In this document: piece by piece, positions 1 to 64,000 of the stretch
Position numbering within the stretch: position 1 is the stretch's first letter
Layout: each line of letters begins with the position of its first letter
Assembly: GCA_963843795.1 (NCBI GenBank)
Contig: CAWJLW010000006.1
Span: 2,418,001-2,482,000 of the forward strand
Direction: 5' to 3'
Length of the DNA stretch: 64,000 nucleotides
DNA from: an uncultured bacterium
GTDB lineage: Bacteria; Armatimonadota; Abditibacteriia; Abditibacteriales; Abditibacteriaceae
The notes under the pieces: model-generated
Databases searched by the model: none
Seen by the model: the letters and a program-made list of their open reading frames with translations, nothing else
Told to the model about the DNA's origin: nothing
Translations under genes and position numbers: made by a program

Positions 1-3000
1 ATGACTTCCAGATCGACCTGAGTTGGCACACCCGCAAAGCTGAAGCGGCCACCGGAATCGGTTGTAGTCACTTTGACAAAACGCCCGCCGCTGGGGAACT
101 GCGAAGTGGGCAACAATTCGGTTATCGAGCGCACCAGAACGCGCACACCAAAGAGCGGTGTATCATCGCGGCGGTCGGCAAATGTACCGTTACTCTGCGT
201 CGCCACACCCGAAATCGAGGACAATGGTGCCGGATTCACACGGAAGTTGGCCGTAGATTGACGAGGGCCAAGGATGAAGATGCCCTGAGGATCACCAGAA
301 AACGAGCCAACATAACCCGGATTGAGAGAATTGCCATTGGCATCGACCGCGGGACGAGCTACGTAGCCACCCGATTGGAAGCTCGAAGGCAGACCCAGAA
401 GTTCATAAGTGCCAATGTTGCTCTGCTGACTGCTGGTGCGGACATAGTAAGGCCCACCTGGCCCATCAATTCGCAGCAAGAAATTGGGAATCGGATCGCC
501 AGTAGCGTTGTTGCGCACCAAACCACGAACGCTACCAGTTTTGAAATAGTAGCGCATCTGATCGGCCAGCTCGGCGCGCGCACCTAACCGTGTGCCCAAG
601 GAACGGGAACCCACAGGAGTTTGCACGGCGTTTTCAATTGTGTAACGACGATTGATGCCATCGAAGTTAAAGCCGAAAAAGACAACGCGCGATTGGAAAT
701 TATTGAGGCGCGCGTCGTGTTCGATGCGCTGACCAACTGGGGTGCCATCAATATTGTAAGCAGGCAGCACACGCCCGTTGGTGATGGTTGTTGGAGCAAA
801 GCCATCGGTTCCTGCAGTGCCTGGATCGTCATAAGGCCCAACTTCAGCAACACCATTGGATTCGCCCGCGTTATTGCCATCGAGATAAGAGTTAGTCGCT
901 CTTTCTGATGTTGCAATGGGCGGAACTGGCCGATACGGCATCTGAATGCTATTGTCGGCAGCACCGACATTAAGCTCGAAACTGTTAGCTGATGGCGCAA
1001 GCGCCTGAACCGGGGAAATAAAGTCACCAGCATAGTTGGCACCCAGTTCGTTGTTTAAAAACGTATTGGTTTGCGTGCGATTCCCCGTTAGCGAAAAAGC
1101 AATGGAACGACCAGCGAGAAACAGGCGACCACCACGATTCAGGAAATTGGTCAAGTCGAGTTGCGTTTGAGTATCGACAATGGTCCCAGGGCCGACTGTA
1201 ACCAACCCAGCATAAGGCGCGCCCCAGATAATTGCCGAATTAGCAACCGGCAAACTTCGCGTTAAGGCCGGATTAGTGGGATTTGCTGGATCAATCTGCA
1301 GGGTCTGCGTGGGCGCATACAACAACATCACGTTGAACGGTACGGGGCCACGGGACAAAATGCGCCAAACATCCACTGTTGCCGGATCGAAGGACGAAGC
1401 GCGCGGTTGTGCTCCGCCCACGATACCACCGGGCATCGTCAAGTAATAATTTTCTACTGGTGGCGCGTTGAAGAAACGCGGCTGGCCCGAAGTGGCAGGG
1501 AAATTTTGCCCCTGCATATAATCCGAAACGAACAAGTCGTTGGTGGGGCTTGCTTTACTGAACGCCTGGTTGGTAAAGCCCCAGATGTTGTCGAAATTGA
1601 AAGTATTACCAGCGACATCAGTCAGTTGAATATCGAAATAATAATCTGTAACGTTCGGCGGCGTATAGCGCCCTTCCACATAATAAATGCCATCGCCCGC
1701 AACGGCACCGGCCTGACGTTCTGGCGGCGAACCATCGGTTGGATTGGGGCCAGCATCTGTGATAATCGAAATGCCATCCGTGTTCGGCGCAGCCAAGTTA
1801 CTAGCAGTAGCAAATAGTGCCCCGATGGGATTGGGTTTAATCTGCTTGAAAGTTTGGACAGGAATGTTCTCATTGACATTGCTCACGCCAGTGGCGTCAG
1901 AAGGAGTCGATGGATTAAAGACGTTAGGGCGGTTGGTAGCATCAAAGATACGAATCGCCACCGAGTTGAGGCCACTTTCACGTTCGTCCACAACAAAGGC
2001 GATACGCACTGGAGTGCCAGGCAACAGGCCCGCTTCAGCCGTACGCGGCGAAGGCAGATTGGCAGGCGCTTGAGGGCCGGGAGCCAAAACAGGGAAACGC
2101 GCATTGCCGCTGGACACCTGCACCAAGATTGGCGCGGTAAAATCTTGCGAAGCGGTAACCCAAATATCGTGGCTACCACCAACGCCACCATAGGGATTAG
2201 AAACGATGGGTCGCGTATCAATCGAGCCATCAGGATTAGGCCGGCTACCAGGAATGGCCGCTGTACGTCGCTGCGAAGAAAATGCTAACTGGGCCACATT
2301 GTTCTGCGAAGAAACCGAACGAGAAAAGCCCGGTTCTACATCTTCGACCACGTCTTGCCCTAAAGCCTGACCCGAAGCATCGGTCGAGGGCAGACGGCTC
2401 GCTGTGAAGGCACCAGGCGACGAAATGCGATTCGATTCAAGTTGCGCAATGTTGCCAGCGCGTTCGGGAATCAGCGGCGGCGGCGGAACCGGCGTCGGAG
2501 TGGCAGGCGGCGGATTGAGAATGTTCGGATCGGTCGCAGATGGGTTGAAGGTCAAATACGAGGGGCCACTCACGTTGAAGGTGGCAAAAGTTGCTCCTGC
2601 ACGTCCCGGCGCAGGGAATGCGCCACCCGGCGAGCCTACTGTTGTGTTTGGACCACGAAAACGCAAAACGCGGTCGCCGGAACCAGCTACCCCACCGAAA
2701 CTATTGAAGCTGCTGACGTATAGGTCACCATTAGCTCCTGTTCCGGGTCCGAAAACTAAACCTTCTGGTGCGTCTAAACCGAACACCGTTCCGTTGTTGT
2801 CATTGACAAAGATATCAATAAAAGCGCCGGTCGTACCATTATAACGCACAATATCATCGTTGCCGCTGCTACTGACATACAAGTTTCCGTCTGGCCCAAA
2901 GCCTAAGCCTGTCGGAACCTGTAAAACACCACCCGTGGCAAAATTCGCGGTTACCACACCGCCTTGATTATCAAACTTGACAATCTTGTTATCGCTAACA

Positions 3001-4925
3001 GCACTCACATATAAGTTGCCAGCACCATCAAAAGCAATGCCCTCTATGCCATTGGTTATACCGCCGGCCGTAGAATTGGTGAAATCACCATTGTTACCGA
3101 CAGGAGCCCCAGTAACAGCGTTGAAAGCCTTCACATTGTTTGTGCCCCCAGTGCCGCTACCAACATAGATGTTACCGTTGCGAAAAGCTAAAGCGGTGGG
3201 CTGGGCCAATCCGTTACCAATAAAAATCGTTGGATTAACGACACTGCCGCCGATACCAAAAGGCTGTCCAGAGCGACCATCATAACGCTCGACACGATTA
3301 AGCGAACGATTACTGACATACGCTTCGGGATAGCCGTCGTTGTTGGCATCCGCACCATAAACGATGCCTTCGAGCTTATTGGTATTGGCACCCGCTGCAT
3401 TGGTTGCGTTGGTGTCGATGAAATTACCGGTAGCATCACCATTGGGATTACCGTTAAGATCGAAAGTTTTGACTTGACCACCAGTAGTGGTGGAAGCGGC
3501 ATCGGGAGCAGCAACACCAAAGTTATTGACATTCAACGAAGCTGGCGGAGGAGGCAATGGCGTATTAGTCGGCACCGGAGTCGGTGTCGCTTGTGTACTG
3601 AAATTGACCGACCACACGTTAAGATCACGTGTATTATCGGAGGAATCAATTAAGCTGTCAGATTGAAAACCGACGCGTTCTTGAAAATTACCCTGATTCA
3701 AAGAAGGCGCCGGGTAATCATCGTTGTCGGTAGCGGCACCAGAGGGACGTGCAGTAGGATTGGTAATCTGGCGCTTGCTGTTGCCATCGCCATTCATCAG
3801 CCAGATACGGCGCGCGTTGTTGCCGCTGCTATTCGTGCGATTGGAAGAAAAATAAACTTGCGTCGAAGGCGTAATCAACGAAAACGCCGGATTGAGGTTG
3901 GAAGCCGTGCGATCAGCAGCGTTGATTTCCCGAACGCCACCAGTCAAACGGCGTAAGTTCTGGCCGGTCTGCGTGATCTGAAAAATATCGGCATTACCAC
4001 TGGTATCCAGCGCGTCGTTGTCCAAGTTGCCGGTATGCGAAAAAGCAATCGAAGACGTGGCGCCGCCCCAATTAGGGCCATTAATCTGACCGGACTGAAA
4101 GTTTGTAATTTGCTCAATACTACTGCTACTTAAAGTCAGCACGAACAGGTTGCCCGCTTTTGTGGTGTCTTCGGTAACCACACCATCGGCGTTGATAGAT
4201 TTGCGCAAACCGTTAGCGGCGAAAACCACAAAGTTACCATCCGGCGAAAACGCGGGATGGTCTTGATCAAAGTTCACATCGGCAAAAGGCCCGGTCGTCG
4301 TCAAACCGGTAATCTGGCGCTGCTGGCTTCCATCGCGGTTCATAATCCAAATATGGTATTTGGAACCCGCGCTAAATCCAGTGGTATCCAAACGCCCATC
4401 ACCATTGGCATCGACACCGTTGGATTTGAAAACAATGAACGCGCCTGTCGGACTATACGAGGGTTGGCGTTCGTCGCTTTGTGTGCCGGGCGTAATGTTG
4501 CTTTCGGTGAGCGCAAATCGCTTGGCCGAAAAACCACTTGACGCGGCCCGCTGACGAGCCGCTGCCGCGCGTACAATGCCTTCCAAATCGTTGGAAGAAA
4601 CTTGGCTACTGGCCGATGCACCAGAAGCGGCCGGCTTGGCCGCTTCTTTCTGCGTGCCCTGTGCCGAAACCCACCATGCCGACAGCAAAACAGCCATCAC
4701 CAAAGTCGTGGCCAACGCGCGCGGATGCGCAAACGCAGCCCGACGCGACGCGCTGTGACGTGACGCGCCCTGCGGCGAGGCACCTTTTTTCTGGCGCGCA
4801 CCGCGATTGCGCGGCGGCACTTCGTTATATTGCGCCGATAGATTCTCTGCGGATGAACCGCTGAAGATCCGGCATAACAACTCTGCAAATGGTGAGTTTT
4901 TCATAAAAGCCCTTTTCGACATCAT
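1..4925 (-). CDS. Large secreted/surface multidomain protein (TolB-like PD40 repeats, Pro/Thr linkers, NHL/Vgb-like beta-propeller, carboxypeptidase-regulatory-like Ig folds); 3' end lies outside the window
   Basis: Not in the ORF track because it has no stop in the window. ATG ATG at 4925/4922 follows GAGAAGG. The same frame reads ...DERQPSYSPTGAFIVFKSNG...YHIWIMNRDGSQQRQIT (PD40-like), later DGNLYVSSSGNDDIVRYNGTTGAFIDIF (propeller), and at the window edge FVKVTTTDSGGRFSFAGVP. Frame checked at both ends and in parts, not at every codon. Confidence 0.8.
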   Translation of the reverse strand, partial: MMSKRAFMKNSPFAELLCRIFSGSSAENLSAQYNEVPPRNRGARQKKGASPQGASRHSASRRAAFAHPRALATTLVMAVLLSAWWVSAQGTQKEAAKPAASGASASSQVSSNDLEGIVRAAAARQRAASSGFSAKRFALTESNITPGTQSDERQPSYSPTGAFIVFKSNGVDANGDGRLDTTGFSAGSKYHIWIMNRDGSQQRQITGLTTTGPFADVNFDQDHPAFSPDGNFVVFAANGLRKSINADGVVTEDTTKAGNLFVLTLSSSSIEQITNFQSGQINGPNWGGATSSIAFSHTGNLDNDALDTSGNADIFQITQTGQNLRRLTGGVREINAADRTASNLNPAFSLITPSTQVYFSSNRTNSSGNNARRIWLMNGDGNSKRQITNPTARPSGAATDNDDYPAPSLNQGNFQERVGFQSDSLIDSSDNTRDLNVWSVNFSTQATPTPVPTNTPLPPPPASLNVNNFGVAAPDAASTTTGGQVKTFDLNGNPNGDATGNFIDTNATNAAGANTNKLEGIVYGADANNDGYPEAYVSNRSLNRVERYDGRSGQPFGIGGSVVNPTIFIGNGLAQPTALAFRNGNIYVGSGTGGTNNVKAFNAVTGAPVGNNGDFTNSTAGGITNGIEGIAFDGAGNLYVSAVSDNKIVKFDNQGGVVTANFATGGVLQVPTGLGFGPDGNLYVSSSGNDDIVRYNGTTGAFIDIFVNDNNGTVFGLDAPEGLVFGPGTGANGDLYVSSFNSFGGVAGSGDRVLRFRGPNTTVGSPGGAFPAPGRAGATFATFNVSGPSYLTFNPSATDPNILNPPPATPTPVPPPPLIPERAGNIAQLESNRISSPGAFTASRLPSTDASGQALGQDVVEDVEPGFSRSVSSQNNVAQLAFSSQRRTAAIPGSRPNPDGSIDTRPIVSNPYGGVGGSHDIWVTASQDFTAPILVQVSSGNARFPVLAPGPQAPANLPSPRTAEAGLLPGTPVRIAFVVDERESGLNSVAIRIFDATNRPNVFNPSTPSDATGVSNVNENIPVQTFKQIKPNPIGALFATASNLAAPNTDGISIITDAGPNPTDGSPPERQAGAVAGDGIYYVEGRYTPPNVTDYYFDIQLTDVAGNTFNFDNIWGFTNQAFSKASPTNDLFVSDYMQGQNFPATSGQPRFFNAPPVENYYLTMPGGIVGGAQPRASSFDPATVDVWRILSRGPVPFNVMLLYAPTQTLQIDPANPTNPALTRSLPVANSAIIWGAPYAGLVTVGPGTIVDTQTQLDLTNFLNRGGRLFLAGRSIAFSLTGNRTQTNTFLNNELGANYAGDFISPVQALAPSANSFELNVGAADNSIQMPYRPVPPIATSERATNSYLDGNNAGESNGVAEVGPYDDPGTAGTDGFAPTTITNGRVLPAYNIDGTPVGQRIEHDARLNNFQSRVVFFGFNFDGINRRYTIENAVQTPVGSRSLGTRLGARAELADQMRYYFKTGSVRGLVRNNATGDPIPNFLLRIDGPGGPYYVRTSSQQSNIGTYELLGLPSSFQSGGYVARPAVDANGNSLNPGYVGSFSGDPQGIFILGPRQSTANFRVNPAPLSSISGVATQSNGTFADRRDDTPLFGVRVLVRSITELLPTSQFPSGGRFVKVTTTDSGGRFSFAGVPTQVDLEV

Positions 4926-5649
4926 ACCTTCTCGTTCGTTCTCAGTGCACAATTCGCGGCTTGTTTTTCACGAAGCGCACAACAAACGAGACAACTGGCA
5001 ACGGCATCTTCAACAATATGCCATCACCTAAATCTGATTCTTACACTGTTGCCCTGCTGGGCCCTGCAAGTACTTGCGAGAGCATTTTCGACATCCTAAG
5101 CATTACGCGTGCGTTCCATGATGCGGAAAAACACTCTGCAAGTACTTGCAGAGCGTTGGCGACTTCAATAATTCCCAGCACAGCGACGCTGTCATAAGAT
5201 ATTGTGAAATTGGAACTTCCACTATACATCAAAACGTCTCAAAAAAGCTACTGATGACACATTTCAGTGTGACATAAGACTGTGTTTATAAACCTTTATT
5301 TAATTACCCGACTAAAGGTTTTCCCAAACCTGATGACGTTTTGATTCGCGCACAGCAAAATAAATCACAAAACGGCTACAGCGGCAATACAGCGCCCTTT
5401 TCGACCACATCCCACAAAAAAAAGTTCCACCAGTCCACAGCAAAGAAAAATCAGTTTTGACATTCGCTGCACCTTTTGACCAAAGTTCCAAAAAGTGATT
5501 GTCGCAAACCACAACAGCGTTTTCGACGTAATGAAAAACGAAGAAAACGCTGTTGTCTGAGACTGCTATGGCCTGATTAATCCTGCGGAATTGTGTTTAG
5601 AAGAGAAATGTCACCAAAAGCCGCACTCTAAATCGGAAGTTCGCAATTC

Positions 5650-5688
5650 AACCACTGCAGGTACTTGTAGCAAGTACTTGCAGTGGTT
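5650..5688. terminator. Inverted repeat with a doubled palindrome core just downstream of rpsA
   Basis: AACCACTGCA...TGCAGTGGTT enclosing GCAGGTACTTGT and GCAAGTACTTGC, 10 nt past the rpsA stop. Confidence 0.6.
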
Positions 5689-5698
5689 AAATCCAAAT

Positions 5699-7339
5699 TT
5701 AGACCGCTGTTTCGTCGGTGTTTTCGGCATCGCTGTCAGTAGCTGTATCGGCATCGGCGACATTGTCGTCGTCCACACCGTTGCTGGCATCGATCACGCC
5801 GATGTTTTCATCTTCGCTGATATCGCTGCCGCTCAAAGCATCGACATCTCCACCCCACTCTTCTTCTTCGGCAGCTTGTAACGCACGTTCCTGCGCATCG
5901 CGACGGGCTACGGCGCGGGCTTCGTTGCGTTCGCGGCCACGATCACGCGCGGCGCGCAACTGTTGACCGAACACATCGCCCAATCGCAGCGCACCACCAT
6001 CATCGCCGCCACTATCGCCACGTCCACCGCCGCCACCAGTGGCGCGCTCGTTGACTTGGCGCATCGTGCTGCGCGTTTCGCGACGTTCGCGTTCGGCAAC
6101 CGCAGCGCGCAAGCTCAAAGTTACACGACGCTGATTCGGCTGCAACTGCTTGATGCGCGCCTCGATTTCCTGCCCGACTTCGAGCACGTCTTCCGGTTTG
6201 TTGATGCGCACTTCGCTCATCTCGGAAATCGGGATAATGCCTTCGATCCCTTCGGCAATTTCCATGAAGGCACAAGTCGGCGCAATGCGCAGAATCTTGC
6301 CGGTCACGGTCTGGCCAACGGTGAAGTCTTTGGCGACTTTCTTCCAAGGATCGCTTTGCAACTGCTTCAGGCCCAAAGCGACGCGCTCGCGTTCCTGATC
6401 GATGTCCAGAACCAGAACTTGCAGTTTCTGGCCTTTCTTGACTACGTTTTCGGGATGATCGACGCGGCTCCACGCCATTTCGCGCACATGAAGCAAACCA
6501 TCCACGCCGCCCAAATCAATGAACGCACCGAAATCGGTAATGCGGCGCACGATACCCTCGACGATTTTGTCTTTTTCCAGCGCGTTCCAGGTTTCGGTTT
6601 TGCGCGCCTTGCGATCGTCTTCAGTTGCCAGACGGTGCGAAGCGATGACCTTGTTTTTCTTGCGGTCAATTTCGATCACGCGAACCGGAATCGTGCGACC
6701 AACAAACCGCGACAAATCGCCGCGATTGCGCGCATCGACATGGCTCGCCGGCACAAACGCCGACACGCCCAGATCGACAATGAGGCCGCCCTTGACTTGT
6801 TCGCGAACGGTGCCTTCGACGTTGATATTCTCGTCACGCATACGGGCCAGTTCGCGCCAGCGGCGCTCAAAGTCAGCGCGACGCTTGGAAAGAACGGGAT
6901 GACCGTCGTCATTTTCGGGACGCAAGACCACGACTTCGATTTCGTCGCCAACGTTAATTTCGTCGTCGCCGACTTCGTTTTTGGCGATAACGCCTTCGCT
7001 TTTGGTCCCGACATCAACCAGCATTTCGCCAGTGTTATCGTCGATACGAACCACGACACCCGACAAAAGCGCGCCACGCTCAAGAGCTTCGGCACCGCTG
7101 ATGTAAGAGCTGAACTCGTCGGATTCCATGATTTGTTCCATGGAAGGTTGACGCGTCGGCTTCTTTTCTTCGGCGGGCGCTTGCGCAGCAGGAGCTTCTG
7201 CGGCGGGTGCGGTTTCGGTTGGCGTGGACTGGGCTTCGGCCTGCGGTTCGATTGCGGCGTTTTCGGTTGCGGGGCTGCTGGGGGTGTTGTCGGTGACGTT
7301 AGCGTCTTCCGACTGGGAGTTCTCAATTTGAGTATCCAC
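5699..7339 (-). CDS. rpsA: 30S ribosomal protein S1 (four S1 domains, acidic N- and C-terminal extensions)
   Basis: S1 repeats (VDVGTKSEGVI, KGGLIVDLGVSAFVPASHV, ITDFGAFIDLGGVDGLLHV). GTG start at 7339 after GAAGGAG. Confidence 0.93.
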   Translation of the reverse strand: MDTQIENSQSEDANVTDNTPSSPATENAAIEPQAEAQSTPTETAPAAEAPAAQAPAEEKKPTRQPSMEQIMESDEFSSYISGAEALERGALLSGVVVRIDDNTGEMLVDVGTKSEGVIAKNEVGDDEINVGDEIEVVVLRPENDDGHPVLSKRRADFERRWRELARMRDENINVEGTVREQVKGGLIVDLGVSAFVPASHVDARNRGDLSRFVGRTIPVRVIEIDRKKNKVIASHRLATEDDRKARKTETWNALEKDKIVEGIVRRITDFGAFIDLGGVDGLLHVREMAWSRVDHPENVVKKGQKLQVLVLDIDQERERVALGLKQLQSDPWKKVAKDFTVGQTVTGKILRIAPTCAFMEIAEGIEGIIPISEMSEVRINKPEDVLEVGQEIEARIKQLQPNQRRVTLSLRAAVAERERRETRSTMRQVNERATGGGGGRGDSGGDDGGALRLGDVFGQQLRAARDRGRERNEARAVARRDAQERALQAAEEEEWGGDVDALSGSDISEDENIGVIDASNGVDDDNVADADTATDSDAENTDETAV

Positions 7340-7597
7340 TGCAATTCTCCTTCGATTGCCGGGCTTGATCCCGAACAATCCGGTCCCTTGTACTTCGTCT
7401 ATCGTTATTAAACCCAGATTAAACTTGCGCGAAATTTTACTTTCGCTGGTAATCGCGTGGTATTTTCGACATTATCGAAGACGACATCAATACGGCGCAC
7501 CGACTTTGAAAGCGCGGCGTCCGCAGCGGGGACGACAATGGAGAAAATGGGATTGTCAAGCGTTGGGTGCGGTGTGATCGGCGAGGAAACCGATACC

Positions 7598-7626
7598 ATT
7601 ATAACAAACCACCTTCGGCCTCGCAA
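7598..7626 (-). promoter_or_regulatory. Putative sigma70 promoter for rpsA
   Basis: Minus strand TTGCGA-N17-TATAAT, about 260 nt upstream of the rpsA start. Confidence 0.55.
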
Positions 7627-7677
7627 CGCATGACTTCGCAGTTTTCTAACGCCTGCTTATCTTTTCGATACCCTCAA

Positions 7678-7705
7678 AACGCGCTGCAAGTACTTGCAGC
7701 GCGTT
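7678..7705. repeat. 28-bp perfect palindrome centred on the iterated core, downstream of polA
   Basis: AACGCGCTGCAAGT|ACTTGCAGCGCGTT. Confidence 0.85.
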
Positions 7706-7812
7706 GGTTTGGACCAGTTACATAAATTGGTGTCGTTGCGAGCAAGCTAAAAGATTGTTGCAATGACGCCAGCAGCAAATGTGCGATGAGGAAAGCTGTC
7801 CCTGCCTGATTT

Positions 7813-10593
7813 TCAGCCCGTCAGTTCTTCAAAATCAATCTCATCTTCAACATCGCCACTGACCGGATCGGTTTCGTCCCAGTTCGGCCCGATTTCGACA
7901 TCAACTTCTAAGGGCACACGCAATTCCAGCGCGCGCGTCGGCACTTCACGCATCAAACGTCCGACCAGTTCGCTCACGGCTTCAATTTCGTCATCTGGCA
8001 CTTCGAAAACCAGTTCGTCGTGAACTTGCATCGTTATGCGCGTTTTGAGTTTTTTCGCGCGCAGTTCATCGGCAATCGCCAGCATCGCCAGTTTCATGGC
8101 GTCAGCCGAAGTGCCTTGAATCGGATGATTAATCGCGGTGCGTTCGGCGGCGGCGCGTTCGACGGCGCGCGGCGAAACGATTTCCGGAACCGGACGGCGG
8201 CGGCCCAAGAGCGTTTGCACCCAGCCATCGACGCGCGCTTGTTGCATCGTATCGTCGATATATTTCTTCACGCCGGGCAAAGCCACGAAATATTGTTTGA
8301 TAAATTCTTGCGCTTCGCCCGCCGTCCCGCTGCCCAACTGCTTGGCCAGACCAAAGCCCGACACGCCATAAGCAATGGCGTAGTTAGTCATTTTGGCTTT
8401 GCGCCGCATTTCTTTATCGACATTTTCCAGCGCAATACCGAATAAATCGGCGGCGGTGCGCGCGTGAACGTCCTGACCAGTTTGGAAAGCTTCTACCAAG
8501 GTCGCATCGCCCGTAATATGCGCTAAAATGCGCAATTCAATCTGCGAATAATCGGCAGCGAGCAAAACGTGGCCGGGCGGCGCGATGAATGCCCGACGAA
8601 TCTGGCGGCCCTGCGCGGTGCGAATCGGCACGTTTTGCAAGTTCGGATTGCTTGAACTCAAACGACCCGAAACTGTGCCGGTCTGATTCAAGTTGGTGTG
8701 AATGCGTTGCGCATCATCCATTGCGGACAACAGTGCATCGACATAAGTACTTTTGAGTTTGGTCAGGCCACGATAATCGAGAATTTTGCGCACGATTTCG
8801 TTGTCTTCGGCCAAACGTTCCAGCGTGTGAACGTCGGTCGAATAGCCGGTTTTTATTTTGCGGCCCGCTGACAATTTCAAATCTTCATATAACACGACCT
8901 GCAATTGTTTGGTCGAGCCAACATTGAATTCTTTGCCTGCCAGATTCCAGATTTCGCGCTGCAAACGTTCGATGTCTTGCGTTAATTGCGCGTCCAATTT
9001 TTCCAGTTGCGCGCGGTCGAGCTGCATGCCGCACTGCTCCATTCCCACGAGAACGTCAATCAATGGCAGCTCGATTTCTTCCAACAATTTCCACGCAGCG
9101 GTTTCGCTCATTTCCTGTTTGAGAATTGGCTGCAAATCCCAAACGGCAATCGCGTTGGCGGCAAGCACTTGCAGATGTTGTTCACGCAGGTTGTCTGCAA
9201 GTTCGCGCTCGGCTGCCTCTTCTTCCTCATCTTCAAACAACGACTTATCTTTCGATTTATTGGCTTTTTTCTTCGGCACTTCCATTTCGACTGGCAAAGT
9301 GCGTCCCAAGTACTTGAGAGCCAATTTATCAATCGGCTGCTGCGCTTTGGAAGGCTCCAGCAAATACCCCATCAAAAACGTGTCGGCGACGATTCCTTTG
9401 ACAGACACGCTGCGCGCGGCCATCTGCAGCTTTAAATTTTTCGCATCGTGCGCGATTTTAGGCGCGTCGCTTTCCAGCCACGATAATTGCGCGACATCGC
9501 CGTGGTAAATTTTCACTTCATCGCCGCGCGCTAAAATCAAACGCGCAGCATCTTCGTTTTCTTCCCACAAAGTGGCAACGGGTTCACCCGAACTTTGCAG
9601 CCATTGGCTCAATTTCTCCCCATTTTCGACATTGGCCATTGAAAAATTGCGTGCTTGAGTTTCGGGCGCGGCCATATCGCGTCGCGCCGCTGTACTGGTG
9701 GGCGTGCTGGGAACTTGCGAAGCATCATCGCTGTAGCGCGCGGCCAAACTGCGAAATTCGTAGCGGCGCATGGTTTCCAACGCACGCTTTTTGGCCTCGT
9801 CATCGAAATTGTAACGACAAAATTCGAGGTCGATTTCTATCGGCAAATCGCGCACAATGGTCGCCATTTGGCGCGAATGAAAGGCAGTTTCACGATGTTC
9901 GGTTAGCAACTTCTGAATACGAGGAGGCTTGACGTTTTCGAGATTGGCGTAAATCGCGTCCAAATCGCCATGTTCGGAAATCAGCGCGATGGCAGTTTTG
10001 TCACCGATGCCGGGAACTCCGGGAATGTTATCCGAACTGTCGCCGCGTAAGCCTTTGTAATCGCGCATCAGCGGAGGCGCAAATTGATAACGTTTTTGTA
10101 CGGTCTGCGGCGTGTAGGCTTCCAGATCGGAAACACCGCGCCGCGTCAGCATGGTACAAACGTGCTCATCAACCAGTTGCAGCGCATCGCCATCGCCAGT
10201 GACAATGACGACTTCCATTTCCTCGTCGGCATCGCACGCCATTCTCGAGAGTGTGCCGATAATATCGTCGGCCTCGAAACCAGCGTGTTCGTAAAACGGA
10301 ATCGATAAACCGGGCAACATTTCGCGGATAGCTTTAGTTTGAGAACGTAATTCATCGGGCATATCGGCACGACCAGCTTTATAAGTCGCATCGGCATCGT
10401 GACGAAATGTAGGGCCGTGTGCGTCCAATGCGACCAGAACGTGCGTTGGCTGCATTTCGTCGAGCAAGCTCAAAGCCATTTTGCTGAAGCCGAAAAGCGC
10501 GCCGGTCGGCTCGCCAGCTTTGGTGCTAAAAGGCGGACTGGAGAAAAAAGCGCGATAAAGCAGCGAATAGCCGTCGATTAAAAGCAGTTTCAT
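7813..10593 (-). CDS. polA: DNA polymerase I
   Basis: 5'-3' exonuclease N-terminus (LLLIDGYSLLYRAF, GDSSDNIPGVPGIGDKTA), polymerase motifs ADYSQIELRILAH, RRKAKMTNYAIAYG, QVHDELVFE. Confidence 0.97.
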   Translation of the reverse strand: MKLLLIDGYSLLYRAFFSSPPFSTKAGEPTGALFGFSKMALSLLDEMQPTHVLVALDAHGPTFRHDADATYKAGRADMPDELRSQTKAIREMLPGLSIPFYEHAGFEADDIIGTLSRMACDADEEMEVVIVTGDGDALQLVDEHVCTMLTRRGVSDLEAYTPQTVQKRYQFAPPLMRDYKGLRGDSSDNIPGVPGIGDKTAIALISEHGDLDAIYANLENVKPPRIQKLLTEHRETAFHSRQMATIVRDLPIEIDLEFCRYNFDDEAKKRALETMRRYEFRSLAARYSDDASQVPSTPTSTAARRDMAAPETQARNFSMANVENGEKLSQWLQSSGEPVATLWEENEDAARLILARGDEVKIYHGDVAQLSWLESDAPKIAHDAKNLKLQMAARSVSVKGIVADTFLMGYLLEPSKAQQPIDKLALKYLGRTLPVEMEVPKKKANKSKDKSLFEDEEEEAAERELADNLREQHLQVLAANAIAVWDLQPILKQEMSETAAWKLLEEIELPLIDVLVGMEQCGMQLDRAQLEKLDAQLTQDIERLQREIWNLAGKEFNVGSTKQLQVVLYEDLKLSAGRKIKTGYSTDVHTLERLAEDNEIVRKILDYRGLTKLKSTYVDALLSAMDDAQRIHTNLNQTGTVSGRLSSSNPNLQNVPIRTAQGRQIRRAFIAPPGHVLLAADYSQIELRILAHITGDATLVEAFQTGQDVHARTAADLFGIALENVDKEMRRKAKMTNYAIAYGVSGFGLAKQLGSGTAGEAQEFIKQYFVALPGVKKYIDDTMQQARVDGWVQTLLGRRRPVPEIVSPRAVERAAAERTAINHPIQGTSADAMKLAMLAIADELRAKKLKTRITMQVHDELVFEVPDDEIEAVSELVGRLMREVPTRALELRVPLEVDVEIGPNWDETDPVSGDVEDEIDFEELTG

Positions 10594-10985
10594 AAAATTT
10601 GTAAACGCAAATGCGGAATATAAACAAAGGATAACATCGTGGCAGTGCTGACTCGAATCGGCTTCCATTTCGCACCAGCAACCAGGCAGTTCGGGGTTGT
10701 AATCGAATTAGAATAGCTGAGAATATTCTCAGGTCTGTCCTTTCATATCACTTTTACATCAACCAAATGTTGTGGGAATCCAAACCAAGCGCGAAATCTT
10801 TATTCGCTATGCAGTTTCCCTATTATTTGACTGATGCGATGCGCCCAAAATTTTTCATCAATAGAGCTGGCGGCAAATTTATTGCAAGATATGAAACGAT
10901 TATTGCTGTCAGTTTAAGGTTGCGCCGACTGTGGTAGAACCTATTCGGGTGGCGGGCTTTGACAAGCTGGCCTCGCGGTGGAAAT

Positions 10986-12092
10986 ATGATCGATGATTAC
11001 ATTAGCAACGCCCGCATTCTCATCGTGGACGATGAGCCGATTAACGTTCGTCTGCTGGAGCACATGCTGCATCGTCAAAATTCTTTTCATGTCATCAGCA
11101 CCACAGATTCACGTGAGGCGCTGAGGCTTTTCGAGCGCGAAGCGCCCGACTTGGTTCTGCTCGACATCATGATGCCGCATTTGAACGGTTACGACGTGAT
11201 GCAGCAGTTGCGCAAAGTTATTTCGCCTTCCGATTACTTACCAATTGTAGTTTTGTCTGCGGATGTTTCTCCGGCCACCAAGCAGCGCGCGCTTTCCAGT
11301 GGTGCCAAAGATTTCTTGCAGAAGCCTTTTGAACCCACAGAGTTAATGCTGCGCCTCAATAATTTGCTGGAGTCGCGCTATTTTCACCTTCAGCTACGCG
11401 ATCAAAATCAAAAGTTGGAATATCGGGTCCAAGAACGTACGCGGGAATTGAATCAATCGCAAGTCGAGATTTTGCAGCGCTTGGCGCGTGCCGCCGATTT
11501 TCGCGACGACGACACCGGTCGTCACACTTATCGTGTGGGTCGCACCGCCGCACTGCTTTCGCAGACCATGAATTGGCCTGCCGAGCGCACCACGCTTCTG
11601 GAGCGCACGGCGCCATTGCATGATGTGGGAAAAATTGGGATCAGCGATGATATTTTGCTCAAAGGCGCGCCTTTGAGCGACGAAGAGTTTGACGTAATGA
11701 AAACTCACACCACAATTGGCGGCGCGCTGCTTTCCGGTGGCAACTCGGAACTTTTGAAGATGGCTCAAAATATCGCGCTGACGCATCACGAGCGTTGGAA
11801 TGGCAGAGGCTATCCTTTCAATTTGAGCGGTGAAGAGATTCCGATTGAAGGTCGCATCGTCGCAATTGCTGATGTATTCGACGCGCTCACTCATGAGCGG
11901 CCTTACAAAAAGGCCTGGCCTGTTTCTCAGGCGGTCGAGGAAATTCAGCACCAGAGCGGCCGTCATTTCGATCCCGCTGTTGTCGCCGCGTTTTTAGAGT
12001 TGCCCCACGACTCTTTGTTAGAAGATTTCGCTCCTGGAGATCAAGCGCTCCACGCGCCCAATATTCACGAACTGTTAGCCAACGCCGCTTGA
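10986..12092 (+). CDS. Response regulator with HD-GYP cyclic di-GMP phosphodiesterase domain (RpfG-like)
   Basis: REC domain (ILIVDDE, DLVLLDIMMP, FLQKPF), then LHDVGK and HHERWNGRGYP. Confidence 0.93.
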   Translation: MIDDYISNARILIVDDEPINVRLLEHMLHRQNSFHVISTTDSREALRLFEREAPDLVLLDIMMPHLNGYDVMQQLRKVISPSDYLPIVVLSADVSPATKQRALSSGAKDFLQKPFEPTELMLRLNNLLESRYFHLQLRDQNQKLEYRVQERTRELNQSQVEILQRLARAADFRDDDTGRHTYRVGRTAALLSQTMNWPAERTTLLERTAPLHDVGKIGISDDILLKGAPLSDEEFDVMKTHTTIGGALLSGGNSELLKMAQNIALTHHERWNGRGYPFNLSGEEIPIEGRIVAIADVFDALTHERPYKKAWPVSQAVEEIQHQSGRHFDPAVVAAFLELPHDSLLEDFAPGDQALHAPNIHELLANAA

Positions 12093-12094
12093 AA

Positions 12095-12129
12095 CGTGCT
12101 GCAAGTACTGCGCAGGTACTTGCAGCACG
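12095..12129. terminator. Hairpin with doubled core between convergent genes
   Basis: CGTGCTGCAAGTACTGCGCAGGTACTTGCAGCACG, 2 nt after the stop at 12092. Confidence 0.65.
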
Positions 12130-12152
12130 AATTTGGTTTCAACCGTTGATGC

Positions 12153-14471
12153 TTAGACACTTCCGACAATTTCGTAAAGCTGCCGACAAAATTCGCCGCG
12201 CGTCGAGCTGTTGACTTCAGCCAAATTCGGTTCTGGCTTTTTTAAACGCGCGGCGGCACGCTTCACCCACAGCTTCATCGTCGCCACATCCAAGTTTTCT
12301 GCGGGCGAAAAAACACTGGCATTGTCAATGATTTTTTCGTGCAACAGCGATTGCACCGCGAGATATTCAGGATGATCGCCACGTACATCAGCGAAAGTCG
12401 CATTTCCAATGAATGGCTTTAAATTGGGCTTTTGCATTTGCAACCATTGCCACAACCATTGCGCGGCCTGCGCACGCGTGAGGGTTTCATCGGGCTGTGC
12501 CTGGTAAGTGGGGAAAAAGCCGCGCGCGCCGAACCATTGCAGCGCTTGCCAATCGGGATGTTCGAGCGGCACATCGTTAAAAACGCAAATTACGTGTTGC
12601 TGTTTCAACAGTTCGCGCTGTAATTCCGATTCGCTGATTTGAGAAGGCAAAACTCCGCGCTGCAATGCCAGATGCGCTGCTGTGCCCGCTGTTGTACCCA
12701 GTGACATAAAAACCGGCTCCATGCGCAGCGTGCCGTAGCCGATATGAGTGCACGAAACGCATACGCTGACCAGAACGCCTTCGACGCCGCGCGGCGTCAT
12801 TACGCGATAAGGCACCTGCGAAGGCCGCGTTTGCGTGCCGGGGAGATAGAAAAATCCTTCCAGCAAACCCTCTCGTTCGGGCGAAGTGCCGTGCGAATCA
12901 ATCGGATAATCGGCTACTGCGATGCTATCGGTGTGAAAGTTAGGCCGATACTCGGGGTCGAGCGATTGCGCATCGTTTTGCGTGAACAGATAATCGCCCT
13001 CAATGCGCCGCCCTTCACGCACATAAAGCTGTGTCGGGAAGCGTCCGTTGTCCACAAATTCATCGTAAGCGAAACCCCATTTCAAAGCTTCTTCACGAAA
13101 CGATTCCGGCACTTCACTATCGTGCTGCACAAAGTAAAGCAATCCCAAAACGTGCTCGCGATGCGCTTTGGCAATATTTTCGCGCGCCCACAAATCGGCT
13201 TCGGGATAATTATCACTGCCACCGATAAGATCGCTTGATGGGTTGCCAAGAGGATGATTATTGGCGTCGAACTTGTCTTCGGGAAGGGGCAAAATGCTCA
13301 GCACCTGCTCCATATTTTTGACTCGCCCGCTGGCGATATCTGGCAACAACGTAACATAGCGTTCGCGGTCATAGCGCGTGGGCGCAGGAAACGGCAGCAA
13401 GTTTTCGGGATTGTTCGTCAGGCACAAACGATAATTATAGGCCTGCACTTTACGATCGCCCGCGCCGCTGCCGAAGACCACTTTGCGCGCTACCGGCTCC
13501 CAGAAAAGTTCGCCCGCGTGCTGTTCGCCGAACTCGCCACGACTTTCGCGCCCGATGCGGTAAGCTGCTCCCGCCTGCGCTGCCACATCCCCTTCATAAG
13601 TCGCGTCGATGAAGATTTTGGCTTGCAGGGTTTTGCGAATCATGCGCGGACGGTCGAGAACGTACAGCGCCGTGACACGATTGCCCACTTTCACTACATC
13701 GCGCGGATAATGGTCGAGCAACACTGTGATATTGGGCTGCTCGGCCAACAGTTCCGAGAAAATCCATTTTGCAACGCGCGGCTCGAAATAATAGCCGTTG
13801 CGACTGGCCTTGAGCTGCAGTGAATCAGGGCCATATTTTTTTGTGTAATAAGCGCGCGCGCGGTCGGTGAACTCTTTGAACAAGCCACCCGCCGATTTCA
13901 TCGAACCGAAATCGGTGCGGCTCAAACCGCCGGTCATCATGCCGCCAATCCATGGGCCGGGCGAAATCAGGGCGACTTTATCACCCAGACGCGCGGCGGT
14001 CAGAGCTGCCGCGATTCCACCCGGCGTCGCGCCCACAACTACGATATCAAATTTTTCAGTCGTGCGCGAATCGCTTTCGTTGGGCAACTTCGTGATGTCG
14101 GCCACGCTCGGCGAGCGCGCTTCCGTTTCGCCCCAACGCGCGGCCACATTGTAAAACTGCACGCTGTAAGGCGGCAAATTTTGGTCGCGAAATTCGCGCG
14201 CAGTCGGCGGCAAATCAACGACGAATTCGCCGTTACGGTAAATCCGAAAACCACTAAAATCTGCGCGTCCGCTGGCTTCCCCCGTCATCTGCCATTGCAA
14301 TACCAGAGACGACTTTGAAACTGCGTTCAAGCTCGTGATAAAAGGCGCAACCGGCTCAGTTGGCACTTCGACAGCTTGCATTTCGGCTGGCGTATGGATT
14401 TCCTGAGCGCGAATTTTGGCTGGCGCGACCGACGCGCACAGCACAAGTAAAACGAAGAACAGTTTCTTCAC
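12153..14471 (-). CDS. Secreted FAD-dependent oxidoreductase with N-terminal FN3-like and C-terminal SLH-like domains
   Basis: Signal peptide (KKLFFVLLVLCASVAPA), DIVVVGATPGGIAAA, FIDATYEGD, YVREGRR, GTLRMEP; C-terminal FNDVPLEHP/FADVRGDHP SLH-like motifs. Confidence 0.85.
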   Translation of the reverse strand: MKKLFFVLLVLCASVAPAKIRAQEIHTPAEMQAVEVPTEPVAPFITSLNAVSKSSLVLQWQMTGEASGRADFSGFRIYRNGEFVVDLPPTAREFRDQNLPPYSVQFYNVAARWGETEARSPSVADITKLPNESDSRTTEKFDIVVVGATPGGIAAALTAARLGDKVALISPGPWIGGMMTGGLSRTDFGSMKSAGGLFKEFTDRARAYYTKKYGPDSLQLKASRNGYYFEPRVAKWIFSELLAEQPNITVLLDHYPRDVVKVGNRVTALYVLDRPRMIRKTLQAKIFIDATYEGDVAAQAGAAYRIGRESRGEFGEQHAGELFWEPVARKVVFGSGAGDRKVQAYNYRLCLTNNPENLLPFPAPTRYDRERYVTLLPDIASGRVKNMEQVLSILPLPEDKFDANNHPLGNPSSDLIGGSDNYPEADLWARENIAKAHREHVLGLLYFVQHDSEVPESFREEALKWGFAYDEFVDNGRFPTQLYVREGRRIEGDYLFTQNDAQSLDPEYRPNFHTDSIAVADYPIDSHGTSPEREGLLEGFFYLPGTQTRPSQVPYRVMTPRGVEGVLVSVCVSCTHIGYGTLRMEPVFMSLGTTAGTAAHLALQRGVLPSQISESELQRELLKQQHVICVFNDVPLEHPDWQALQWFGARGFFPTYQAQPDETLTRAQAAQWLWQWLQMQKPNLKPFIGNATFADVRGDHPEYLAVQSLLHEKIIDNASVFSPAENLDVATMKLWVKRAAARLKKPEPNLAEVNSSTRGEFCRQLYEIVGSV

Positions 14472-14557
14472 GATGAATGTCCCATTGAATTTCAACAACA
14501 AAATTCTCTCCTGCAAGTACTTGCAGCAGCGCATTTAAAGGGCAACAATTTTCAAGG

Positions 14558-15526
14558 CTAGAATTTCGGTGCGCTGCTTGTCTTCTGCAATGTCGTCGTG
14601 AAACTTTGCGCGGCTGCCTGTCCGATCCCACTGCCCAATGCTTCACCAAAACTGGCAGCACCATTCTGAAGCGCAACTCCCAAACCGTTGCCTCCAAACA
14701 AACCGCCGCTTTCGATTTCGTCGGCTACAATGTCTCCAGTTAAGCCAGCAGTAGCGCCCGCATCTTGAACCGCGTCATAGAGACCACCTATTTTATCGAC
14801 CAGCATCACGTCGCGCGCCTGCGTGCCGGTGTAAACACGGCCATCGGCCAGCTTCAAAAGCTTTTCGCGCGTCAGTTTTCCACCAGTCGCATTTTTGCGA
14901 CCCGCCACAATATCATCGACGAACTGCTGATAAATCACACCAATCATGCGTTGAAAAAGTGCGCGTTCTTCGGGGGTCAATTTTCGGGATGGATTGCCAG
15001 CGTCCTTAAATTTGCCGCTTTTAATCGTCGCTTCATCCAAACCGACTTTGCGAAACAGTTCCTGATAATTCATGAACTGGGAAATCACGCCAATCGAACC
15101 AGTCATCGTCGCGGGATTGGCGTAAATTTTATCGCAAGCGCTGGCGACATAGTATCCACCCGAGGCCGCCACATCTCCCATCGAAGCGTAAACAGGCTTC
15201 ACTTTGCGCGCACGCATCACGGCAGCATACATTTCCTGCGACGCCGCTGCGGAACCGCCTGGCGAGTTGATGCGAATCACAATCGCTTTAGCGGTAGGGT
15301 CATCGGTCGCTTTTTTTAGATCGCTCATAAAACGGCGCGTGCCCGCGATCGCGCCGCCCAACAAACCCCCGCCACCGCCATCGGCAATCGCGCCCGAAAG
15401 CGAAACCACCGCCACGCGCGAACCGACCATGCCACCAGTTGCGCTCATGGCAACAAGGCCGATAACGAACAAACCTACAAAAGCGGCTAAGACCCAACGC
15501 CACGAGACCCCACGAGATTCTTTCAT
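14558..15526 (-). CDS. sppA: Signal peptide peptidase SppA (short form, S49)
   Basis: IRINSPGGS, VAASGGYYVA, TGSIGV, KSGKFKD, ADGRVYTG. Confidence 0.92.
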   Translation of the reverse strand: MKESRGVSWRWVLAAFVGLFVIGLVAMSATGGMVGSRVAVVSLSGAIADGGGGGLLGGAIAGTRRFMSDLKKATDDPTAKAIVIRINSPGGSAAASQEMYAAVMRARKVKPVYASMGDVAASGGYYVASACDKIYANPATMTGSIGVISQFMNYQELFRKVGLDEATIKSGKFKDAGNPSRKLTPEERALFQRMIGVIYQQFVDDIVAGRKNATGGKLTREKLLKLADGRVYTGTQARDVMLVDKIGGLYDAVQDAGATAGLTGDIVADEIESGGLFGGNGLGVALQNGAASFGEALGSGIGQAAAQSFTTTLQKTSSAPKF

Positions 15527-15748
15527 TTCATTTTTCTCCCTGCCTTGAAGTATGCCGTCGGGAAGCTTGGCGTTCCCAATGATTGCTGATAATCGTGCTG
15601 CAAGTACTCGCAACCAGCTTTGCTGCGTTGTGCAGGCTGCAAGTCAACGATCTCCTGACGACACAAAAGCACTTGGCGCAAAAATATTCAATTTACGGAG
15701 ATAAGAATACCTTGCTGCAAGTACTTGCAGCAGGGCGCATCGATAGAC

Positions 15749-15792
15749 AAACGACAACGCTCCTCGCCAATTGGCAAGGAGCGTTGTCGTTT
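15749..15792 (-). terminator. Intrinsic terminator after the SLH porin gene (no iterated core; a core-centred hairpin follows at 15710-15734)
   Basis: AAACGACAACGCTCCT...AGGAGCGTTGTCGTTT. Confidence 0.75.
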
Positions 15793-15816
15793 TAAGACGT
15801 TTTGTAGCTGGCTGGT

Positions 15817-17760
15817 TTAGAAGCCAACGTTGGCACCAACGCGGACGTACTGCACGCTGTCCGCAGGGCCGTAAATGCCATAGTGGCCATACTTGACTTC
15901 CAGGTCGAGACCCGGAGACACGTTGAAGGTGGAGCCAATTGTGTAAACGGCACCCAAATCCAGCGAGTTGATCTGACCGCCGGGAGCCAACTGGCTGCCG
16001 TAGGCTTTGTAGTAACGGAAGTCGAGCGGCAAGCGACGAATCAAACGCAAGGTGCCAGTGAAGTCAAAGACTTTCTTGGCAGCAGCGTAGGTCGGCACAC
16101 CAGCAACAATGGCACCGCCCGGTCCAAAGGCGCGACCGTTGACCATCGGAGCACCCAACGCCATCGGACGGTCGAACAACGCTTCGGCGTATGTGCGAGC
16201 GAACGGGTTGGCCGAAGACGCTGCGAAATATTCGAAGTCGTTGTCAGCTTTGCCATAAGCGAAGTTGGCATCCAACACGCGAGTGCGCAGCAACGGCACC
16301 GTGATGTTGTATGCATTGGGCTTGCTCGGAGCGCTGTAGTCAGCATAGTTCCGTTGACGCACGTATTCGACACCAATCGTACGGTTGAACAATGGAATCG
16401 TCAAGTCGAGCGAATCGCCCTGCTGATTCTGCACGCCGTCGAACAAACGCGTCACACCAATGCTGACCGGTTGGCCAGCGATGCGGAACAGGTTGAAACC
16501 AATGCGAGCGGCGGCTTCGTTGTCATCCACATACGGCTGCGCGGGAGTGCCAAAGAAACCAACGGCTGCGCCCGAGCTGGTGGCGTTCGGATTGCCATTG
16601 AAGAAAGCGCGGTTCGGGTCACCAGAAACGCCCATGTAACGAACAGCACCGGTGGTCAAATACGGATTGCCACCGCCACCAGTCGCCTGCTGGTTGTTGT
16701 TGGAGCCGATGAAGGCGCTCAACTGCAACGGGCCAAGACCGAAGTCGGCACGCACTTGGTCGGTCGGCGCGAGGTCGTTGTCATACAACAAGCCCTGCGC
16801 GATTTTGGTGGGCTGACGGCCCAAGATGAGGTTCAAGCCCTTAATGCCGATGAACGAACGGTCGCTCAAGTCGGCAACGGCATAAGCTTCACGAACGTAG
16901 ACGTTGGAGCCACTGTCGCCAGCCCATGCATCTTCGTTGGTGCCGCCCAAGGAACGCAATGCGCCGACAACGCTCAAACGATCGGTGACGCGGTCGGTCA
17001 AACGCAATTCAAAGTCGGTGTACGAATACTTCTCGTTCGACAAACGCTCGGACTGCTTAGGAAAGAATCTGAACGGGCTGGAGTTCAGCTGGCTTCCTGG
17101 TACCGTGAACGAACCGTTGCGCACGATATTGCGACCCGGAATGACGGGGCCGCCGCCGGTTTGCGCTGCGGGAATGCCAACCTGCGAGATGTAGGTGGCA
17201 GTGCCGGTGCGATGCAAGAAGGACGGGGTGACCGTCATGCGCGGCGGCTTGGCTACACGATTTTCCAGATCGCCCACGCGAGCTTCCAGAGCGTCGGTGC
17301 GAACACCCAAACGAGCCAACTCGTCCTGGAATTCACGGCGCAGCGAGTTGATCAAGTCATTGACTTCGTCGCGGGTGATGCCATTGTTGTTACCGGCGGT
17401 ACCGGCCGGACCTTGAGCGCCAGCGGGACCGGCGGGGCCTTGAGCACCAGCGGGACCGGCGGGGCCAGCGGGGCCAGCCTGAGCATCGCCAATACGCTCG
17501 AGCAAACGGGCGATAGCGACTGCGAATTCGTAGCGGGTCATCGGCTTGTTGCCGTAGTAGTTGCCGTTGGGCAAGCCTTCGATGATACCGGCTTGGCTCA
17601 ACTTGTTGATGGCCTCATAGGCCCAGTGGCCGCGAGGAACATCGGGATACTCTGCAACTGCGGTCTGCGCGTGCGCAACCGAAGTCAACTGCGGAGCCAC
17701 GATGGCCGGCACTGCCGCAAACAATGCGAGAGCGGAACCGGCTAAAACTTTACGCTTCAT
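15817..17760 (-). CDS. SLH-domain outer-membrane protein (OmpM/SlpA-like: SLH, collagen-like linker, coiled coil, beta-barrel)
   Basis: Signal peptide, YPDVPRGHWAYEAI...MTRYEFAVAIARL, Gly-X-Y run, LRREFQDELARLGVR coiled coil, C-terminal Phe (VGANVGF). Confidence 0.88.
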   Translation of the reverse strand: MKRKVLAGSALALFAAVPAIVAPQLTSVAHAQTAVAEYPDVPRGHWAYEAINKLSQAGIIEGLPNGNYYGNKPMTRYEFAVAIARLLERIGDAQAGPAGPAGPAGAQGPAGPAGAQGPAGTAGNNNGITRDEVNDLINSLRREFQDELARLGVRTDALEARVGDLENRVAKPPRMTVTPSFLHRTGTATYISQVGIPAAQTGGGPVIPGRNIVRNGSFTVPGSQLNSSPFRFFPKQSERLSNEKYSYTDFELRLTDRVTDRLSVVGALRSLGGTNEDAWAGDSGSNVYVREAYAVADLSDRSFIGIKGLNLILGRQPTKIAQGLLYDNDLAPTDQVRADFGLGPLQLSAFIGSNNNQQATGGGGNPYLTTGAVRYMGVSGDPNRAFFNGNPNATSSGAAVGFFGTPAQPYVDDNEAAARIGFNLFRIAGQPVSIGVTRLFDGVQNQQGDSLDLTIPLFNRTIGVEYVRQRNYADYSAPSKPNAYNITVPLLRTRVLDANFAYGKADNDFEYFAASSANPFARTYAEALFDRPMALGAPMVNGRAFGPGGAIVAGVPTYAAAKKVFDFTGTLRLIRRLPLDFRYYKAYGSQLAPGGQINSLDLGAVYTIGSTFNVSPGLDLEVKYGHYGIYGPADSVQYVRVGANVGF

Positions 17761-18453
17761 AAATGGAATCTCCTGTCTGGGCTTTCGCCCCGGGCTTTTC
17801 GCCCTAAACACAAAACGACAATCGGTTCATTTCCCGCTCGACAACAGCGTTCCTATGAACAGCCGCAGTGACAAATTCACTGCGGTCGAGCAACATCGGG
17901 CCAACAAAACTCACTTTCCATAATCGAGAAAACTCGATGATGCGCTGCAAGTACTTGCGGGGTGTTCACCTTTCGATTGCTTTGGGTTTGGATGTTTATC
18001 TTTTCCCGGAGACAAGAGTTTCCACGTTTCCTCTGCTCGTCTGGAATGGTTCACATTTTCAACCTGCCACAACTTGGGGCGACTTTCCAAAAATCAGTGG
18101 CCCACCTCGATTGAAACCTTTGCAAAAACAAATATTTCAAACGCTGATTTTCGTCTCATCATTATATCACGAGAACCTGTTCTGTAAAGGCGTAAAGAAA
18201 AAAATTCTCAGCTTTTTCGACCAAAGCTCACTTTTGAGCGCTTTTACTACGAACTCAAATGTTTGCGCTGCTTGCGAAAATGCCGACCGGCACGCTAGAT
18301 TTTCGCCTTGTTCTTTCGTGATTGCGCGCGTCGACGGCAAATTAAAGTCCAAGTTCTAAATGAAATCCCCAAACACGAAGATTTCTCGTTTTGATTGGTG
18401 GGAACAGTGATAACTTTTGCGTTATCCAAGAAAGCGCATTCACCACCAACGCG

Positions 18454-18487
18454 AAAAGCCTGTTGCAAGTACTTGCAGCAGGCTTTT
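18454..18487. terminator. Core-centred hairpin with A/T tails downstream of the CDS ending at 18500
   Basis: AAAAGCCTGTTGCAAGTACTTGCAGCAGGCTTTT. Confidence 0.75.
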
Positions 18488-18499
18488 ACGACACCCCAA

Positions 18500-21058
18500 T
18501 TAATTGGTGGACGGATTCACTGGAGCAACTTTCTTTTTCACAGTGACTTCGCTAATCAGCAAGTTCTGCTTGGAGCCGAAGGCATTCACCACGAAATCGG
18601 AGCCGTTGACGTTACCGAACGAGGCATCGGGAATTTCAAACTCGTAATTAACCCAGCCGTTACCGCTTTCGACCAATTGCCACGAAGTCGCGCGTGTTCC
18701 GGTCGGACTGTTGTATTCGATTTTGAAACCCGAATTGGCCGCGCCCGGCGTTTTGGCCACGCGCACCGTAACAGTTACGGGAATACCCTTTTCGAAAAAT
18801 AGAAAATCGTCGGAAACATCGAAAAATAGATACGGCTTGCCATCTGCGGGCCGCAAAATACTGGGCGGAATCTGCGCGGTCAAAGCGGCTTCTCCATCAA
18901 CGACGCGGGTTTCGGTCGCCTGTCCACGAAATTCTTGATACTTGCGCCACTGCAAACCGTTTTCGATACCATTGTCACCAAAGGTTGCGCGCGCCACAAT
19001 TTTATCGGTCGAGCGCGGAACGGGTCGCGTGAGCGCCAAATATTGCTCGCCCATTTCTTTCCAGTTATCTTTGGCTTTTTGCACCGTGTCGATAGCGACT
19101 TTGGTAATCCAGACCGGGCTTTGACTCAGTTTCAGTGCGCCATCGCTGCCGCCCAAAGCTTCGCCCATAGAACTCAGCACCGTCGAATCGGCCCGCGTTT
19201 TCAACCACTGCGCGTCCGACACCTGTGGGTCGGATTCGCTATTTAAAGCCAACTGGCCTTTGCCCGAAGGCGACCAGGCCACGACGTGGCCGACATCGCC
19301 ATCATCGAAGGCCAGCGCCACGACATCTGGCCCGGTCGAAAGCGGCCCGACAAATTTGAATTTTGGGTCACCAATCAAACGCGTCAATGTTTGCATCGCC
19401 GCATACGATGGACGCGGCACGTTATCACGGCGTACTAATCCGCTGCCCCATTCGGGATTGATTGGCTCGACGGTTTCATACATGGGCTCGTCGCGCAAGC
19501 GTCCCCAGAAAACTTTATCCGCACCCTGAGCCAATCCCAGCACGGCAGTGCGCAACAGGTAATCGGCCTGCGATTGCGGAGTAAAGGTCTTGGTCAGCGT
19601 GTCGCGGCGTTCCTCACTAACTTTAACGAACTGATCGCCTTCGGGCCGCGCCGCGCCGTTACCTTCCAGTGCCGGCCACCATAAACCACCCAGCCAAATG
19701 TCGCGGCCCAGCAACAGCTGATCTTGATAAGTGCTGAGAGGTAGCACCAATTCTTCTGAGGCCACTGGAATGCCAGGCTGCCACTGCGAAGCGGGATAAA
19801 TTGCCACGCCATCCAAACCACTCAGAGCCATGTCGTTTTTCAATCCGCGTAAAAACGTTAGATTGATGCCACCAGGATCAGCAGCATGAATAATGGCTTT
19901 AGGATCGACGCCGCGCGCGGCCTGAAGCGCTGTTTTGGTTAGCTCTTGATAGAACTTAAACGATGAAGCGCGAAACTTCCACGAAATTGGCTGATCCCAC
20001 ACTTGCCACGCTTGCACGTCCTGACCGAAATGAGCGACTGTGCGCTCGACGTAATTGCCAAACGCAGGTACTTTATCGCTGGCGGGCACATTGAAGCGCC
20101 ATTCCATCGGAATCGTGGAACGGCTTTGGGAAGCCCACTGCGCTGAATCGCCCAGAATGCCGACAACTAATAAATCGCGTTTGCGTGCTTCTTGCACCAC
20201 GGTGTCATACAGCGAAAAATCGAAGCTGCCGGTTGCCGTGGGCTGAATTGTATTCCAATCAAAACGCGTTTGAATCGTATCAACGCCCGCTTGACGCGCT
20301 AAATCGAGCAATGGCCCGACCTGCGCGGCATCTAGGCCGGTAAAATCGACGCCAACGCCAAAATGGCGCGAAGCGTTGAGAGCGGCGCGGTGGTTGGCAA
20401 AGTTTATTGGCGACAAATCGGTCGAGATCAAAACCGTTTTATTGGCATTATCCCATTCGACGCGATAGCCGAAGGTTTCGACTAAAGAACGCAGTGGCAC
20501 ATAAACCGATTGGCCGATGCGTTGAGGCGCGGTCGAAAGTTCCAGCGACTGTGTGCCCACGGACGCGCCTTTTTGGCCGACGCGCAGCACATAAATTTTC
20601 CCGCTCTGTCGCACTTCAATTTTCTGCTCGGCAGCGGTGTAATCAACGCGAGCGCTGAGCTTTTCCAGCACGCCGCGCAACGGCACCAGAACCGAACCGG
20701 CTTTGGTGAGAACCGGTGGCGGCGTGACTTCGGTCGCTTCGCCATTAATTTTGATGCTGACTTTGGTCTTACTCAAAACCACGGGCGGCGTAGCAATTGT
20801 CGCTGTTGGGGTGCTTTGCGCCCACACGCGCGGAGCGCTGCTCAGAGCGAAAGTGGCGCTCATTAGCACGAAACCGCTCAAAAGCGGTTTGCGGCTATAT
20901 TGGATGAAACGATGGGGAAAGGGAGAGGGCGGAACTGTGGTTGGAGAAACAGTGGAGCGACGAAGCGACGGGCTGTTTAATGGGCTGTGATGAAATGGCA
21001 CGATGAAAAACCTTCCTCTGATGGAACTTTTTTGCGGCTTTTTGAGCCAGCATGGCAT
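18500..21058 (-). CDS. Secreted protein: copper-amine-oxidase N-terminal (stalk) domain plus clan GH-A-like TIM barrel; true start uncertain and probably downstream of 21058
   Basis: VLVPLRGVLE / VYVPLRSLVETFGYRVEWD (CAO-N), RFDWNTIQP...FDFSLYDTVV (GH5/GH39/GH42-like). Confidence 0.75.
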   Translation of the reverse strand: MPCWLKKPQKSSIRGRFFIVPFHHSPLNSPSLRRSTVSPTTVPPSPFPHRFIQYSRKPLLSGFVLMSATFALSSAPRVWAQSTPTATIATPPVVLSKTKVSIKINGEATEVTPPPVLTKAGSVLVPLRGVLEKLSARVDYTAAEQKIEVRQSGKIYVLRVGQKGASVGTQSLELSTAPQRIGQSVYVPLRSLVETFGYRVEWDNANKTVLISTDLSPINFANHRAALNASRHFGVGVDFTGLDAAQVGPLLDLARQAGVDTIQTRFDWNTIQPTATGSFDFSLYDTVVQEARKRDLLVVGILGDSAQWASQSRSTIPMEWRFNVPASDKVPAFGNYVERTVAHFGQDVQAWQVWDQPISWKFRASSFKFYQELTKTALQAARGVDPKAIIHAADPGGINLTFLRGLKNDMALSGLDGVAIYPASQWQPGIPVASEELVLPLSTYQDQLLLGRDIWLGGLWWPALEGNGAARPEGDQFVKVSEERRDTLTKTFTPQSQADYLLRTAVLGLAQGADKVFWGRLRDEPMYETVEPINPEWGSGLVRRDNVPRPSYAAMQTLTRLIGDPKFKFVGPLSTGPDVVALAFDDGDVGHVVAWSPSGKGQLALNSESDPQVSDAQWLKTRADSTVLSSMGEALGGSDGALKLSQSPVWITKVAIDTVQKAKDNWKEMGEQYLALTRPVPRSTDKIVARATFGDNGIENGLQWRKYQEFRGQATETRVVDGEAALTAQIPPSILRPADGKPYLFFDVSDDFLFFEKGIPVTVTVRVAKTPGAANSGFKIEYNSPTGTRATSWQLVESGNGWVNYEFEIPDASFGNVNGSDFVVNAFGSKQNLLISEVTVKKKVAPVNPSTN

Positions 21059-21225
21059 TTGCGTTTACCGAATCGGCAACTATGCAAACAAACCGAGCCA
21101 GTCAAAAGTTGCGGACGCCCAAATTCTAATGCGTCTCGAAAACACATTTGAGAGGCAAAAAAGTGTCACCGAAAATAATTGATGCACTTTGCGACGGCCA
21201 AACAATCGCGTGCGTTCGATAGAAA

Positions 21226-21255
21226 TTTTGGGTTGCAAGTACTTGCAACCCAAAA
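21226..21255. repeat. 30-bp perfect palindrome centred on the iterated core
   Basis: TTTTGGGTTGCAAGT|ACTTGCAACCCAAAA. Confidence 0.85.
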
Positions 21256-21292
21256 CCGAAAATTTTGAGGCGAGAAAACTGAGGCACCAAGC

Positions 21293-21323
21293 AAAAAGCC
21301 ACCCGCGATTGCGGATGGCTTTT
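21293..21323 (-). terminator. Intrinsic terminator after the small secreted protein
   Basis: AAAAAGCCACCCGCGATTGCGGATGGCTTTT. Confidence 0.65.
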
Positions 21324-21349
21324 GGCTTCGGACATTGATTGATGGCGAT

Positions 21350-21613
21350 TTACTGCATGCCAACAGGAGCCGGGCCGACGTTAGCGCCCTGAGCGCGCGC
21401 GGCGTCAACCGCTTCTTGACGGGAGATCCAGCGACCCGATTCCTGCAAATAACGCAAGCGCAGAACACCCGGCAGCGACATATAGTTGGCCTGCTGCGAG
21501 AACGGCACCAAGTCGGCGACGTTCGGATAAGTCTGAGCCTGAGCTTGCGGTGCATTCAGCGCACCCAAAAGAGCGGCTCCACCCAAAACGATTGTGGCAA
21601 CAATTTTACGCAT
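21350..21613 (-). CDS. Small secreted hypothetical protein (87 aa)
   Basis: GGGAGGA RBS, signal peptide MRKIVATIVLGGAALLGALNAPQAQA, followed by a terminator. Confidence 0.8.
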   Translation of the reverse strand: MRKIVATIVLGGAALLGALNAPQAQAQTYPNVADLVPFSQQANYMSLPGVLRLRYLQESGRWISRQEAVDAARAQGANVGPAPVGMQ

Positions 21614-21999
21614 TTTTCTTCCTCCCAAAAATTACAACAAAATTTTCGTCGGCAATCCGCTACAACTTTCACTATAAAAGCTGTCTCGAATCTTGACATC
21701 TCAATTCATACCACAGAGCGTAGCAAATTGCATCTTCTTGAAGCAATTCACACGCCTGGCAGGGACCACGCTCTGCAAAATCAATGCCCATCATTTGGAT
21801 TCGCTGCGCTTGATAGAACGCGCGAGGTGCCTTAAAATAAATTAATCTTATAAGTCCTACAGCACGCGAGACGTGACGAGGCGTGGCAAGTACTGGCGGA
21901 AGCAGCAGCGAGAACACTGCGCTTCCATTTTTCACCGAAAATCAGCTTCCAACGCATCTCAAATCGGCTGCAAAAATTATTTATCAACGAGGAACTATT

Positions 22000-22473
22000 A
22001 TGCCAGCACTGGCTCGATTCACGCGCGAAACCTACGACAAATTGACGCAAGAACTGGACAATCTCAAGCAGAAGCGCACTGAAGTGCGCCTGGATGTCAA
22101 GGAAACGCGCGAACAGGGCGACCTGCGCGAAAATTTTCCGTATCACGCCGCGCGCGAGCAGCAGGGCATTTTGGAAGCACGCATTGTCGCTTTGGAAGGG
22201 CGTCTCAATGGCGCAGAAATTATTGAACCCGGCACCGTTATCGACGAAGTGATGCTGGGCATTCCGATTCAAGTGCAGATGAGCACCAGCGACAAGCCGC
22301 GCACTTACGTCATCGTATCCCCCGAAGAAATGGAAGGCGAGCCGCCGTTACACGCCGCGTCCAGCGAATCGGTTATCGGACAAGCTTTAATGGGCAAAAA
22401 GGCGGGCGATAAAGTCGAAGTGGAAGGTCCCAACGGCATCGTGCACGTCGAAGTTCTCAGCATCGGTGAATAA
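22000..22473 (+). CDS. greA: Transcription elongation factor GreA
   Basis: GDLRENFPYHAARE, SSESVIGQALMGKKAGDKVEVEGPNG. Confidence 0.92.
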   Translation: MPALARFTRETYDKLTQELDNLKQKRTEVRLDVKETREQGDLRENFPYHAAREQQGILEARIVALEGRLNGAEIIEPGTVIDEVMLGIPIQVQMSTSDKPRTYVIVSPEEMEGEPPLHAASSESVIGQALMGKKAGDKVEVEGPNGIVHVEVLSIGE

Positions 22474-22501
22474 AGAATCGGTAACATCATTCGTTAACAT
22501 C

Positions 22502-22547
22502 ATAGCGCTGCAAGTACCTGCGATGAACTTGCAGCGCTATTTTTGTT
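22502..22547 (+). terminator. greA terminator built on a degenerate doubled core
   Basis: ATAGCGCTGCAAGT-ACCTGCGATGA-ACTTGCAGCGCTAT followed by a T-tract. Confidence 0.75.
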
Positions 22548-22559
22548 GGTTTCCATATT

Positions 22560-23375
22560 ATGCAAACGCGACAAATCTCAGCCCACGACGAATTTTTCTT
22601 CGATCTCAACGGTTACCTGATTTTAGAAAACGCTCTTGACAGCAGTTTATTGAACGAACTCAACGCCAGTTTCGACCAATTTCCGCGCAATTTGGGTTTG
22701 CACGAGTGGTATCACGGCGCTCAGCGGCGCGATTACACGCCCGACACCGGACTAGAATTGCATCAAGCCTACGAATTGGGCGCGCCCTTTGAAACGCTGA
22801 TTGACCATCCGAGCTGGATTGAACTGGTGCGCCATTTTTGCGGTGAGGAAAAATCGTATGTCGCGGGACTTTTCATCGATGAATGCATCGCTTCCATTCG
22901 CACGCAAGGCGGCCATCATCCCGTGCATTCCGGCGGTTTTCGCGGCGCGATGCGCGGCCAATACGCTTTTAAAAATGGCGTTTTTCGCTGCGGACAAGTG
23001 AATATTATCGTTGCCTTAACCGATATTGGCGAAGGCGACGGCCCCACAATGGTCGTACCGGGTTCCCATAAATCGAATTTTCCGCATCCCAGTCAAGGCG
23101 ATTACGCGCGCGGCGACCGCATGGATCATCTCGAAGGCGCGATTCCCGCTTATCTCAAAAAGGGTGACGCGCTGCTTTTCGTCGATGGCCTGATGCACGG
23201 CGGCTCCAGCCGCACCAATAATGGCGAACGTCGCATTATCATCACGCGCTACGGCCCGATCTGGGGCGCGAGCCGCTTCGGTTATTTGCCGTCACCGCAA
23301 TTGTTGGAGCGTTTGACAGCCGAACGTCGCGCCATCGTGCAACCCGTTCCGTTAGTTACGCCGCCAGAACATTAA
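22560..23375 (+). CDS. Phytanoyl-CoA dioxygenase (PhyH) family Fe(II)/2OG oxygenase
   Basis: FFDLNGYLILENAL, GPTMVVPGSHK, GDALLF..LMHG. Confidence 0.85.
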   Translation: MQTRQISAHDEFFFDLNGYLILENALDSSLLNELNASFDQFPRNLGLHEWYHGAQRRDYTPDTGLELHQAYELGAPFETLIDHPSWIELVRHFCGEEKSYVAGLFIDECIASIRTQGGHHPVHSGGFRGAMRGQYAFKNGVFRCGQVNIIVALTDIGEGDGPTMVVPGSHKSNFPHPSQGDYARGDRMDHLEGAIPAYLKKGDALLFVDGLMHGGSSRTNNGERRIIITRYGPIWGASRFGYLPSPQLLERLTAERRAIVQPVPLVTPPEH

Positions 23376-23415
23376 AAATCGTTGCTGCAAGTACATTGCA
23401 GCAACGATTTTTTTT
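23374..23415. terminator. Bidirectional terminator between convergent genes; core carries a 1-nt insertion
   Basis: AAAAATCGTTGCTGCAAGTACATTGCAGCAACGATTTTT. Confidence 0.8.
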
Positions 23416-24035
23416 CAACGCTTGACTTTGAAGTTGTAATCGAAGTTGGTGTAACTGGCGACGTGTCCATCGACGAAGGCGTGATTAATTTTGCCGAAGT
23501 GGCGCAACGCAGGACTCTGCAGACTGCTTTTCCACACTAGCGGCTCGGCAGTGAGAGCGTAACGCGCATTGGTGCTATGGTTTCCATCGTTGCCATCGCC
23601 CAACAAAAACGTGCTAGATGGTTGCATGACAGATTTTAGTTCAACCGCATTCAAATTGGCGTTATACCAATAATCGGTAAAACCATCGCGCGTAGCGTCC
23701 GCGCTTCGCGAATGTTTGTCGCTGGGACATTGCAACGCCGACGCATAATATAAATAAGGTTGAATCGCATCCGCCCAGCCAAAAGGCTTCTGCAATGGCA
23801 TTGAACTGGAATTGACAGGGTTGCTGGCGACCAAAGGAAAACGAGTGTCGTTATCTTGAGCGTATTGCAACATTGCCAAACCAATTACTTTGAGATTCGA
23901 TTGACATTCTGCTCGGTGCCGATTGTCCTGAGCGCGCGTCCAAACCGGAAATACAATCGCTGCCAAAATCCCACAAATTGCCAAAACCACTGCCATTTCA
24001 ACCAACGTGTAACCGCTGCGGCGCCAATTTCTCAT
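23415..24035 (-). CDS. Prepilin-type N-terminal cleavage/methylation protein, DUF1559 with H-X9-DG C-terminus
   Basis: GYTLVEMAVVLAI, CQSNLKVIGLAMLQYAQD, RHFGKINHAFVDGHV. Confidence 0.88.
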   Translation of the reverse strand: MRNWRRSGYTLVEMAVVLAICGILAAIVFPVWTRAQDNRHRAECQSNLKVIGLAMLQYAQDNDTRFPLVASNPVNSSSMPLQKPFGWADAIQPYLYYASALQCPSDKHSRSADATRDGFTDYWYNANLNAVELKSVMQPSSTFLLGDGNDGNHSTNARYALTAEPLVWKSSLQSPALRHFGKINHAFVDGHVASYTNFDYNFKVKR

Positions 24036-24139
24036 GATTGCCTCCCGCAAGTACTTGCAGCCATTATAAATCAAAAACCGCGTAATTTTGGCACTTGTCA
24101 AAATTGCGCGGTTTTTATTTGGTGAAGAAATATGGTGAT

Positions 24140-25222
24140 TTAGGCGTCGGGATTGCCGAGCCATGCGGGATTGTTGGCGGTGCCATCGTAGCGTTCGGAA
24201 GTTTTGAATTTTTCGTATTGGCCATGAGCAGCGGGAATTGTCATTTTCGCCAGCAGTTGCTTTTGCGAGGCGAGTGGCATTTGCTGCCATGTTTTCGCGG
24301 CTTCAAACGCTTGATCGAGAATTTTCAGGCTGTCGATGCCAGTAATCACGACCGAAACCGGCTGCGACATGCTGTAATGCAGCAACTGAATCGGCGTCGC
24401 GGTGTTGCTTTTGATGACGTGCTGCAAAATCAAATCGTCGCCAAAGGTTTTCATCGCCAGCGGGCCAATTTTTTCGCGCACTAAAACCGGTAGTACTTTG
24501 TGTTGAAACGAACGAAAATGCGCGTCCATTACATTAATCGGCATTTGCACTGTGTCGAAATGGACGCCGTTTTCGCGCGCCATTTCCAGCATACGCAAAT
24601 GCACCATCGGATCTTTGTGGCCGGTGAAACCGATGTGGCGCACTTTGCCGCTTTTGCGCGCTTCGAGCAGCGCTTCCATCGCGCCGCCTTTGGCAAAAAT
24701 GCGGTCGGGATCTTCCAATCGAATGATTTCGTGCAACTGCATCAAATCAATATGATCGACATCCAAACGCGCTAGCGATTCATCAATTTGCTTGGCAGCA
24801 GTTTTCTTGTCGCGCCCATCAATTTTGGACATCAAAAATACTTTGTCGCGATAACCGTTTTTCAAGGCCTTACCCATGCGCAGTTCGCTGAGGCCATCGT
24901 GATAATCCCAGCAATTGTCCATGAAAGTGATGCCGCGATCAATCGCTGTCCGCACGATTTTGATACCCGCCGCATCGGTGTTCGGCTTGCCGATATGAAA
25001 GCCGCCCAAGCCAATCAGCGAAACTTCGCGGCCGGTGTTGCCCAGCTTGCGATATAACATTTCGCCGCGTCGCGTGGTCGCGGGCATCGGTAAATTTGCA
25101 GAAGGCGGCGCAACAGTGGAAGCGGCTTCAGCAGGCGCAGCGTTCAAACCGGTCCGTGCGATGGCGATTCCGGCAGCGGCTAGTCCGCTGGTTTCTAAAA
25201 GTTTGCGGCGTGAAATGCTCAT
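24140..25222 (-). CDS. Aldo/keto reductase with Tat signal
   Basis: SRRKLL twin-arginine signal, YRKLGNTG..VSLIGLGG, FMDNCWDY, DHIDLMQLH. Confidence 0.9.
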   Translation of the reverse strand: MSISRRKLLETSGLAAAGIAIARTGLNAAPAEAASTVAPPSANLPMPATTRRGEMLYRKLGNTGREVSLIGLGGFHIGKPNTDAAGIKIVRTAIDRGITFMDNCWDYHDGLSELRMGKALKNGYRDKVFLMSKIDGRDKKTAAKQIDESLARLDVDHIDLMQLHEIIRLEDPDRIFAKGGAMEALLEARKSGKVRHIGFTGHKDPMVHLRMLEMARENGVHFDTVQMPINVMDAHFRSFQHKVLPVLVREKIGPLAMKTFGDDLILQHVIKSNTATPIQLLHYSMSQPVSVVITGIDSLKILDQAFEAAKTWQQMPLASQKQLLAKMTIPAAHGQYEKFKTSERYDGTANNPAWLGNPDA

Positions 25223-25375
25223 GTTTATCTCCATTACGACAAAAAATCATCGCAGAGAATGTTGGCAAAAACGGTTCCAATGGCGATTTTTGCCGTAAGG
25301 ACTTACACAACCAAACAAAAAGTGCTTTGCAACACACGAAACGAAGTGGACGCACATTTTGTGAAAGCAAAGTGA

Positions 25376-26344
25376 TCAGCCTTCCAAAAATGCAACATCA
25401 TCGGGCGAAAGCTGTAAATCGGCGGCGCGCAAGGTTTCTTGCAATTGCTCTTTTTTGGTGGCACCAACAATCGCCACGGATGGAAAATTCTGGCTCCAGT
25501 TGTAAGCCAGCGCGACTTCAGGCGCGGTGCGATTCAAACGCTGCGCTAATTGCGTGGCGCGCTGATAGCGCGCGCGATTTTTATCGCTGAGATACGATTT
25601 CGCCAGCGCTTGTTGTTTGGGCGTCGTTTCCGCGTTCTCGTCGGGTAATAGATAATGAAAAAATCCGTTGGCTTGGGACGAATAGGCCATAACCGGAAAA
25701 CGATGCTGGCGATGCCAATTTAAAAGCTCGTCATCCATTTGTATCGTCAAAGCCGCGCCTCGTACATCCGGATTGACTTCGGCCAAACTCCAACCGATCT
25801 GGCTGGCGCAGAATCCCACCAAATCGTTTTGCGCCGCGTATTGATTGGCGGCTTCGATACGCGCGGCGCTCCAATTGGATGCACCGATGGCCTTGATTTT
25901 TCTGGCGCGGATTAAATCGTTCAGCGCGTCGATAATTTCTCCGACGGGCACTTGCGGGTCGTCGCGGTGCAGCCAGTAAAGATCAACGGTGTCACGCTGC
26001 AAACGGTCGAGACTTTCTTCCAAATCCTGCGCAATGCATTCGGACGCAAGGCGCGAATTGCTCATGTTTTGCAAATCGGGATGACCGCCTTTGGTCGCCA
26101 CGAAAAAGTCTTGCGGTCGGCGCGCTTTGAGCCACGCGCCCAAAGTGCGCTCGCTTTGCCCCCATCCATTAGGCAACCACGCCGCATAAATATGCGCGCT
26201 ATCGGCGCAGTTACCGCCTGCCGCCACGAAATCGTCGAGCATGGCGAACGATTCCTCGTCGGAAATTTTCGAGCCAAATTCGGCCACGCCCAGACAAATC
26301 ACCGAAGGCGCGAAAAATAATCTTGGCAACTTGGTATAAATCAT
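25376..26344 (-). CDS. Aldo/keto reductase
   Basis: DSAHIY, VATKGGHP, VDLYWLHRDD, IGASNW. Confidence 0.9.
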   Translation of the reverse strand: MIYTKLPRLFFAPSVICLGVAEFGSKISDEESFAMLDDFVAAGGNCADSAHIYAAWLPNGWGQSERTLGAWLKARRPQDFFVATKGGHPDLQNMSNSRLASECIAQDLEESLDRLQRDTVDLYWLHRDDPQVPVGEIIDALNDLIRARKIKAIGASNWSAARIEAANQYAAQNDLVGFCASQIGWSLAEVNPDVRGAALTIQMDDELLNWHRQHRFPVMAYSSQANGFFHYLLPDENAETTPKQQALAKSYLSDKNRARYQRATQLAQRLNRTAPEVALAYNWSQNFPSVAIVGATKKEQLQETLRAADLQLSPDDVAFLEG

Positions 26345-26604
26345 AATTTTTCCTGTAAAAATTGAATTTTAGCGCACTGTCGAAACATCCTGGGATTTTC
26401 GTAATTCACTTGTGCAAGTACTTGCAGCGTTCTATCTTTAGTGTGCAGCTCACGCTTTCGCAATCAAAAAGGCGAGATGCAGCACCTGAGAAAATTCTCA
26501 TCGGAAAGTTCGTGCACGATTGGCAGTGTTTTCGACAAGCGGGCATTCTTTATGCTACTTGCCGCGCGAACGATTCCAATCGTGAGCAAGAGGAGATTAA
26601 ACCG

Positions 26605-28756
26605 ATGAGCCACACACCCGAAAACCAGTCCAATGCCAAAGACCAGCAGCTTGCCGAAGTTACAACAGAAGACCGCGAGCCGATGACGACCAATCAAGGC
26701 CAACGCATCAGTACCGATCAGGATTCGCTCAAGGCAGGCAAGCGAGGGCCGACACTGTTGGAAGACTTCGTGTTGCGCGAAAAGTTGCAGCACTTCGACC
26801 ACGAGCGCATTCCCGAGCGTGTTGTTCACGCGCGCGGCGCGGCGGCGCACGGCGTTTTCAAATTGCACGAATCGCTCGAAGAATATACGACGGCGGGCGT
26901 TTTGACCGATACCGAACGCGAAACGCCGCTTTTTGTGCGTTTTTCGACCGTGGCTGGTTTTCGCGGTTCGGCGGACACGGCGCGCGATGTGCGCGGCTTT
27001 GCCGTCAAAATGTACACGCAAGAAGGCAACTGGGATTTGGTCGGCAACAACATTCCGGTTTTCTTTATTCAAGACGCCATCAAATTTCCCGATTTGATTC
27101 ACGCCGTCAAGCCCGAACCGCACAACGAAATTCCCCAGGCGGCTTCGGCGCACGATACCTTTTACGATTTCATTTCGCTTGACGCCCGAATCCATGCACA
27201 TGATGATGTGGGTGATGAGCGACCGCGCCATTCCGCGTTCGTTTGCCATGATGGACGGCTTCGGCGTTCACACTTTTCGCCTCATCAATAAAGAAGGCAA
27301 AAGCACTTTCGTCAAGTTTCACTGGAAACCGGTTTTGGGCGCGCATTCTCTGGTGTGGGACGAAGCGGTAAAAATCGCCGGTCAGGACGCCGATTTCCAT
27401 CGCCGCGACATGTTCGATTCCATCGAAGCCGGAAACTTTTTCGAGTGGGATTTGGCGGTGCAATTGTTGGCCGAAGAAGACGAGCAGAAATACGATTTCG
27501 ATATTCTGGACGCCACCAAATTATGGCCGGAAGATTTAATTCCGCTCAAGCGCATCGGTCGCATGACACTCAATCGCAATCCGGATAATTACTTTTCCGA
27601 AACCGAACAAGTCGCCTTTATGACGACAAACGTGGTGCCGGGCATTGATTTCACCGACGATCCATTGTTGCAGGGCCGCAATTTTTCCTATCTCGACACA
27701 CAACTGTCGCGTTTGGGCAGCCCGAACTTTCACGAATTGCCGATCAATCGTCCGGTGTGCCCGTTTTCCAACAATCAGCGCGACGCGCATATGCGTCACA
27801 CGATTAACAAAGGCCGCGTCGCTTACGCGCCCGCTTCATTAGATGGACATTCGCCGGACGAAGTCGGCAATCCCGCCGGTTACGCCTCGTATCCCGAACA
27901 GGTGAACGGCCCGAAAGTGCGCGAACGCAGCGAAAGTTTCGGCGACCATTACGGTCAGGCGCGCTTGTTCTGGAACAGCATGGCGCCGTTTGAAAAAGAA
28001 CACATCGTCAAGGCGCTATCGTTTGAACTCAGCATGGTCGAAACGCCGCACGTGCGCACCAAAATGTTGGAGAACCTGGCCAAAATCAACGAAACGATGG
28101 CCGCGCAAATCGGTTTGGCATTGGGCGAACCCATGCCGAAATCACAAGGTAAACCATCGGGCACGGCAGATTCTGTCAGCGAAACCGAACTTCTAACCAA
28201 CGCCGAATCGCCAACCACGGCTTCGGGCGGTGTGCAGAAAACCAGCGGATTAAGTCAGGCCGAGGGCCAGCCGACGTTGCCCAAAGGTCGCAAAGTGGCG
28301 ATTCTGACCGGCAAAGGTTCGTTCACCAAATGCATCCAAACCATGCAGGAAAAGTTGGCCGCAGAAGGCGCGATGGGCGTGGTTGTCGGCCCGCATCTGG
28401 GCAAAATCGAGGGCGACGAGGGCGCGTTTGAAGCCAAGAAGACCTACGCCAATTCGAGTTCGGTTTTGTTTGACGCTGTCTATATTCCGGGCAGCACCAA
28501 CATTGATGCGCTGAAGAAAATGGGTGATGCGCGCAAGTTCATTGATGAAGCCTTCAAACATGGCAAAGCCATCGCCGCTTCGGGCGAAGGCGTTGATTTG
28601 GTGAAAGCGACCGAAATGAGCGAGCAGAATGATAACACGCCCGAAGGCGTGTTTCTCGCTCCGGATGGCAACGCGACAAACGTGTGCGAAGATTTAATCA
28701 ACGGCGTCGCACAACACCGTTTCCGCGACCGCATGGCCGCCATGATTGCGGCGTAA
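26605..28756 (+). pseudogene. katE: Large-subunit catalase HPII with C-terminal DJ-1/GATase-like domain, split by a 1-nt insertion near 27178-27180 (real or assembly error)
   Basis: [15 protein letters not shown] and DLVGNN in ORF 26362..27291; TPESMHM...[13 protein letters not shown] in the next frame (27179..28756). Confidence 0.9.
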
Positions 28757-28773
28757 TAACATCGAAAAACACA

Positions 28774-28809
28774 AAAAAGCGGCCTGCAAGTACTTGCAGG
28801 CCGCTTTTT
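28774..28809. terminator. 36-bp perfect palindrome, bidirectional terminator centred on the core
   Basis: AAAAAGCGGCCTGCAAGT|ACTTGCAGGCCGCTTTTT between convergent stops. Confidence 0.85.
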
Positions 28810-28822
28810 ATTTTTCAAAGGT

Positions 28823-29581
28823 TCAACTCACTAAACACGCGTCGTAAGCCTGCTTCAACGCCGCCACCACATCGCTGCCTTTGGGTACAAATTCGTGACC
28901 CACCCAATCGCGGTAACCGGTATCGTGAATCGCTTGTGCGACAGCCGGATAATAGATTTCCTGTTGCGCATCCAAATCGTTACGACCGGGATTGCCCGCC
29001 GTATGAAAATGGCCAATGTAATCGATGTAATCGCGAATGTTGCGAATCAAATCGCCTTCCATAATTTGCATGTGATAAATGTCATACAACAGCTTCGCGC
29101 GCGGCGAACCAACAGCTTTGCAAACTTCGACGCCCCAACTGGTGTGGTCGCATTGATAATCGGCGTGGTCAACTTTGGAATTTAAGAGTTCCATCACCAA
29201 ATTCACACCAGCTTTTTCGGCCAGTGGCGCGATTTTTTTCAAGCCTTCAATGGTGATTTCCGCGCCTTCTTCCTCACTCAAGCCGTTGCGATTGCCGCTA
29301 AAAACGATCAGGTTGGGAATTTCATATTGCTGCGCCACTTCGCAGTTGGCAGCGATTTCATCGTAAATGCGCTCGTGATTAGAACGCTTGTTCAGTCCGT
29401 CGGGCAGCGATTGATGGCCGCCCATCGAAGCGATGGCAAAACCCAAATCGCGCAGTGCGTCGAACTTTTCGCGCGGCGCCAATTCGACGCCGGTGATGCC
29501 CAAATCGAGAATTTTTTTCCAGTCTTCATCGGAAGTTTTGGAAATACACCAGTAACTGACCGATTGTTTGAAGGTTGACAT
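28823..29581 (-). CDS. Hydroxypyruvate isomerase-family (xylose isomerase-like TIM barrel) protein
   Basis: LVMELLNSKVDH, KLLYDIYHMQIMEGD, HFHTAGNPGR, VGHEF. Confidence 0.88.
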   Translation of the reverse strand: MSTFKQSVSYWCISKTSDEDWKKILDLGITGVELAPREKFDALRDLGFAIASMGGHQSLPDGLNKRSNHERIYDEIAANCEVAQQYEIPNLIVFSGNRNGLSEEEGAEITIEGLKKIAPLAEKAGVNLVMELLNSKVDHADYQCDHTSWGVEVCKAVGSPRAKLLYDIYHMQIMEGDLIRNIRDYIDYIGHFHTAGNPGRNDLDAQQEIYYPAVAQAIHDTGYRDWVGHEFVPKGSDVVAALKQAYDACLVS

Positions 29582-29607
29582 TATTTTCCTTTTGGATTTT
29601 GCATAAA

Positions 29608-29647
29608 AGCGCCCTGCAAGTACTTGCACGAGTACTTGCAGGGCGCT
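29608..29647. repeat. Inverted repeat with doubled core between two co-directional isomerase genes
   Basis: AGCGCCCTGCAAGTACTTGCACGAGTACTTGCAGGGCGCT. Confidence 0.85.
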
Positions 29648-29656
29648 GCGTAAGTT

Positions 29657-30664
29657 TTAATTTTCGTCTTTTTCAAACGCCGCATCAAAGGCAATATCTG
29701 AGGGTTTGAAATCGACTTTCTTGGTAAACGCGCAGGCTTCTTCGGCGCCGTGGAAACGATCCATGCCGGAATCTTCCCATTCGATGGAAAGCGGGCCATC
29801 GTAATTGATTGAATTCAGCGCACGAATGATTTCCTCGAAATCAATTTTGCCATGCCCCAGGCTGCGAAAATCCCAATATCTGCGAAAATCGCCGAAATTC
29901 AGATGGCCGCCGAAAACGCCGCTTTGCTGTGGCGTGCTGCTCCAATACACGTCTTTCATGTGAACATGATAAATGCGCTCGCTGAAAGTGCGAATGAAGT
30001 CCACATAGGCAACGTGCTGATAACCCAGATGGCTGGGATCGTAGTTGAAGCCAAAGGTTTCGCGGTTGTCTAAAGCGTCCAACGCGCGTTGCGCGGTCAC
30101 GTTGTCGAAGGCGATTTCAGTCGGATGCACTTCCAAAGCGAAGCGAATGCCGTTTTCATCGAAGGCGTCCAAAATCGGATTCCACCGCGCAGCAAATTCT
30201 TCATAGCCTTCGTCGATCATTTTGGGCGTCACGGGCGGAAATGAATAAAGATAAGGCCAAATTGAAGAGCCGGTGAAACCGTTGACGATTTTCACGCCCA
30301 GGTTTTTGGCGGCGCGCGCGGTGAGCTTCATTTCATCAGCGGCGCGTTGGTTGACGCTTTCGGGCTTGCCGTCGCCCCAGACGCGCGGCGGTAGAATCGC
30401 TTTGTGGCGTTCGTCGATGCGGTCGCAAACGGCCTGACCGACAAGATGGTTGGAAATGGCGAATAATTGCAGGCCATTGTCGGAGAGAATTTTCTTCTGC
30501 GCGTCGCAATAAGCGGTGTCCGAAGCAGCTTTTTCAACGTCGAGATGATCGCCCCAGCAGGCGAGTTCGAGTCCGTCGAAGCCCATTTGCCGAGCGCGGG
30601 GTGCAAGTTCTGACAAGGGCAAATCGGCCCATTGTCCGGTGAATAAAGTTACCGGTCGTGCCAT
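29657..30664 (-). CDS. Sugar phosphate isomerase/epimerase (IolE/MocC-like TIM barrel)
   Basis: [41 protein letters not shown]. Confidence 0.88.
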
Positions 30665-30834
30665 AATTTTTTCTCCAGAGGAAGGTTTTGTGGTGAAAAT
30701 CGTTTGGCATTATGGCATAAACTCGCCGCGTGAAACAACGCGACCGACCGAAAATTCGCCTTTCAGAGACCAAATCGGGGTCGCAATTCGCGCCTTTTAA
30801 TTGATTTTCAGGTTGGTTTTGGCGCTGTTGGCAC

Positions 30835-30863
30835 TTGACCCCAACGGGCTGCAGGTTTATAAT
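30835..30863 (+). promoter_or_regulatory. Near-consensus sigma70 promoter upstream of the LysM-NlpC/P60 gene
   Basis: TTGACC-N17-TATAAT. Confidence 0.7.
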
Positions 30864-31098
30864 TTGTGCAACCGCCGGAGACATATTTCGGCATCTGCGC
30901 CTTTACGGTCGCAAGAATCAGCGTTTAAAAACAAGTGTGTTTTTATGTCAGAGAGCGTTTAGATTTTTGCCGAGAAATTTTCAGTGAAAATTTCTCGTGT
31001 CCTCCGGAGCGTTTCCCACCGGTGCAAGTACTTGCAGTAGCCAAACCAACCGTGTTCCACGACCGGCCTCTGGCCACCATCAGCAGGAGAACGTGTTC

Positions 31099-32655
31099 AT
31101 GTCCTTTCGTATCCCTTCGCCGTCTCGCTTTTTGCTTCAAACCGTTTCGACTTCCATCGCTTTTTCTGTGCCAAAACGCACGTTGCTACGCGGCGTCCTC
31201 GCTGGTAGCGCACTGGCTTTTAGTGCTTTTGGCACGACAACTACAGCGCACGCCGATTCCTATCACGCCGCGCAAGCAGGCGAAACTTTAAGCGCGATTG
31301 CAGCGCGTTACGGCGTTAGCACCCAGGACATTCGTACTCTGAACTCGATTACTTTTTCTGACACTGCCGCTCTGCCCGCCATGCTGTTGGTCGTGCCCGA
31401 AACTTCCGCAGGGGCTGCCAGCGCAATCGTGGCCGCTCCCGTTGCTTCGGACGGCCCCGCTGTTGGCAGCGGCTCTTTAACGCGCTCGATTCGCTACAAA
31501 GTGCGCACGGGCGACACGCTGGAAAGCATTGCAGCGCAATACGCGACCGGTGGCGCGGATGTAACGGCGCAGTCTATCGCGCAGAAAAATCGTCTGGCTC
31601 TGGATGTCACGCTCAAAGCGGGCGACACGGTTTTAGTGCCGGTAGGTGGCGCGATTTACCGCGCCAACGCCCAAACCAAAGCCAAATCCAAAACGGTCAA
31701 CGCCGTACAAGTTTCTGAGGAATTCGATTGGCCAGTGGCCGAAGTCGTGCCGCAAAGCCAGCCGGTTTATCGTGCGCCCGCAGGCAATGCTAACAATCGC
31801 GGCGGTTCGCCGCGCGATATGGGCAATCGCAACGCACTGAGTTCGCGCAGCATGACCAACCCGAATCAGCGCGGCAATCTTGATGGCGCGCGCGTTTTGC
31901 AGCCCAACGAAGATGCGCCCAACTCAGCCCCTCCTAAATCGAACGCTCGCGCCGTCCAAGCGCCAACGCAGGCCACAACCACCGCACAGCGCATCGCCAA
32001 AGTGTCCAAAGTCGCCCTCAATGGCGCCCGCATCCGTCGTTTGCCCGATGCACAGGCCGCGACGCTGTATTCGTGTCCGGTTTCCACCGAACTCGCTGTG
32101 ATTCGGACCAGCGGGATGTGGTCGGCGATTCTGATGGAAGATCACTCGACCGGCTGGGTGCCGACGCGTTACTTGCAATCGACCGGTGCCAGCGTGGACA
32201 TTTCTTCTCTTGAACTCAAAGATTTGGAAACTGACGTAATTCGTCGCTCCAGCAAAAACAAATTTGCTATGACCGGCAAATTCAGCAGTAACAACCCATT
32301 CGTTGCGACCGCACTCACCTGGCTGGGCACGCCTTATGTTTACGGTGGGGAAAGCCGTCGCGGTATCGACTGCTCGGCAATGGTTCAGGCTTCGTTCCGC
32401 TCCAATGGCGTGAGACTGCCACGCACTGCTGCCGAACAATCTAAAGTGGGTCAGCGCGTCGATCCGTCCGATCCGTCGCGCTTGCAGCCCGGCGACCGCT
32501 TGTATTTCTCGGCCAGCGGCACGCGCGTCGATCACACCGGGCTCTACATGGGCAATGGCTTATTTGTGCACGCCAGCGGTTCAGGACGCGGGGTCATCGT
32601 TTCCAACCTGCTCGACCGACGCAATTGGAACATTCTGGTAGGCGCCCGTCGCTAA
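31099..32655 (+). CDS. LysM/SH3/NlpC-P60 peptidoglycan endopeptidase
   Basis: Two LysM domains (GETLSAIAARYGV, YKVRTGDTLESIA), SH3-like TGWVP, GTPYVYGG..GIDCS..HTGLY..FVHAS. Confidence 0.92.
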   Translation: MSFRIPSPSRFLLQTVSTSIAFSVPKRTLLRGVLAGSALAFSAFGTTTTAHADSYHAAQAGETLSAIAARYGVSTQDIRTLNSITFSDTAALPAMLLVVPETSAGAASAIVAAPVASDGPAVGSGSLTRSIRYKVRTGDTLESIAAQYATGGADVTAQSIAQKNRLALDVTLKAGDTVLVPVGGAIYRANAQTKAKSKTVNAVQVSEEFDWPVAEVVPQSQPVYRAPAGNANNRGGSPRDMGNRNALSSRSMTNPNQRGNLDGARVLQPNEDAPNSAPPKSNARAVQAPTQATTTAQRIAKVSKVALNGARIRRLPDAQAATLYSCPVSTELAVIRTSGMWSAILMEDHSTGWVPTRYLQSTGASVDISSLELKDLETDVIRRSSKNKFAMTGKFSSNNPFVATALTWLGTPYVYGGESRRGIDCSAMVQASFRSNGVRLPRTAAEQSKVGQRVDPSDPSRLQPGDRLYFSASGTRVDHTGLYMGNGLFVHASGSGRGVIVSNLLDRRNWNILVGARR

Positions 32656-32688
32656 CACCGGTTTTTTCAAACCTAATTTGCTCACCCC

Positions 32689-32725
32689 AAAAGTGCGCCG
32701 TCCACAATGGACGGCGCACTTTTTT
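32689..32725 (+). terminator. Intrinsic terminator without the iterated core
   Basis: AAAAGTGCGCCGTCCACAATGGACGGCGCACTTTTT. Confidence 0.8.
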
Positions 32726-32996
32726 GTGTCTCTGCGAGTGTGATAAGCAGTCGGCGAAACGGACGATAATTGTGCGCGATGCGAGAAATCGCTATCCTGA
32801 AATGTGGGCTTCCCGCGATTTCATCTTTTCAATTGTTGCGTTCGTGAGTTGAACGCGTCCACAATTTTGCGCCCGGAACCGCTCAACGGCTCCGGGTCTT
32901 GTCGTCTACGTCCCAAGTTCCAGTGCGCGTCCAATGCGTTGCAAGTACTTGCAGTGGCCCCAATACGCGCCATCACAATTTATAGAGAGGTGTTTC

Positions 32997-34997
32997 ATGA
33001 CACAAGCCACAATCTTGGCCGAACCCGACACTGCTTCAGCTGATTCCATCGATGAACTTCTTTCCAACTCCCAAAATTCCGTCCCTTCCAACGCGCCCGA
33101 AGATGAAAGTGCGCGTTTGACACGCTTAGCCAAACTGGTTTTAAACGATTTTTTAGTGACGCAATTGTTATCGCGCGGAAAACCCATTAAAAGCAGCGAA
33201 GTGCCTGCAGCTGCGGAAAATTTCACTACCACGCGCGCCGGACTCAAAGCCGCTTTGAGCGATTCGGCTCTGGTTGAATTTGAAGATCGCAGTTGGGAGC
33301 TTTCGCTGCGTGTGCGTGGCCATCAAATTCCGCGAGAAGAGCGCGCGCGCGCGCCGCTGGAAAGCACTCTCAAAAGTTTTACGCGTGAAATCGGCAAGCC
33401 GTTGCCCCTCCCAATCATCGTGCGCGAGATTACGCCTTTGCGCGGCACGCGCGGTGAAAATGTGCAGCAATTGGTCGCGCAAAACTTGCAGCACGCGAGG
33501 TGGGCAGTCGAAGTGCGCCCCAAAACCTATCTTCCAGCCTCGCTGCTGCTCGATAGCGCCGCGCCCAACGCCGAACTCATCATTCGTGCCAACGCCTTGG
33601 AAAGCGATAGGGATTTCGTCGCTGTGCAAAATCGCGATTTCCAACTCTCCGGCGATTTGGCGGCGCGCGCACAGCAAGTTTTGGAAGCGTGCGAACGTCC
33701 TCTTTCTCTCCGCGTTCTGGGTTACGCATTGTGGAAAAACGATGTCTCGACTTTCGACGCGCGCGAACTCGCTGCCGTTGTGGCGGACAAGAAGCGGTTT
33801 CATATTTTCGTGGGAGGCATCGTTGCCACGCAAAAACAGATGTCCGCGCTGCGCTCGCTAGCCGAAGATTGGATGCAGGAAATGGGTGGCAGCGCGGCTC
33901 ATATCGATGTCGCGCAGGCTCTGCGCCAGCGTTTGAAATCCGATGAAATTATTGCGCCCACAACGGCTCAATTATCTGAAATTGCTAATTTTGCCACCCA
34001 AAGCGGCAGCGTATTCAGTGTCGATCAAGTTTTGATGGATGTGCTGGAAATCGAACCCGACGATGCCAATTTCATCGCGCTTTTGCAGGGTACCAACGAC
34101 GCGCTACGCGCAAACCGCGAATATCTGCCTTCGGGCATCGGACGCTTTCTGCTGCGCGCCAGCGTGCCCGAAGAAGTCGGACAAGTGCCGGCCGCATTGC
34201 AGCCGGTTCATCTCTCGGTGCGCGATAGTCAAAGCAACGAACTGCTTGATATCGAAATGAGCGACGAAGGTTTGGAAGGCGATGCGGTCGAGTTCGTGCA
34301 CGATCCGCAGTGGGAAGATATCAACGAAGAAGTCGAAGTTAAGCTGGGCCGGCGCGACGAGCAAGTCGAAGCTGAAACCAGCATCATCGTTTTGAATCAT
34401 CACTATGAGCAGGGAACGTTGAAATTGCGCCGCATGGACGAAGATTTTTTCGCCGTGCAAGCCGCATTATCGCGCCTAAATTTGCGCGCGCAAACCGAAA
34501 ACGATAGCGGCGAAAGCAAAACGCAATCGGTTACGGCGTGGGCGAGTCGCGACAGTGGTTTGATTTACGGTCTGGGTGACTGGTATCGCGACAAACTGCC
34601 CGCTTCGGGTGGCGTGCTACGTTTCGAGCGCGACCCACAAGCCTCACTCAATGCGCCCTTCAGCCTGACAATTGAAAAACCGGACTCCGCGACTTTCATC
34701 GACGCCGCTCGCTTAGAAGAATTGATGGAATTACGTGAATCGGCGAAAGTTCTGTCGCTGTTTGAATTGCTGCAAAGCGTGATGGAAGACCATCAGACGG
34801 GCGCAACTCTGCCGACGCTATGGGCCGAAATTAATGTGGTGCGCCGCACGACCAAGCGCTTGCTATGCTCGGTGCTGAGCGCATATGGCTGCTATAGCTT
34901 CAAACAACGCGGTCCACACCATTTCCAGTGGCGCTTCGACGCCGCGCGATTGGACAGCGGCTTCAAGCGCAACAAACGTAAATTTGTGCGCAAATAA
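32997..34997 (+). CDS. Hypothetical cytoplasmic protein (666 aa)
   Basis: Long ORF, GAGAGG RBS, no motif I recognise; basic C-terminus FKRNKRKFVRK. Confidence 0.8.
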   Translation: MTQATILAEPDTASADSIDELLSNSQNSVPSNAPEDESARLTRLAKLVLNDFLVTQLLSRGKPIKSSEVPAAAENFTTTRAGLKAALSDSALVEFEDRSWELSLRVRGHQIPREERARAPLESTLKSFTREIGKPLPLPIIVREITPLRGTRGENVQQLVAQNLQHARWAVEVRPKTYLPASLLLDSAAPNAELIIRANALESDRDFVAVQNRDFQLSGDLAARAQQVLEACERPLSLRVLGYALWKNDVSTFDARELAAVVADKKRFHIFVGGIVATQKQMSALRSLAEDWMQEMGGSAAHIDVAQALRQRLKSDEIIAPTTAQLSEIANFATQSGSVFSVDQVLMDVLEIEPDDANFIALLQGTNDALRANREYLPSGIGRFLLRASVPEEVGQVPAALQPVHLSVRDSQSNELLDIEMSDEGLEGDAVEFVHDPQWEDINEEVEVKLGRRDEQVEAETSIIVLNHHYEQGTLKLRRMDEDFFAVQAALSRLNLRAQTENDSGESKTQSVTAWASRDSGLIYGLGDWYRDKLPASGGVLRFERDPQASLNAPFSLTIEKPDSATFIDAARLEELMELRESAKVLSLFELLQSVMEDHQTGATLPTLWAEINVVRRTTKRLLCSVLSAYGCYSFKQRGPHHFQWRFDAARLDSGFKRNKRKFVRK

Positions 34998-35024
34998 AAT
35001 TGTGCGCAAATAAAATTGTGCCAA

Positions 35025-35074
35025 CAAACGATAAAAGCGCGCTGCAAGTACTTGCAGCGCGCTTTTATCGTTTG
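35025..35074. terminator. 50-bp perfect palindrome centred on the core, between convergent genes
   Basis: CAAACGATAAAAGCGCGCTGCAAGT|ACTTGCAGCGCGCTTTTATCGTTTG. Confidence 0.85.
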
Positions 35075-35081
35075 ACTACTT

Positions 35082-35486
35082 TTACTGTTCACGATTTTCG
35101 AGAACAGCGGTGCATTCTTTGTTCTTGTAATACAACGAAATATCGGTAATTTCGCTCAGATCAAGGCCGATCCATTCGTAGCTATTGCCATCTTTATCTA
35201 CGACTTGCACGTCCCACAAATCTTCATCGGCTTTGGGATGAAAGGTGATGTCGGCGTCTTCGCCGTTGCCCAGCACTTCCACATCGCCCAGCACATCGTC
35301 GCCCCATTCTGCCTGCGTCGAAGGGCCAATATAAATGTTCGTGATAGCGAAGCCAGTTTTATTGTGCAGCGCAAAATCGAGGCGCGCATTATCCGCGAAC
35401 ACGCTTTGGCTCATCAATAACGTTAGCACGCACAGCAGTGCCAGTACAACCAATCGTCCTAACGTTTTCTTGCAATTCTGTCGCAT
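35082..35486 (-). CDS. Small secreted beta-sandwich hypothetical protein
   Basis: Signal peptide, then DFALHNKTGFAITNIYIGPS..WGDDVLG. Confidence 0.8.
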   Translation of the reverse strand: MRQNCKKTLGRLVVLALLCVLTLLMSQSVFADNARLDFALHNKTGFAITNIYIGPSTQAEWGDDVLGDVEVLGNGEDADITFHPKADEDLWDVQVVDKDGNSYEWIGLDLSEITDISLYYKNKECTAVLENREQ

Positions 35487-35715
35487 AAAGCTTCCCTTTC
35501 CACCGAAAATAAAGGGTTGTAAAGGCACCGGGAAAATTTCAATTTTCGTTTATTCACCAAAAGCATGACATCACAATCTTTCCTATGGTATCTGTCAACC
35601 AACTACATTTCAACACTTTTTATCTTGCATCGAATTAGCCAATATCAAGTACGTGCCTGAGATATTTTGTAAAGCTTGGCACCAAAGCCGCCGCGTGCTG
35701 TCTCTGGAAATCCCA

Positions 35716-36948
35716 ATGAAATTATTCCGTTTTTTCCTGATTTTGCCGCTTTCGCTGCTGGCTTCTTGCTCGACACCGCCATCAAATATTCCCCTCGATT
35801 CAAATGTTTCGGCTTCGAGCATCATGCGGCACGACGAAGTTCCCGACGGCGTGCGCCAAGCCAACGGCTTAACGGTTCCGCGCGGCTTTGAAATCACCCA
35901 ATTCGCGACAGGGCTGATTAATCCGCGCCGCATCGCCATCGCGCCCGGCGGCAGCGCAAAAAATTACAAAGTTTTCGTCAGCGAATCGCAGGCGGGTCGC
36001 GTGCGCGTTTTACAATCGAATGGGCCAAACCAAGCCACGAATTCAACAGTTTTCATTTCCGGTTTGCGCCAACCTTACGGCTTGGCATTTCATTCGAGCG
36101 GCTGGCTTTATATCGGCGAAACCGATAGGGTGGTGCGCGTGCCGTATCGTGATGGACAGGCAAGCAGCAAGGTGCGTCCCCAATTGGTCGCACCTTTGAT
36201 CGCCGATGGCTATAACAACCATTGGACGCGCAACTTGCTGTTTTCGCGCGACGAGAAAAAATTGTTCGTCACTGTAGGCAGTTCGTGTAATACCTGCGAG
36301 GAAAGTTCACCGCTGCGCGCGGCGATTTCCGTGATGAATCCCGATGGTTCCAACTGGCGCGTTTTCGCATCTGGCTTGCGCAATCCTGTCGGTTTGGCGT
36401 GGCGGCCCGATAGCGACCAATTGTGGACAATTGTCAACGAGCGCGATAACTTGGGCGATGATGTGCCGCCCGATTTCCTGACGAGCGTTCAAGATGGTGG
36501 CTTTTACGGCTGGCCTTACGCTTATACGACAATGAATGGCCGCATCGAACCCGACCCAAGTTTCGGCAATGTACAGCCCGCCAAAGTGCGCGCGACAATC
36601 GCGCCCGATGTGCCAGTTCAAGCGCATTCGGCAGCCCTTGGCGTCGCATTTTATCCGCTGCAAGTACTTGCGGGTGGCTTTCCCAATGATTATCGCGGCG
36701 ACGCGTTTTTAGCGTTTCACGGTTCGTGGAACCGGAGCGAAAAGACCGGCTATAAAATTGTCCGCGTACATTTTGACAAAAATTCCAAAAACGGGCGCGC
36801 GGTCGAAGTCAGCGATTTCGTGCGCGGATTTTTGAAAGACGGCGGCGCGTGGGGGCGTCCGGTCGATGTACAAATCGCGCCCGATGGTTCGTTGTTATTT
36901 TCCGATGATGGCAATGGTACCATTTGGCGCGTGACCTACACCGGATAA
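35716..36948 (+). CDS. L-sorbosone/PQQ-dependent sugar dehydrogenase-family lipoprotein
   Basis: Lipobox LLASC, NHWTR, FASGLRNPVG, NERDNLGDDVPPD, FHGSWNR, GRPVDV. Confidence 0.88.
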   Translation: MKLFRFFLILPLSLLASCSTPPSNIPLDSNVSASSIMRHDEVPDGVRQANGLTVPRGFEITQFATGLINPRRIAIAPGGSAKNYKVFVSESQAGRVRVLQSNGPNQATNSTVFISGLRQPYGLAFHSSGWLYIGETDRVVRVPYRDGQASSKVRPQLVAPLIADGYNNHWTRNLLFSRDEKKLFVTVGSSCNTCEESSPLRAAISVMNPDGSNWRVFASGLRNPVGLAWRPDSDQLWTIVNERDNLGDDVPPDFLTSVQDGGFYGWPYAYTTMNGRIEPDPSFGNVQPAKVRATIAPDVPVQAHSAALGVAFYPLQVLAGGFPNDYRGDAFLAFHGSWNRSEKTGYKIVRVHFDKNSKNGRAVEVSDFVRGFLKDGGAWGRPVDVQIAPDGSLLFSDDGNGTIWRVTYTG

Positions 36949-36985
36949 TAAAAATGCGCTGCAAGTACTTGCAGCGCATTTTTAT
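36948..36985. terminator. 38-bp perfect palindrome centred on the core, between convergent genes
   Basis: ATAAAAATGCGCTGCAAGT|ACTTGCAGCGCATTTTTAT. Confidence 0.85.
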
Positions 36986-37003
36986 CATTTATTGACAACA
37001 ACT

Positions 37004-37909
37004 TCAACAATCTTTGCCGCCGCCCGCGACGACTTGGGCATGGTTCACCATTGCCACCAGCGCGACGCCGCCCAGCACGTTGCCAAGGAGCGCGGGCACC
37101 ATGTAACCGCCGACTGCTTCATCCCACGAAACTGTGCCGGTAAGCGCCGCATACATCGCTTCGATAGAGCCAGCGATGATGTGCGGAAAGCCGCCCAAAC
37201 CAACCACAAACGTAATCAAAATTATCACGCTGACGCGCGCTTGGGCGGCGAAAGGCAGCAGCCACACCATGAGCGCAATTAGCCAGCCCGCGAAAATGCC
37301 GCGCAATAGCGTCGTGCCGAAATCGGCTTCTAATGCGTGGTGTCCGATTTCAGCAAACGCGCTTTGAACCGAAGGCTGAAAAGCATTGCTGTGACTGATT
37401 GCTGTAGCGAAAACGAGCGCGCCCAGCAAATTACACGAAAGCACAATCGCCCACAAGCGGCACACATTTTTGAAAGTCGCGCCATCGTATTTGTGCAAAA
37501 GCGGCAAAATCACGGTCAGCGTGTTTTCGGTGAACAATTGCTGACGTCCTAGAATCACAATTAAAAACCCGACGCTATAGCCGAATTTTGAAAAAAGCGG
37601 TCGCCACGACACGTCGGGTAGCATCGAATGAATCAAGGCTTCAGCAACAAAAGAAAAGCCCATTGAAAGCCCGGCGGCCAGCGCTGACCACGCCAAAGCC
37701 GAAGAAGGGCGCTTCAATTCATCCTCGCCTTCGCGCTGAATTGCTTTGTGCACAATAGTTGCGCTAATCGCAGTGCGTTCTTCGGCTTTTTGCTCGTTCT
37801 TTTCTACGGTTTCCTGCTCTTCCTGCTTTACCTGCTCTTCATCTTTTCCTTCGTCGCCCGTCCACGCTTTGCTTTTTGGCGGACGATCTTCTTCGCGCAA
37901 CTCACTCAT
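37004..37909 (-). CDS. Formate/nitrite transporter family protein (YfdC-like)
   Basis: LAAGLSMGFS, LGRQQLFTENT, GIFAGWLIA, HIIAGS, GNVLGG. Confidence 0.9.
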   Translation of the reverse strand: MSELREEDRPPKSKAWTGDEGKDEEQVKQEEQETVEKNEQKAEERTAISATIVHKAIQREGEDELKRPSSALAWSALAAGLSMGFSFVAEALIHSMLPDVSWRPLFSKFGYSVGFLIVILGRQQLFTENTLTVILPLLHKYDGATFKNVCRLWAIVLSCNLLGALVFATAISHSNAFQPSVQSAFAEIGHHALEADFGTTLLRGIFAGWLIALMVWLLPFAAQARVSVIILITFVVGLGGFPHIIAGSIEAMYAALTGTVSWDEAVGGYMVPALLGNVLGGVALVAMVNHAQVVAGGGKDC

Positions 37910-38183
37910 TCAAAGCTCCTCTTCTCGCAATTCTTATATCCCGTTTCGGGTGTCCCGTTTCTGCCATTACTCACGATAGCGCCGCGACGGTTTGCAATTT
38001 GATTTCCAAGTCGGCGCGCGATTTCCGGCCATATTCAATGGCTGTAAATTTCCGGCACGACCACATTTGGCACGACAACGTTCGCAACGGTGGAATGTCT
38101 GAACGAGCGCGCTGCAAGTACTTGCGCACGTACTTGCACGCGTTTTCTGTTGTCACAGCGGTAGCGCCGCAGGAGAAGATTCT

Positions 38184-40395
38184 ATGAAACCACGATTTTT
38201 GCTTTCCATTTTGTGCAGCGCGTTGTGCGTTACGAACTTCGCATCGAACGCGTGGGCGCAAGCTCAGGAACAAAAAAATCCACCAGCTAAGGAAAAGAAA
38301 ATGTCTTTGTCTTTGAAAGTTTCACCCGACCAACGATTTTTAATGCATGATGATGGCACACCATTTTTCTATCTCGCCGATACCGCGTGGGAACTGTTTC
38401 ATCGTTTGAATCGCAAAGAAGCGCTGCGTTATCTGGATAACCGGCGCGATAAAGGGTTCACAGTGATTCAAGCTGTCGCACTGGCCGAACATGGAGGCTT
38501 GAGCGAACCCAACGCACAGGGCGATTTTCCACTCATTGACAATGACCCGACGCATCCCGCAACCACGCAAGGCAATTCGCCCGACGATGCAATGCAATAC
38601 GATTACTGGGATCACGTCGATTTCATCGTTGATGAAGCCAATAAGCGCGGGCTGATGATTGGATTTTTGCCGACGTGGGGCGATAAATGGAACAAAATGT
38701 GGGGCGATGGGCCGGAAATTTTCACACCGCAAAACGCCAGAATTTATGGAGAATGGTTGGGCAAACGTTATCGCGACAAGAGCATTATCTGGATTCTGGG
38801 CGGCGACCGCAACATCGAAAACGATGCTCACAAAGTCATCATTCGCGCCATGGCTGATGGCTTGAAAAGCGGAGATGGCGGCACGCATTTGATGACTTTT
38901 CATCCATCCGGCGGGCAAACTTCCTCGACGTGGTTTCACGGTGACAGTTGGCTCGACTTTAATATGCAGCAGAACGGTCACTGCACAAATACCGACGTTT
39001 GGAATCGCATCGAGCGCGATAGAAAACTAACGCCGACCAAACCGGTTCTCGATGGCGAGCCATTGTATGAAGACCATCCGATTTGCTTCGATGCCCCCAA
39101 AAACGGTTACTCCGACGCTTATGAAATTCGCAAATTCGCGTATTGGGATGTTTTCGCGGGCGCAGCGGGCCACACTTATGGCAATCATACGATCTGGCAA
39201 ATGCACGCGTCCAATCGCGGTAAAGGAATCAATGGGCCAACCGCTTACTGGACGGAAGCCATCGATCATCCCGGCGGCGCGCAAGTGCAATATCTGCGAC
39301 GTTTGATCGAAGCGCGACCATATTTCGAGCGCGTGCCCGCACAGGATATTTTGCCCGATGCGCGTGCTGGCGCTTCGCACCTGCAAGCCACGCGCGGCCA
39401 AAGTTATTTGTTCGTTTACAGCGCGGACGGCGCACCGTTCGACCTGAAATTGGGCGCGATTTCGGGCACAAAAATCAACGCGTTCTGGTATGACCCACGC
39501 ACCGGCACCCAGCTTCCCATCGGCACTTTCGTCAACCAGAACACGCGCCAATTCACGCCGCCCACCAATGGTCACGACGCCGATTGGGTGCTGGTTTTGG
39601 ACGATGCGGATAAAAAATTTGCGATGATCGGGCAGCGCGGAAACGTGCCGTCGAAAGTGACCCTTGCTGCACCTGCTCAAACTGAATGGAAAGCTCCGGC
39701 CACGATTGATTTGAAAATCGCGGCCAGCGATGCCTATGAAGGAGTCAAAAGCATCGAATTATTTGCAGGAGGAAAAATCGAGGGCGCATCATTGCTGGCG
39801 AAAAAGTACCGGTGGCACGCTGAATTTTCGCTGGAAAATTGACAAGCCTGGTCTTTACTCGGCTTTTGCGCGCGTGATCGATAACAAAGGTGGCACAACG
39901 CTTTCGACGGTGCAAAATTTCACGGTGGGGCCGCTTCGTTTCGATTGGTATCGCGCATTGAATTTCAACGGACCCGCTTTGAATATTGACGGGCACAATT
40001 GGGAAGGCTCACAGGACGCGCCCAACTTTTCGTTCAACGGACAAAGTTTCGCGAATCAGGATATCGCGCTGGTGCCTGCAGCCGATTCGCCAGCGCGCGC
40101 GCAAATGTTGCGTTCGTCGATTTGGAACAATGCAGGTAGCAATTTCAGTCTGCAAAAAGTGCCCAACGGCGCTTATCAAGTTTTCCTCTATGTGTGGGAA
40201 GACAACAGCAGCGCAACCTTCGATATTTTCGTACAGGACAAGCGTGTGCAGCAAAGCTACCAGAGCGGCGCGGCGGGGCAATGGAACAAATTGGGGCCGT
40301 GGCTGACCACAGTAAGCGATGGCACGCTGAAAGTGAAGTGCAGCGCGGGCGATGCCAATTTATCGGGCGTTGAAATATGGAAATTGGCCGCTTGA
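38184..40395 (+). CDS. DUF4038/GH140 (apiosidase-like) glycoside hydrolase with Ig-like and malectin-like C-terminal modules; frameshift in the A5 run at 39801-39805
   Basis: PFFYLADTAWEL, IWILGGDR, LDGEPLYEDHP, GHTYG in 38184..39842. Removing one A joins LLAK to STGGTLNFRW...ARVIDNKG and the CBM-like domain of 39730..40395. Confidence 0.8.
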
Positions 40396-40556
40396 AAACG
40401 CTTGAGCGATAAAGATGCCTGTCAAGTGCTTGACGGCAAGTACTTGCCGGGCATCTCCAAGCGTTAAATCTTGCGGAAAGAGGCCATTTTGTGGCAAAAT
40501 TGGCCACAGATAAATGTTTTCTGCGGGGTTTTGGAAGCCATTGCGGGCGCTGTGGG

Positions 40557-40586
40557 TTGACAATACGCGTGAATTTTCTTTACAAT
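40557..40586 (+). promoter_or_regulatory. Putative sigma70 promoter
   Basis: TTGACA-N18-TACAAT. Confidence 0.5.
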
Positions 40587-40878
40587 AGGCTCACTTCAAA
40601 ACGAATGAGAACGCGAGCGCGCTCAGGAAAAGCGCAGTTTCGCTTTCGTTTTTCTTTTTTTCGCGCGCTTTCCAATTTTGAAGATTTGTGGAGATTTTTC
40701 ATCGGAACCGCCCGGCGGCCTCACAAAAAATTGCCCGTCAGCAGCGATCCAAATCGCAGTAAGTTCCATTTGATGTAGACGCATCCAAACTTTAGGCGCA
40801 CCGACTGTTTTACACAGTTGCTCATTTCGTAGATTGTTCATTGCGCAGTTTTCGATCATTTTCACGGACAAGGATTTT

Positions 40879-42906
40879 ATGGCCACTCAATCGCGTTTCT
40901 CTCCCTTTTCACTGTTGGCGTTGTTTTGCGGTGCGCTGATGCTGCTTACGACCGCGCGCACGCCGGTTCTGGCTCAATCTTCTGTCGAACGCACGGCAGT
41001 TTTAGATTTTGCCACCGCGCCGGGCATCGACCCGATTCTGGGCCGCAAGGCCGCCGATGCGCTTGCGGTTGAATTGCAGCGCTCGCAAGATTACGAAGTT
41101 GTGACACGTCAGGAACTCGAAACTGCCGTCACTGAGCAGCCCGGTCTCAAGCCGCCTTACAACTCGGCCACACAGAGCCGTCTGGCCAACGCTGTGAATG
41201 CGCGCAGCGTTATTTCGGGCCGTGTTGTAAACGCGATAATCAATGCGCGTCGCTCGGCGCGCGTGCAGATCGAAGTGCGCAAACTTGACGCAGCGACTGG
41301 CGATTACGTCAATGGCACGCAAATCTCCGAAATCACCGACGACAAGCTGCAAGACACCGATACCGAAGTGTTGGTCGATGAAGCCTTGAACAAAGCCGCT
41401 TACGCCGCCGTACGCTCGATGAAGCAGACCAATCTGCCCGAAGCGACTGTGCTCAACGTAACCACCAACGATGTCGAACTCAACATCGGCACCAACCGTG
41501 GCGCCGCAGTCGGCCAACGTTACTCGCTGTTGCGCGATATTGAAAATGCTTCCAAAACCGACCGTTTCGGCAACAAGCTGGTCGAGCGTTTGAAAATCGG
41601 CGAAATCCAAGTGATTCGCGTCGAGTCCGATCAATCGGTCGCCCGTTTGGTCGCTGGCGGCGACGCCGGTATTCGCACTGGCGACAAAGTGCGCCAAATT
41701 TATGTGCCTTCCAACTTCCCGCTCTCGACCAGCGCTGATGGCGGTTCTAGCACGCCGGTAACGCGACCCGTTAGTTCTGGCCGTCAAAACGCCAGCAAGA
41801 AATATGGCACTGGTTTAGTGGGCGTCTTGTTATTGGCCGGTCTGGTCGGATACGCCGGTTTCGGTGGAAGCAGCAGCAACAGCCCGACCAACGCACCAGG
41901 CACGCCAACTGCGATTGCTGTTCGCGCTTCTCCAGTCGCCGATAATGCCAATAGCGCAATTCGCGTCGATTTCCGCGATAGTTTGCCCAGCATTATCACC
42001 GGTTCCGATGTTGCCGGTTATGTGATCTTCCGCAGCCTGTCGGCAGGCTTTGCGCCCAGCCCGGAAACATTGGTCGGCTTCGCACGTGGCAATGTTTCCA
42101 CGTTTGTCGATAGCACACTGCCTAACAATCGCCGCGAAATCACCATTACCGAATTGAATCCGGGTGGCACAACTGGCACACAAAGCGGTCGCCTGGTCGT
42201 TAACGAAACGGTGGGTGGCACGGGTGCCAATGAAATCACTCAGGATGACACCACGCTGACGATGGTTATCAATCCCAGTCCGTTGGTTCCTGGCAATCAG
42301 TATTTCTATCGTGTGGCGCGCGTTGTTGGTATCCGCAGCACTACCACAGATACCAATACCACTACAATTAATTTGCAGCCGATTTTGTCGAACATTTCGC
42401 CCAGCAGTCAGGGCGGCGCAACGGCGATTCCGACACTGCTCCTGAACAACGATTTCACTTCCAACGATTTGGATAACTTCGTGGTCACGTTGCCCAGCGA
42501 CCAAGTGCGCGGTAACATCGATCAGGTCACCGTTCAAGTCAGCACCAATCAGAACTTCCCGACGGGTCAGACGTTCAGCCGCGTTTTCAGCAACCCGCCG
42601 CGCAACGGTCAGGGCTTGGTTGTTCTGGGGCTGGGCGATATTATCGTTCCCGGTTTCGAGCCAGGCGAACAAGCCTTCGTACGCATCTTGTTGAGCGCCA
42701 CGACCGATAACCCGGTGGCCACCATCGCAAGCAGCACGCTGTTGTTGACTAACCCTGCCGGGCAAACGCTGCTGAGCAGCCGCTTTACCGCACCGGGCAC
42801 AATCAACGCCCGCAACGGTGGCATGAGCTTGCCGACCGGTCGCGGTAGCAGCACAACACGCGGTTCGATTGGCCGTGGATCGGGTCGAGTTTTACGTCCT
42901 CGCTAA
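40879..42906 (+). CDS. Secreted/membrane protein with CsgG/TolB-N-like and FlgT-C-like N-terminal modules, an internal hydrophobic segment and beta-rich C-terminus
   Basis: Signal peptide, TAVLDF..GRKAADALAVEL, VELNIGTNRGAAVGQRY..IGEIQVIRVE. Confidence 0.65.
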   Translation: MATQSRFSPFSLLALFCGALMLLTTARTPVLAQSSVERTAVLDFATAPGIDPILGRKAADALAVELQRSQDYEVVTRQELETAVTEQPGLKPPYNSATQSRLANAVNARSVISGRVVNAIINARRSARVQIEVRKLDAATGDYVNGTQISEITDDKLQDTDTEVLVDEALNKAAYAAVRSMKQTNLPEATVLNVTTNDVELNIGTNRGAAVGQRYSLLRDIENASKTDRFGNKLVERLKIGEIQVIRVESDQSVARLVAGGDAGIRTGDKVRQIYVPSNFPLSTSADGGSSTPVTRPVSSGRQNASKKYGTGLVGVLLLAGLVGYAGFGGSSSNSPTNAPGTPTAIAVRASPVADNANSAIRVDFRDSLPSIITGSDVAGYVIFRSLSAGFAPSPETLVGFARGNVSTFVDSTLPNNRREITITELNPGGTTGTQSGRLVVNETVGGTGANEITQDDTTLTMVINPSPLVPGNQYFYRVARVVGIRSTTTDTNTTTINLQPILSNISPSSQGGATAIPTLLLNNDFTSNDLDNFVVTLPSDQVRGNIDQVTVQVSTNQNFPTGQTFSRVFSNPPRNGQGLVVLGLGDIIVPGFEPGEQAFVRILLSATTDNPVATIASSTLLLTNPAGQTLLSSRFTAPGTINARNGGMSLPTGRGSSTTRGSIGRGSGRVLRPR

Positions 42907-42912
42907 AGCATT

Positions 42913-42972
42913 AGCCCATCATGGCAGCAGGTATTTCCACACACTGGCAAGTACCTGCTGCCATGATGGGCT
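42913..42972. terminator. Long hairpin with a variant core after the stop at 42906
   Basis: AGCCCATCATGGCAGCAGGTA...GCAAGTACCTGCTGCCATGATGGGCT. Confidence 0.7.
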
Positions 42973-43135
42973 TCGTAATTTGTCAGCCGATTTTTAAGCG
43001 ATGTTCTTTCTCAAAGGCACGACGGACCAGCAGGAATGTCGTTAAAAACCAAAGCACGACGGACTTATTGAAGAAGTTTAGAATTACAGAAGCTGTAAGA
43101 AACAGCATCTGGGAAGGATTTTGGAGGCAGTTAAA

Positions 43136-44071
43136 ATGCGACATATCAATCGAAAAATCGGAGCCAGCTTGCTGATGGGCGCTCTGATGTGGGCGCCCGT
43201 AATGGCACCGCTCGGCGCACAGGCCGCCGAGGAAAAAAAGGTCAAGTCGGTGCCGGTTGAACTCGAACCGTGGCCGGGCCGGCGCGTTGTGCTGCTTTTG
43301 CCGTTGCAATTGGGCGTCGGTTTCAACGCCGACCGCGAATTTGGCAACCTGGTTTTGCCGCGCGCAGAAGCTGAATTGGCGCGCGCACTGGAAGCCACCG
43401 GCAAGTTTTCGGTCGTTCAAGTGCACCGTTTCAGCCCGTTGGTACAGCGCGGTTTGCAAGAAAAGCGCGTCACGGAAGAACAAGTGCGCAGTGTCATCGC
43501 AGAGCCGGTTTCTATCGATAGTGCGATGAATTTTATCAGTCAATATGCCTTTGATCAGGCTCCCATGATTGCCGATTTTCGTTTGGAAGAAGTGCGTTCG
43601 AGCATTCCCGCGCCCAATCCCAAAATGAAGAGCAAAATGAAAGTGGGCACGCCCAGCGTACAAGCACAAGTTTCGGGTCGTTTGTATCAAGCTGGAGAAG
43701 CCGTCGCTTACAAAGCGCCTGTTGTGACTTCAGCGGGCATTCAGGTCGGTAATAACAACATCGAACGCTATCTGTATGCAGTCAGCGATGCTTTCACGCG
43801 TATTGCCACTGAATTCACTGCGCCGCTGGAAGATGTCACTCTTCCCACAGCGAATTCAGTTCCGGCAACCTCGGTAGAAAATGCCACCACGCCCATCGGC
43901 GGTGCAGCTCCGAATGCTGTCACGACACCCAATCCTAACGCAAACAACACCACGTCGCCGGTGCCAACGCCGCCTGATGCCAAAAACAATGCTCCGATTA
44001 CGCCTCCGCAGCCCGCTAATCCGATTCAAGGAAATCCGTTACCCGCCAACGCGCCAGCACAAGCTCAATAA
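43136..44071 (+). CDS. Secreted hypothetical protein with Pro/Asn-rich C-terminal tail
   Basis: GGAGG RBS, signal peptide ending AQA, low-complexity tail. Confidence 0.8.
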   Translation: MRHINRKIGASLLMGALMWAPVMAPLGAQAAEEKKVKSVPVELEPWPGRRVVLLLPLQLGVGFNADREFGNLVLPRAEAELARALEATGKFSVVQVHRFSPLVQRGLQEKRVTEEQVRSVIAEPVSIDSAMNFISQYAFDQAPMIADFRLEEVRSSIPAPNPKMKSKMKVGTPSVQAQVSGRLYQAGEAVAYKAPVVTSAGIQVGNNNIERYLYAVSDAFTRIATEFTAPLEDVTLPTANSVPATSVENATTPIGGAAPNAVTTPNPNANNTTSPVPTPPDAKNNAPITPPQPANPIQGNPLPANAPAQAQ

Positions 44072-44086
44072 TCGAATCAGTTTTAC

Positions 44087-44178
44087 AACGAAAACGGACG
44101 ACACCAAACGGTGCCGTCCGTTTTCGTTTGTGCCAAAGTCCGGCAAAAGTGCAGTGCAAGTACTTGCACCGCACTTTT
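44087..44178 (+). terminator. Intrinsic terminator (44087-44128) followed by a core-centred hairpin (44145-44178)
   Basis: AACGAAAACGGACG...CGTCCGTTTTCGTT; AAAAGTGCAGTGCAAGTACTTGCACCGCACTTTT. Confidence 0.7.
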
Positions 44179-44221
44179 CAAGCAGAAACCAATCGCAACT
44201 GCGACGCTCAAAGGACAAACC

Positions 44222-47200
44222 ATGAATTCAATTCAAGATTCAATCCAGCAAAAAATCCTGCGCCGTTTCGTTCTGATCTTATCTTTCAGCGTGCTGCCTT
44301 GGCTCAGCGCACATGCACAAAACACAAAACCGATTTGGATCGAAGCCGAAAACAGTGCGACCATCAATGTCAAATCATCGGACAAACTTAAAATACAAAC
44401 GTCAGGTTGGGGCAACAAGCAATTTTTGTCCGGCGAATCGTGGTTTCAAATCAGTGCTGAGGAGAATGATGTCGAAGCCAACGTGCCGGATGAAGGCATT
44501 TTGCTTTCCTACAAAATCGATGCGCCGCGACAGGCCACCTACGAAATCTGGAATCGTATCGGCTACGAATTCGTGCGCTCACCCTTCGATTGGCGAGTCG
44601 ATAACGGCGAATGGCACTCTGTCAGTCCGCAAGAATTGACAACTGATTTGATGGAACTCGGATTCTTCAACGAAGTGGCGTGGCTTCAACTGGGCAACCA
44701 AAATCTGAACGCCGGTGCGCACTTATTGGAAATTCGCTTGCCTAAAGCTAAAGACGATAAAGGCAAATTTGCACGCATCCTCTATGCCTCTGATGCCATC
44801 GTGCTTTCCGATGGCGCGTTCCATCCCAATGGCGCGCACAAACCGGATGAAAATAAACCCAGCGCAGAAGATATTGCGGCTGCGCAAAAAGTTTTCGCGT
44901 TGCCCGCTGCGAAAAGCGGCGAGCGCGGTGAAGCGAAACTGGAAGGCGATTGGGAAATCGCGCGCGACGACGAACAGATGCCGCGCGAAACTGGCGAGCC
45001 AATTGGGGAATTGCCACAGCACGCTTTCTGGTCGGCGATAAAAGTGCCTTCGGACAAAAACGTGTCGCGCCCCGATTTGGTTTTCGCGCACCGCTTGTGG
45101 TACCGCACGCGCGTCAGCGTGCCGCAAAGCGAAATCGGACGTTCATTCATTTTGACGTTTCCGATGAACAGCTTGAACACCACGGTTTACGTCAATGGGA
45201 CGCTGTGTGGCTTTTCCAATGCGCCTTTGACACGCGCTGATATCGACGTTACCAAAGGCATCAAAGCGGGCACCAACGAAATTTGGGTCGGCATCCGCGA
45301 TGCGTGGTATGGCCGCAATTACAATCCCGACGAGCCGCTAAAATTGCGTCGCACTTTCAATACACCAATCAAATTTTTCGGCGATGGCTTTCAAGATTTG
45401 GCCTATCCCATTTGGAATAATTCGCAATCGGGCATTTTAGAAACGCCGTTTCTCACTTCAGTCGGCTCGACTTATGCCAGCGATGTTTTCGTGCAGCCAT
45501 CTGTCGCAAAAAAGCAACTCAACGCACAAATCACGCTGCAGAATTCATCCAATCAATCGGCAAACGGCACCGTCGAATGGGCGGCGATTGATGACAAAAG
45601 CGGGCAAGTCGCCAAAACTTCTGCCGCGCAACCGTTCGCTCTTGCAGCAGGTGCTACAAGTACTTTGAACGTGGCTGCGGATTGGACGAACGCGAAATTG
45701 TGGTGGCCCAACGATCCGAATTTGTATCGCTTGCGCACCATAATCAAAATCGGCGGGCAAGTGACCGATGTGCAAGAAACCTCATTTGGTTTTCGCGAAT
45801 GGAGTGCGCGCGGCGTTGATTTTCTGCTCAACGGTGTGCGATGGCAACAATGGGCCGACCTGACGCCGCAGAAAGCCAGCTCGCCGGAAGAATTTTTGAA
45901 GATTTACCGCGACACCAATCAGCGCACTTTCCGTTTGATGATGCCCGGACAGGGCGCGGGCAACTGGCGTTACCTGGGCATGGCGCTGCCGGAAGTTTTA
46001 AATTTCTTCGACCGCAACGGCGTTGTGATTCGTCGCAATAGCCTGGTCGACGGCGAAGCCATCGGCTACGCTTTCAGCGAAGGCGACGCCGCTTTGAAGA
46101 AAAAATTCGGCACCGAAATGAAAGTTCAGTTGATGAAAAACTGGCGCGAGCAAACGCTGGCTCAGGTGCGCAACGAACGCAACCATCCGTCGATTAACAT
46201 CTGGACAATTGAAAACGAATTCGCTTATATCAACTTAATTAACCTGTTAGGCAATTCACCCTTGATGGATGAATACGAACGCGAAATCGCCAAAATTTCC
46301 GATGCGGTGATGAATGTTGATCCGACGCGATTGGTGATGATCGATGGTGGCGGCGCAACCAAGTTTCAAAATTTGCCAATTCACGGCAACCATTATGTTT
46401 TCGACGCCAAAGATACGCGCTACCCCAATTTGGCGTATGAAAAAAATCCGAACGGTGGCAGCCGTGGCCGTTGGATCTGGGACGAAAAACGTCCGCGTTT
46501 TATTGGCGAAGATTTTTTTGCTACCGGAATTAATCCGGCAGATTACGCGATTTGGGGCGGCGAGGCATCATTTCTCAGCAAAAGCGCGGCGCGTCCCGCT
46601 GGCGATTGGGTGTTTCGAATGCTGTCCGAAGGCTACCGCTGGAGTGGACAAAGCGCGTGGCAGTTTTGGTCGGGCACCGGCGAAGTGCTCGACCCGTGGA
46701 AAACCGCGTTCGCCTGGCGCGCCGTTTTCGCACGCCAATACGATTGGAGCTTTGCCAGCGGCCAAAAAGTTAAGCGCACCTGGGGCATTTTCAACGATAC
46801 GCAATTCGCGGAGCCATTGCTTTTCAAGCGCACCCTGCTATTGAACAACAAAGTGGCATGGAGCCAAACCAGCACGCACAAGGTCGCGCCCGGCCAGAAC
46901 GAAAAATTCGACGAAATCGTGCCGATGCCGAACGTGACGACCCGGCAAGAAGGGCAATTGGTTCTAATGCTTTCGGTTGGCGATAAAGAAATTTTCCGCG
47001 ACAGCAAAGCGGTTTCTCTTCTACCCTCACTGATTGCGCCGCCATCGAAGCTTGCGCCCAAAGCTCAGCGCAGCGCACAGAAAACTTCATTGCAAGTACT
47101 TGCACAGCAAAATCCGGCATTGGCCAACGCGAAAAACTTGCTGGTTTTCGATCCCAATGGCAGCACGCTCGCGTTTTTGAAAGCGGCGAAAATAGCTTTC

Positions 47201-49399
47201 ACACCGCTCAACAGTCTGGAAAATTTGCCAATCAGCGGTCAGGTTCTTGTCATCGGACATGACGCATTGAATATTTCCGAAAGCACCTCCAGCCGTTTGG
47301 CTGCATATGCCGCCGGCGGGCGGCGCGTCTTGGTTTTGGATCAAAAGAATCCGCTCAAATATCAAGGTTTGCCAGCAGAAATCGAGTTGGTAAATAGCGA
47401 TGCGGCTGCGGGCAGCATCGGCTTTATCGAAGACGCTTCACATCCAATTTTTCGCGGCCTAAAAAGTAAAGATTTTCAAAGTTGGGCGCCGGACGGCAAC
47501 CTTTACCGCGATGCATATGTCAAGCCCGCGCGCGGCGCAAAATCGCTGCTGCAAGTCGGGCCGCGCTTGCAAAATTCAGCTGTAGTTGAAGTGCCGGTTG
47601 GCGATGGTTTGATGCTGTTGTCGCAACTCAGTATTGGCGAAAAAGTGGCCGATAATATCGTTGCGCAACAATTGCTGGTCAACCTTCTGAATTATGGCGC
47701 GAGTTACAAAATGGAATTGCGACCCGTCGCAGTGGCGCTTGGCAATGATACGCAACTGGCCAAAACTCTGGATGCCATTGGCTTGCAATATGGTAAAGCC
47801 AACAGCGCGCTGGATGCGATTAGCAGCGCCAAAACCCAACTGGCGATTATTGAAGCCACGCCTCAGAACCTGCAAGTACTTGCAGCGAACTTACCGAAAA
47901 TAAAAGCCTTCAATGCGCGCGGCGGCTACATTATTTTTCACGGCTTGACGCCGGAAGGATTGGAATCCTACAACAAAATTGTCGGCTTCGATCACATGAT
48001 TCGTCCGATGCGGCGCGAGCGCATTTCTCTCGCCGCGCCGCGTGACCCGCTGACGGCTGGACTCACTTTGGGCGATGTAGTTTTGCTTTCGGGCGAGCGC
48101 ATTTTCGGCTGGACTTCAGACGAGTATGTCGCCAGCGATATGTTTTCCTATGTGGTTGATTACGAAGATGTCGCGTCGTTTGGCAAATCATCCAATGGCT
48201 TATATGAAAACGCCGTTAATGGTTTCTTCCAGAGCGATGGCTGGAAGCTGATTAATAATTTCAAGGCTCCCGAAAACGGCGCGCTGGAAATTCCTGTTGA
48301 ATTTCCTAAGCCGGTCACGATCAACCAATTCACCTGGGTTGGCAATACGTTGTATAATCCGCAAACCAAAGTCGGCCTCAACTTCGATGGCAAAAATCAG
48401 CTCGCTTTTGAAGTGAAGCCCGATGCCGAAGCGCAAACTTTTGACATTAAGCCGCCGCAAACGGGCAAAACCGTGACGCTGCAAATTTTGGCATGGGAAG
48501 ATAATCCGGGCAAAAGCCAGACAATTGGCATCGACAATTTTTCGCTCAAAGCGCAACGTTCGCCCGAATTCTATCAGAACGTGAAACCGATGCTGAACGT
48601 GGGCGGATTGATGCACTACCCGCGCGGCAAAGGCGGACTGGTACTGGCGAATTTGTTGTTCAAAGACAATGAAACTGTCCCGATTAACGTCACCAAAAAG
48701 CGCAACATATTCGCAGCGATTTTGCGCAACTTGCGCGCTCCGTTCGCGAGCAGCAAAACCGTGATTGCCGGAGCAGGTTTGCAGTATGTGCCGATTGATA
48801 TTCACAATCAGGCCACGCAATATCGCAACGATAAAGGCTGGTTTGGCGACAAAAATTTCACTTTTAACGGTCTGCCAACGGGCAAGCAGAATTTCGCAGG
48901 AGTAACTTATGACATTTACGATTTTCCGACTTCGCCCGTGCCGACCGCGATCATGCTGGGCGGCAACGGCATTCCGAATAATCCACCGCAGGAAGTAAAA
49001 GACATTCCTATCAACCGCAAAGCAGATGCGCTATTCTTCCTGCAAGCCGCGCGCATCGACCAACGGCGTAACAACAACGAATTGCGCGACAACAAGAAGT
49101 TAGAAATGGCGCGCTATGTGATTCATTACTCGGATGGCAAAGAGGAAATCTTGCCAGTCTATGCGGAAATCGATGTGGAGAATTACCAACAAGAAGGCGC
49201 GCCCCGACCGATTGCGGGTGCGCAGATCGCGTGGACAAAACCATATGCCGGCACCAATTTTTCTGCCGTAGCGTATGCTCAGCAGTGGAATAATCCGCGC
49301 CCGGATGTCGAGATTAAAAGTGTTGATTTTCAATATGGCGCTGACCGGCGCGGCGTGCCAGTTTTGTTGGCGATTACCGCAGCAAATGCTTCTAAATGA
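44222..49399 (+). CDS. Large secreted GH2-family glycoside hydrolase with several accessory domains
   Basis: LWYRTRV, TVYVNG, LWWPNDPNLY, SFGFRE, RNHPSINIWTIENE, FIGE. Confidence 0.85.
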   Translation: MNSIQDSIQQKILRRFVLILSFSVLPWLSAHAQNTKPIWIEAENSATINVKSSDKLKIQTSGWGNKQFLSGESWFQISAEENDVEANVPDEGILLSYKIDAPRQATYEIWNRIGYEFVRSPFDWRVDNGEWHSVSPQELTTDLMELGFFNEVAWLQLGNQNLNAGAHLLEIRLPKAKDDKGKFARILYASDAIVLSDGAFHPNGAHKPDENKPSAEDIAAAQKVFALPAAKSGERGEAKLEGDWEIARDDEQMPRETGEPIGELPQHAFWSAIKVPSDKNVSRPDLVFAHRLWYRTRVSVPQSEIGRSFILTFPMNSLNTTVYVNGTLCGFSNAPLTRADIDVTKGIKAGTNEIWVGIRDAWYGRNYNPDEPLKLRRTFNTPIKFFGDGFQDLAYPIWNNSQSGILETPFLTSVGSTYASDVFVQPSVAKKQLNAQITLQNSSNQSANGTVEWAAIDDKSGQVAKTSAAQPFALAAGATSTLNVAADWTNAKLWWPNDPNLYRLRTIIKIGGQVTDVQETSFGFREWSARGVDFLLNGVRWQQWADLTPQKASSPEEFLKIYRDTNQRTFRLMMPGQGAGNWRYLGMALPEVLNFFDRNGVVIRRNSLVDGEAIGYAFSEGDAALKKKFGTEMKVQLMKNWREQTLAQVRNERNHPSINIWTIENEFAYINLINLLGNSPLMDEYEREIAKISDAVMNVDPTRLVMIDGGGATKFQNLPIHGNHYVFDAKDTRYPNLAYEKNPNGGSRGRWIWDEKRPRFIGEDFFATGINPADYAIWGGEASFLSKSAARPAGDWVFRMLSEGYRWSGQSAWQFWSGTGEVLDPWKTAFAWRAVFARQYDWSFASGQKVKRTWGIFNDTQFAEPLLFKRTLLLNNKVAWSQTSTHKVAPGQNEKFDEIVPMPNVTTRQEGQLVLMLSVGDKEIFRDSKAVSLLPSLIAPPSKLAPKAQRSAQKTSLQVLAQQNPALANAKNLLVFDPNGSTLAFLKAAKIAFTPLNSLENLPISGQVLVIGHDALNISESTSSRLAAYAAGGRRVLVLDQKNPLKYQGLPAEIELVNSDAAAGSIGFIEDASHPIFRGLKSKDFQSWAPDGNLYRDAYVKPARGAKSLLQVGPRLQNSAVVEVPVGDGLMLLSQLSIGEKVADNIVAQQLLVNLLNYGASYKMELRPVAVALGNDTQLAKTLDAIGLQYGKANSALDAISSAKTQLAIIEATPQNLQVLAANLPKIKAFNARGGYIIFHGLTPEGLESYNKIVGFDHMIRPMRRERISLAAPRDPLTAGLTLGDVVLLSGERIFGWTSDEYVASDMFSYVVDYEDVASFGKSSNGLYENAVNGFFQSDGWKLINNFKAPENGALEIPVEFPKPVTINQFTWVGNTLYNPQTKVGLNFDGKNQLAFEVKPDAEAQTFDIKPPQTGKTVTLQILAWEDNPGKSQTIGIDNFSLKAQRSPEFYQNVKPMLNVGGLMHYPRGKGGLVLANLLFKDNETVPINVTKKRNIFAAILRNLRAPFASSKTVIAGAGLQYVPIDIHNQATQYRNDKGWFGDKNFTFNGLPTGKQNFAGVTYDIYDFPTSPVPTAIMLGGNGIPNNPPQEVKDIPINRKADALFFLQAARIDQRRNNNELRDNKKLEMARYVIHYSDGKEEILPVYAEIDVENYQQEGAPRPIAGAQIAWTKPYAGTNFSAVAYAQQWNNPRPDVEIKSVDFQYGADRRGVPVLLAITAANASK

Positions 49400-49401
49400 C
49401 A

Positions 49402-49435
49402 AAAAGTCCTCTGCAAGTACTTGCAGAGGACTTTT
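49402..49435. terminator. 34-bp perfect palindrome centred on the core, between convergent genes
   Basis: AAAAGTCCTCTGCAAGT|ACTTGCAGAGGACTTTT. Confidence 0.85.
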
Positions 49436-49450
49436 GACGTGGAACATTTT

Positions 49451-49882
49451 TCACACTGTCGGGGTTCTGGTTGAAAGTTTTGGTATTAAGGCTGCGACTA
49501 ATGCGCCCCAGATTACGTTGAGCACCAGCGGAATGGCAATGGCAGTGGGATTGCCGCCCGCGAAAAGCGGTTTGCCCAGCATGGGTAGAATAATGAGCAT
49601 AACGCACAGCCACGGCGCAAGGCCGAATAAAGCTCCGCTGGCGATGCTGATGCGTGGTACAACGATGGCGTAAATTGCGCCCCATGCCGCACCCGCCGCA
49701 AAAAACGCGAGCGCTCCGATAATGGTTGCCGTTGCACTTTGCACGGGCAGCATCTTCGTTGTCAACACGGTGCCAAGCGGCGGATTACCATTTTGTGTTT
49801 GCATCACGAGCTGAATAATCCACAGCAACACGGCGCCTAGAGTCCCGGCGATGGCCGCCGCCACGATTGGTTTATTTTTCAT
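49451..49882 (-). CDS. Small four-TM membrane protein
   Basis: Four hydrophobic segments; GAAWGAIYA, GALFGLAPW. Confidence 0.8.
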   Translation of the reverse strand: MKNKPIVAAAIAGTLGAVLLWIIQLVMQTQNGNPPLGTVLTTKMLPVQSATATIIGALAFFAAGAAWGAIYAIVVPRISIASGALFGLAPWLCVMLIILPMLGKPLFAGGNPTAIAIPLVLNVIWGALVAALIPKLSTRTPTV

Positions 49883-50120
49883 AATTTGCCTTTCTTTTTA
49901 GTTTTGCCCGCGCATTTATCGAGCGTTATCAGCGAGTTTAACCGGTAATCTTCCAGAAAATTTGTTTTTCAAATTTGGCTATAAAAATGGGATTGCAGTA
50001 AAATGGAAAAGCACTTTCGCCGCTTTGCGGTTCGTTGTTTCGCGTTTTTCCGGCCCTGTTATTTCGCCATGAAAACATTCGCTCCGGCTTCACTTTTTCG
50101 TTCATTTTCATCCTGCAGAC

Positions 50121-52931
50121 TTGCCCCCATACTTGCGGGCCGCTGGACCGGTATTGCTACCAAGCGCCTTTGCAGCTTTAGTTCTGACTTCGGCTCCGCT
50201 GACTTCGCAGGTGCGCGCCCAGAGTTTTCGCTTCAGCTTGCGTGCCGAACCGGACGTAATTGCAGCCAATGGCATCTCGACAACTTCGATTACGGTGCAG
50301 CTGCCCAGCAGCGGCGGCGCGATTTCCGCCGCACCAATTGTGCGTTTCGTCACCACTCAGGGCACAATCGAAGCCCAAGCGCAAATCGTTGGCGGCACAG
50401 CGCGCGCTTTGTTGCGCTCTTCTACCACACCCGGAACGGCCTTAGTAACGGCGATTATCGGCAATGCGCGCGAGCAAATCGCGGTCGAGTTTACCGGCGA
50501 CGATGTGTCTCTGGCGCGCTATCTGGAAATCGAAGGCGGTTATGTGGCGTATGGCGCGTCGCAAAATTTGGTGACGGTTTCGGGCAGCGATTGCGCGCTG
50601 GAATTTGGCGATTTACGTATCGAAAGCGATGTGCGTTTGGACGTTGATTTGTTGTCGCAACGTATATGGGCGCAGGGCAATAACGGCGGAGTGAGAATTC
50701 TCAGCGGCAAAGGCGCTAAAATGCACGAACTGCGCGGCGACCGTTTGTATTACGATTTGCGCCGTCGGCGCGGTGTGATACGTCGCATCGACACCACACT
50801 CGGGCCAGCCCGCCAGGAATTTATCGGCGTCAACTTCGATGCGCCGCCTGCAACCACTCCAGTTCTGCAGATCCCGAAAACGCCCGCTGGTTTTTTGTCA
50901 CCACAAACCGACGCGCCTCTCACGCCCGCCGAAAACGCCCAAAATCCCGAACCGCTGATAGAATCTGGCCCCAATCCGCCTGCCGATGCCCCACTGCTCG
51001 ACCGGCCCGCACCGGTTGGTAGCGTGCCCAAGGACGTGATTGCGCCCGCCACGCAAACGCGTAGCGTTTTACAAAAACGTCCCTTCGCCGCGATTACGCC
51101 AGCGGATCTGCCAGCGCCCGGAGTCGCTGAAAACCAGAGCGACACGCCGCAGGTACTTGCAGAGCCAGCCAACGACACCAAATCATTAGCCGCGCAAGCA
51201 GCGCCCGTAGCGGGCACGCTGCGCGAGCGGCTGGCATTGGCACAGCCACAAACCGGTCTGCCATCGGGCAATTTCCCCATAACCGCGCCCGCAACACCCG
51301 ACACAAACGGCGTTGAAGACCAACCGCTGCGCGATGTGCCCAGTTACGAAACGCTGCCCTCGCCCGAATCGAATCCAGATACGAACTCAAATACGAGCGC
51401 ACCCAACGGTAAAACTGATAAAAGCGCAGGTAAAGGCACGGCGCGCGACATGGCAGCGATACGGCGCGCGGCTATCGAACAAGCGATGAACGAACCTTCG
51501 CCGCCGGTCATCGATAATCGTTATCCGGGCTATTGGGTTGTCTCAAAAAAGATGCGCGTTTTCGCGCGCGACAAGGCGCAATTCGAGCACAGTACGATTT
51601 ATTTCAACGGACAAAAACTGTTTTCGATGCCGCGCTACGTCGCTGCCCTGGATGGCTCGTTCAGTCCGGCGACCGATTTGGTTTCGTTCAATACATCAGG
51701 CGGACTGACGTTGAACGTGCCCTATTATTATCAGGCGTCGAAGCGCGGAACGGGCGCAATTTATTTTCAGCACGCGCCCCACGGCGGTTTCGCTGCCGAA
51801 TCGCCCGGTTTTGCTCTGGCTTTGGATCAGCAGTATTGGCTTAGCGACCGCTCTCAAGGGCGTTTTGTGGTCGACCAAATCGGGCACTCGTGGAACTTGA
51901 ATTGGCAGCACAAACACCAGTTTTCGCCTTCGATGCGCGGCGAACTTTATCTCGATTCCCCGCGCCACCGCGATGCGTATTTTCGCTCGTCTTTAGTGAA
52001 AGATTTGCCTTCGATGCAGTTAGGTTTCGAAGGCTTGATGTCGTATTTCAGCGGCTCAAATAACGCCAGCGCTCAGTTTTACGCGCGCCTGCGTCCGCGC
52101 CAGTTGGGCAATTCGCGCTGGAGCTATAACGTCGCCGCCAATTTAATTGCTCTGCGCAATTTTTCGCGTTTGACGCCGAGCGATCCAACCAGCCCGACTT
52201 TTCCAACCGATCCGACATCGCCCGGTTTGCCCGGTGGAGGTATCGGTTTGCCGACGCGACCACGCTCGAATAGTCTGCGCGTCGCAATGAATCAGAGTTT
52301 GGCGCTTTCGCGTTATTTGATGCGAGAAACGGCAGTTTTGCCAGGCACGACAACGCTAACTAACAGCAGCACGACGACCACATTGTTCGGGCAAACCTTG
52401 CTCACGACGTTGCAATCACCCAGCGCGCGCTTGTGGAAAGGCGCGAGCCTGCAAGGCAGTTTGCTGGCGAACGTTTACAATTATTCCAACAATCGACGTG
52501 GAATTTCGCCGGGTCTGACGGTTGGTTTGCAGCAAACTTTTGGACGTGTGGGCGCGCTGCAGTTGAACTATAACTACGACAAGGGCAGCACCAACTTGCT
52601 CTCGACGCTCGGCAATGGCGCTTATCGCAATTTGGGCAGCAATTTCTTGTCCGGTTCGCTGTTCTTGAATTTCGGGCAAAGCGTGGGCAGCAATTTCTTC
52701 TTCACCAAAAGCCTGACCGATGGCGGCTTATATGGCGCAGGCACGCTGGATTTCTATCCGACACAGAAATGGCGTTTGGGATTGTTTTCCGATTACGCTT
52801 CGTTCGCCGACATAGAAAGCTATTTCGATTACGGTTTGGCCGTCGGGCGCGCCGTCGGACAACGCGAAATTTCGCTCAACTGGAGCAAAACGCGCGGGCG
52901 CATCTATCTCGAACTCGGCGGCGCACGATGA
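50121..52931 (+). CDS. LptD-like outer-membrane beta-barrel protein with N-terminal invasin/Big_1 Ig domain and Pro-rich insert; start uncertain
   Basis: AEPDVIAANGISTTSITV (Big_1-like), ELRGDRLYYDL and YWVVSKKMRV...STIYFNGQKLFSMPRY (OstA/LptD-like), amphipathic beta strands at the C-terminus. Confidence 0.65.
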   Translation: MPPYLRAAGPVLLPSAFAALVLTSAPLTSQVRAQSFRFSLRAEPDVIAANGISTTSITVQLPSSGGAISAAPIVRFVTTQGTIEAQAQIVGGTARALLRSSTTPGTALVTAIIGNAREQIAVEFTGDDVSLARYLEIEGGYVAYGASQNLVTVSGSDCALEFGDLRIESDVRLDVDLLSQRIWAQGNNGGVRILSGKGAKMHELRGDRLYYDLRRRRGVIRRIDTTLGPARQEFIGVNFDAPPATTPVLQIPKTPAGFLSPQTDAPLTPAENAQNPEPLIESGPNPPADAPLLDRPAPVGSVPKDVIAPATQTRSVLQKRPFAAITPADLPAPGVAENQSDTPQVLAEPANDTKSLAAQAAPVAGTLRERLALAQPQTGLPSGNFPITAPATPDTNGVEDQPLRDVPSYETLPSPESNPDTNSNTSAPNGKTDKSAGKGTARDMAAIRRAAIEQAMNEPSPPVIDNRYPGYWVVSKKMRVFARDKAQFEHSTIYFNGQKLFSMPRYVAALDGSFSPATDLVSFNTSGGLTLNVPYYYQASKRGTGAIYFQHAPHGGFAAESPGFALALDQQYWLSDRSQGRFVVDQIGHSWNLNWQHKHQFSPSMRGELYLDSPRHRDAYFRSSLVKDLPSMQLGFEGLMSYFSGSNNASAQFYARLRPRQLGNSRWSYNVAANLIALRNFSRLTPSDPTSPTFPTDPTSPGLPGGGIGLPTRPRSNSLRVAMNQSLALSRYLMRETAVLPGTTTLTNSSTTTTLFGQTLLTTLQSPSARLWKGASLQGSLLANVYNYSNNRRGISPGLTVGLQQTFGRVGALQLNYNYDKGSTNLLSTLGNGAYRNLGSNFLSGSLFLNFGQSVGSNFFFTKSLTDGGLYGAGTLDFYPTQKWRLGLFSDYASFADIESYFDYGLAVGRAVGQREISLNWSKTRGRIYLELGGAR

Positions 52932-52935
52932 AATT

Positions 52936-52983
52936 TCACTTGAAGCGGGCGCTGCAAGTACTTGCAGCGCCCGCTTCAAGTGA
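52936..52983. terminator. 48-bp perfect palindrome centred on the core, filling almost the whole convergent spacer
   Basis: TCACTTGAAGCGGGCGCTGCAAGT|ACTTGCAGCGCCCGCTTCAAGTGA. Confidence 0.85.
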
Positions 52984-53628
52984 TTAGGCGATTTCGTTTT
53001 CGCGCCACGCTGTCCACCACAGCGCATTGTTCAAAATGCGACCGAAGCTTGGGTTTTCATACGCCGTCACGCCGTGTCCCGATTCCAGACAAAACACGCG
53101 ACTATCGTGGTAAAAATGCGTCCAGCCGATGGCACGCATCAATTCAGGGTGCGTGGTCGTAAACAACAGTTCGCCCGCTTCGAGTTTGGGTTCTTGAATG
53201 TGGTAAATTTCATCCCGAATTACATAAGGTTCAACGCCTTTGGCAATAGGATGCGCGGGATTTTCGATTTTCACCGGAATATCTTGGTCGAATTTATAGC
53301 GGTTGTTATGGCGGTCGGCTATGCCGGTGATTTCGTTCCACAGCGGCCATTCTTTGAAAGCGACGAGGCCGTGATGCAACACGATAATGCCCTGCTCGCG
53401 CCGCCCCAAAACGCTTTGCATCGTACTTTTCCACTTCTCGGCGAGTTCTTGTTGAAAGTTGTACATCACGACAACATCATAAAGCGCGGCAGCTTTGGCA
53501 TCGTAAGCCCAATCATCCAGAGACTGCACGTAAGAATCGACTTTTGGCATCGCGTGCCACAGATTGTGAAATGCCACCACGTTGAACGGATGGCCGCCGG
53601 TCACAACGGCAATTTGAAGATTTTTCAT
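52984..53628 (-). CDS. ThuA-like (class I glutamine amidotransferase-like) domain protein
   Basis: VVTGGHPF, GIIVLHH, HPIAKG..DEIY, RVFCLESGH. Confidence 0.82.
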   Translation of the reverse strand: MKNLQIAVVTGGHPFNVVAFHNLWHAMPKVDSYVQSLDDWAYDAKAAALYDVVVMYNFQQELAEKWKSTMQSVLGRREQGIIVLHHGLVAFKEWPLWNEITGIADRHNNRYKFDQDIPVKIENPAHPIAKGVEPYVIRDEIYHIQEPKLEAGELLFTTTHPELMRAIGWTHFYHDSRVFCLESGHGVTAYENPSFGRILNNALWWTAWRENEIA

Positions 53629-53711
53629 AGAATTTAGGTCCCGAATGCAGTGCAATAATTATGACGTATTCTTGCCCTGCAAGTACTTGCCAAACAAATT
53701 GAACAGAAAAT

Positions 53712-54668
53712 ATGACAGCAACCCGACACATTGAAATTTTAGATACGCACACTGGCGGCGAACCGACGCGCATCGTCGTCGCGGGCGCGCCCGATTTGGG
53801 TAGTGGAACCATCGCGGAACGCGCACAAACTTTTCGCGAAAAGTTTGACGGTTTTCGCAGTTGTGTAGTCAACGAGCCGCGCGGTAGCGATGTGATGGTG
53901 GGCGCGCTTTTGTTGGAGCCGCACGATAAAACGTGCACCGTGGGCGTAATTTTTTTCAATAATGTCGGCGTTCTGGGAATGTGCGGACATGGCAGCATCG
54001 GCGTCGGTGTGGCACTGCAATTTTTGGGGCGCGCGCAAAGTGGGCTGCATCGTGTGGAAACTCCGGTCGGAAATGTCGAAATCGACCTGCAAAGCGAGCA
54101 TCGTGTGGCCGTCGAAAACGTGCCGTCCTACCGTTTTCGCCGTGCCGTGACGGTTGAAGTCGAAGAATACGGCACAGTAACCGGCGACATCGCGTGGGGC
54201 GGCAACTGGTTTTTCTTGGTCGGCCAACACCAAGAACGCGTGGCGGAAGATAATATCGCGCGCCTGACCGAGGTTTCGCTGCGCATTCGACGGGCGTTGG
54301 AAGCGCAAAATATCAGCGGGCGCGATGGCGGCGTTATCGACCATATCGAACTGTTCTCCGTGCCGACGACCGAAGGTGCGAACTCGAAAAATTTCGTCTT
54401 GTGCCCAGGCGCAGCTTATGATCGTTCGCCATGCGGAACCGGTACTAGCGCGAAAATTGCCTGTTTGGCAGCAGATGGCAAATTGGCGCCGGGCGAAACT
54501 TGGGTGCAGGAATCCGTTATCGGCAGCACCTTTGAAGCTTCCTATCAAAATACCAGCGAGCCAGATATTATCGTGCCAAAAATCGTCGGCAGTGCGTGGA
54601 TCATGGGACAGGGCACATTAATCGTTCAAGAGGGTGACCCGTTCGCTGAAGGAATTCGCTTGAAATAG
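53712..54668 (+). CDS. Proline racemase family enzyme, probably 4-hydroxyproline 2-epimerase
   Basis: DTHTGGEPTR; both catalytic Cys present (GMCGHG, DRSPCGTG). Confidence 0.92.
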   Translation: MTATRHIEILDTHTGGEPTRIVVAGAPDLGSGTIAERAQTFREKFDGFRSCVVNEPRGSDVMVGALLLEPHDKTCTVGVIFFNNVGVLGMCGHGSIGVGVALQFLGRAQSGLHRVETPVGNVEIDLQSEHRVAVENVPSYRFRRAVTVEVEEYGTVTGDIAWGGNWFFLVGQHQERVAEDNIARLTEVSLRIRRALEAQNISGRDGGVIDHIELFSVPTTEGANSKNFVLCPGAAYDRSPCGTGTSAKIACLAADGKLAPGETWVQESVIGSTFEASYQNTSEPDIIVPKIVGSAWIMGQGTLIVQEGDPFAEGIRLK

Positions 54669-54680
54669 CGAAAACAGCGG

Positions 54681-54712
54681 AATCAGCAGCGCAAGTACCT
54701 GCATTGCTGATT
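54681..54712. terminator. Hairpin with a variant core between convergent genes
   Basis: AATCAGCAGCGCAAGTACCTGCATTGCTGATT. Confidence 0.6.
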
Positions 54713-54740
54713 TGCATTTACGCGTCAGGGTCGCCCTCTT

Positions 54741-55697
54741 TTAAACATCCGACATTGCGTGCAATGTTTCCCAGAAATTCGCGTCGTAGGTTTGTTGCCA
54801 TAAGCCGCGCACTTGTCCCAACAAATAACGCCGCCTGTTTACGTTATAACTGGCAAATTGTGCGGCATCGCCCGCCAAATCATCCTCGTGCTCGACATCA
54901 AAAGCTGTTTGCAACGTTTGATTGAGCACGGTGCGATCTTGCATTTCGCCCAGCACATCCTGCAATTCGACCAGAATTTTCACCGCCGCTTTGACTTTGC
55001 CATCATACGCCGGAGCGAAAGCTTCCAGTGTATAGCGCGTGCGGCGCAGCGCTTTGCGCAGTTCGTGCTGCCCGGTTTCATTAGCGCCTTCATCCAAGGT
55101 TTGGCCCAAAGCAAGCGAGGCTTCGATGCGGCTTTGCAAAATAAGGCGCGCGGCTTCGCGCAGCGAAATTTCATCTTCCGACAAACCGGCTACGCCAGCC
55201 AGACTTGCCCCCCAAATCCGAAATTCGCTGCGCAATTTTTTTGGGCGTCGGTCTTTTTTAAGGCGGCGCGCTAAAATCTTGAATTCATCGGCGCGCTCGT
55301 CCCGCAAATACTTGCGGAAACTTTGCAATTCTTCGGACGCGTCGAGATTCAGATTTTCGCGTGCGGCAAACTCATTCAGATACTCTTCGAGAACATCAAA
55401 GTCGCGCACCGCGCCCATGATATCGCCCAATTTTCCCAAATCGCTGCGGTGCGCTTTGATTTGCTTGACGATGTCGCGCGACAGCCACGCGCGCGCCTGC
55501 GGCTCCTGATAATTTTCCAGACACGAGCGCAAACGTCGCAGCGCAACGCGCATATCGTGCAAGGCTTCGGCATCGCCCGCAAGTACTTGCGCGTGGTGCG
55601 ACCACGCTTTATCCCACAAACTCATGCTGAGCAGGCTCGCGCCCAGCAAAAACGGTTTGTCCGGCTTAATTCCAGCATCGCCCGCAATATCCGCCAT
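54741..55697 (-). CDS. CHAD domain (polyphosphate-binding) protein
   Basis: EALHDMRVALRRLRS, GAVRDFDV, HELRKALRRTRYTLE, LQDVLGEMQD. Confidence 0.9.
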   Translation of the reverse strand: MADIAGDAGIKPDKPFLLGASLLSMSLWDKAWSHHAQVLAGDAEALHDMRVALRRLRSCLENYQEPQARAWLSRDIVKQIKAHRSDLGKLGDIMGAVRDFDVLEEYLNEFAARENLNLDASEELQSFRKYLRDERADEFKILARRLKKDRRPKKLRSEFRIWGASLAGVAGLSEDEISLREAARLILQSRIEASLALGQTLDEGANETGQHELRKALRRTRYTLEAFAPAYDGKVKAAVKILVELQDVLGEMQDRTVLNQTLQTAFDVEHEDDLAGDAAQFASYNVNRRRYLLGQVRGLWQQTYDANFWETLHAMSDV

Positions 55698-55821
55698 AAA
55701 TTTCTCTACCTCTGGGTTCAATCGTGCGCAAAGTGCGCACCGAGTCCAATCACGACGAATGACAGGTTTAAACGCGCCATGAGATAGACTTTGATTTCCA
55801 ATTTCCAGAGCGGTTTTTCTC

Positions 55822-58800
55822 ATGTCAACACCCAATCTATCCGAACAACCCGGCGCTTCAACACCCAATCCGCAACGCAAACTTTTGTTGCGGGGAATTT
55901 TTGCCATTGCAATTATCGCGATCGCGGCGATAGGAACGATGTGGCGGCGCGCCAATGTTTTGCCAACTCCGGGCACGCCCGAATACACCAAAATGGTACG
56001 CGCGTTTTATACCGGCGTCATCGCGATGCAAGTCGGCGATGACGAGCGCGCCGCGCGTAATCTCAAAAATGCCATCACAATCGTGCCGCCCGAACCCGCC
56101 GCGCACGCCGATTTAGGTGTTCTGGCGCTGCGCGCGCGCGATTTTCCGACAGCTAAAACTAATCTCGACAAAGCGCGCGAACTGGCGCCCAACAACTCCG
56201 AAATCGAAGCGCTTTTGGGCGCTCTGGAAAAAGAACAGGGCAATTTCGACGGCGCGGTTTCGCATCTCAAACGCGCCATCGAACTTGATGGCAACAATCT
56301 GCGCGCTCGTTATGCATTGACCAAAATCATCGCGCAAATCGGAGCGGCGGACGCCGATGCGCAAGTTAAAACTCAGCTCGATGCGATTCTAAAAACGCAG
56401 CCCAATAATTTGGCCGCTCTTCTGGATGCGGCGCGTTTGTCGGCCAAAACCAACGATGCGGCCACGCTGAAAGACGTACTGGCAAAGCTAAGTGCTAACA
56501 GCGGCGGTTGGAGCGCCGAAGCGCGCGAACAATTGCAGGAATTGCAGGCGGCGCCGATTAATCAGGCCACGACGCCCGCGATTTATCTGGCGAACCTGCT
56601 GCGCGCGCTGCCCGAATATCAAAGCGCGCTGCAAGTACTTGCACCAGCGGGCAACGCCGTCGCCGACCCAATCGAGAACTTTCTCGTTCTGCAAATTCCG
56701 TCCTCGCAACCCGCGCCGCCCGATAGCGCGCTGGCTTTCACGGCCAAGAACGTGATGACCAGCGCAAATTCGCAATATGAAGGTGCCCGCGCTTTGATTG
56801 CCGACGAAAAAAGCGTGCCGCTCGCAGTGTTCAACGACCTCAAAACCGTGCAGATTTTCAGCGAACCCAAACCAGTTTCACTGCCGTTCACTGGCACAAA
56901 AACCCTGGCGGTTTTGGATTGGAACGCCGATTTTCAAAACGATTTGCTGGCGGCTGGCGCGCAAGGCTTGAAATTCTGGCAAAACAACGACGGAAAATTC
57001 ACCGATGTGAGCGCACAAACCAAGCTGCCCTCGCAAGTACTTGCGGGCACTTATCAAAACACATGGGTTGCCGACATCGAAGCCGATGGCGATTTGGACA
57101 TCGTTCTCAACCCCACCAATGGCGCGCCACTCGAACTACGCAACAATGGTGATGGCAGTTGGCAAACCCAACCAATTTTCGCTTCAATTGCTGGAATCAA
57201 CGCTTTTATTTGGTCGGATTTCGACAATGATAACGACAACGACGCGGCGCTGCTTGATAGTGCGGGCACGTTGCATTTTTTCACCAATAATCGTTCGGGA
57301 CAGTTCAGCGAGCGCACCGACATGGCAAAAATCGGTGCAGCTTTGGCTCTGGCAGTCAGCGATTTAAACAGCGACGGTATTTTCGATTTGTTGGTGTGGC
57401 AACGAGATGGCGCGCTTTTGCGTTTGTGGCTCGAGGATGACAAATGGCAGCAACAGGTGCTGGGCAAATTCGCCGTCGAGGGGCAATTCACTGTCGCGCG
57501 CTTGCTGTGCGCCGATTTCGATAACAATGGTGCGCCCGATATTTTGGCGAGCGCCGACAATCAAACCCAAATCTGGCTGGGCGCTGGTGGCACCGATCTC
57601 AGCCCGCCGCTGAAGGTTGCGGGCGCAGTTTTCGATGTCGCGGACCTGAACAAAGATGGCCGTCTTGATTTGCTCGGCGTAGAAAACGGCAAGGCGACGC
57701 AGTGGATTAGCGCGGGCACGAAGAATTATCACTGGCAGGAGTTGCGCGCGCGCGCCAAGCAAACCCAGGGCGATGGACGCATCAATTCGTTCGGCATCGG
57801 CGGTGAAATGGAATTGCGCGTTGGCACGATTTACCAAAAACGGATGATTGCGGCGCCGACCGTTCATTTCGGATTGGGCGAAAACACGGCATCTGATGCG
57901 CTGCGTTTGACGTGGCCTAATGGCGACGCGCAAGGCGAATTTGAACTCAAAGCCGATCAAACCATTGTCGCCGAACAACGCTTGACCGGCTCATGTCCGT
58001 ATCTGTTTGTGTGGGATGGAACGCAAATGCGCTTTGTCAAAGATGTCAACTGGCGTTCTCCACTGGGATTGAAAATCAATTCGCAAGACACAGCGGGTAT
58101 TGTGCAAACCGAAGATTGGGCGCACATTCGCGGCGACCAGATGCAAGCCAAAGAAGGCAAATACGATTTGCGCATCACGGCGGATTTGTGGGAAGCGCAT
58201 TATTTCGATACTGTGCAATTGCTCAGCGTCGATCATCCGAAAAATACGCGCGTCTGGGTTGATGAACGCTTTTCGGTTCCGATGCCTCCGCTGCGGGTTT
58301 TAACGACGACAATAGACCAACCTTTAGCGCAAGTATTGGATACACAAAAGCGCGATGTGCGCGCGAAAGTGCGCGACTTGGACGCGGAATATCTCGATTG
58401 CGGGCGCGGCCAATATCAGGGCGTGACGCGCGATCATTGGATCGAAGGTGAACTGCCCGAATCTGCGCCGCGCGACAACAAACTGTGGCTCATCGCACAA
58501 GGCTGGCTGCATCCGACCGATTCTTCGGTCAATGTGGCTCTGGCGCAAAATGGCATCGTGCCGCAGGATTTGAGCCTTGAAGTCGCCGATGGACACGGCG
58601 GTTGGCACGTGGCCCAAGCGCATTTGGGCTTTCCTGCAGGAAAAAACAAAGCGATTACAATTGATCTCAGTCGCGCGTTTGTGGCCAATGCGCCGCGACG
58701 TTTTCGCTTGCGCACCAATCTGGAAATCTATTGGGACAAAATTTCGTGGGCGCTTGAGTTGGATAATTCCAAAACTAAAATCCAGCGTTCGCTCCCGGAA

Positions 58801-59286
58801 ACGGCGCAATTGCGTTATCGCGGTTTCTCGAAAATCGTGGCAAAAAATGCCGCATCGCCGGAATTGCCGACTTCGTATCGACCCGATGCCGGTACGATGG
58901 CGCGCTGGCACGATTTGCCGGGCTTTTACACGCGCTTTGGAGATGTGCGCCCGCTGTTGGAGCGCATTGATGATCGCTACGTTATTATGAACGCGGGCGA
59001 CGAAATGCGCTTGCAATTTGTCGACCCCCCCGCACCAGCCAACGGACAAACGCGTGATTGGATTTTCATCAGCGATGGCTGGACAAAGGATGGCAATTTG
59101 AACACGACATTTTCGCAAACGCTGCTACCTTTGCCAGCGCACAATTTGGCGCAAACCAATGTGCCGCCGACGACGTTGCAAAACGATCCGGTTTACCGAA
59201 AACATCGTGACGATTGGCGCGATTATCACACGCGCTGGATCGATAATCAAAAGTTTCAGGGCGCTCTTCGTGCGGGCTTAAATTGA
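55822..59286 (+). CDS. Membrane-anchored TPR + FG-GAP/VCBS repeat + ASPIC/UnbV-domain protein with C-terminal SCPYLF domain
   Basis: N-terminal TM helix, TPR helices, repeated DxNxDGxxD motifs, VHFGLG, GSCPYLFVWDG. Confidence 0.85.
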   Translation: MSTPNLSEQPGASTPNPQRKLLLRGIFAIAIIAIAAIGTMWRRANVLPTPGTPEYTKMVRAFYTGVIAMQVGDDERAARNLKNAITIVPPEPAAHADLGVLALRARDFPTAKTNLDKARELAPNNSEIEALLGALEKEQGNFDGAVSHLKRAIELDGNNLRARYALTKIIAQIGAADADAQVKTQLDAILKTQPNNLAALLDAARLSAKTNDAATLKDVLAKLSANSGGWSAEAREQLQELQAAPINQATTPAIYLANLLRALPEYQSALQVLAPAGNAVADPIENFLVLQIPSSQPAPPDSALAFTAKNVMTSANSQYEGARALIADEKSVPLAVFNDLKTVQIFSEPKPVSLPFTGTKTLAVLDWNADFQNDLLAAGAQGLKFWQNNDGKFTDVSAQTKLPSQVLAGTYQNTWVADIEADGDLDIVLNPTNGAPLELRNNGDGSWQTQPIFASIAGINAFIWSDFDNDNDNDAALLDSAGTLHFFTNNRSGQFSERTDMAKIGAALALAVSDLNSDGIFDLLVWQRDGALLRLWLEDDKWQQQVLGKFAVEGQFTVARLLCADFDNNGAPDILASADNQTQIWLGAGGTDLSPPLKVAGAVFDVADLNKDGRLDLLGVENGKATQWISAGTKNYHWQELRARAKQTQGDGRINSFGIGGEMELRVGTIYQKRMIAAPTVHFGLGENTASDALRLTWPNGDAQGEFELKADQTIVAEQRLTGSCPYLFVWDGTQMRFVKDVNWRSPLGLKINSQDTAGIVQTEDWAHIRGDQMQAKEGKYDLRITADLWEAHYFDTVQLLSVDHPKNTRVWVDERFSVPMPPLRVLTTTIDQPLAQVLDTQKRDVRAKVRDLDAEYLDCGRGQYQGVTRDHWIEGELPESAPRDNKLWLIAQGWLHPTDSSVNVALAQNGIVPQDLSLEVADGHGGWHVAQAHLGFPAGKNKAITIDLSRAFVANAPRRFRLRTNLEIYWDKISWALELDNSKTKIQRSLPETAQLRYRGFSKIVAKNAASPELPTSYRPDAGTMARWHDLPGFYTRFGDVRPLLERIDDRYVIMNAGDEMRLQFVDPPAPANGQTRDWIFISDGWTKDGNLNTTFSQTLLPLPAHNLAQTNVPPTTLQNDPVYRKHRDDWRDYHTRWIDNQKFQGALRAGLN

Positions 59287-59378
59287 TTCCTGCAGGTACT
59301 TGCAGGTGAGAAAATCGCGCGAAATGGGTATAAAAAACTAGCTGCAAGTACTTGCAGCCTGCTGGCAGCACACATATT

Positions 59379-61196
59379 ATGTCGAATTCTCGCTCTCGCC
59401 TTCCACAAATTATCGCCACTGTTATCTTTGGCGCACTCATCACAGTGCCCATTGTTCTCCAACGTCGCCAGAACACGCAAACCCCCAGCGCGCCCGACCA
59501 GAGCGGCGCGTTGAAACGATACGGTTTTTCACTGACCGAAGCCTCGCAAAAAGCGGGCATCGACTTTAAACATCAGGCACCGAAGCTGGATGCCAAACTT
59601 GACCATATCATGCCTCAAGTCGCTTCGATGGGCGCAGGCGTGGCGATTGGCGACTTCGACCGCGACGGTTGGGACGATATTTATCTCACCAATTCGGCGC
59701 AAAATTCTCTCAACCGTTTGTATCGCAACCGGGGTGATGGCACCTTTGAAGACGTCGCGGGCGCGCTGGGCGTAGCAGACGTGAACCGTTTCGACGGCGA
59801 TTCCAAAGGCACGTCAATGGGCGCCGTGTGGGGCGATTACGACAACGATGGCTGGGAAGACTTGCTGATTTACAAGTGGGGCAAACCGGAATTATTTCAC
59901 AACGATGCGGGCAAAAAGTTTTCGCGCGCAACTGAGACTTCTGGCCTGCCGAACTGGGTGAACGCCAACAACGCCATCTGGTTCGATTACGACCGCGACG
60001 GCAAATTGGATATTTTCATTGGCGGCTACTACGCCGAAAACGTCAATTTATGGAAGCTGACTACGACGCGCATCATGCCCGACAGTTTGGAATACGCGCG
60101 CAACGGCACCCGCAAGTACTTGCTGCACGGAATGGGCAACGGCAAATTCGAAGATGTGACGCAGAAAATGGGCTTGGACAGCAAAAGCTGGACGTTGGCT
60201 GCAGTCGCGGCGGATTTGCGCGGCACGGGCTATCCCGATTTATTCATCGCTAACGATTACGGTGTAGCCGAATTGTGGGCCAATCAAGGTGGCAAAAAAT
60301 TCGTCAATATCGGCAAAGATAGCGGCGTCGGATATGCGCCCAAAAGTGGCATGAACGCTGCGGTTGGCGACGTGATGAACAACGGGAATTTGGCAGTTTA
60401 TGTGTCGAATATCTCCGAGCCAGGCGTTTTATTGCAGGGCAATAACTTGTGGATGCCGAATCCGGGCACCAAAGGCAACGGAGTCAAATATCAAAATCTG
60501 GCGCACGAAATGGGCGTGGAAGATGGCGGTTGGAGCTTTGGCGCGCAGTTCGGAGACTTGAACAACGACGGCCATTTGGATTTATTTTTGGCCAACGGCT
60601 ACGTTTCGGGCGACAAATCGAGCTACTGGTATGATTATTCGAAAGTTGCGGGCGGTAATAGTTCAATTATTTCTGACGCCGCAAACTGGCCGCCGATGAA
60701 CAATCGGAATTTGTCTGGCAATCAGGCCAAACATTTATGGATTAACGATGGAAACGGCAATTTCACCGAAGTCGCGCAAGCCGTCGGCGCAACCGACCGT
60801 TTCGATGGCCGCGCGGTGGCTTTGGCCGATTTCAGAAATAACGGCGCATTAGACATCGTAGAATCGAATCAGCGTGGGCCGTTGCAATTGTATCGCAACA
60901 CGGTGGCCGATGGTCGCGATTGGATTGAATTCGCGCTCGAGGGTGCTCAAAGCAATCGCAGCGCGATTGGTGCGCAAATCGTTATCAATTGGAAAAACGC
61001 GCAGGGCGAACAACAACAGAAACAGGAAATTAGCGGCGGCAGCGGATTTTGCGCGCAAAACTCGCGACGTATACATTTCGGCTTGGGCAAAAACGCAAAA
61101 ATCGAGAAAATTCAAATCCGCTGGCCTTTGGGACAAACGCAAAACGTGGAGGCGATGGCCGTAAATCAACTGCACAAAATCAAGGAAACGCTATGA
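59379..61196 (+). CDS. CRTAC1/ASPIC-UnbV family FG-GAP repeat protein
   Basis: GAGVAIGDFDRDG, several DxDxDG motifs, SNRSAIGA, RIHFGLG. Confidence 0.88.
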   Translation: MSNSRSRLPQIIATVIFGALITVPIVLQRRQNTQTPSAPDQSGALKRYGFSLTEASQKAGIDFKHQAPKLDAKLDHIMPQVASMGAGVAIGDFDRDGWDDIYLTNSAQNSLNRLYRNRGDGTFEDVAGALGVADVNRFDGDSKGTSMGAVWGDYDNDGWEDLLIYKWGKPELFHNDAGKKFSRATETSGLPNWVNANNAIWFDYDRDGKLDIFIGGYYAENVNLWKLTTTRIMPDSLEYARNGTRKYLLHGMGNGKFEDVTQKMGLDSKSWTLAAVAADLRGTGYPDLFIANDYGVAELWANQGGKKFVNIGKDSGVGYAPKSGMNAAVGDVMNNGNLAVYVSNISEPGVLLQGNNLWMPNPGTKGNGVKYQNLAHEMGVEDGGWSFGAQFGDLNNDGHLDLFLANGYVSGDKSSYWYDYSKVAGGNSSIISDAANWPPMNNRNLSGNQAKHLWINDGNGNFTEVAQAVGATDRFDGRAVALADFRNNGALDIVESNQRGPLQLYRNTVADGRDWIEFALEGAQSNRSAIGAQIVINWKNAQGEQQQKQEISGGSGFCAQNSRRIHFGLGKNAKIEKIQIRWPLGQTQNVEAMAVNQLHKIKETL

Positions 61197-62080
61197 AATC
61201 TCCCGCATTGACCGCGCCGGTGGGCGCTGCTCAAAACGAAAACGCATCACCACGACGTTTTAAAATCGACGAACGTTATGTGGCGCCGGTTTTAATCACC
61301 TGCATTTTGTTGGGTGCGCAACTGAATTTTGGCGTGCTGGAAAGTTTTCCGCACACGCTTTTAGCGATTGCGACTTCGATTATCGCGGAGATTTTCTTCA
61401 GCAAGCTGCTGCGCGGAACGTGGCCGCATCTGGCGAGCGCTTATATTTCCGGTATCAGCGTGGGAATTTTGGTCCGCTCGACCGATTTCTGGCCTTATGC
61501 GCTGTGTGCGGCGATTGCGGTGGCTTCGAAATACGTAATTCGCGTCAAAGGCCGCCACATCTGGAATCCATCGAACTTCGCGATTTCGATCATGTTGCTG
61601 ATAGCACCTGCTGCGGTTGCGACTTTGAGCGTGCAGTGGGACAATCGTTTGTGGGCGATGCTGGCGATCTGGGCGTTGGGTTCGGTCATCATCTTGCGTT
61701 TGAAACGGTTTCATATCTGCGCGGCTTATGTGCTGTCATTTTTGGCTTTCGCGGGTTTGCGTAGCCTGATTACCGGGCACAGTTTGGAATCGGAAATTGC
61801 ACCGATCACCGGGCCGATGTATCAGTTGTTCATCTTCTTCATGATTACCGACCCGAAAACCACCGTCGGCAGCAAACGCGCGCAAATCATGGTGGCGATT
61901 GGCGTGGCGGCGATGGAAATGGTGCTGCGCTTGAACCAAAACATTCACGCGCCTTATTACGCATTATTCATCGTCGGCCCGATTGCCAACCTGCTGGAAA
62001 TTTGGAATCGTGAACGCAACGCGAAAAAGCTGGAGGTGCGCTCTGAAGCGATTGTCGAAACGGCTCCGCTCGCGCGTTGA
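61193..62080 (+). CDS. RnfD/NqrB-fold membrane protein (UnbU-like)
   Basis: ATGA overlap with the upstream gene; ASAYISG, SKYVIRVKGRHIWNPSNF, LFIFFMITDPKT. Confidence 0.82.
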   Translation: MKSPALTAPVGAAQNENASPRRFKIDERYVAPVLITCILLGAQLNFGVLESFPHTLLAIATSIIAEIFFSKLLRGTWPHLASAYISGISVGILVRSTDFWPYALCAAIAVASKYVIRVKGRHIWNPSNFAISIMLLIAPAAVATLSVQWDNRLWAMLAIWALGSVIILRLKRFHICAAYVLSFLAFAGLRSLITGHSLESEIAPITGPMYQLFIFFMITDPKTTVGSKRAQIMVAIGVAAMEMVLRLNQNIHAPYYALFIVGPIANLLEIWNRERNAKKLEVRSEAIVETAPLAR

Positions 62081-62088
62081 AATTCAAT

Positions 62089-62140
62089 AAAACGTAAAAA
62101 CGCCCTCTGCAAGTACTTGCAGAGGGCGTTTTTACGTTTT
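62089..62140. terminator. 52-bp perfect palindrome centred on the core, between convergent genes
   Basis: AAAACGTAAAAACGCCCTCTGCAAGT|ACTTGCAGAGGGCGTTTTTACGTTTT. Confidence 0.85.
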
Positions 62141-62206
62141 GACTTTTGAGAATGGGATTATAGGCCCGCACGCTACAAATTGAAACTTGCTAGCGGCTTG
62201 GACTTT

Positions 62207-64000
62207 CTACAAAATCACGCCGCGCACCTCGCGAAAATCAATGTCGTTTTCGCGGCATTTATCGACAATTTCCTGCACCGCGCCATTGCCAATCGAAGGC
62301 ATGGCAATCACAACTTCATCGACGTTGAATTTGCGCACCATATCGAGCAATTCTGAACGCGAACCCAACACTTGAATGCCATGAATTTTGGCGCGCTGTT
62401 TGAGCGGATCGTCGTCTAAGAATCCGACTGGCTGCAATTGCAAGCTTTGGTTAGAAAACATTTCGCGCACAGCCAGTTCGCCCGCATCGCCCGCACCGAC
62501 AATCAAAACGCGGCGCAAACCGTCGCGCCATTTAAGCGCGAAATGATAGCGCAAAGTTTTCAAACCTAAACGCACGCTCACCAAGGCAATACACAGCAAA
62601 GCTGCGTCGATAATCAGGGTTTCAGCAGCCAGTTTCGAGCGCGGCGCGACAATCAAAGCGATCAAAACGCCCGCGCCCAAGGTACCCGCTACGACGCCAC
62701 GCACCGCAGCGCCGATATCGGAAATCGTCACATAGCGCCAGATTCCAGCATACAAGCCAACCCAGTAAAACGCCGCCATTTGACACGCGACCACATAGGG
62801 CCAGCATGACAACAACGCGCGCGTGTGATCTGTCATATCACCTTCGTATTGCAGCAAAAATGCGGCAATCAGGCAAACGCATACCAAACCGAAATCTAAG
62901 AACGCTTCTACAAAGCGCCGCTTGTGCATTGAAACGCGACTGAGCACAGTCTTATCGCCCTGCTCGCGGCGTTTTTGCTTGGCTTTTTCGTATTCCTCTT
63001 CGGCGTAAACCTGCACTTCGGCCAGAAAAACTGCGAACACCAATAAGGCGATCATCGACAAAATCGTGATAACGATAGTCGCCAGTGGGCTGCGAATCAT
63101 CGCTCCCCACAAAGCAATCGCACCGAACCACAGCGTAATGCCATATAAATAACAAACTGCGCTGCGCTCGGACAAGCCCAACATCACCAGGCGGTGCGAA
63201 GTGTGATCGCGCCCGCCCTGCGAAATCGGGCGTCCGTTCAAAAAGCGTACAATGGAAACAAAAGTCGTATCGAAAAGAGGTGTCGCGAGAGCCAAGGTGG
63301 GAATCAAAAGAGCGGTGAACAAGTTGCCGGAAAGCAAACGCGATTCGCCCATCAAAGTCAGACAACTGAGAGAAAAGCCTAGAAACATCGAGCCGCAATC
63401 GCCCATAAAGATGCGCGCCGGATTGAAGTTAAAAACCAGAAAACCTGCTGCTGCACCCGCAATGATCAAAGCGCCGAGAGCGACATTGGTATCGCCCACA
63501 ACTCCGGCGTGCGCGGCCATCAAAAGCGCGACCAAAGTTGCGACGCCTGCCGATAGGCCGTCCATGTTGTCCAGCAGATTGAATGCGTTGGTAATTGCGG
63601 TAATCCAAATGACGGCGAACGGCATTAGCCACAGATACGTGGGCAGGCGCGCGCCATCGGGAATTGTGCCGTAATAAATCGCGACAAAAGCGCAAGCGGC
63701 GATAATTTGCGCGATGAACTTGTGTGCGGGTCGCATCGGCTTGAAATCGTCCCACAAACCGACCGCAAAAATCCACGTTGCACCAGTGGCCACACCTAAG
63801 AACGTACGTTTTTCGGGCAAGAAAAAGGCAGTGGCCAAAGCCACTGCGCCAAAAATTGCCACGCCGCCATACAGCGCCGTCGGCTTGGAATGCCAACGAT
63901 CTGCCGAAGGCTTGGCCACCAAACCATATTTTCGTGTCGCCGCGATGACCAAAGGTGTCAACACTAAAGCCGCCACAAAAGCGCCCAGACAGCCACCCAA
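62207..64000 (-). CDS. WecA/MraY-family polyprenyl-phosphate HexNAc-1-P transferase fused to a 4-TM + Rossmann (CoA-binding-like) module; 5' end outside the window
   Basis: GLWDD, NAFNLLDNMDG, NFNPARIFMGDCG, DHTSHRL, then VLIVGAGDAG..VGFLDDD. Confidence 0.88.
   Translation of the reverse strand: MGGCLGAFVAALVLTPLVIAATRKYGLVAKPSADRWHSKPTALYGGVAIFGAVALATAFFLPEKRTFLGVATGATWIFAVGLWDDFKPMRPAHKFIAQIIAACAFVAIYYGTIPDGARLPTYLWLMPFAVIWITAITNAFNLLDNMDGLSAGVATLVALLMAAHAGVVGDTNVALGALIIAGAAAGFLVFNFNPARIFMGDCGSMFLGFSLSCLTLMGESRLLSGNLFTALLIPTLALATPLFDTTFVSIVRFLNGRPISQGGRDHTSHRLVMLGLSERSAVCYLYGITLWFGAIALWGAMIRSPLATIVITILSMIALLVFAVFLAEVQVYAEEEYEKAKQKRREQGDKTVLSRVSMHKRRFVEAFLDFGLVCVCLIAAFLLQYEGDMTDHTRALLSCWPYVVACQMAAFYWVGLYAGIWRYVTISDIGAAVRGVVAGTLGAGVLIALIVAPRSKLAAETLIIDAALLCIALVSVRLGLKTLRYHFALKWRDGLRRVLIVGAGDAGELAVREMFSNQSLQLQPVGFLDDDPLKQRAKIHGIQVLGSRSELLDMVRKFNVDEVVIAMPSIGNGAVQEIVDKCRENDIDFREVRGVIL

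Follow-up and report, generated by a model that had tools for sequence, protein, structure and literature searches.

The convergent junctions of the window

The window is the whole stretch of 64,000 nucleotides that was analysed, taken from the genome of an uncultured member of the Abditibacteriaceae (G000). Genes were called using our own hexamer model (3,393 genes, 85% coding), on whose calls all gene ends given here rest, and exactly nine convergent junctions were found in the window, at the coordinates named in an earlier reading of the sequence (the original prediction). As shown in Table 1, the 12-letter self-palindromic word GCAAGTACTTGC or a variant of it forms the apex of a hairpin at all nine junctions, as had been claimed, and the six perfect, loop-less palindromes of 34–52 bp described in the original prediction are all present and centred on GCAAGTACTTGC; the three other junctions, starting at 12095, 23374 and 54681, are variants. 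A/T tails had been described for most of these six; the T tails at 12095 and 52936 are weak. The anatomy of a two-way terminator, namely a GC-rich stem with a T run on both strands after gene ends, is clear at six or seven of the nine junctions and is weaker at three, which are the two with weak tails and the one at 54681, where the stem is weak. The folding z score is −1.9 at 54681 and ranges from −5.1 to −11.5 at the other eight junctions.

Table 1. Hairpins at the convergent junctions and copies of the word in the window.
Coordinates	Feature	Flanking genes (strand) or context
12095..12129	Hairpin, 14-bp arms around 7 nt (degenerate double core), weak tails	HD-domain response regulator (+, ends 12092) / FAD oxidoreductase (−, ends 12153)
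23374..23412	Predicted two-way terminator, 17-bp arms, core plus one extra base	PhyH gene (+) / pilin-like DUF1559 gene (−)
28774..28809	Perfect 36-bp palindrome, predicted two-way terminator	Catalase (+) / TIM-barrel gene (−)
35025..35074	Perfect 50-bp palindrome; 7 mirrored bases past the A/T tails	
36948..36985	Perfect 38-bp palindrome, predicted two-way terminator	GSDH-like gene (+) / formate-nitrite transporter (−)
49402..49435	Perfect 34-bp palindrome, predicted two-way terminator	GH2 glycosidase (+) / DUF6789 gene (−)
52936..52983	Perfect 48-bp palindrome filling the whole gap; strong GC stem, weak T tail	Invasin-domain gene (+) / ThuA gene (−)
54681..54712	Imperfect hairpin around a one-mismatch core, weakest of the nine	Proline racemase (+) / CHAD gene (−)
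62089..62140	Perfect 52-bp palindrome, predicted two-way terminator	RnfD-like gene (+) / glycosyltransferase 4 gene (−)
5066..62120	Word GCAAGTACTTGC, 32 exact copies and 15 with 1–2 mismatches	Window

The 32 exact copies are distributed over convergent gaps (6), co-directional gaps (15), divergent gaps (4) and gene interiors (7). Rfam gave no match anywhere in the window, and no variants inside the palindromes were found among the rows listed for the DNA contigs of three runs, which were sparse.

Arm length and gene orientation in the genome

The statement that all convergent junctions carry a core-centred repeat holds in the window but not for the whole genome, where it applies to 233 of 454 convergent gaps, 191 with the perfect form and 42 with a variant or double core. 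The remaining gaps contain a word-less hairpin (56), lack an 11-bp hairpin (134) or are shorter than 15 nt (31).

The association of the core palindromes with convergent and 3′ positions, counted as arm length against gene orientation, was found to hold genome-wide. Perfect arms of at least 14 bp occur at 183 of 295 convergent cores, 286 of 1248 co-directional cores and 21 of 267 divergent cores, and at only 4 of 669 cores inside genes. Among the co-directional cores, such arms are present at 203 of 687 near a stop codon compared with 14 of 119 near a start codon. When the flanks were shuffled among the same sites, the number expected by chance for the convergent cores was 7.5 (maximum 15).

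Distribution of the word

The word occurs 2,567 times in G000 (Abditibacteriota), a very high excess, and its spacing on contig C6 is under-dispersed with a mean of 1,578 bp, which corresponds to one copy per approximately 1.6 kb. The intergenic share is 71%. The density of gene-interior cores rises from 0.8 to 4.5 per 10 kb as the distance from the nearest intergenic core grows, and next to gaps it is 0.77 per 10 kb where the gap has a core and 2.81 per 10 kb where it has none; this trade-off between intergenic and in-gene copies indicates a length scale of 1–2 kb for the action of the word. Inside genes, the word shows a frame bias, and the core encodes 549 of the 927 Gln-Val-Leu occurrences, against an expected 0.4%. 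Alignment of 69 gene sites of G000 to relatives gave 39 that are shared, 10 with extra residues nearby and 8 with fewer, and the word arises by substitution, without net insertion in genes.

The A/T flanks of the word are helically phased, and T at 14–15 bp past the centre reaches 34–37% even for gene-interior cores, compared with roughly 10–22% at most adjacent offsets. Neighbouring cores in G000 are spaced by whole helical turns (324 pairs, Rayleigh Z of 28.6 at 10.5 bp); this spacing was not seen in the 7 pairs of the relative G009 and is not clear in metagenome loci (68 pairs, Z of 6.5 at 9.6). Six viral contigs contain one copy of the word each, and none of them is similar to G000. The open-access literature searched contained no publication that deals with this word or with repeats of Abditibacteriota.

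Junctions in related genomes

In the family, 7 genomes bear a word and 20 do not. Related species fill the same positions with differently spelled words, all of which share the centre GTAC. In G000, the palindrome at 35025..35074 follows the gene ending at 34997. Counting G000, the slot behind this gene or its orthologue holds a terminator-like hairpin in four genomes, three with a word of their own and one without. In G001, it is a perfect 38-bp palindrome on that genome's own word; in G006, an inverted pair of its word; and in G007, which lacks a motif, a plain looped hairpin whose A/T tails are followed by mirrored bases. No such hairpin was found in this slot in G012, G009 or G004. The word of G006, AGTACGGTCGA, is non-palindromic and has 2,412 copies, and inverted pairs of it were present in 11 of the 15 convergent gaps inspected.

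The original prediction had proposed aligning orthologous junctions and had held that the arms arose in place rather than by the copying of one element. Both the alignments and the diversity of the arms, with 430 distinct halves among 499 long arms, agree with this claim. The arms differ by compensatory changes, a result that rests on three or four locus pairs, with the G015 contig against G009, G019 and G012 left out: four two-sided changes in 18 pairs were found for L090/L209 and one for L123/L133, together with a mirrored indel for L113/L116 and a one-sided change at the outer arm end for L082/L096.

Probable terminators with a captured word

The junction palindromes are very probably ordinary two-way intrinsic terminators, as far as their sequence allows them to be read, in which the upper stem and loop are occupied by the genome-wide word. 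The hairpin anatomy, the position after gene ends, the in-place origin and the compensatory arm changes are observed parts of this account, and so are the lineage spellings, the even spacing and the phased A/T flanks. The second option of the original prediction, that terminators embed a word resembling an uptake sequence, fits best. By analogy with the uptake sequences of Neisseria and Haemophilus, the job of the word would be that of a lineage-specific DNA uptake signal, for which the chances appear to be even. The account as a whole, in which ordinary two-way terminators carry an uptake word but owe the upkeep of their outer symmetry to general template-switch copying rather than to the word, is considered reasonably probable.

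A putative protein would read double-stranded GCAAGTACTTGC with A/T runs approximately 14 and 24 bp to either side of the centre, and this reading would favour one copy of the word per 1–2 kb. The best form of the word would be an A run, GC-rich bases, the core, GC-rich bases and a T run, which is predicted to fold on both strands into an 11-bp stem that is closed by a GUAC loop and followed by a U tail. Because this form folds as a terminator on both strands, fully symmetric copies would stop transcription, and they would be retained chiefly behind gene ends, especially where two genes converge. The outer stem of each terminator would drift independently, like that of any terminator, selection for termination on both strands would keep it paired, and template switching may mirror bases beyond the tails.

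Bidirectional intrinsic terminators with template-switch (quasi-palindrome) symmetry have been described (PMC1852404; bioRxiv 10.1101/2021.04.15.439925). In the features given there, the junctions of G000 resemble them: convergent genes are separated by an A run, a GC stem and a T run, the stems are specific to each site and show compensatory changes, and bases are mirrored beyond what RNA function needs. The difference is that in G000 a DNA word sets both the loop and the upper stem, so that the DNA palindrome is loop-less.

Uptake sequences have been described for two families of Proteobacteria (PMC1852404, PMC3458573, PMC3630211, PMC2397512), and the passages cited, together with bioRxiv 10.1101/2025.10.24.684340, place the DUS of Neisseriaceae and the USS of Pasteurellaceae in terminators. 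By these descriptions, DUS/USS and the word of G000 are alike in having more than 1,000 evenly spread copies about 1–1.5 kb apart, in-gene copies with a frame bias that arise in place, and co-option into terminator stems of approximately 11 bp; USS also share the helically phased T-rich flanks, and the words of the Abditibacteriaceae likewise form lineage dialects around a fixed core. The word of G006 has the classic DUS-type layout of inverted pairs in terminators. In contrast, G000 belongs to a different phylum, and a single copy with A/T flanks on both sides, not an inverted pair, forms the hairpin tip, because the word is its own reverse complement. No known DUS or USS is self-palindromic, which counts against the uptake reading. 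The helical-turn spacing of neighbouring copies fits a resident chromosome protein as well, and ComEC, found in 27 of 27 family genomes, does not discriminate, since it is equally present in the 20 word-less ones.

The strongest alternative keeps the same terminators and regards the word not as an uptake signal but as an intracellular methylation or chromosome tag similar to HIP. Such a tag would act as a strand signal for repair, a recombination site or a nucleoid protein site, and would be read with or set by the solitary adenine methyltransferase of the family. This is rather unlikely on present evidence. A self-palindromic word that arises by substitution and recurs evenly, approximately every 1.6 kb, fits Elhai's model as outlined in PMC4390886, and the common GTAC centre and the helical phasing in G000 point the same way. 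GTAC is strongly avoided in five of nine motif-less relatives (observed/expected 0.02–0.23, counted in sampled stretches), a pattern that points to methylation or restriction rather than to uptake. All 7 word-bearing genomes have a beta-class methyltransferase (C6:2517368-2518135), which was found at E 1e-50 in none of 55 sampled genomes outside the family. However, it is also present in 14 of the 20 word-less family genomes, its best solved relatives (M.RsrI, CcrM and others, E 1e-36 or weaker) do not fix its target, and G016 and G002 avoid GTAC yet have no match to it. No C5 methyltransferase was found in G000 or G012. HIP1 is not known to have extended A/T flanks, which also counts against a HIP-like tag. 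As far as HIP1 and the alternate HIPs of cyanobacteria are described in PMC4390886 and PMC13756078, they share with G000 a short self-palindromic word that arises by substitution, occurs roughly once per kb and has lineage alternates, and a solitary methyltransferase. G000 differs in its mostly intergenic copies, extended flanks and terminator capture, in that no methyltransferase could be tied to the word, and in that the word of one relative (G006) is non-palindromic and stands in DUS-type inverted pairs.

Under the uptake reading, the Abditibacteriaceae may represent a third, independent sequence-specific uptake system, a suggestion that we make tentatively, with a symmetric reader, a GTAC palindrome that doubles as a two-way terminator, and switches between palindromic and non-palindromic dialects that rewrote genes and terminators. 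If true, a family outside the Proteobacteria in which several dialects, one of them non-palindromic, exist beside word-less sister lineages would provide a natural series, which would bear on whether such words spread by selection or drive and on how reader specificity changes.

Origin of the arms

The first option of the original prediction was that the core seeds the growth of the arms, through nicking and fold-back repair or through template switching initiated there. Several features agree with it: 499 of the 551 perfect palindromes with arms of at least 14 bp are centred on the core, mirrored bases past the tails are far above chance (37% against 3%), and tandem double cores at spacings of 10, 12 and 13 bp (10, 46 and 33 pairs, respectively) show local copying. 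However, mirrored extension is as common without the core. Counted in G000 and in motif-less relatives within the family, extension past equal tails was found in 63 of 169 core hairpins, 19 of 49 core-less hairpins of G000 (p 0.87) and 11 of 31 hairpins of the relatives, and the median RNA stem is 11 bp in all three groups (n = 288, 134 and 68, respectively). Long arms track terminator positions rather than cores and are scarce inside genes, and arm lengths pile up at 16–19 bp, the size of a stem plus tail. A small stand-alone GIY-YIG nuclease of the Ssn type was not found in G000, G006 or G012; the GIY-YIG matches in G000 are 672- and 450-aa frames only. Equal A and T tails are commoner at core hairpins (169 of 288, 59%) than at core-less ones (49 of 134, 37%; p 3e-5), and gene-interior cores have arms of at least 10 bp in 37 cases against 12 after shuffling (maximum 25), which together indicate that the palindromic core adds some symmetry. 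Apart from the small residue of the equal-tail excess, core-nucleated extension was rejected as the main cause and is very unlikely. The arms themselves are ordinary, which removes the most exotic option of the original prediction.

The claim that the arms are unique to each site is valid for the outer arms; the inner arm follows a consensus. Long arms beginning with AGCGCGCT number 53 of 499, which might suggest that an HUH transposase copied a mobile element of the REP/MITE kind to gene ends and that its arms diverged later; the word of G006 sometimes lies within longer composite repeats, and one Y1 transposase match above the cut-off is present in G000. However, the 53 arms differ in all distal letters, AGCGCGC ranks first among the flanks of short-arm and gene-interior cores as well, the aligned gene sites show no net insertion, and the Y1 match is partial (model positions 40–119), has two ordinary single cores around it in 3.2 kb, and has no counterpart in G006. 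REP/RAYT and NTS/Ssn systems, the latter as presented in PMC11893778, resemble G000 in that short palindromes, numbering in the hundreds to thousands, lie at gene ends. Unlike them, G000 has yielded no fixed unit, no insertion signature, and neither a cognate full-length HUH enzyme nor a small GIY-YIG nuclease, and this explanation was rejected as the least probable of all.

Stability of the palindromes

The retention of long, unstable palindromes had been thought to need explaining, which proved to be a weak concern. The longest palindrome genome-wide is 78 bp, whereas the SbcCD effect is quoted in PMC4787754 for repeats longer than 150–200 bp; the palindromes are therefore too short to need a special explanation. 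Loss of Rho was rejected, as Rho was found in five of five genomes, and so was loss of SbcCD: although five genomes gave no match to the Pfam family for the SbcD C-terminus, the NCBIfam sbcD model passes its cut-off in G000. The next gene after sbcD encodes a 1,057-aa ATPase-like protein, which is read from its sequence as a probable SbcC.

Core Placement and Arm Length

The window is part of the main contig (C6) of the 4.3-Mb genome G000, in which the palindromic core GCAAGTACTTGC has 2,567 copies (2,563 if overlaps are excluded). The genome's DNA polymerase I has a 64% match in a record from Abditibacteriota. Our own gene caller found nine convergent junctions in the window, identical to the nine core-bearing ones of the original prediction; six are perfect palindromes of 34–52 bp, as had been described, and three are variants. 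RNA folding of the six gives long stems with a GUAC loop, and the folding z-scores are −5.1 to −11.5 for eight of the nine junctions and just −1.9 at 54681. The junction palindromes are a real feature. The claim that all convergent junctions carry one holds in the window (9/9), but not genome-wide, where 191 of the 454 convergent gaps hold a perfect palindrome and a further 42 have a variant or a double core; the window is luckier than the G000 average.

Of the 2,563 cores, 746 are located in genes, 7 at contig edges and the others in gaps: 295 in convergent, 1,248 in co-directional and 267 in divergent ones. At least one core is present in 281/454, 1112/2476 and 238/452 of the respective gaps. 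The core itself is common across gap types, whereas the long arm is the trait special to convergent gaps. Arms of at least 14 bp flank 183/295 cores in convergent gaps, 286/1248 in co-directional gaps, 21/267 in divergent gaps and 4/669 in gene interiors, where the shuffled-flank expectations are 7.5, 2.8, 0.3 and 0.2, respectively. Within co-directional gaps, long arms occur at 203/687 cores near the upstream stop codon vs 14/119 near the next start, and the predicted association with convergent and 3′ positions is upheld. Among the perfect palindromes of G000 with arms of at least 14 bp, 499/551 are core-centred, the longest being 78 bp.

Origin of the Arms

The arms are not a copied element, and the proposal that they arose in place is borne out: 430 of the 499 long arm halves are distinct, and the 53 copies of the commonest inner arm all continue differently on their distal side. 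The letters of this inner arm are also the top flank of armless cores, even within genes. A few conserved arm families, as expected of REP/MITE elements, failed to appear, and pairwise arm identity drops to background past the tails (0.29 and 0.26).

The comparison set consisted of 652 genes called on metagenome loci of related species, 429 of which have a G000 match (median identity 63%). In the orthologous gaps core palindromes are frequent, with differing arms. Between closer metagenome species, arm changes occur in register on both sides, so that the predicted compensatory change is seen in L090/L209 (four two-sided changes in 18 pairs, from two sequences only and reached by 33/500 shuffles), L123/L133 (one two-sided change) and L113/L116 (a mirrored indel), but not in L082/L096, where a single one-sided change lies at the outer arm end. 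Several other species pairs have arms in one species and a bare core in the other. Alignment to relatives shows that in-gene cores overwrite existing codons. Among 69 such sites in G000, 39 are shared with relatives, while the surrounding protein has extra residues at 10 and fewer at 8, and among 145 sites of relatives the latter counts are 16 and 17; gaps near in-gene cores are commoner than in background windows (4–6%), yet balanced between extra and fewer residues.

The suggestion that the core nucleates palindrome extension fared worse. Two-way terminator shapes were searched motif-blind in G000 and in 1.03 Mb from nine relatives without the word. The median RNA stem is 11 bp in 288 core-bearing and 134 core-less G000 hairpins and in 68 hairpins of the motif-less relatives; site-specific stems are an ordinary property of predicted terminators in Abditibacteriaceae. 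At least three further mirrored bases past equal tails are found in 63/169 core, 19/49 core-less and 11/31 motif-less-relative hairpins (nulls 3–8%), as often in core-less as in core hairpins (p 0.87). Because these bases are unneeded for RNA function, DNA-level copying is their likely cause, template switching being such a process (excerpts of bioRxiv 10.1101/2021.04.15.439925). Against a clean “no” to a core effect stand the equal tails of 59% of core vs 37% of core-less hairpins (p 3e-5; 46% in motif-less relatives), the mirrored extension over all hairpins (22% with vs 14% without the core, p 0.07) and a small excess of 10-bp arms at gene-interior cores (37 vs 12 with shuffled flanks). A tip without a loop may be somewhat easier to mirror.

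Tandem double cores, often symmetric overall, occur in G000 at spacings of 10, 12 and 13 bp (10, 46 and 33 pairs), and at 13 bp in the relative G009.

When sbcCD was looked for, sbcD passed its cut-off in G000, with a large ATPase-like gene after it. The core palindromes reach at most 78 bp, vs the more than 150–200 bp for which an SbcCD effect on inverted repeats is quoted in the available part of PMC4787754.

Nature of the Word

The junction palindromes are likely ordinary terminators capped by an unusual, probably uptake-type tag. Counted from the centre, the flanks on both sides of the core have a T-rich peak at 14–15 bp and an A/T peak near 24 bp, which persist inside genes and at armless sites; therefore, the optimal word already has the outline of a two-way terminator. 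This outline would account for the survival of symmetric copies downstream of genes but not within them.

The cores are evenly spaced: distances of 100–600 bp are scarce (340 vs 580 expected) and those of 1,000–2,500 bp common (1,078 vs 741). Within 200 bp of gaps, in-gene cores number 0.77 per 10 kb beside core-bearing vs 2.81 beside core-less gaps; gene copies fill in where gaps have no core. In G000, neighbouring cores 17–120 bp apart are in phase with the helix, their distances peaking near 21, 30, 40, 51 and 62 (324 pairs; Rayleigh Z 28.6 at 10.5 bp). Two stretches of ~26 kb, the longest without a core, are likely recent arrivals.

As far as the excerpted sources go, the phased T-rich flanks and terminator capture match the uptake sequence USS, whose core is accompanied by two T tracts in helical phase and which has been recruited into terminators (PMC3458573), and the spacing, dialects and 11-bp stems match DUS, which lie about 1,500 nt apart with one copy enough (PMC2397512), form dialects (PMC3630211) and belong to Neisseria, where about 55% of terminators have 11-bp stems (PMC1852404; on DUS see also bioRxiv 10.1101/2025.10.24.684340). 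The likeness to the highly iterated palindromes (HIPs) of cyanobacteria, from parts of PMC4390886 and PMC13756078, is partial. Neither reading is favoured by the occurrence of ComEC (27/27 family genomes) or of a solitary adenine methyltransferase (7/7 word-bearing and 14/20 other family genomes). Searches of further genomes of the class and phylum gave no match to the latter gene; one relative of the G000 enzyme is named Abditibacterium utsteinense. No paper on the G000 word was found in the open-access literature.

Coordinates of individual features and spellings of the words in relatives
Feature	Genome or contig	Position	Remark
Tandem double core	Window	12095	
Tandem double core	Window	22507	
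Tandem double core	Window	29615	
Tandem double core	Window	38106	
Open frame, 2,697 aa	Window	start to 4820 (−)	runs off left end; no core in surrounding 9 kb
Core-free stretch	G000	C6:56016-82501	
Core-free stretch	G000	C6:517686-543435	49% GC; methyltransferase-like gene
Solitary adenine methyltransferase, beta-class (L226)	G000	C6:2517368-2518135	in 21/27 family genomes
Word CAAAGTACTTTG	G001		
Word TCGAGTACTCGA	G009, G015, G019		
Word CGAGTACTCG	G012		
Word AGTACGGTCGA	G006		non-palindromic; 2,412 copies

Other Words in Relatives

The G000 12-mer has 0–3 copies per genome among 40 relatives. RAGTACTY has 2,695–4,371 copies in six genomes, 80–117 in four and 0–45 in 17 genomes of two genera (controls 60–418). 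Relatives place other words in the slot used by the G000 core. Downstream of the orthologues of the window gene that ends at 34997 are a perfect 38-bp palindrome built on the genome's own word in G001, an inverted pair in G006, a bare word in G012, other repeats in G009 and G004 and, in the motif-less G007, a hairpin that has a loop, tails and further mirrored bases past the tails. The G006 word forms inverted pairs in 11/15 convergent gaps read, and G009 has both layouts, single-apex and paired. Of 56 aligned AGTACT sites within genes of G000, six match the position of a G009 site, five of the six with each genome's own flanks.

At the G006 loci L070, L071 and L241-L245 the word is mostly in inverted pairs, one with a mirrored change in both copies, and some copies lie within longer composite repeats. 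In a motif-less genome, 5 kb of one contig (G024:C98) contain five RAGTACTY sites; the contig may have been transferred, or mis-binned, from a lineage that bears a word. Stretches of the motif-less G007, G014, G016, G017 and G002 show strong avoidance of GTAC (observed/expected 0.02–0.23), and those of G010 and G021 do not (0.77–0.78). A few GAATTC-centred loop-less terminator-like palindromes occur at loci of G010, G021, G023, G006 and G012, relatives of which some have a word and others have none. A long inverted-repeat family of metagenome relatives (L084, L143) has the core in its loop, which suggests that the word also settles into loops of other hairpin elements. Two metagenome contigs without G000 similarity, L142 (6.2 kb) and L157 (4.7 kb), resemble small mobile elements, with an NlpC/P60 gene and an 801-aa gene judged by eye to be primase-like; each has 3–4 AGTACT sites beyond the finding site, most in G000-type context.
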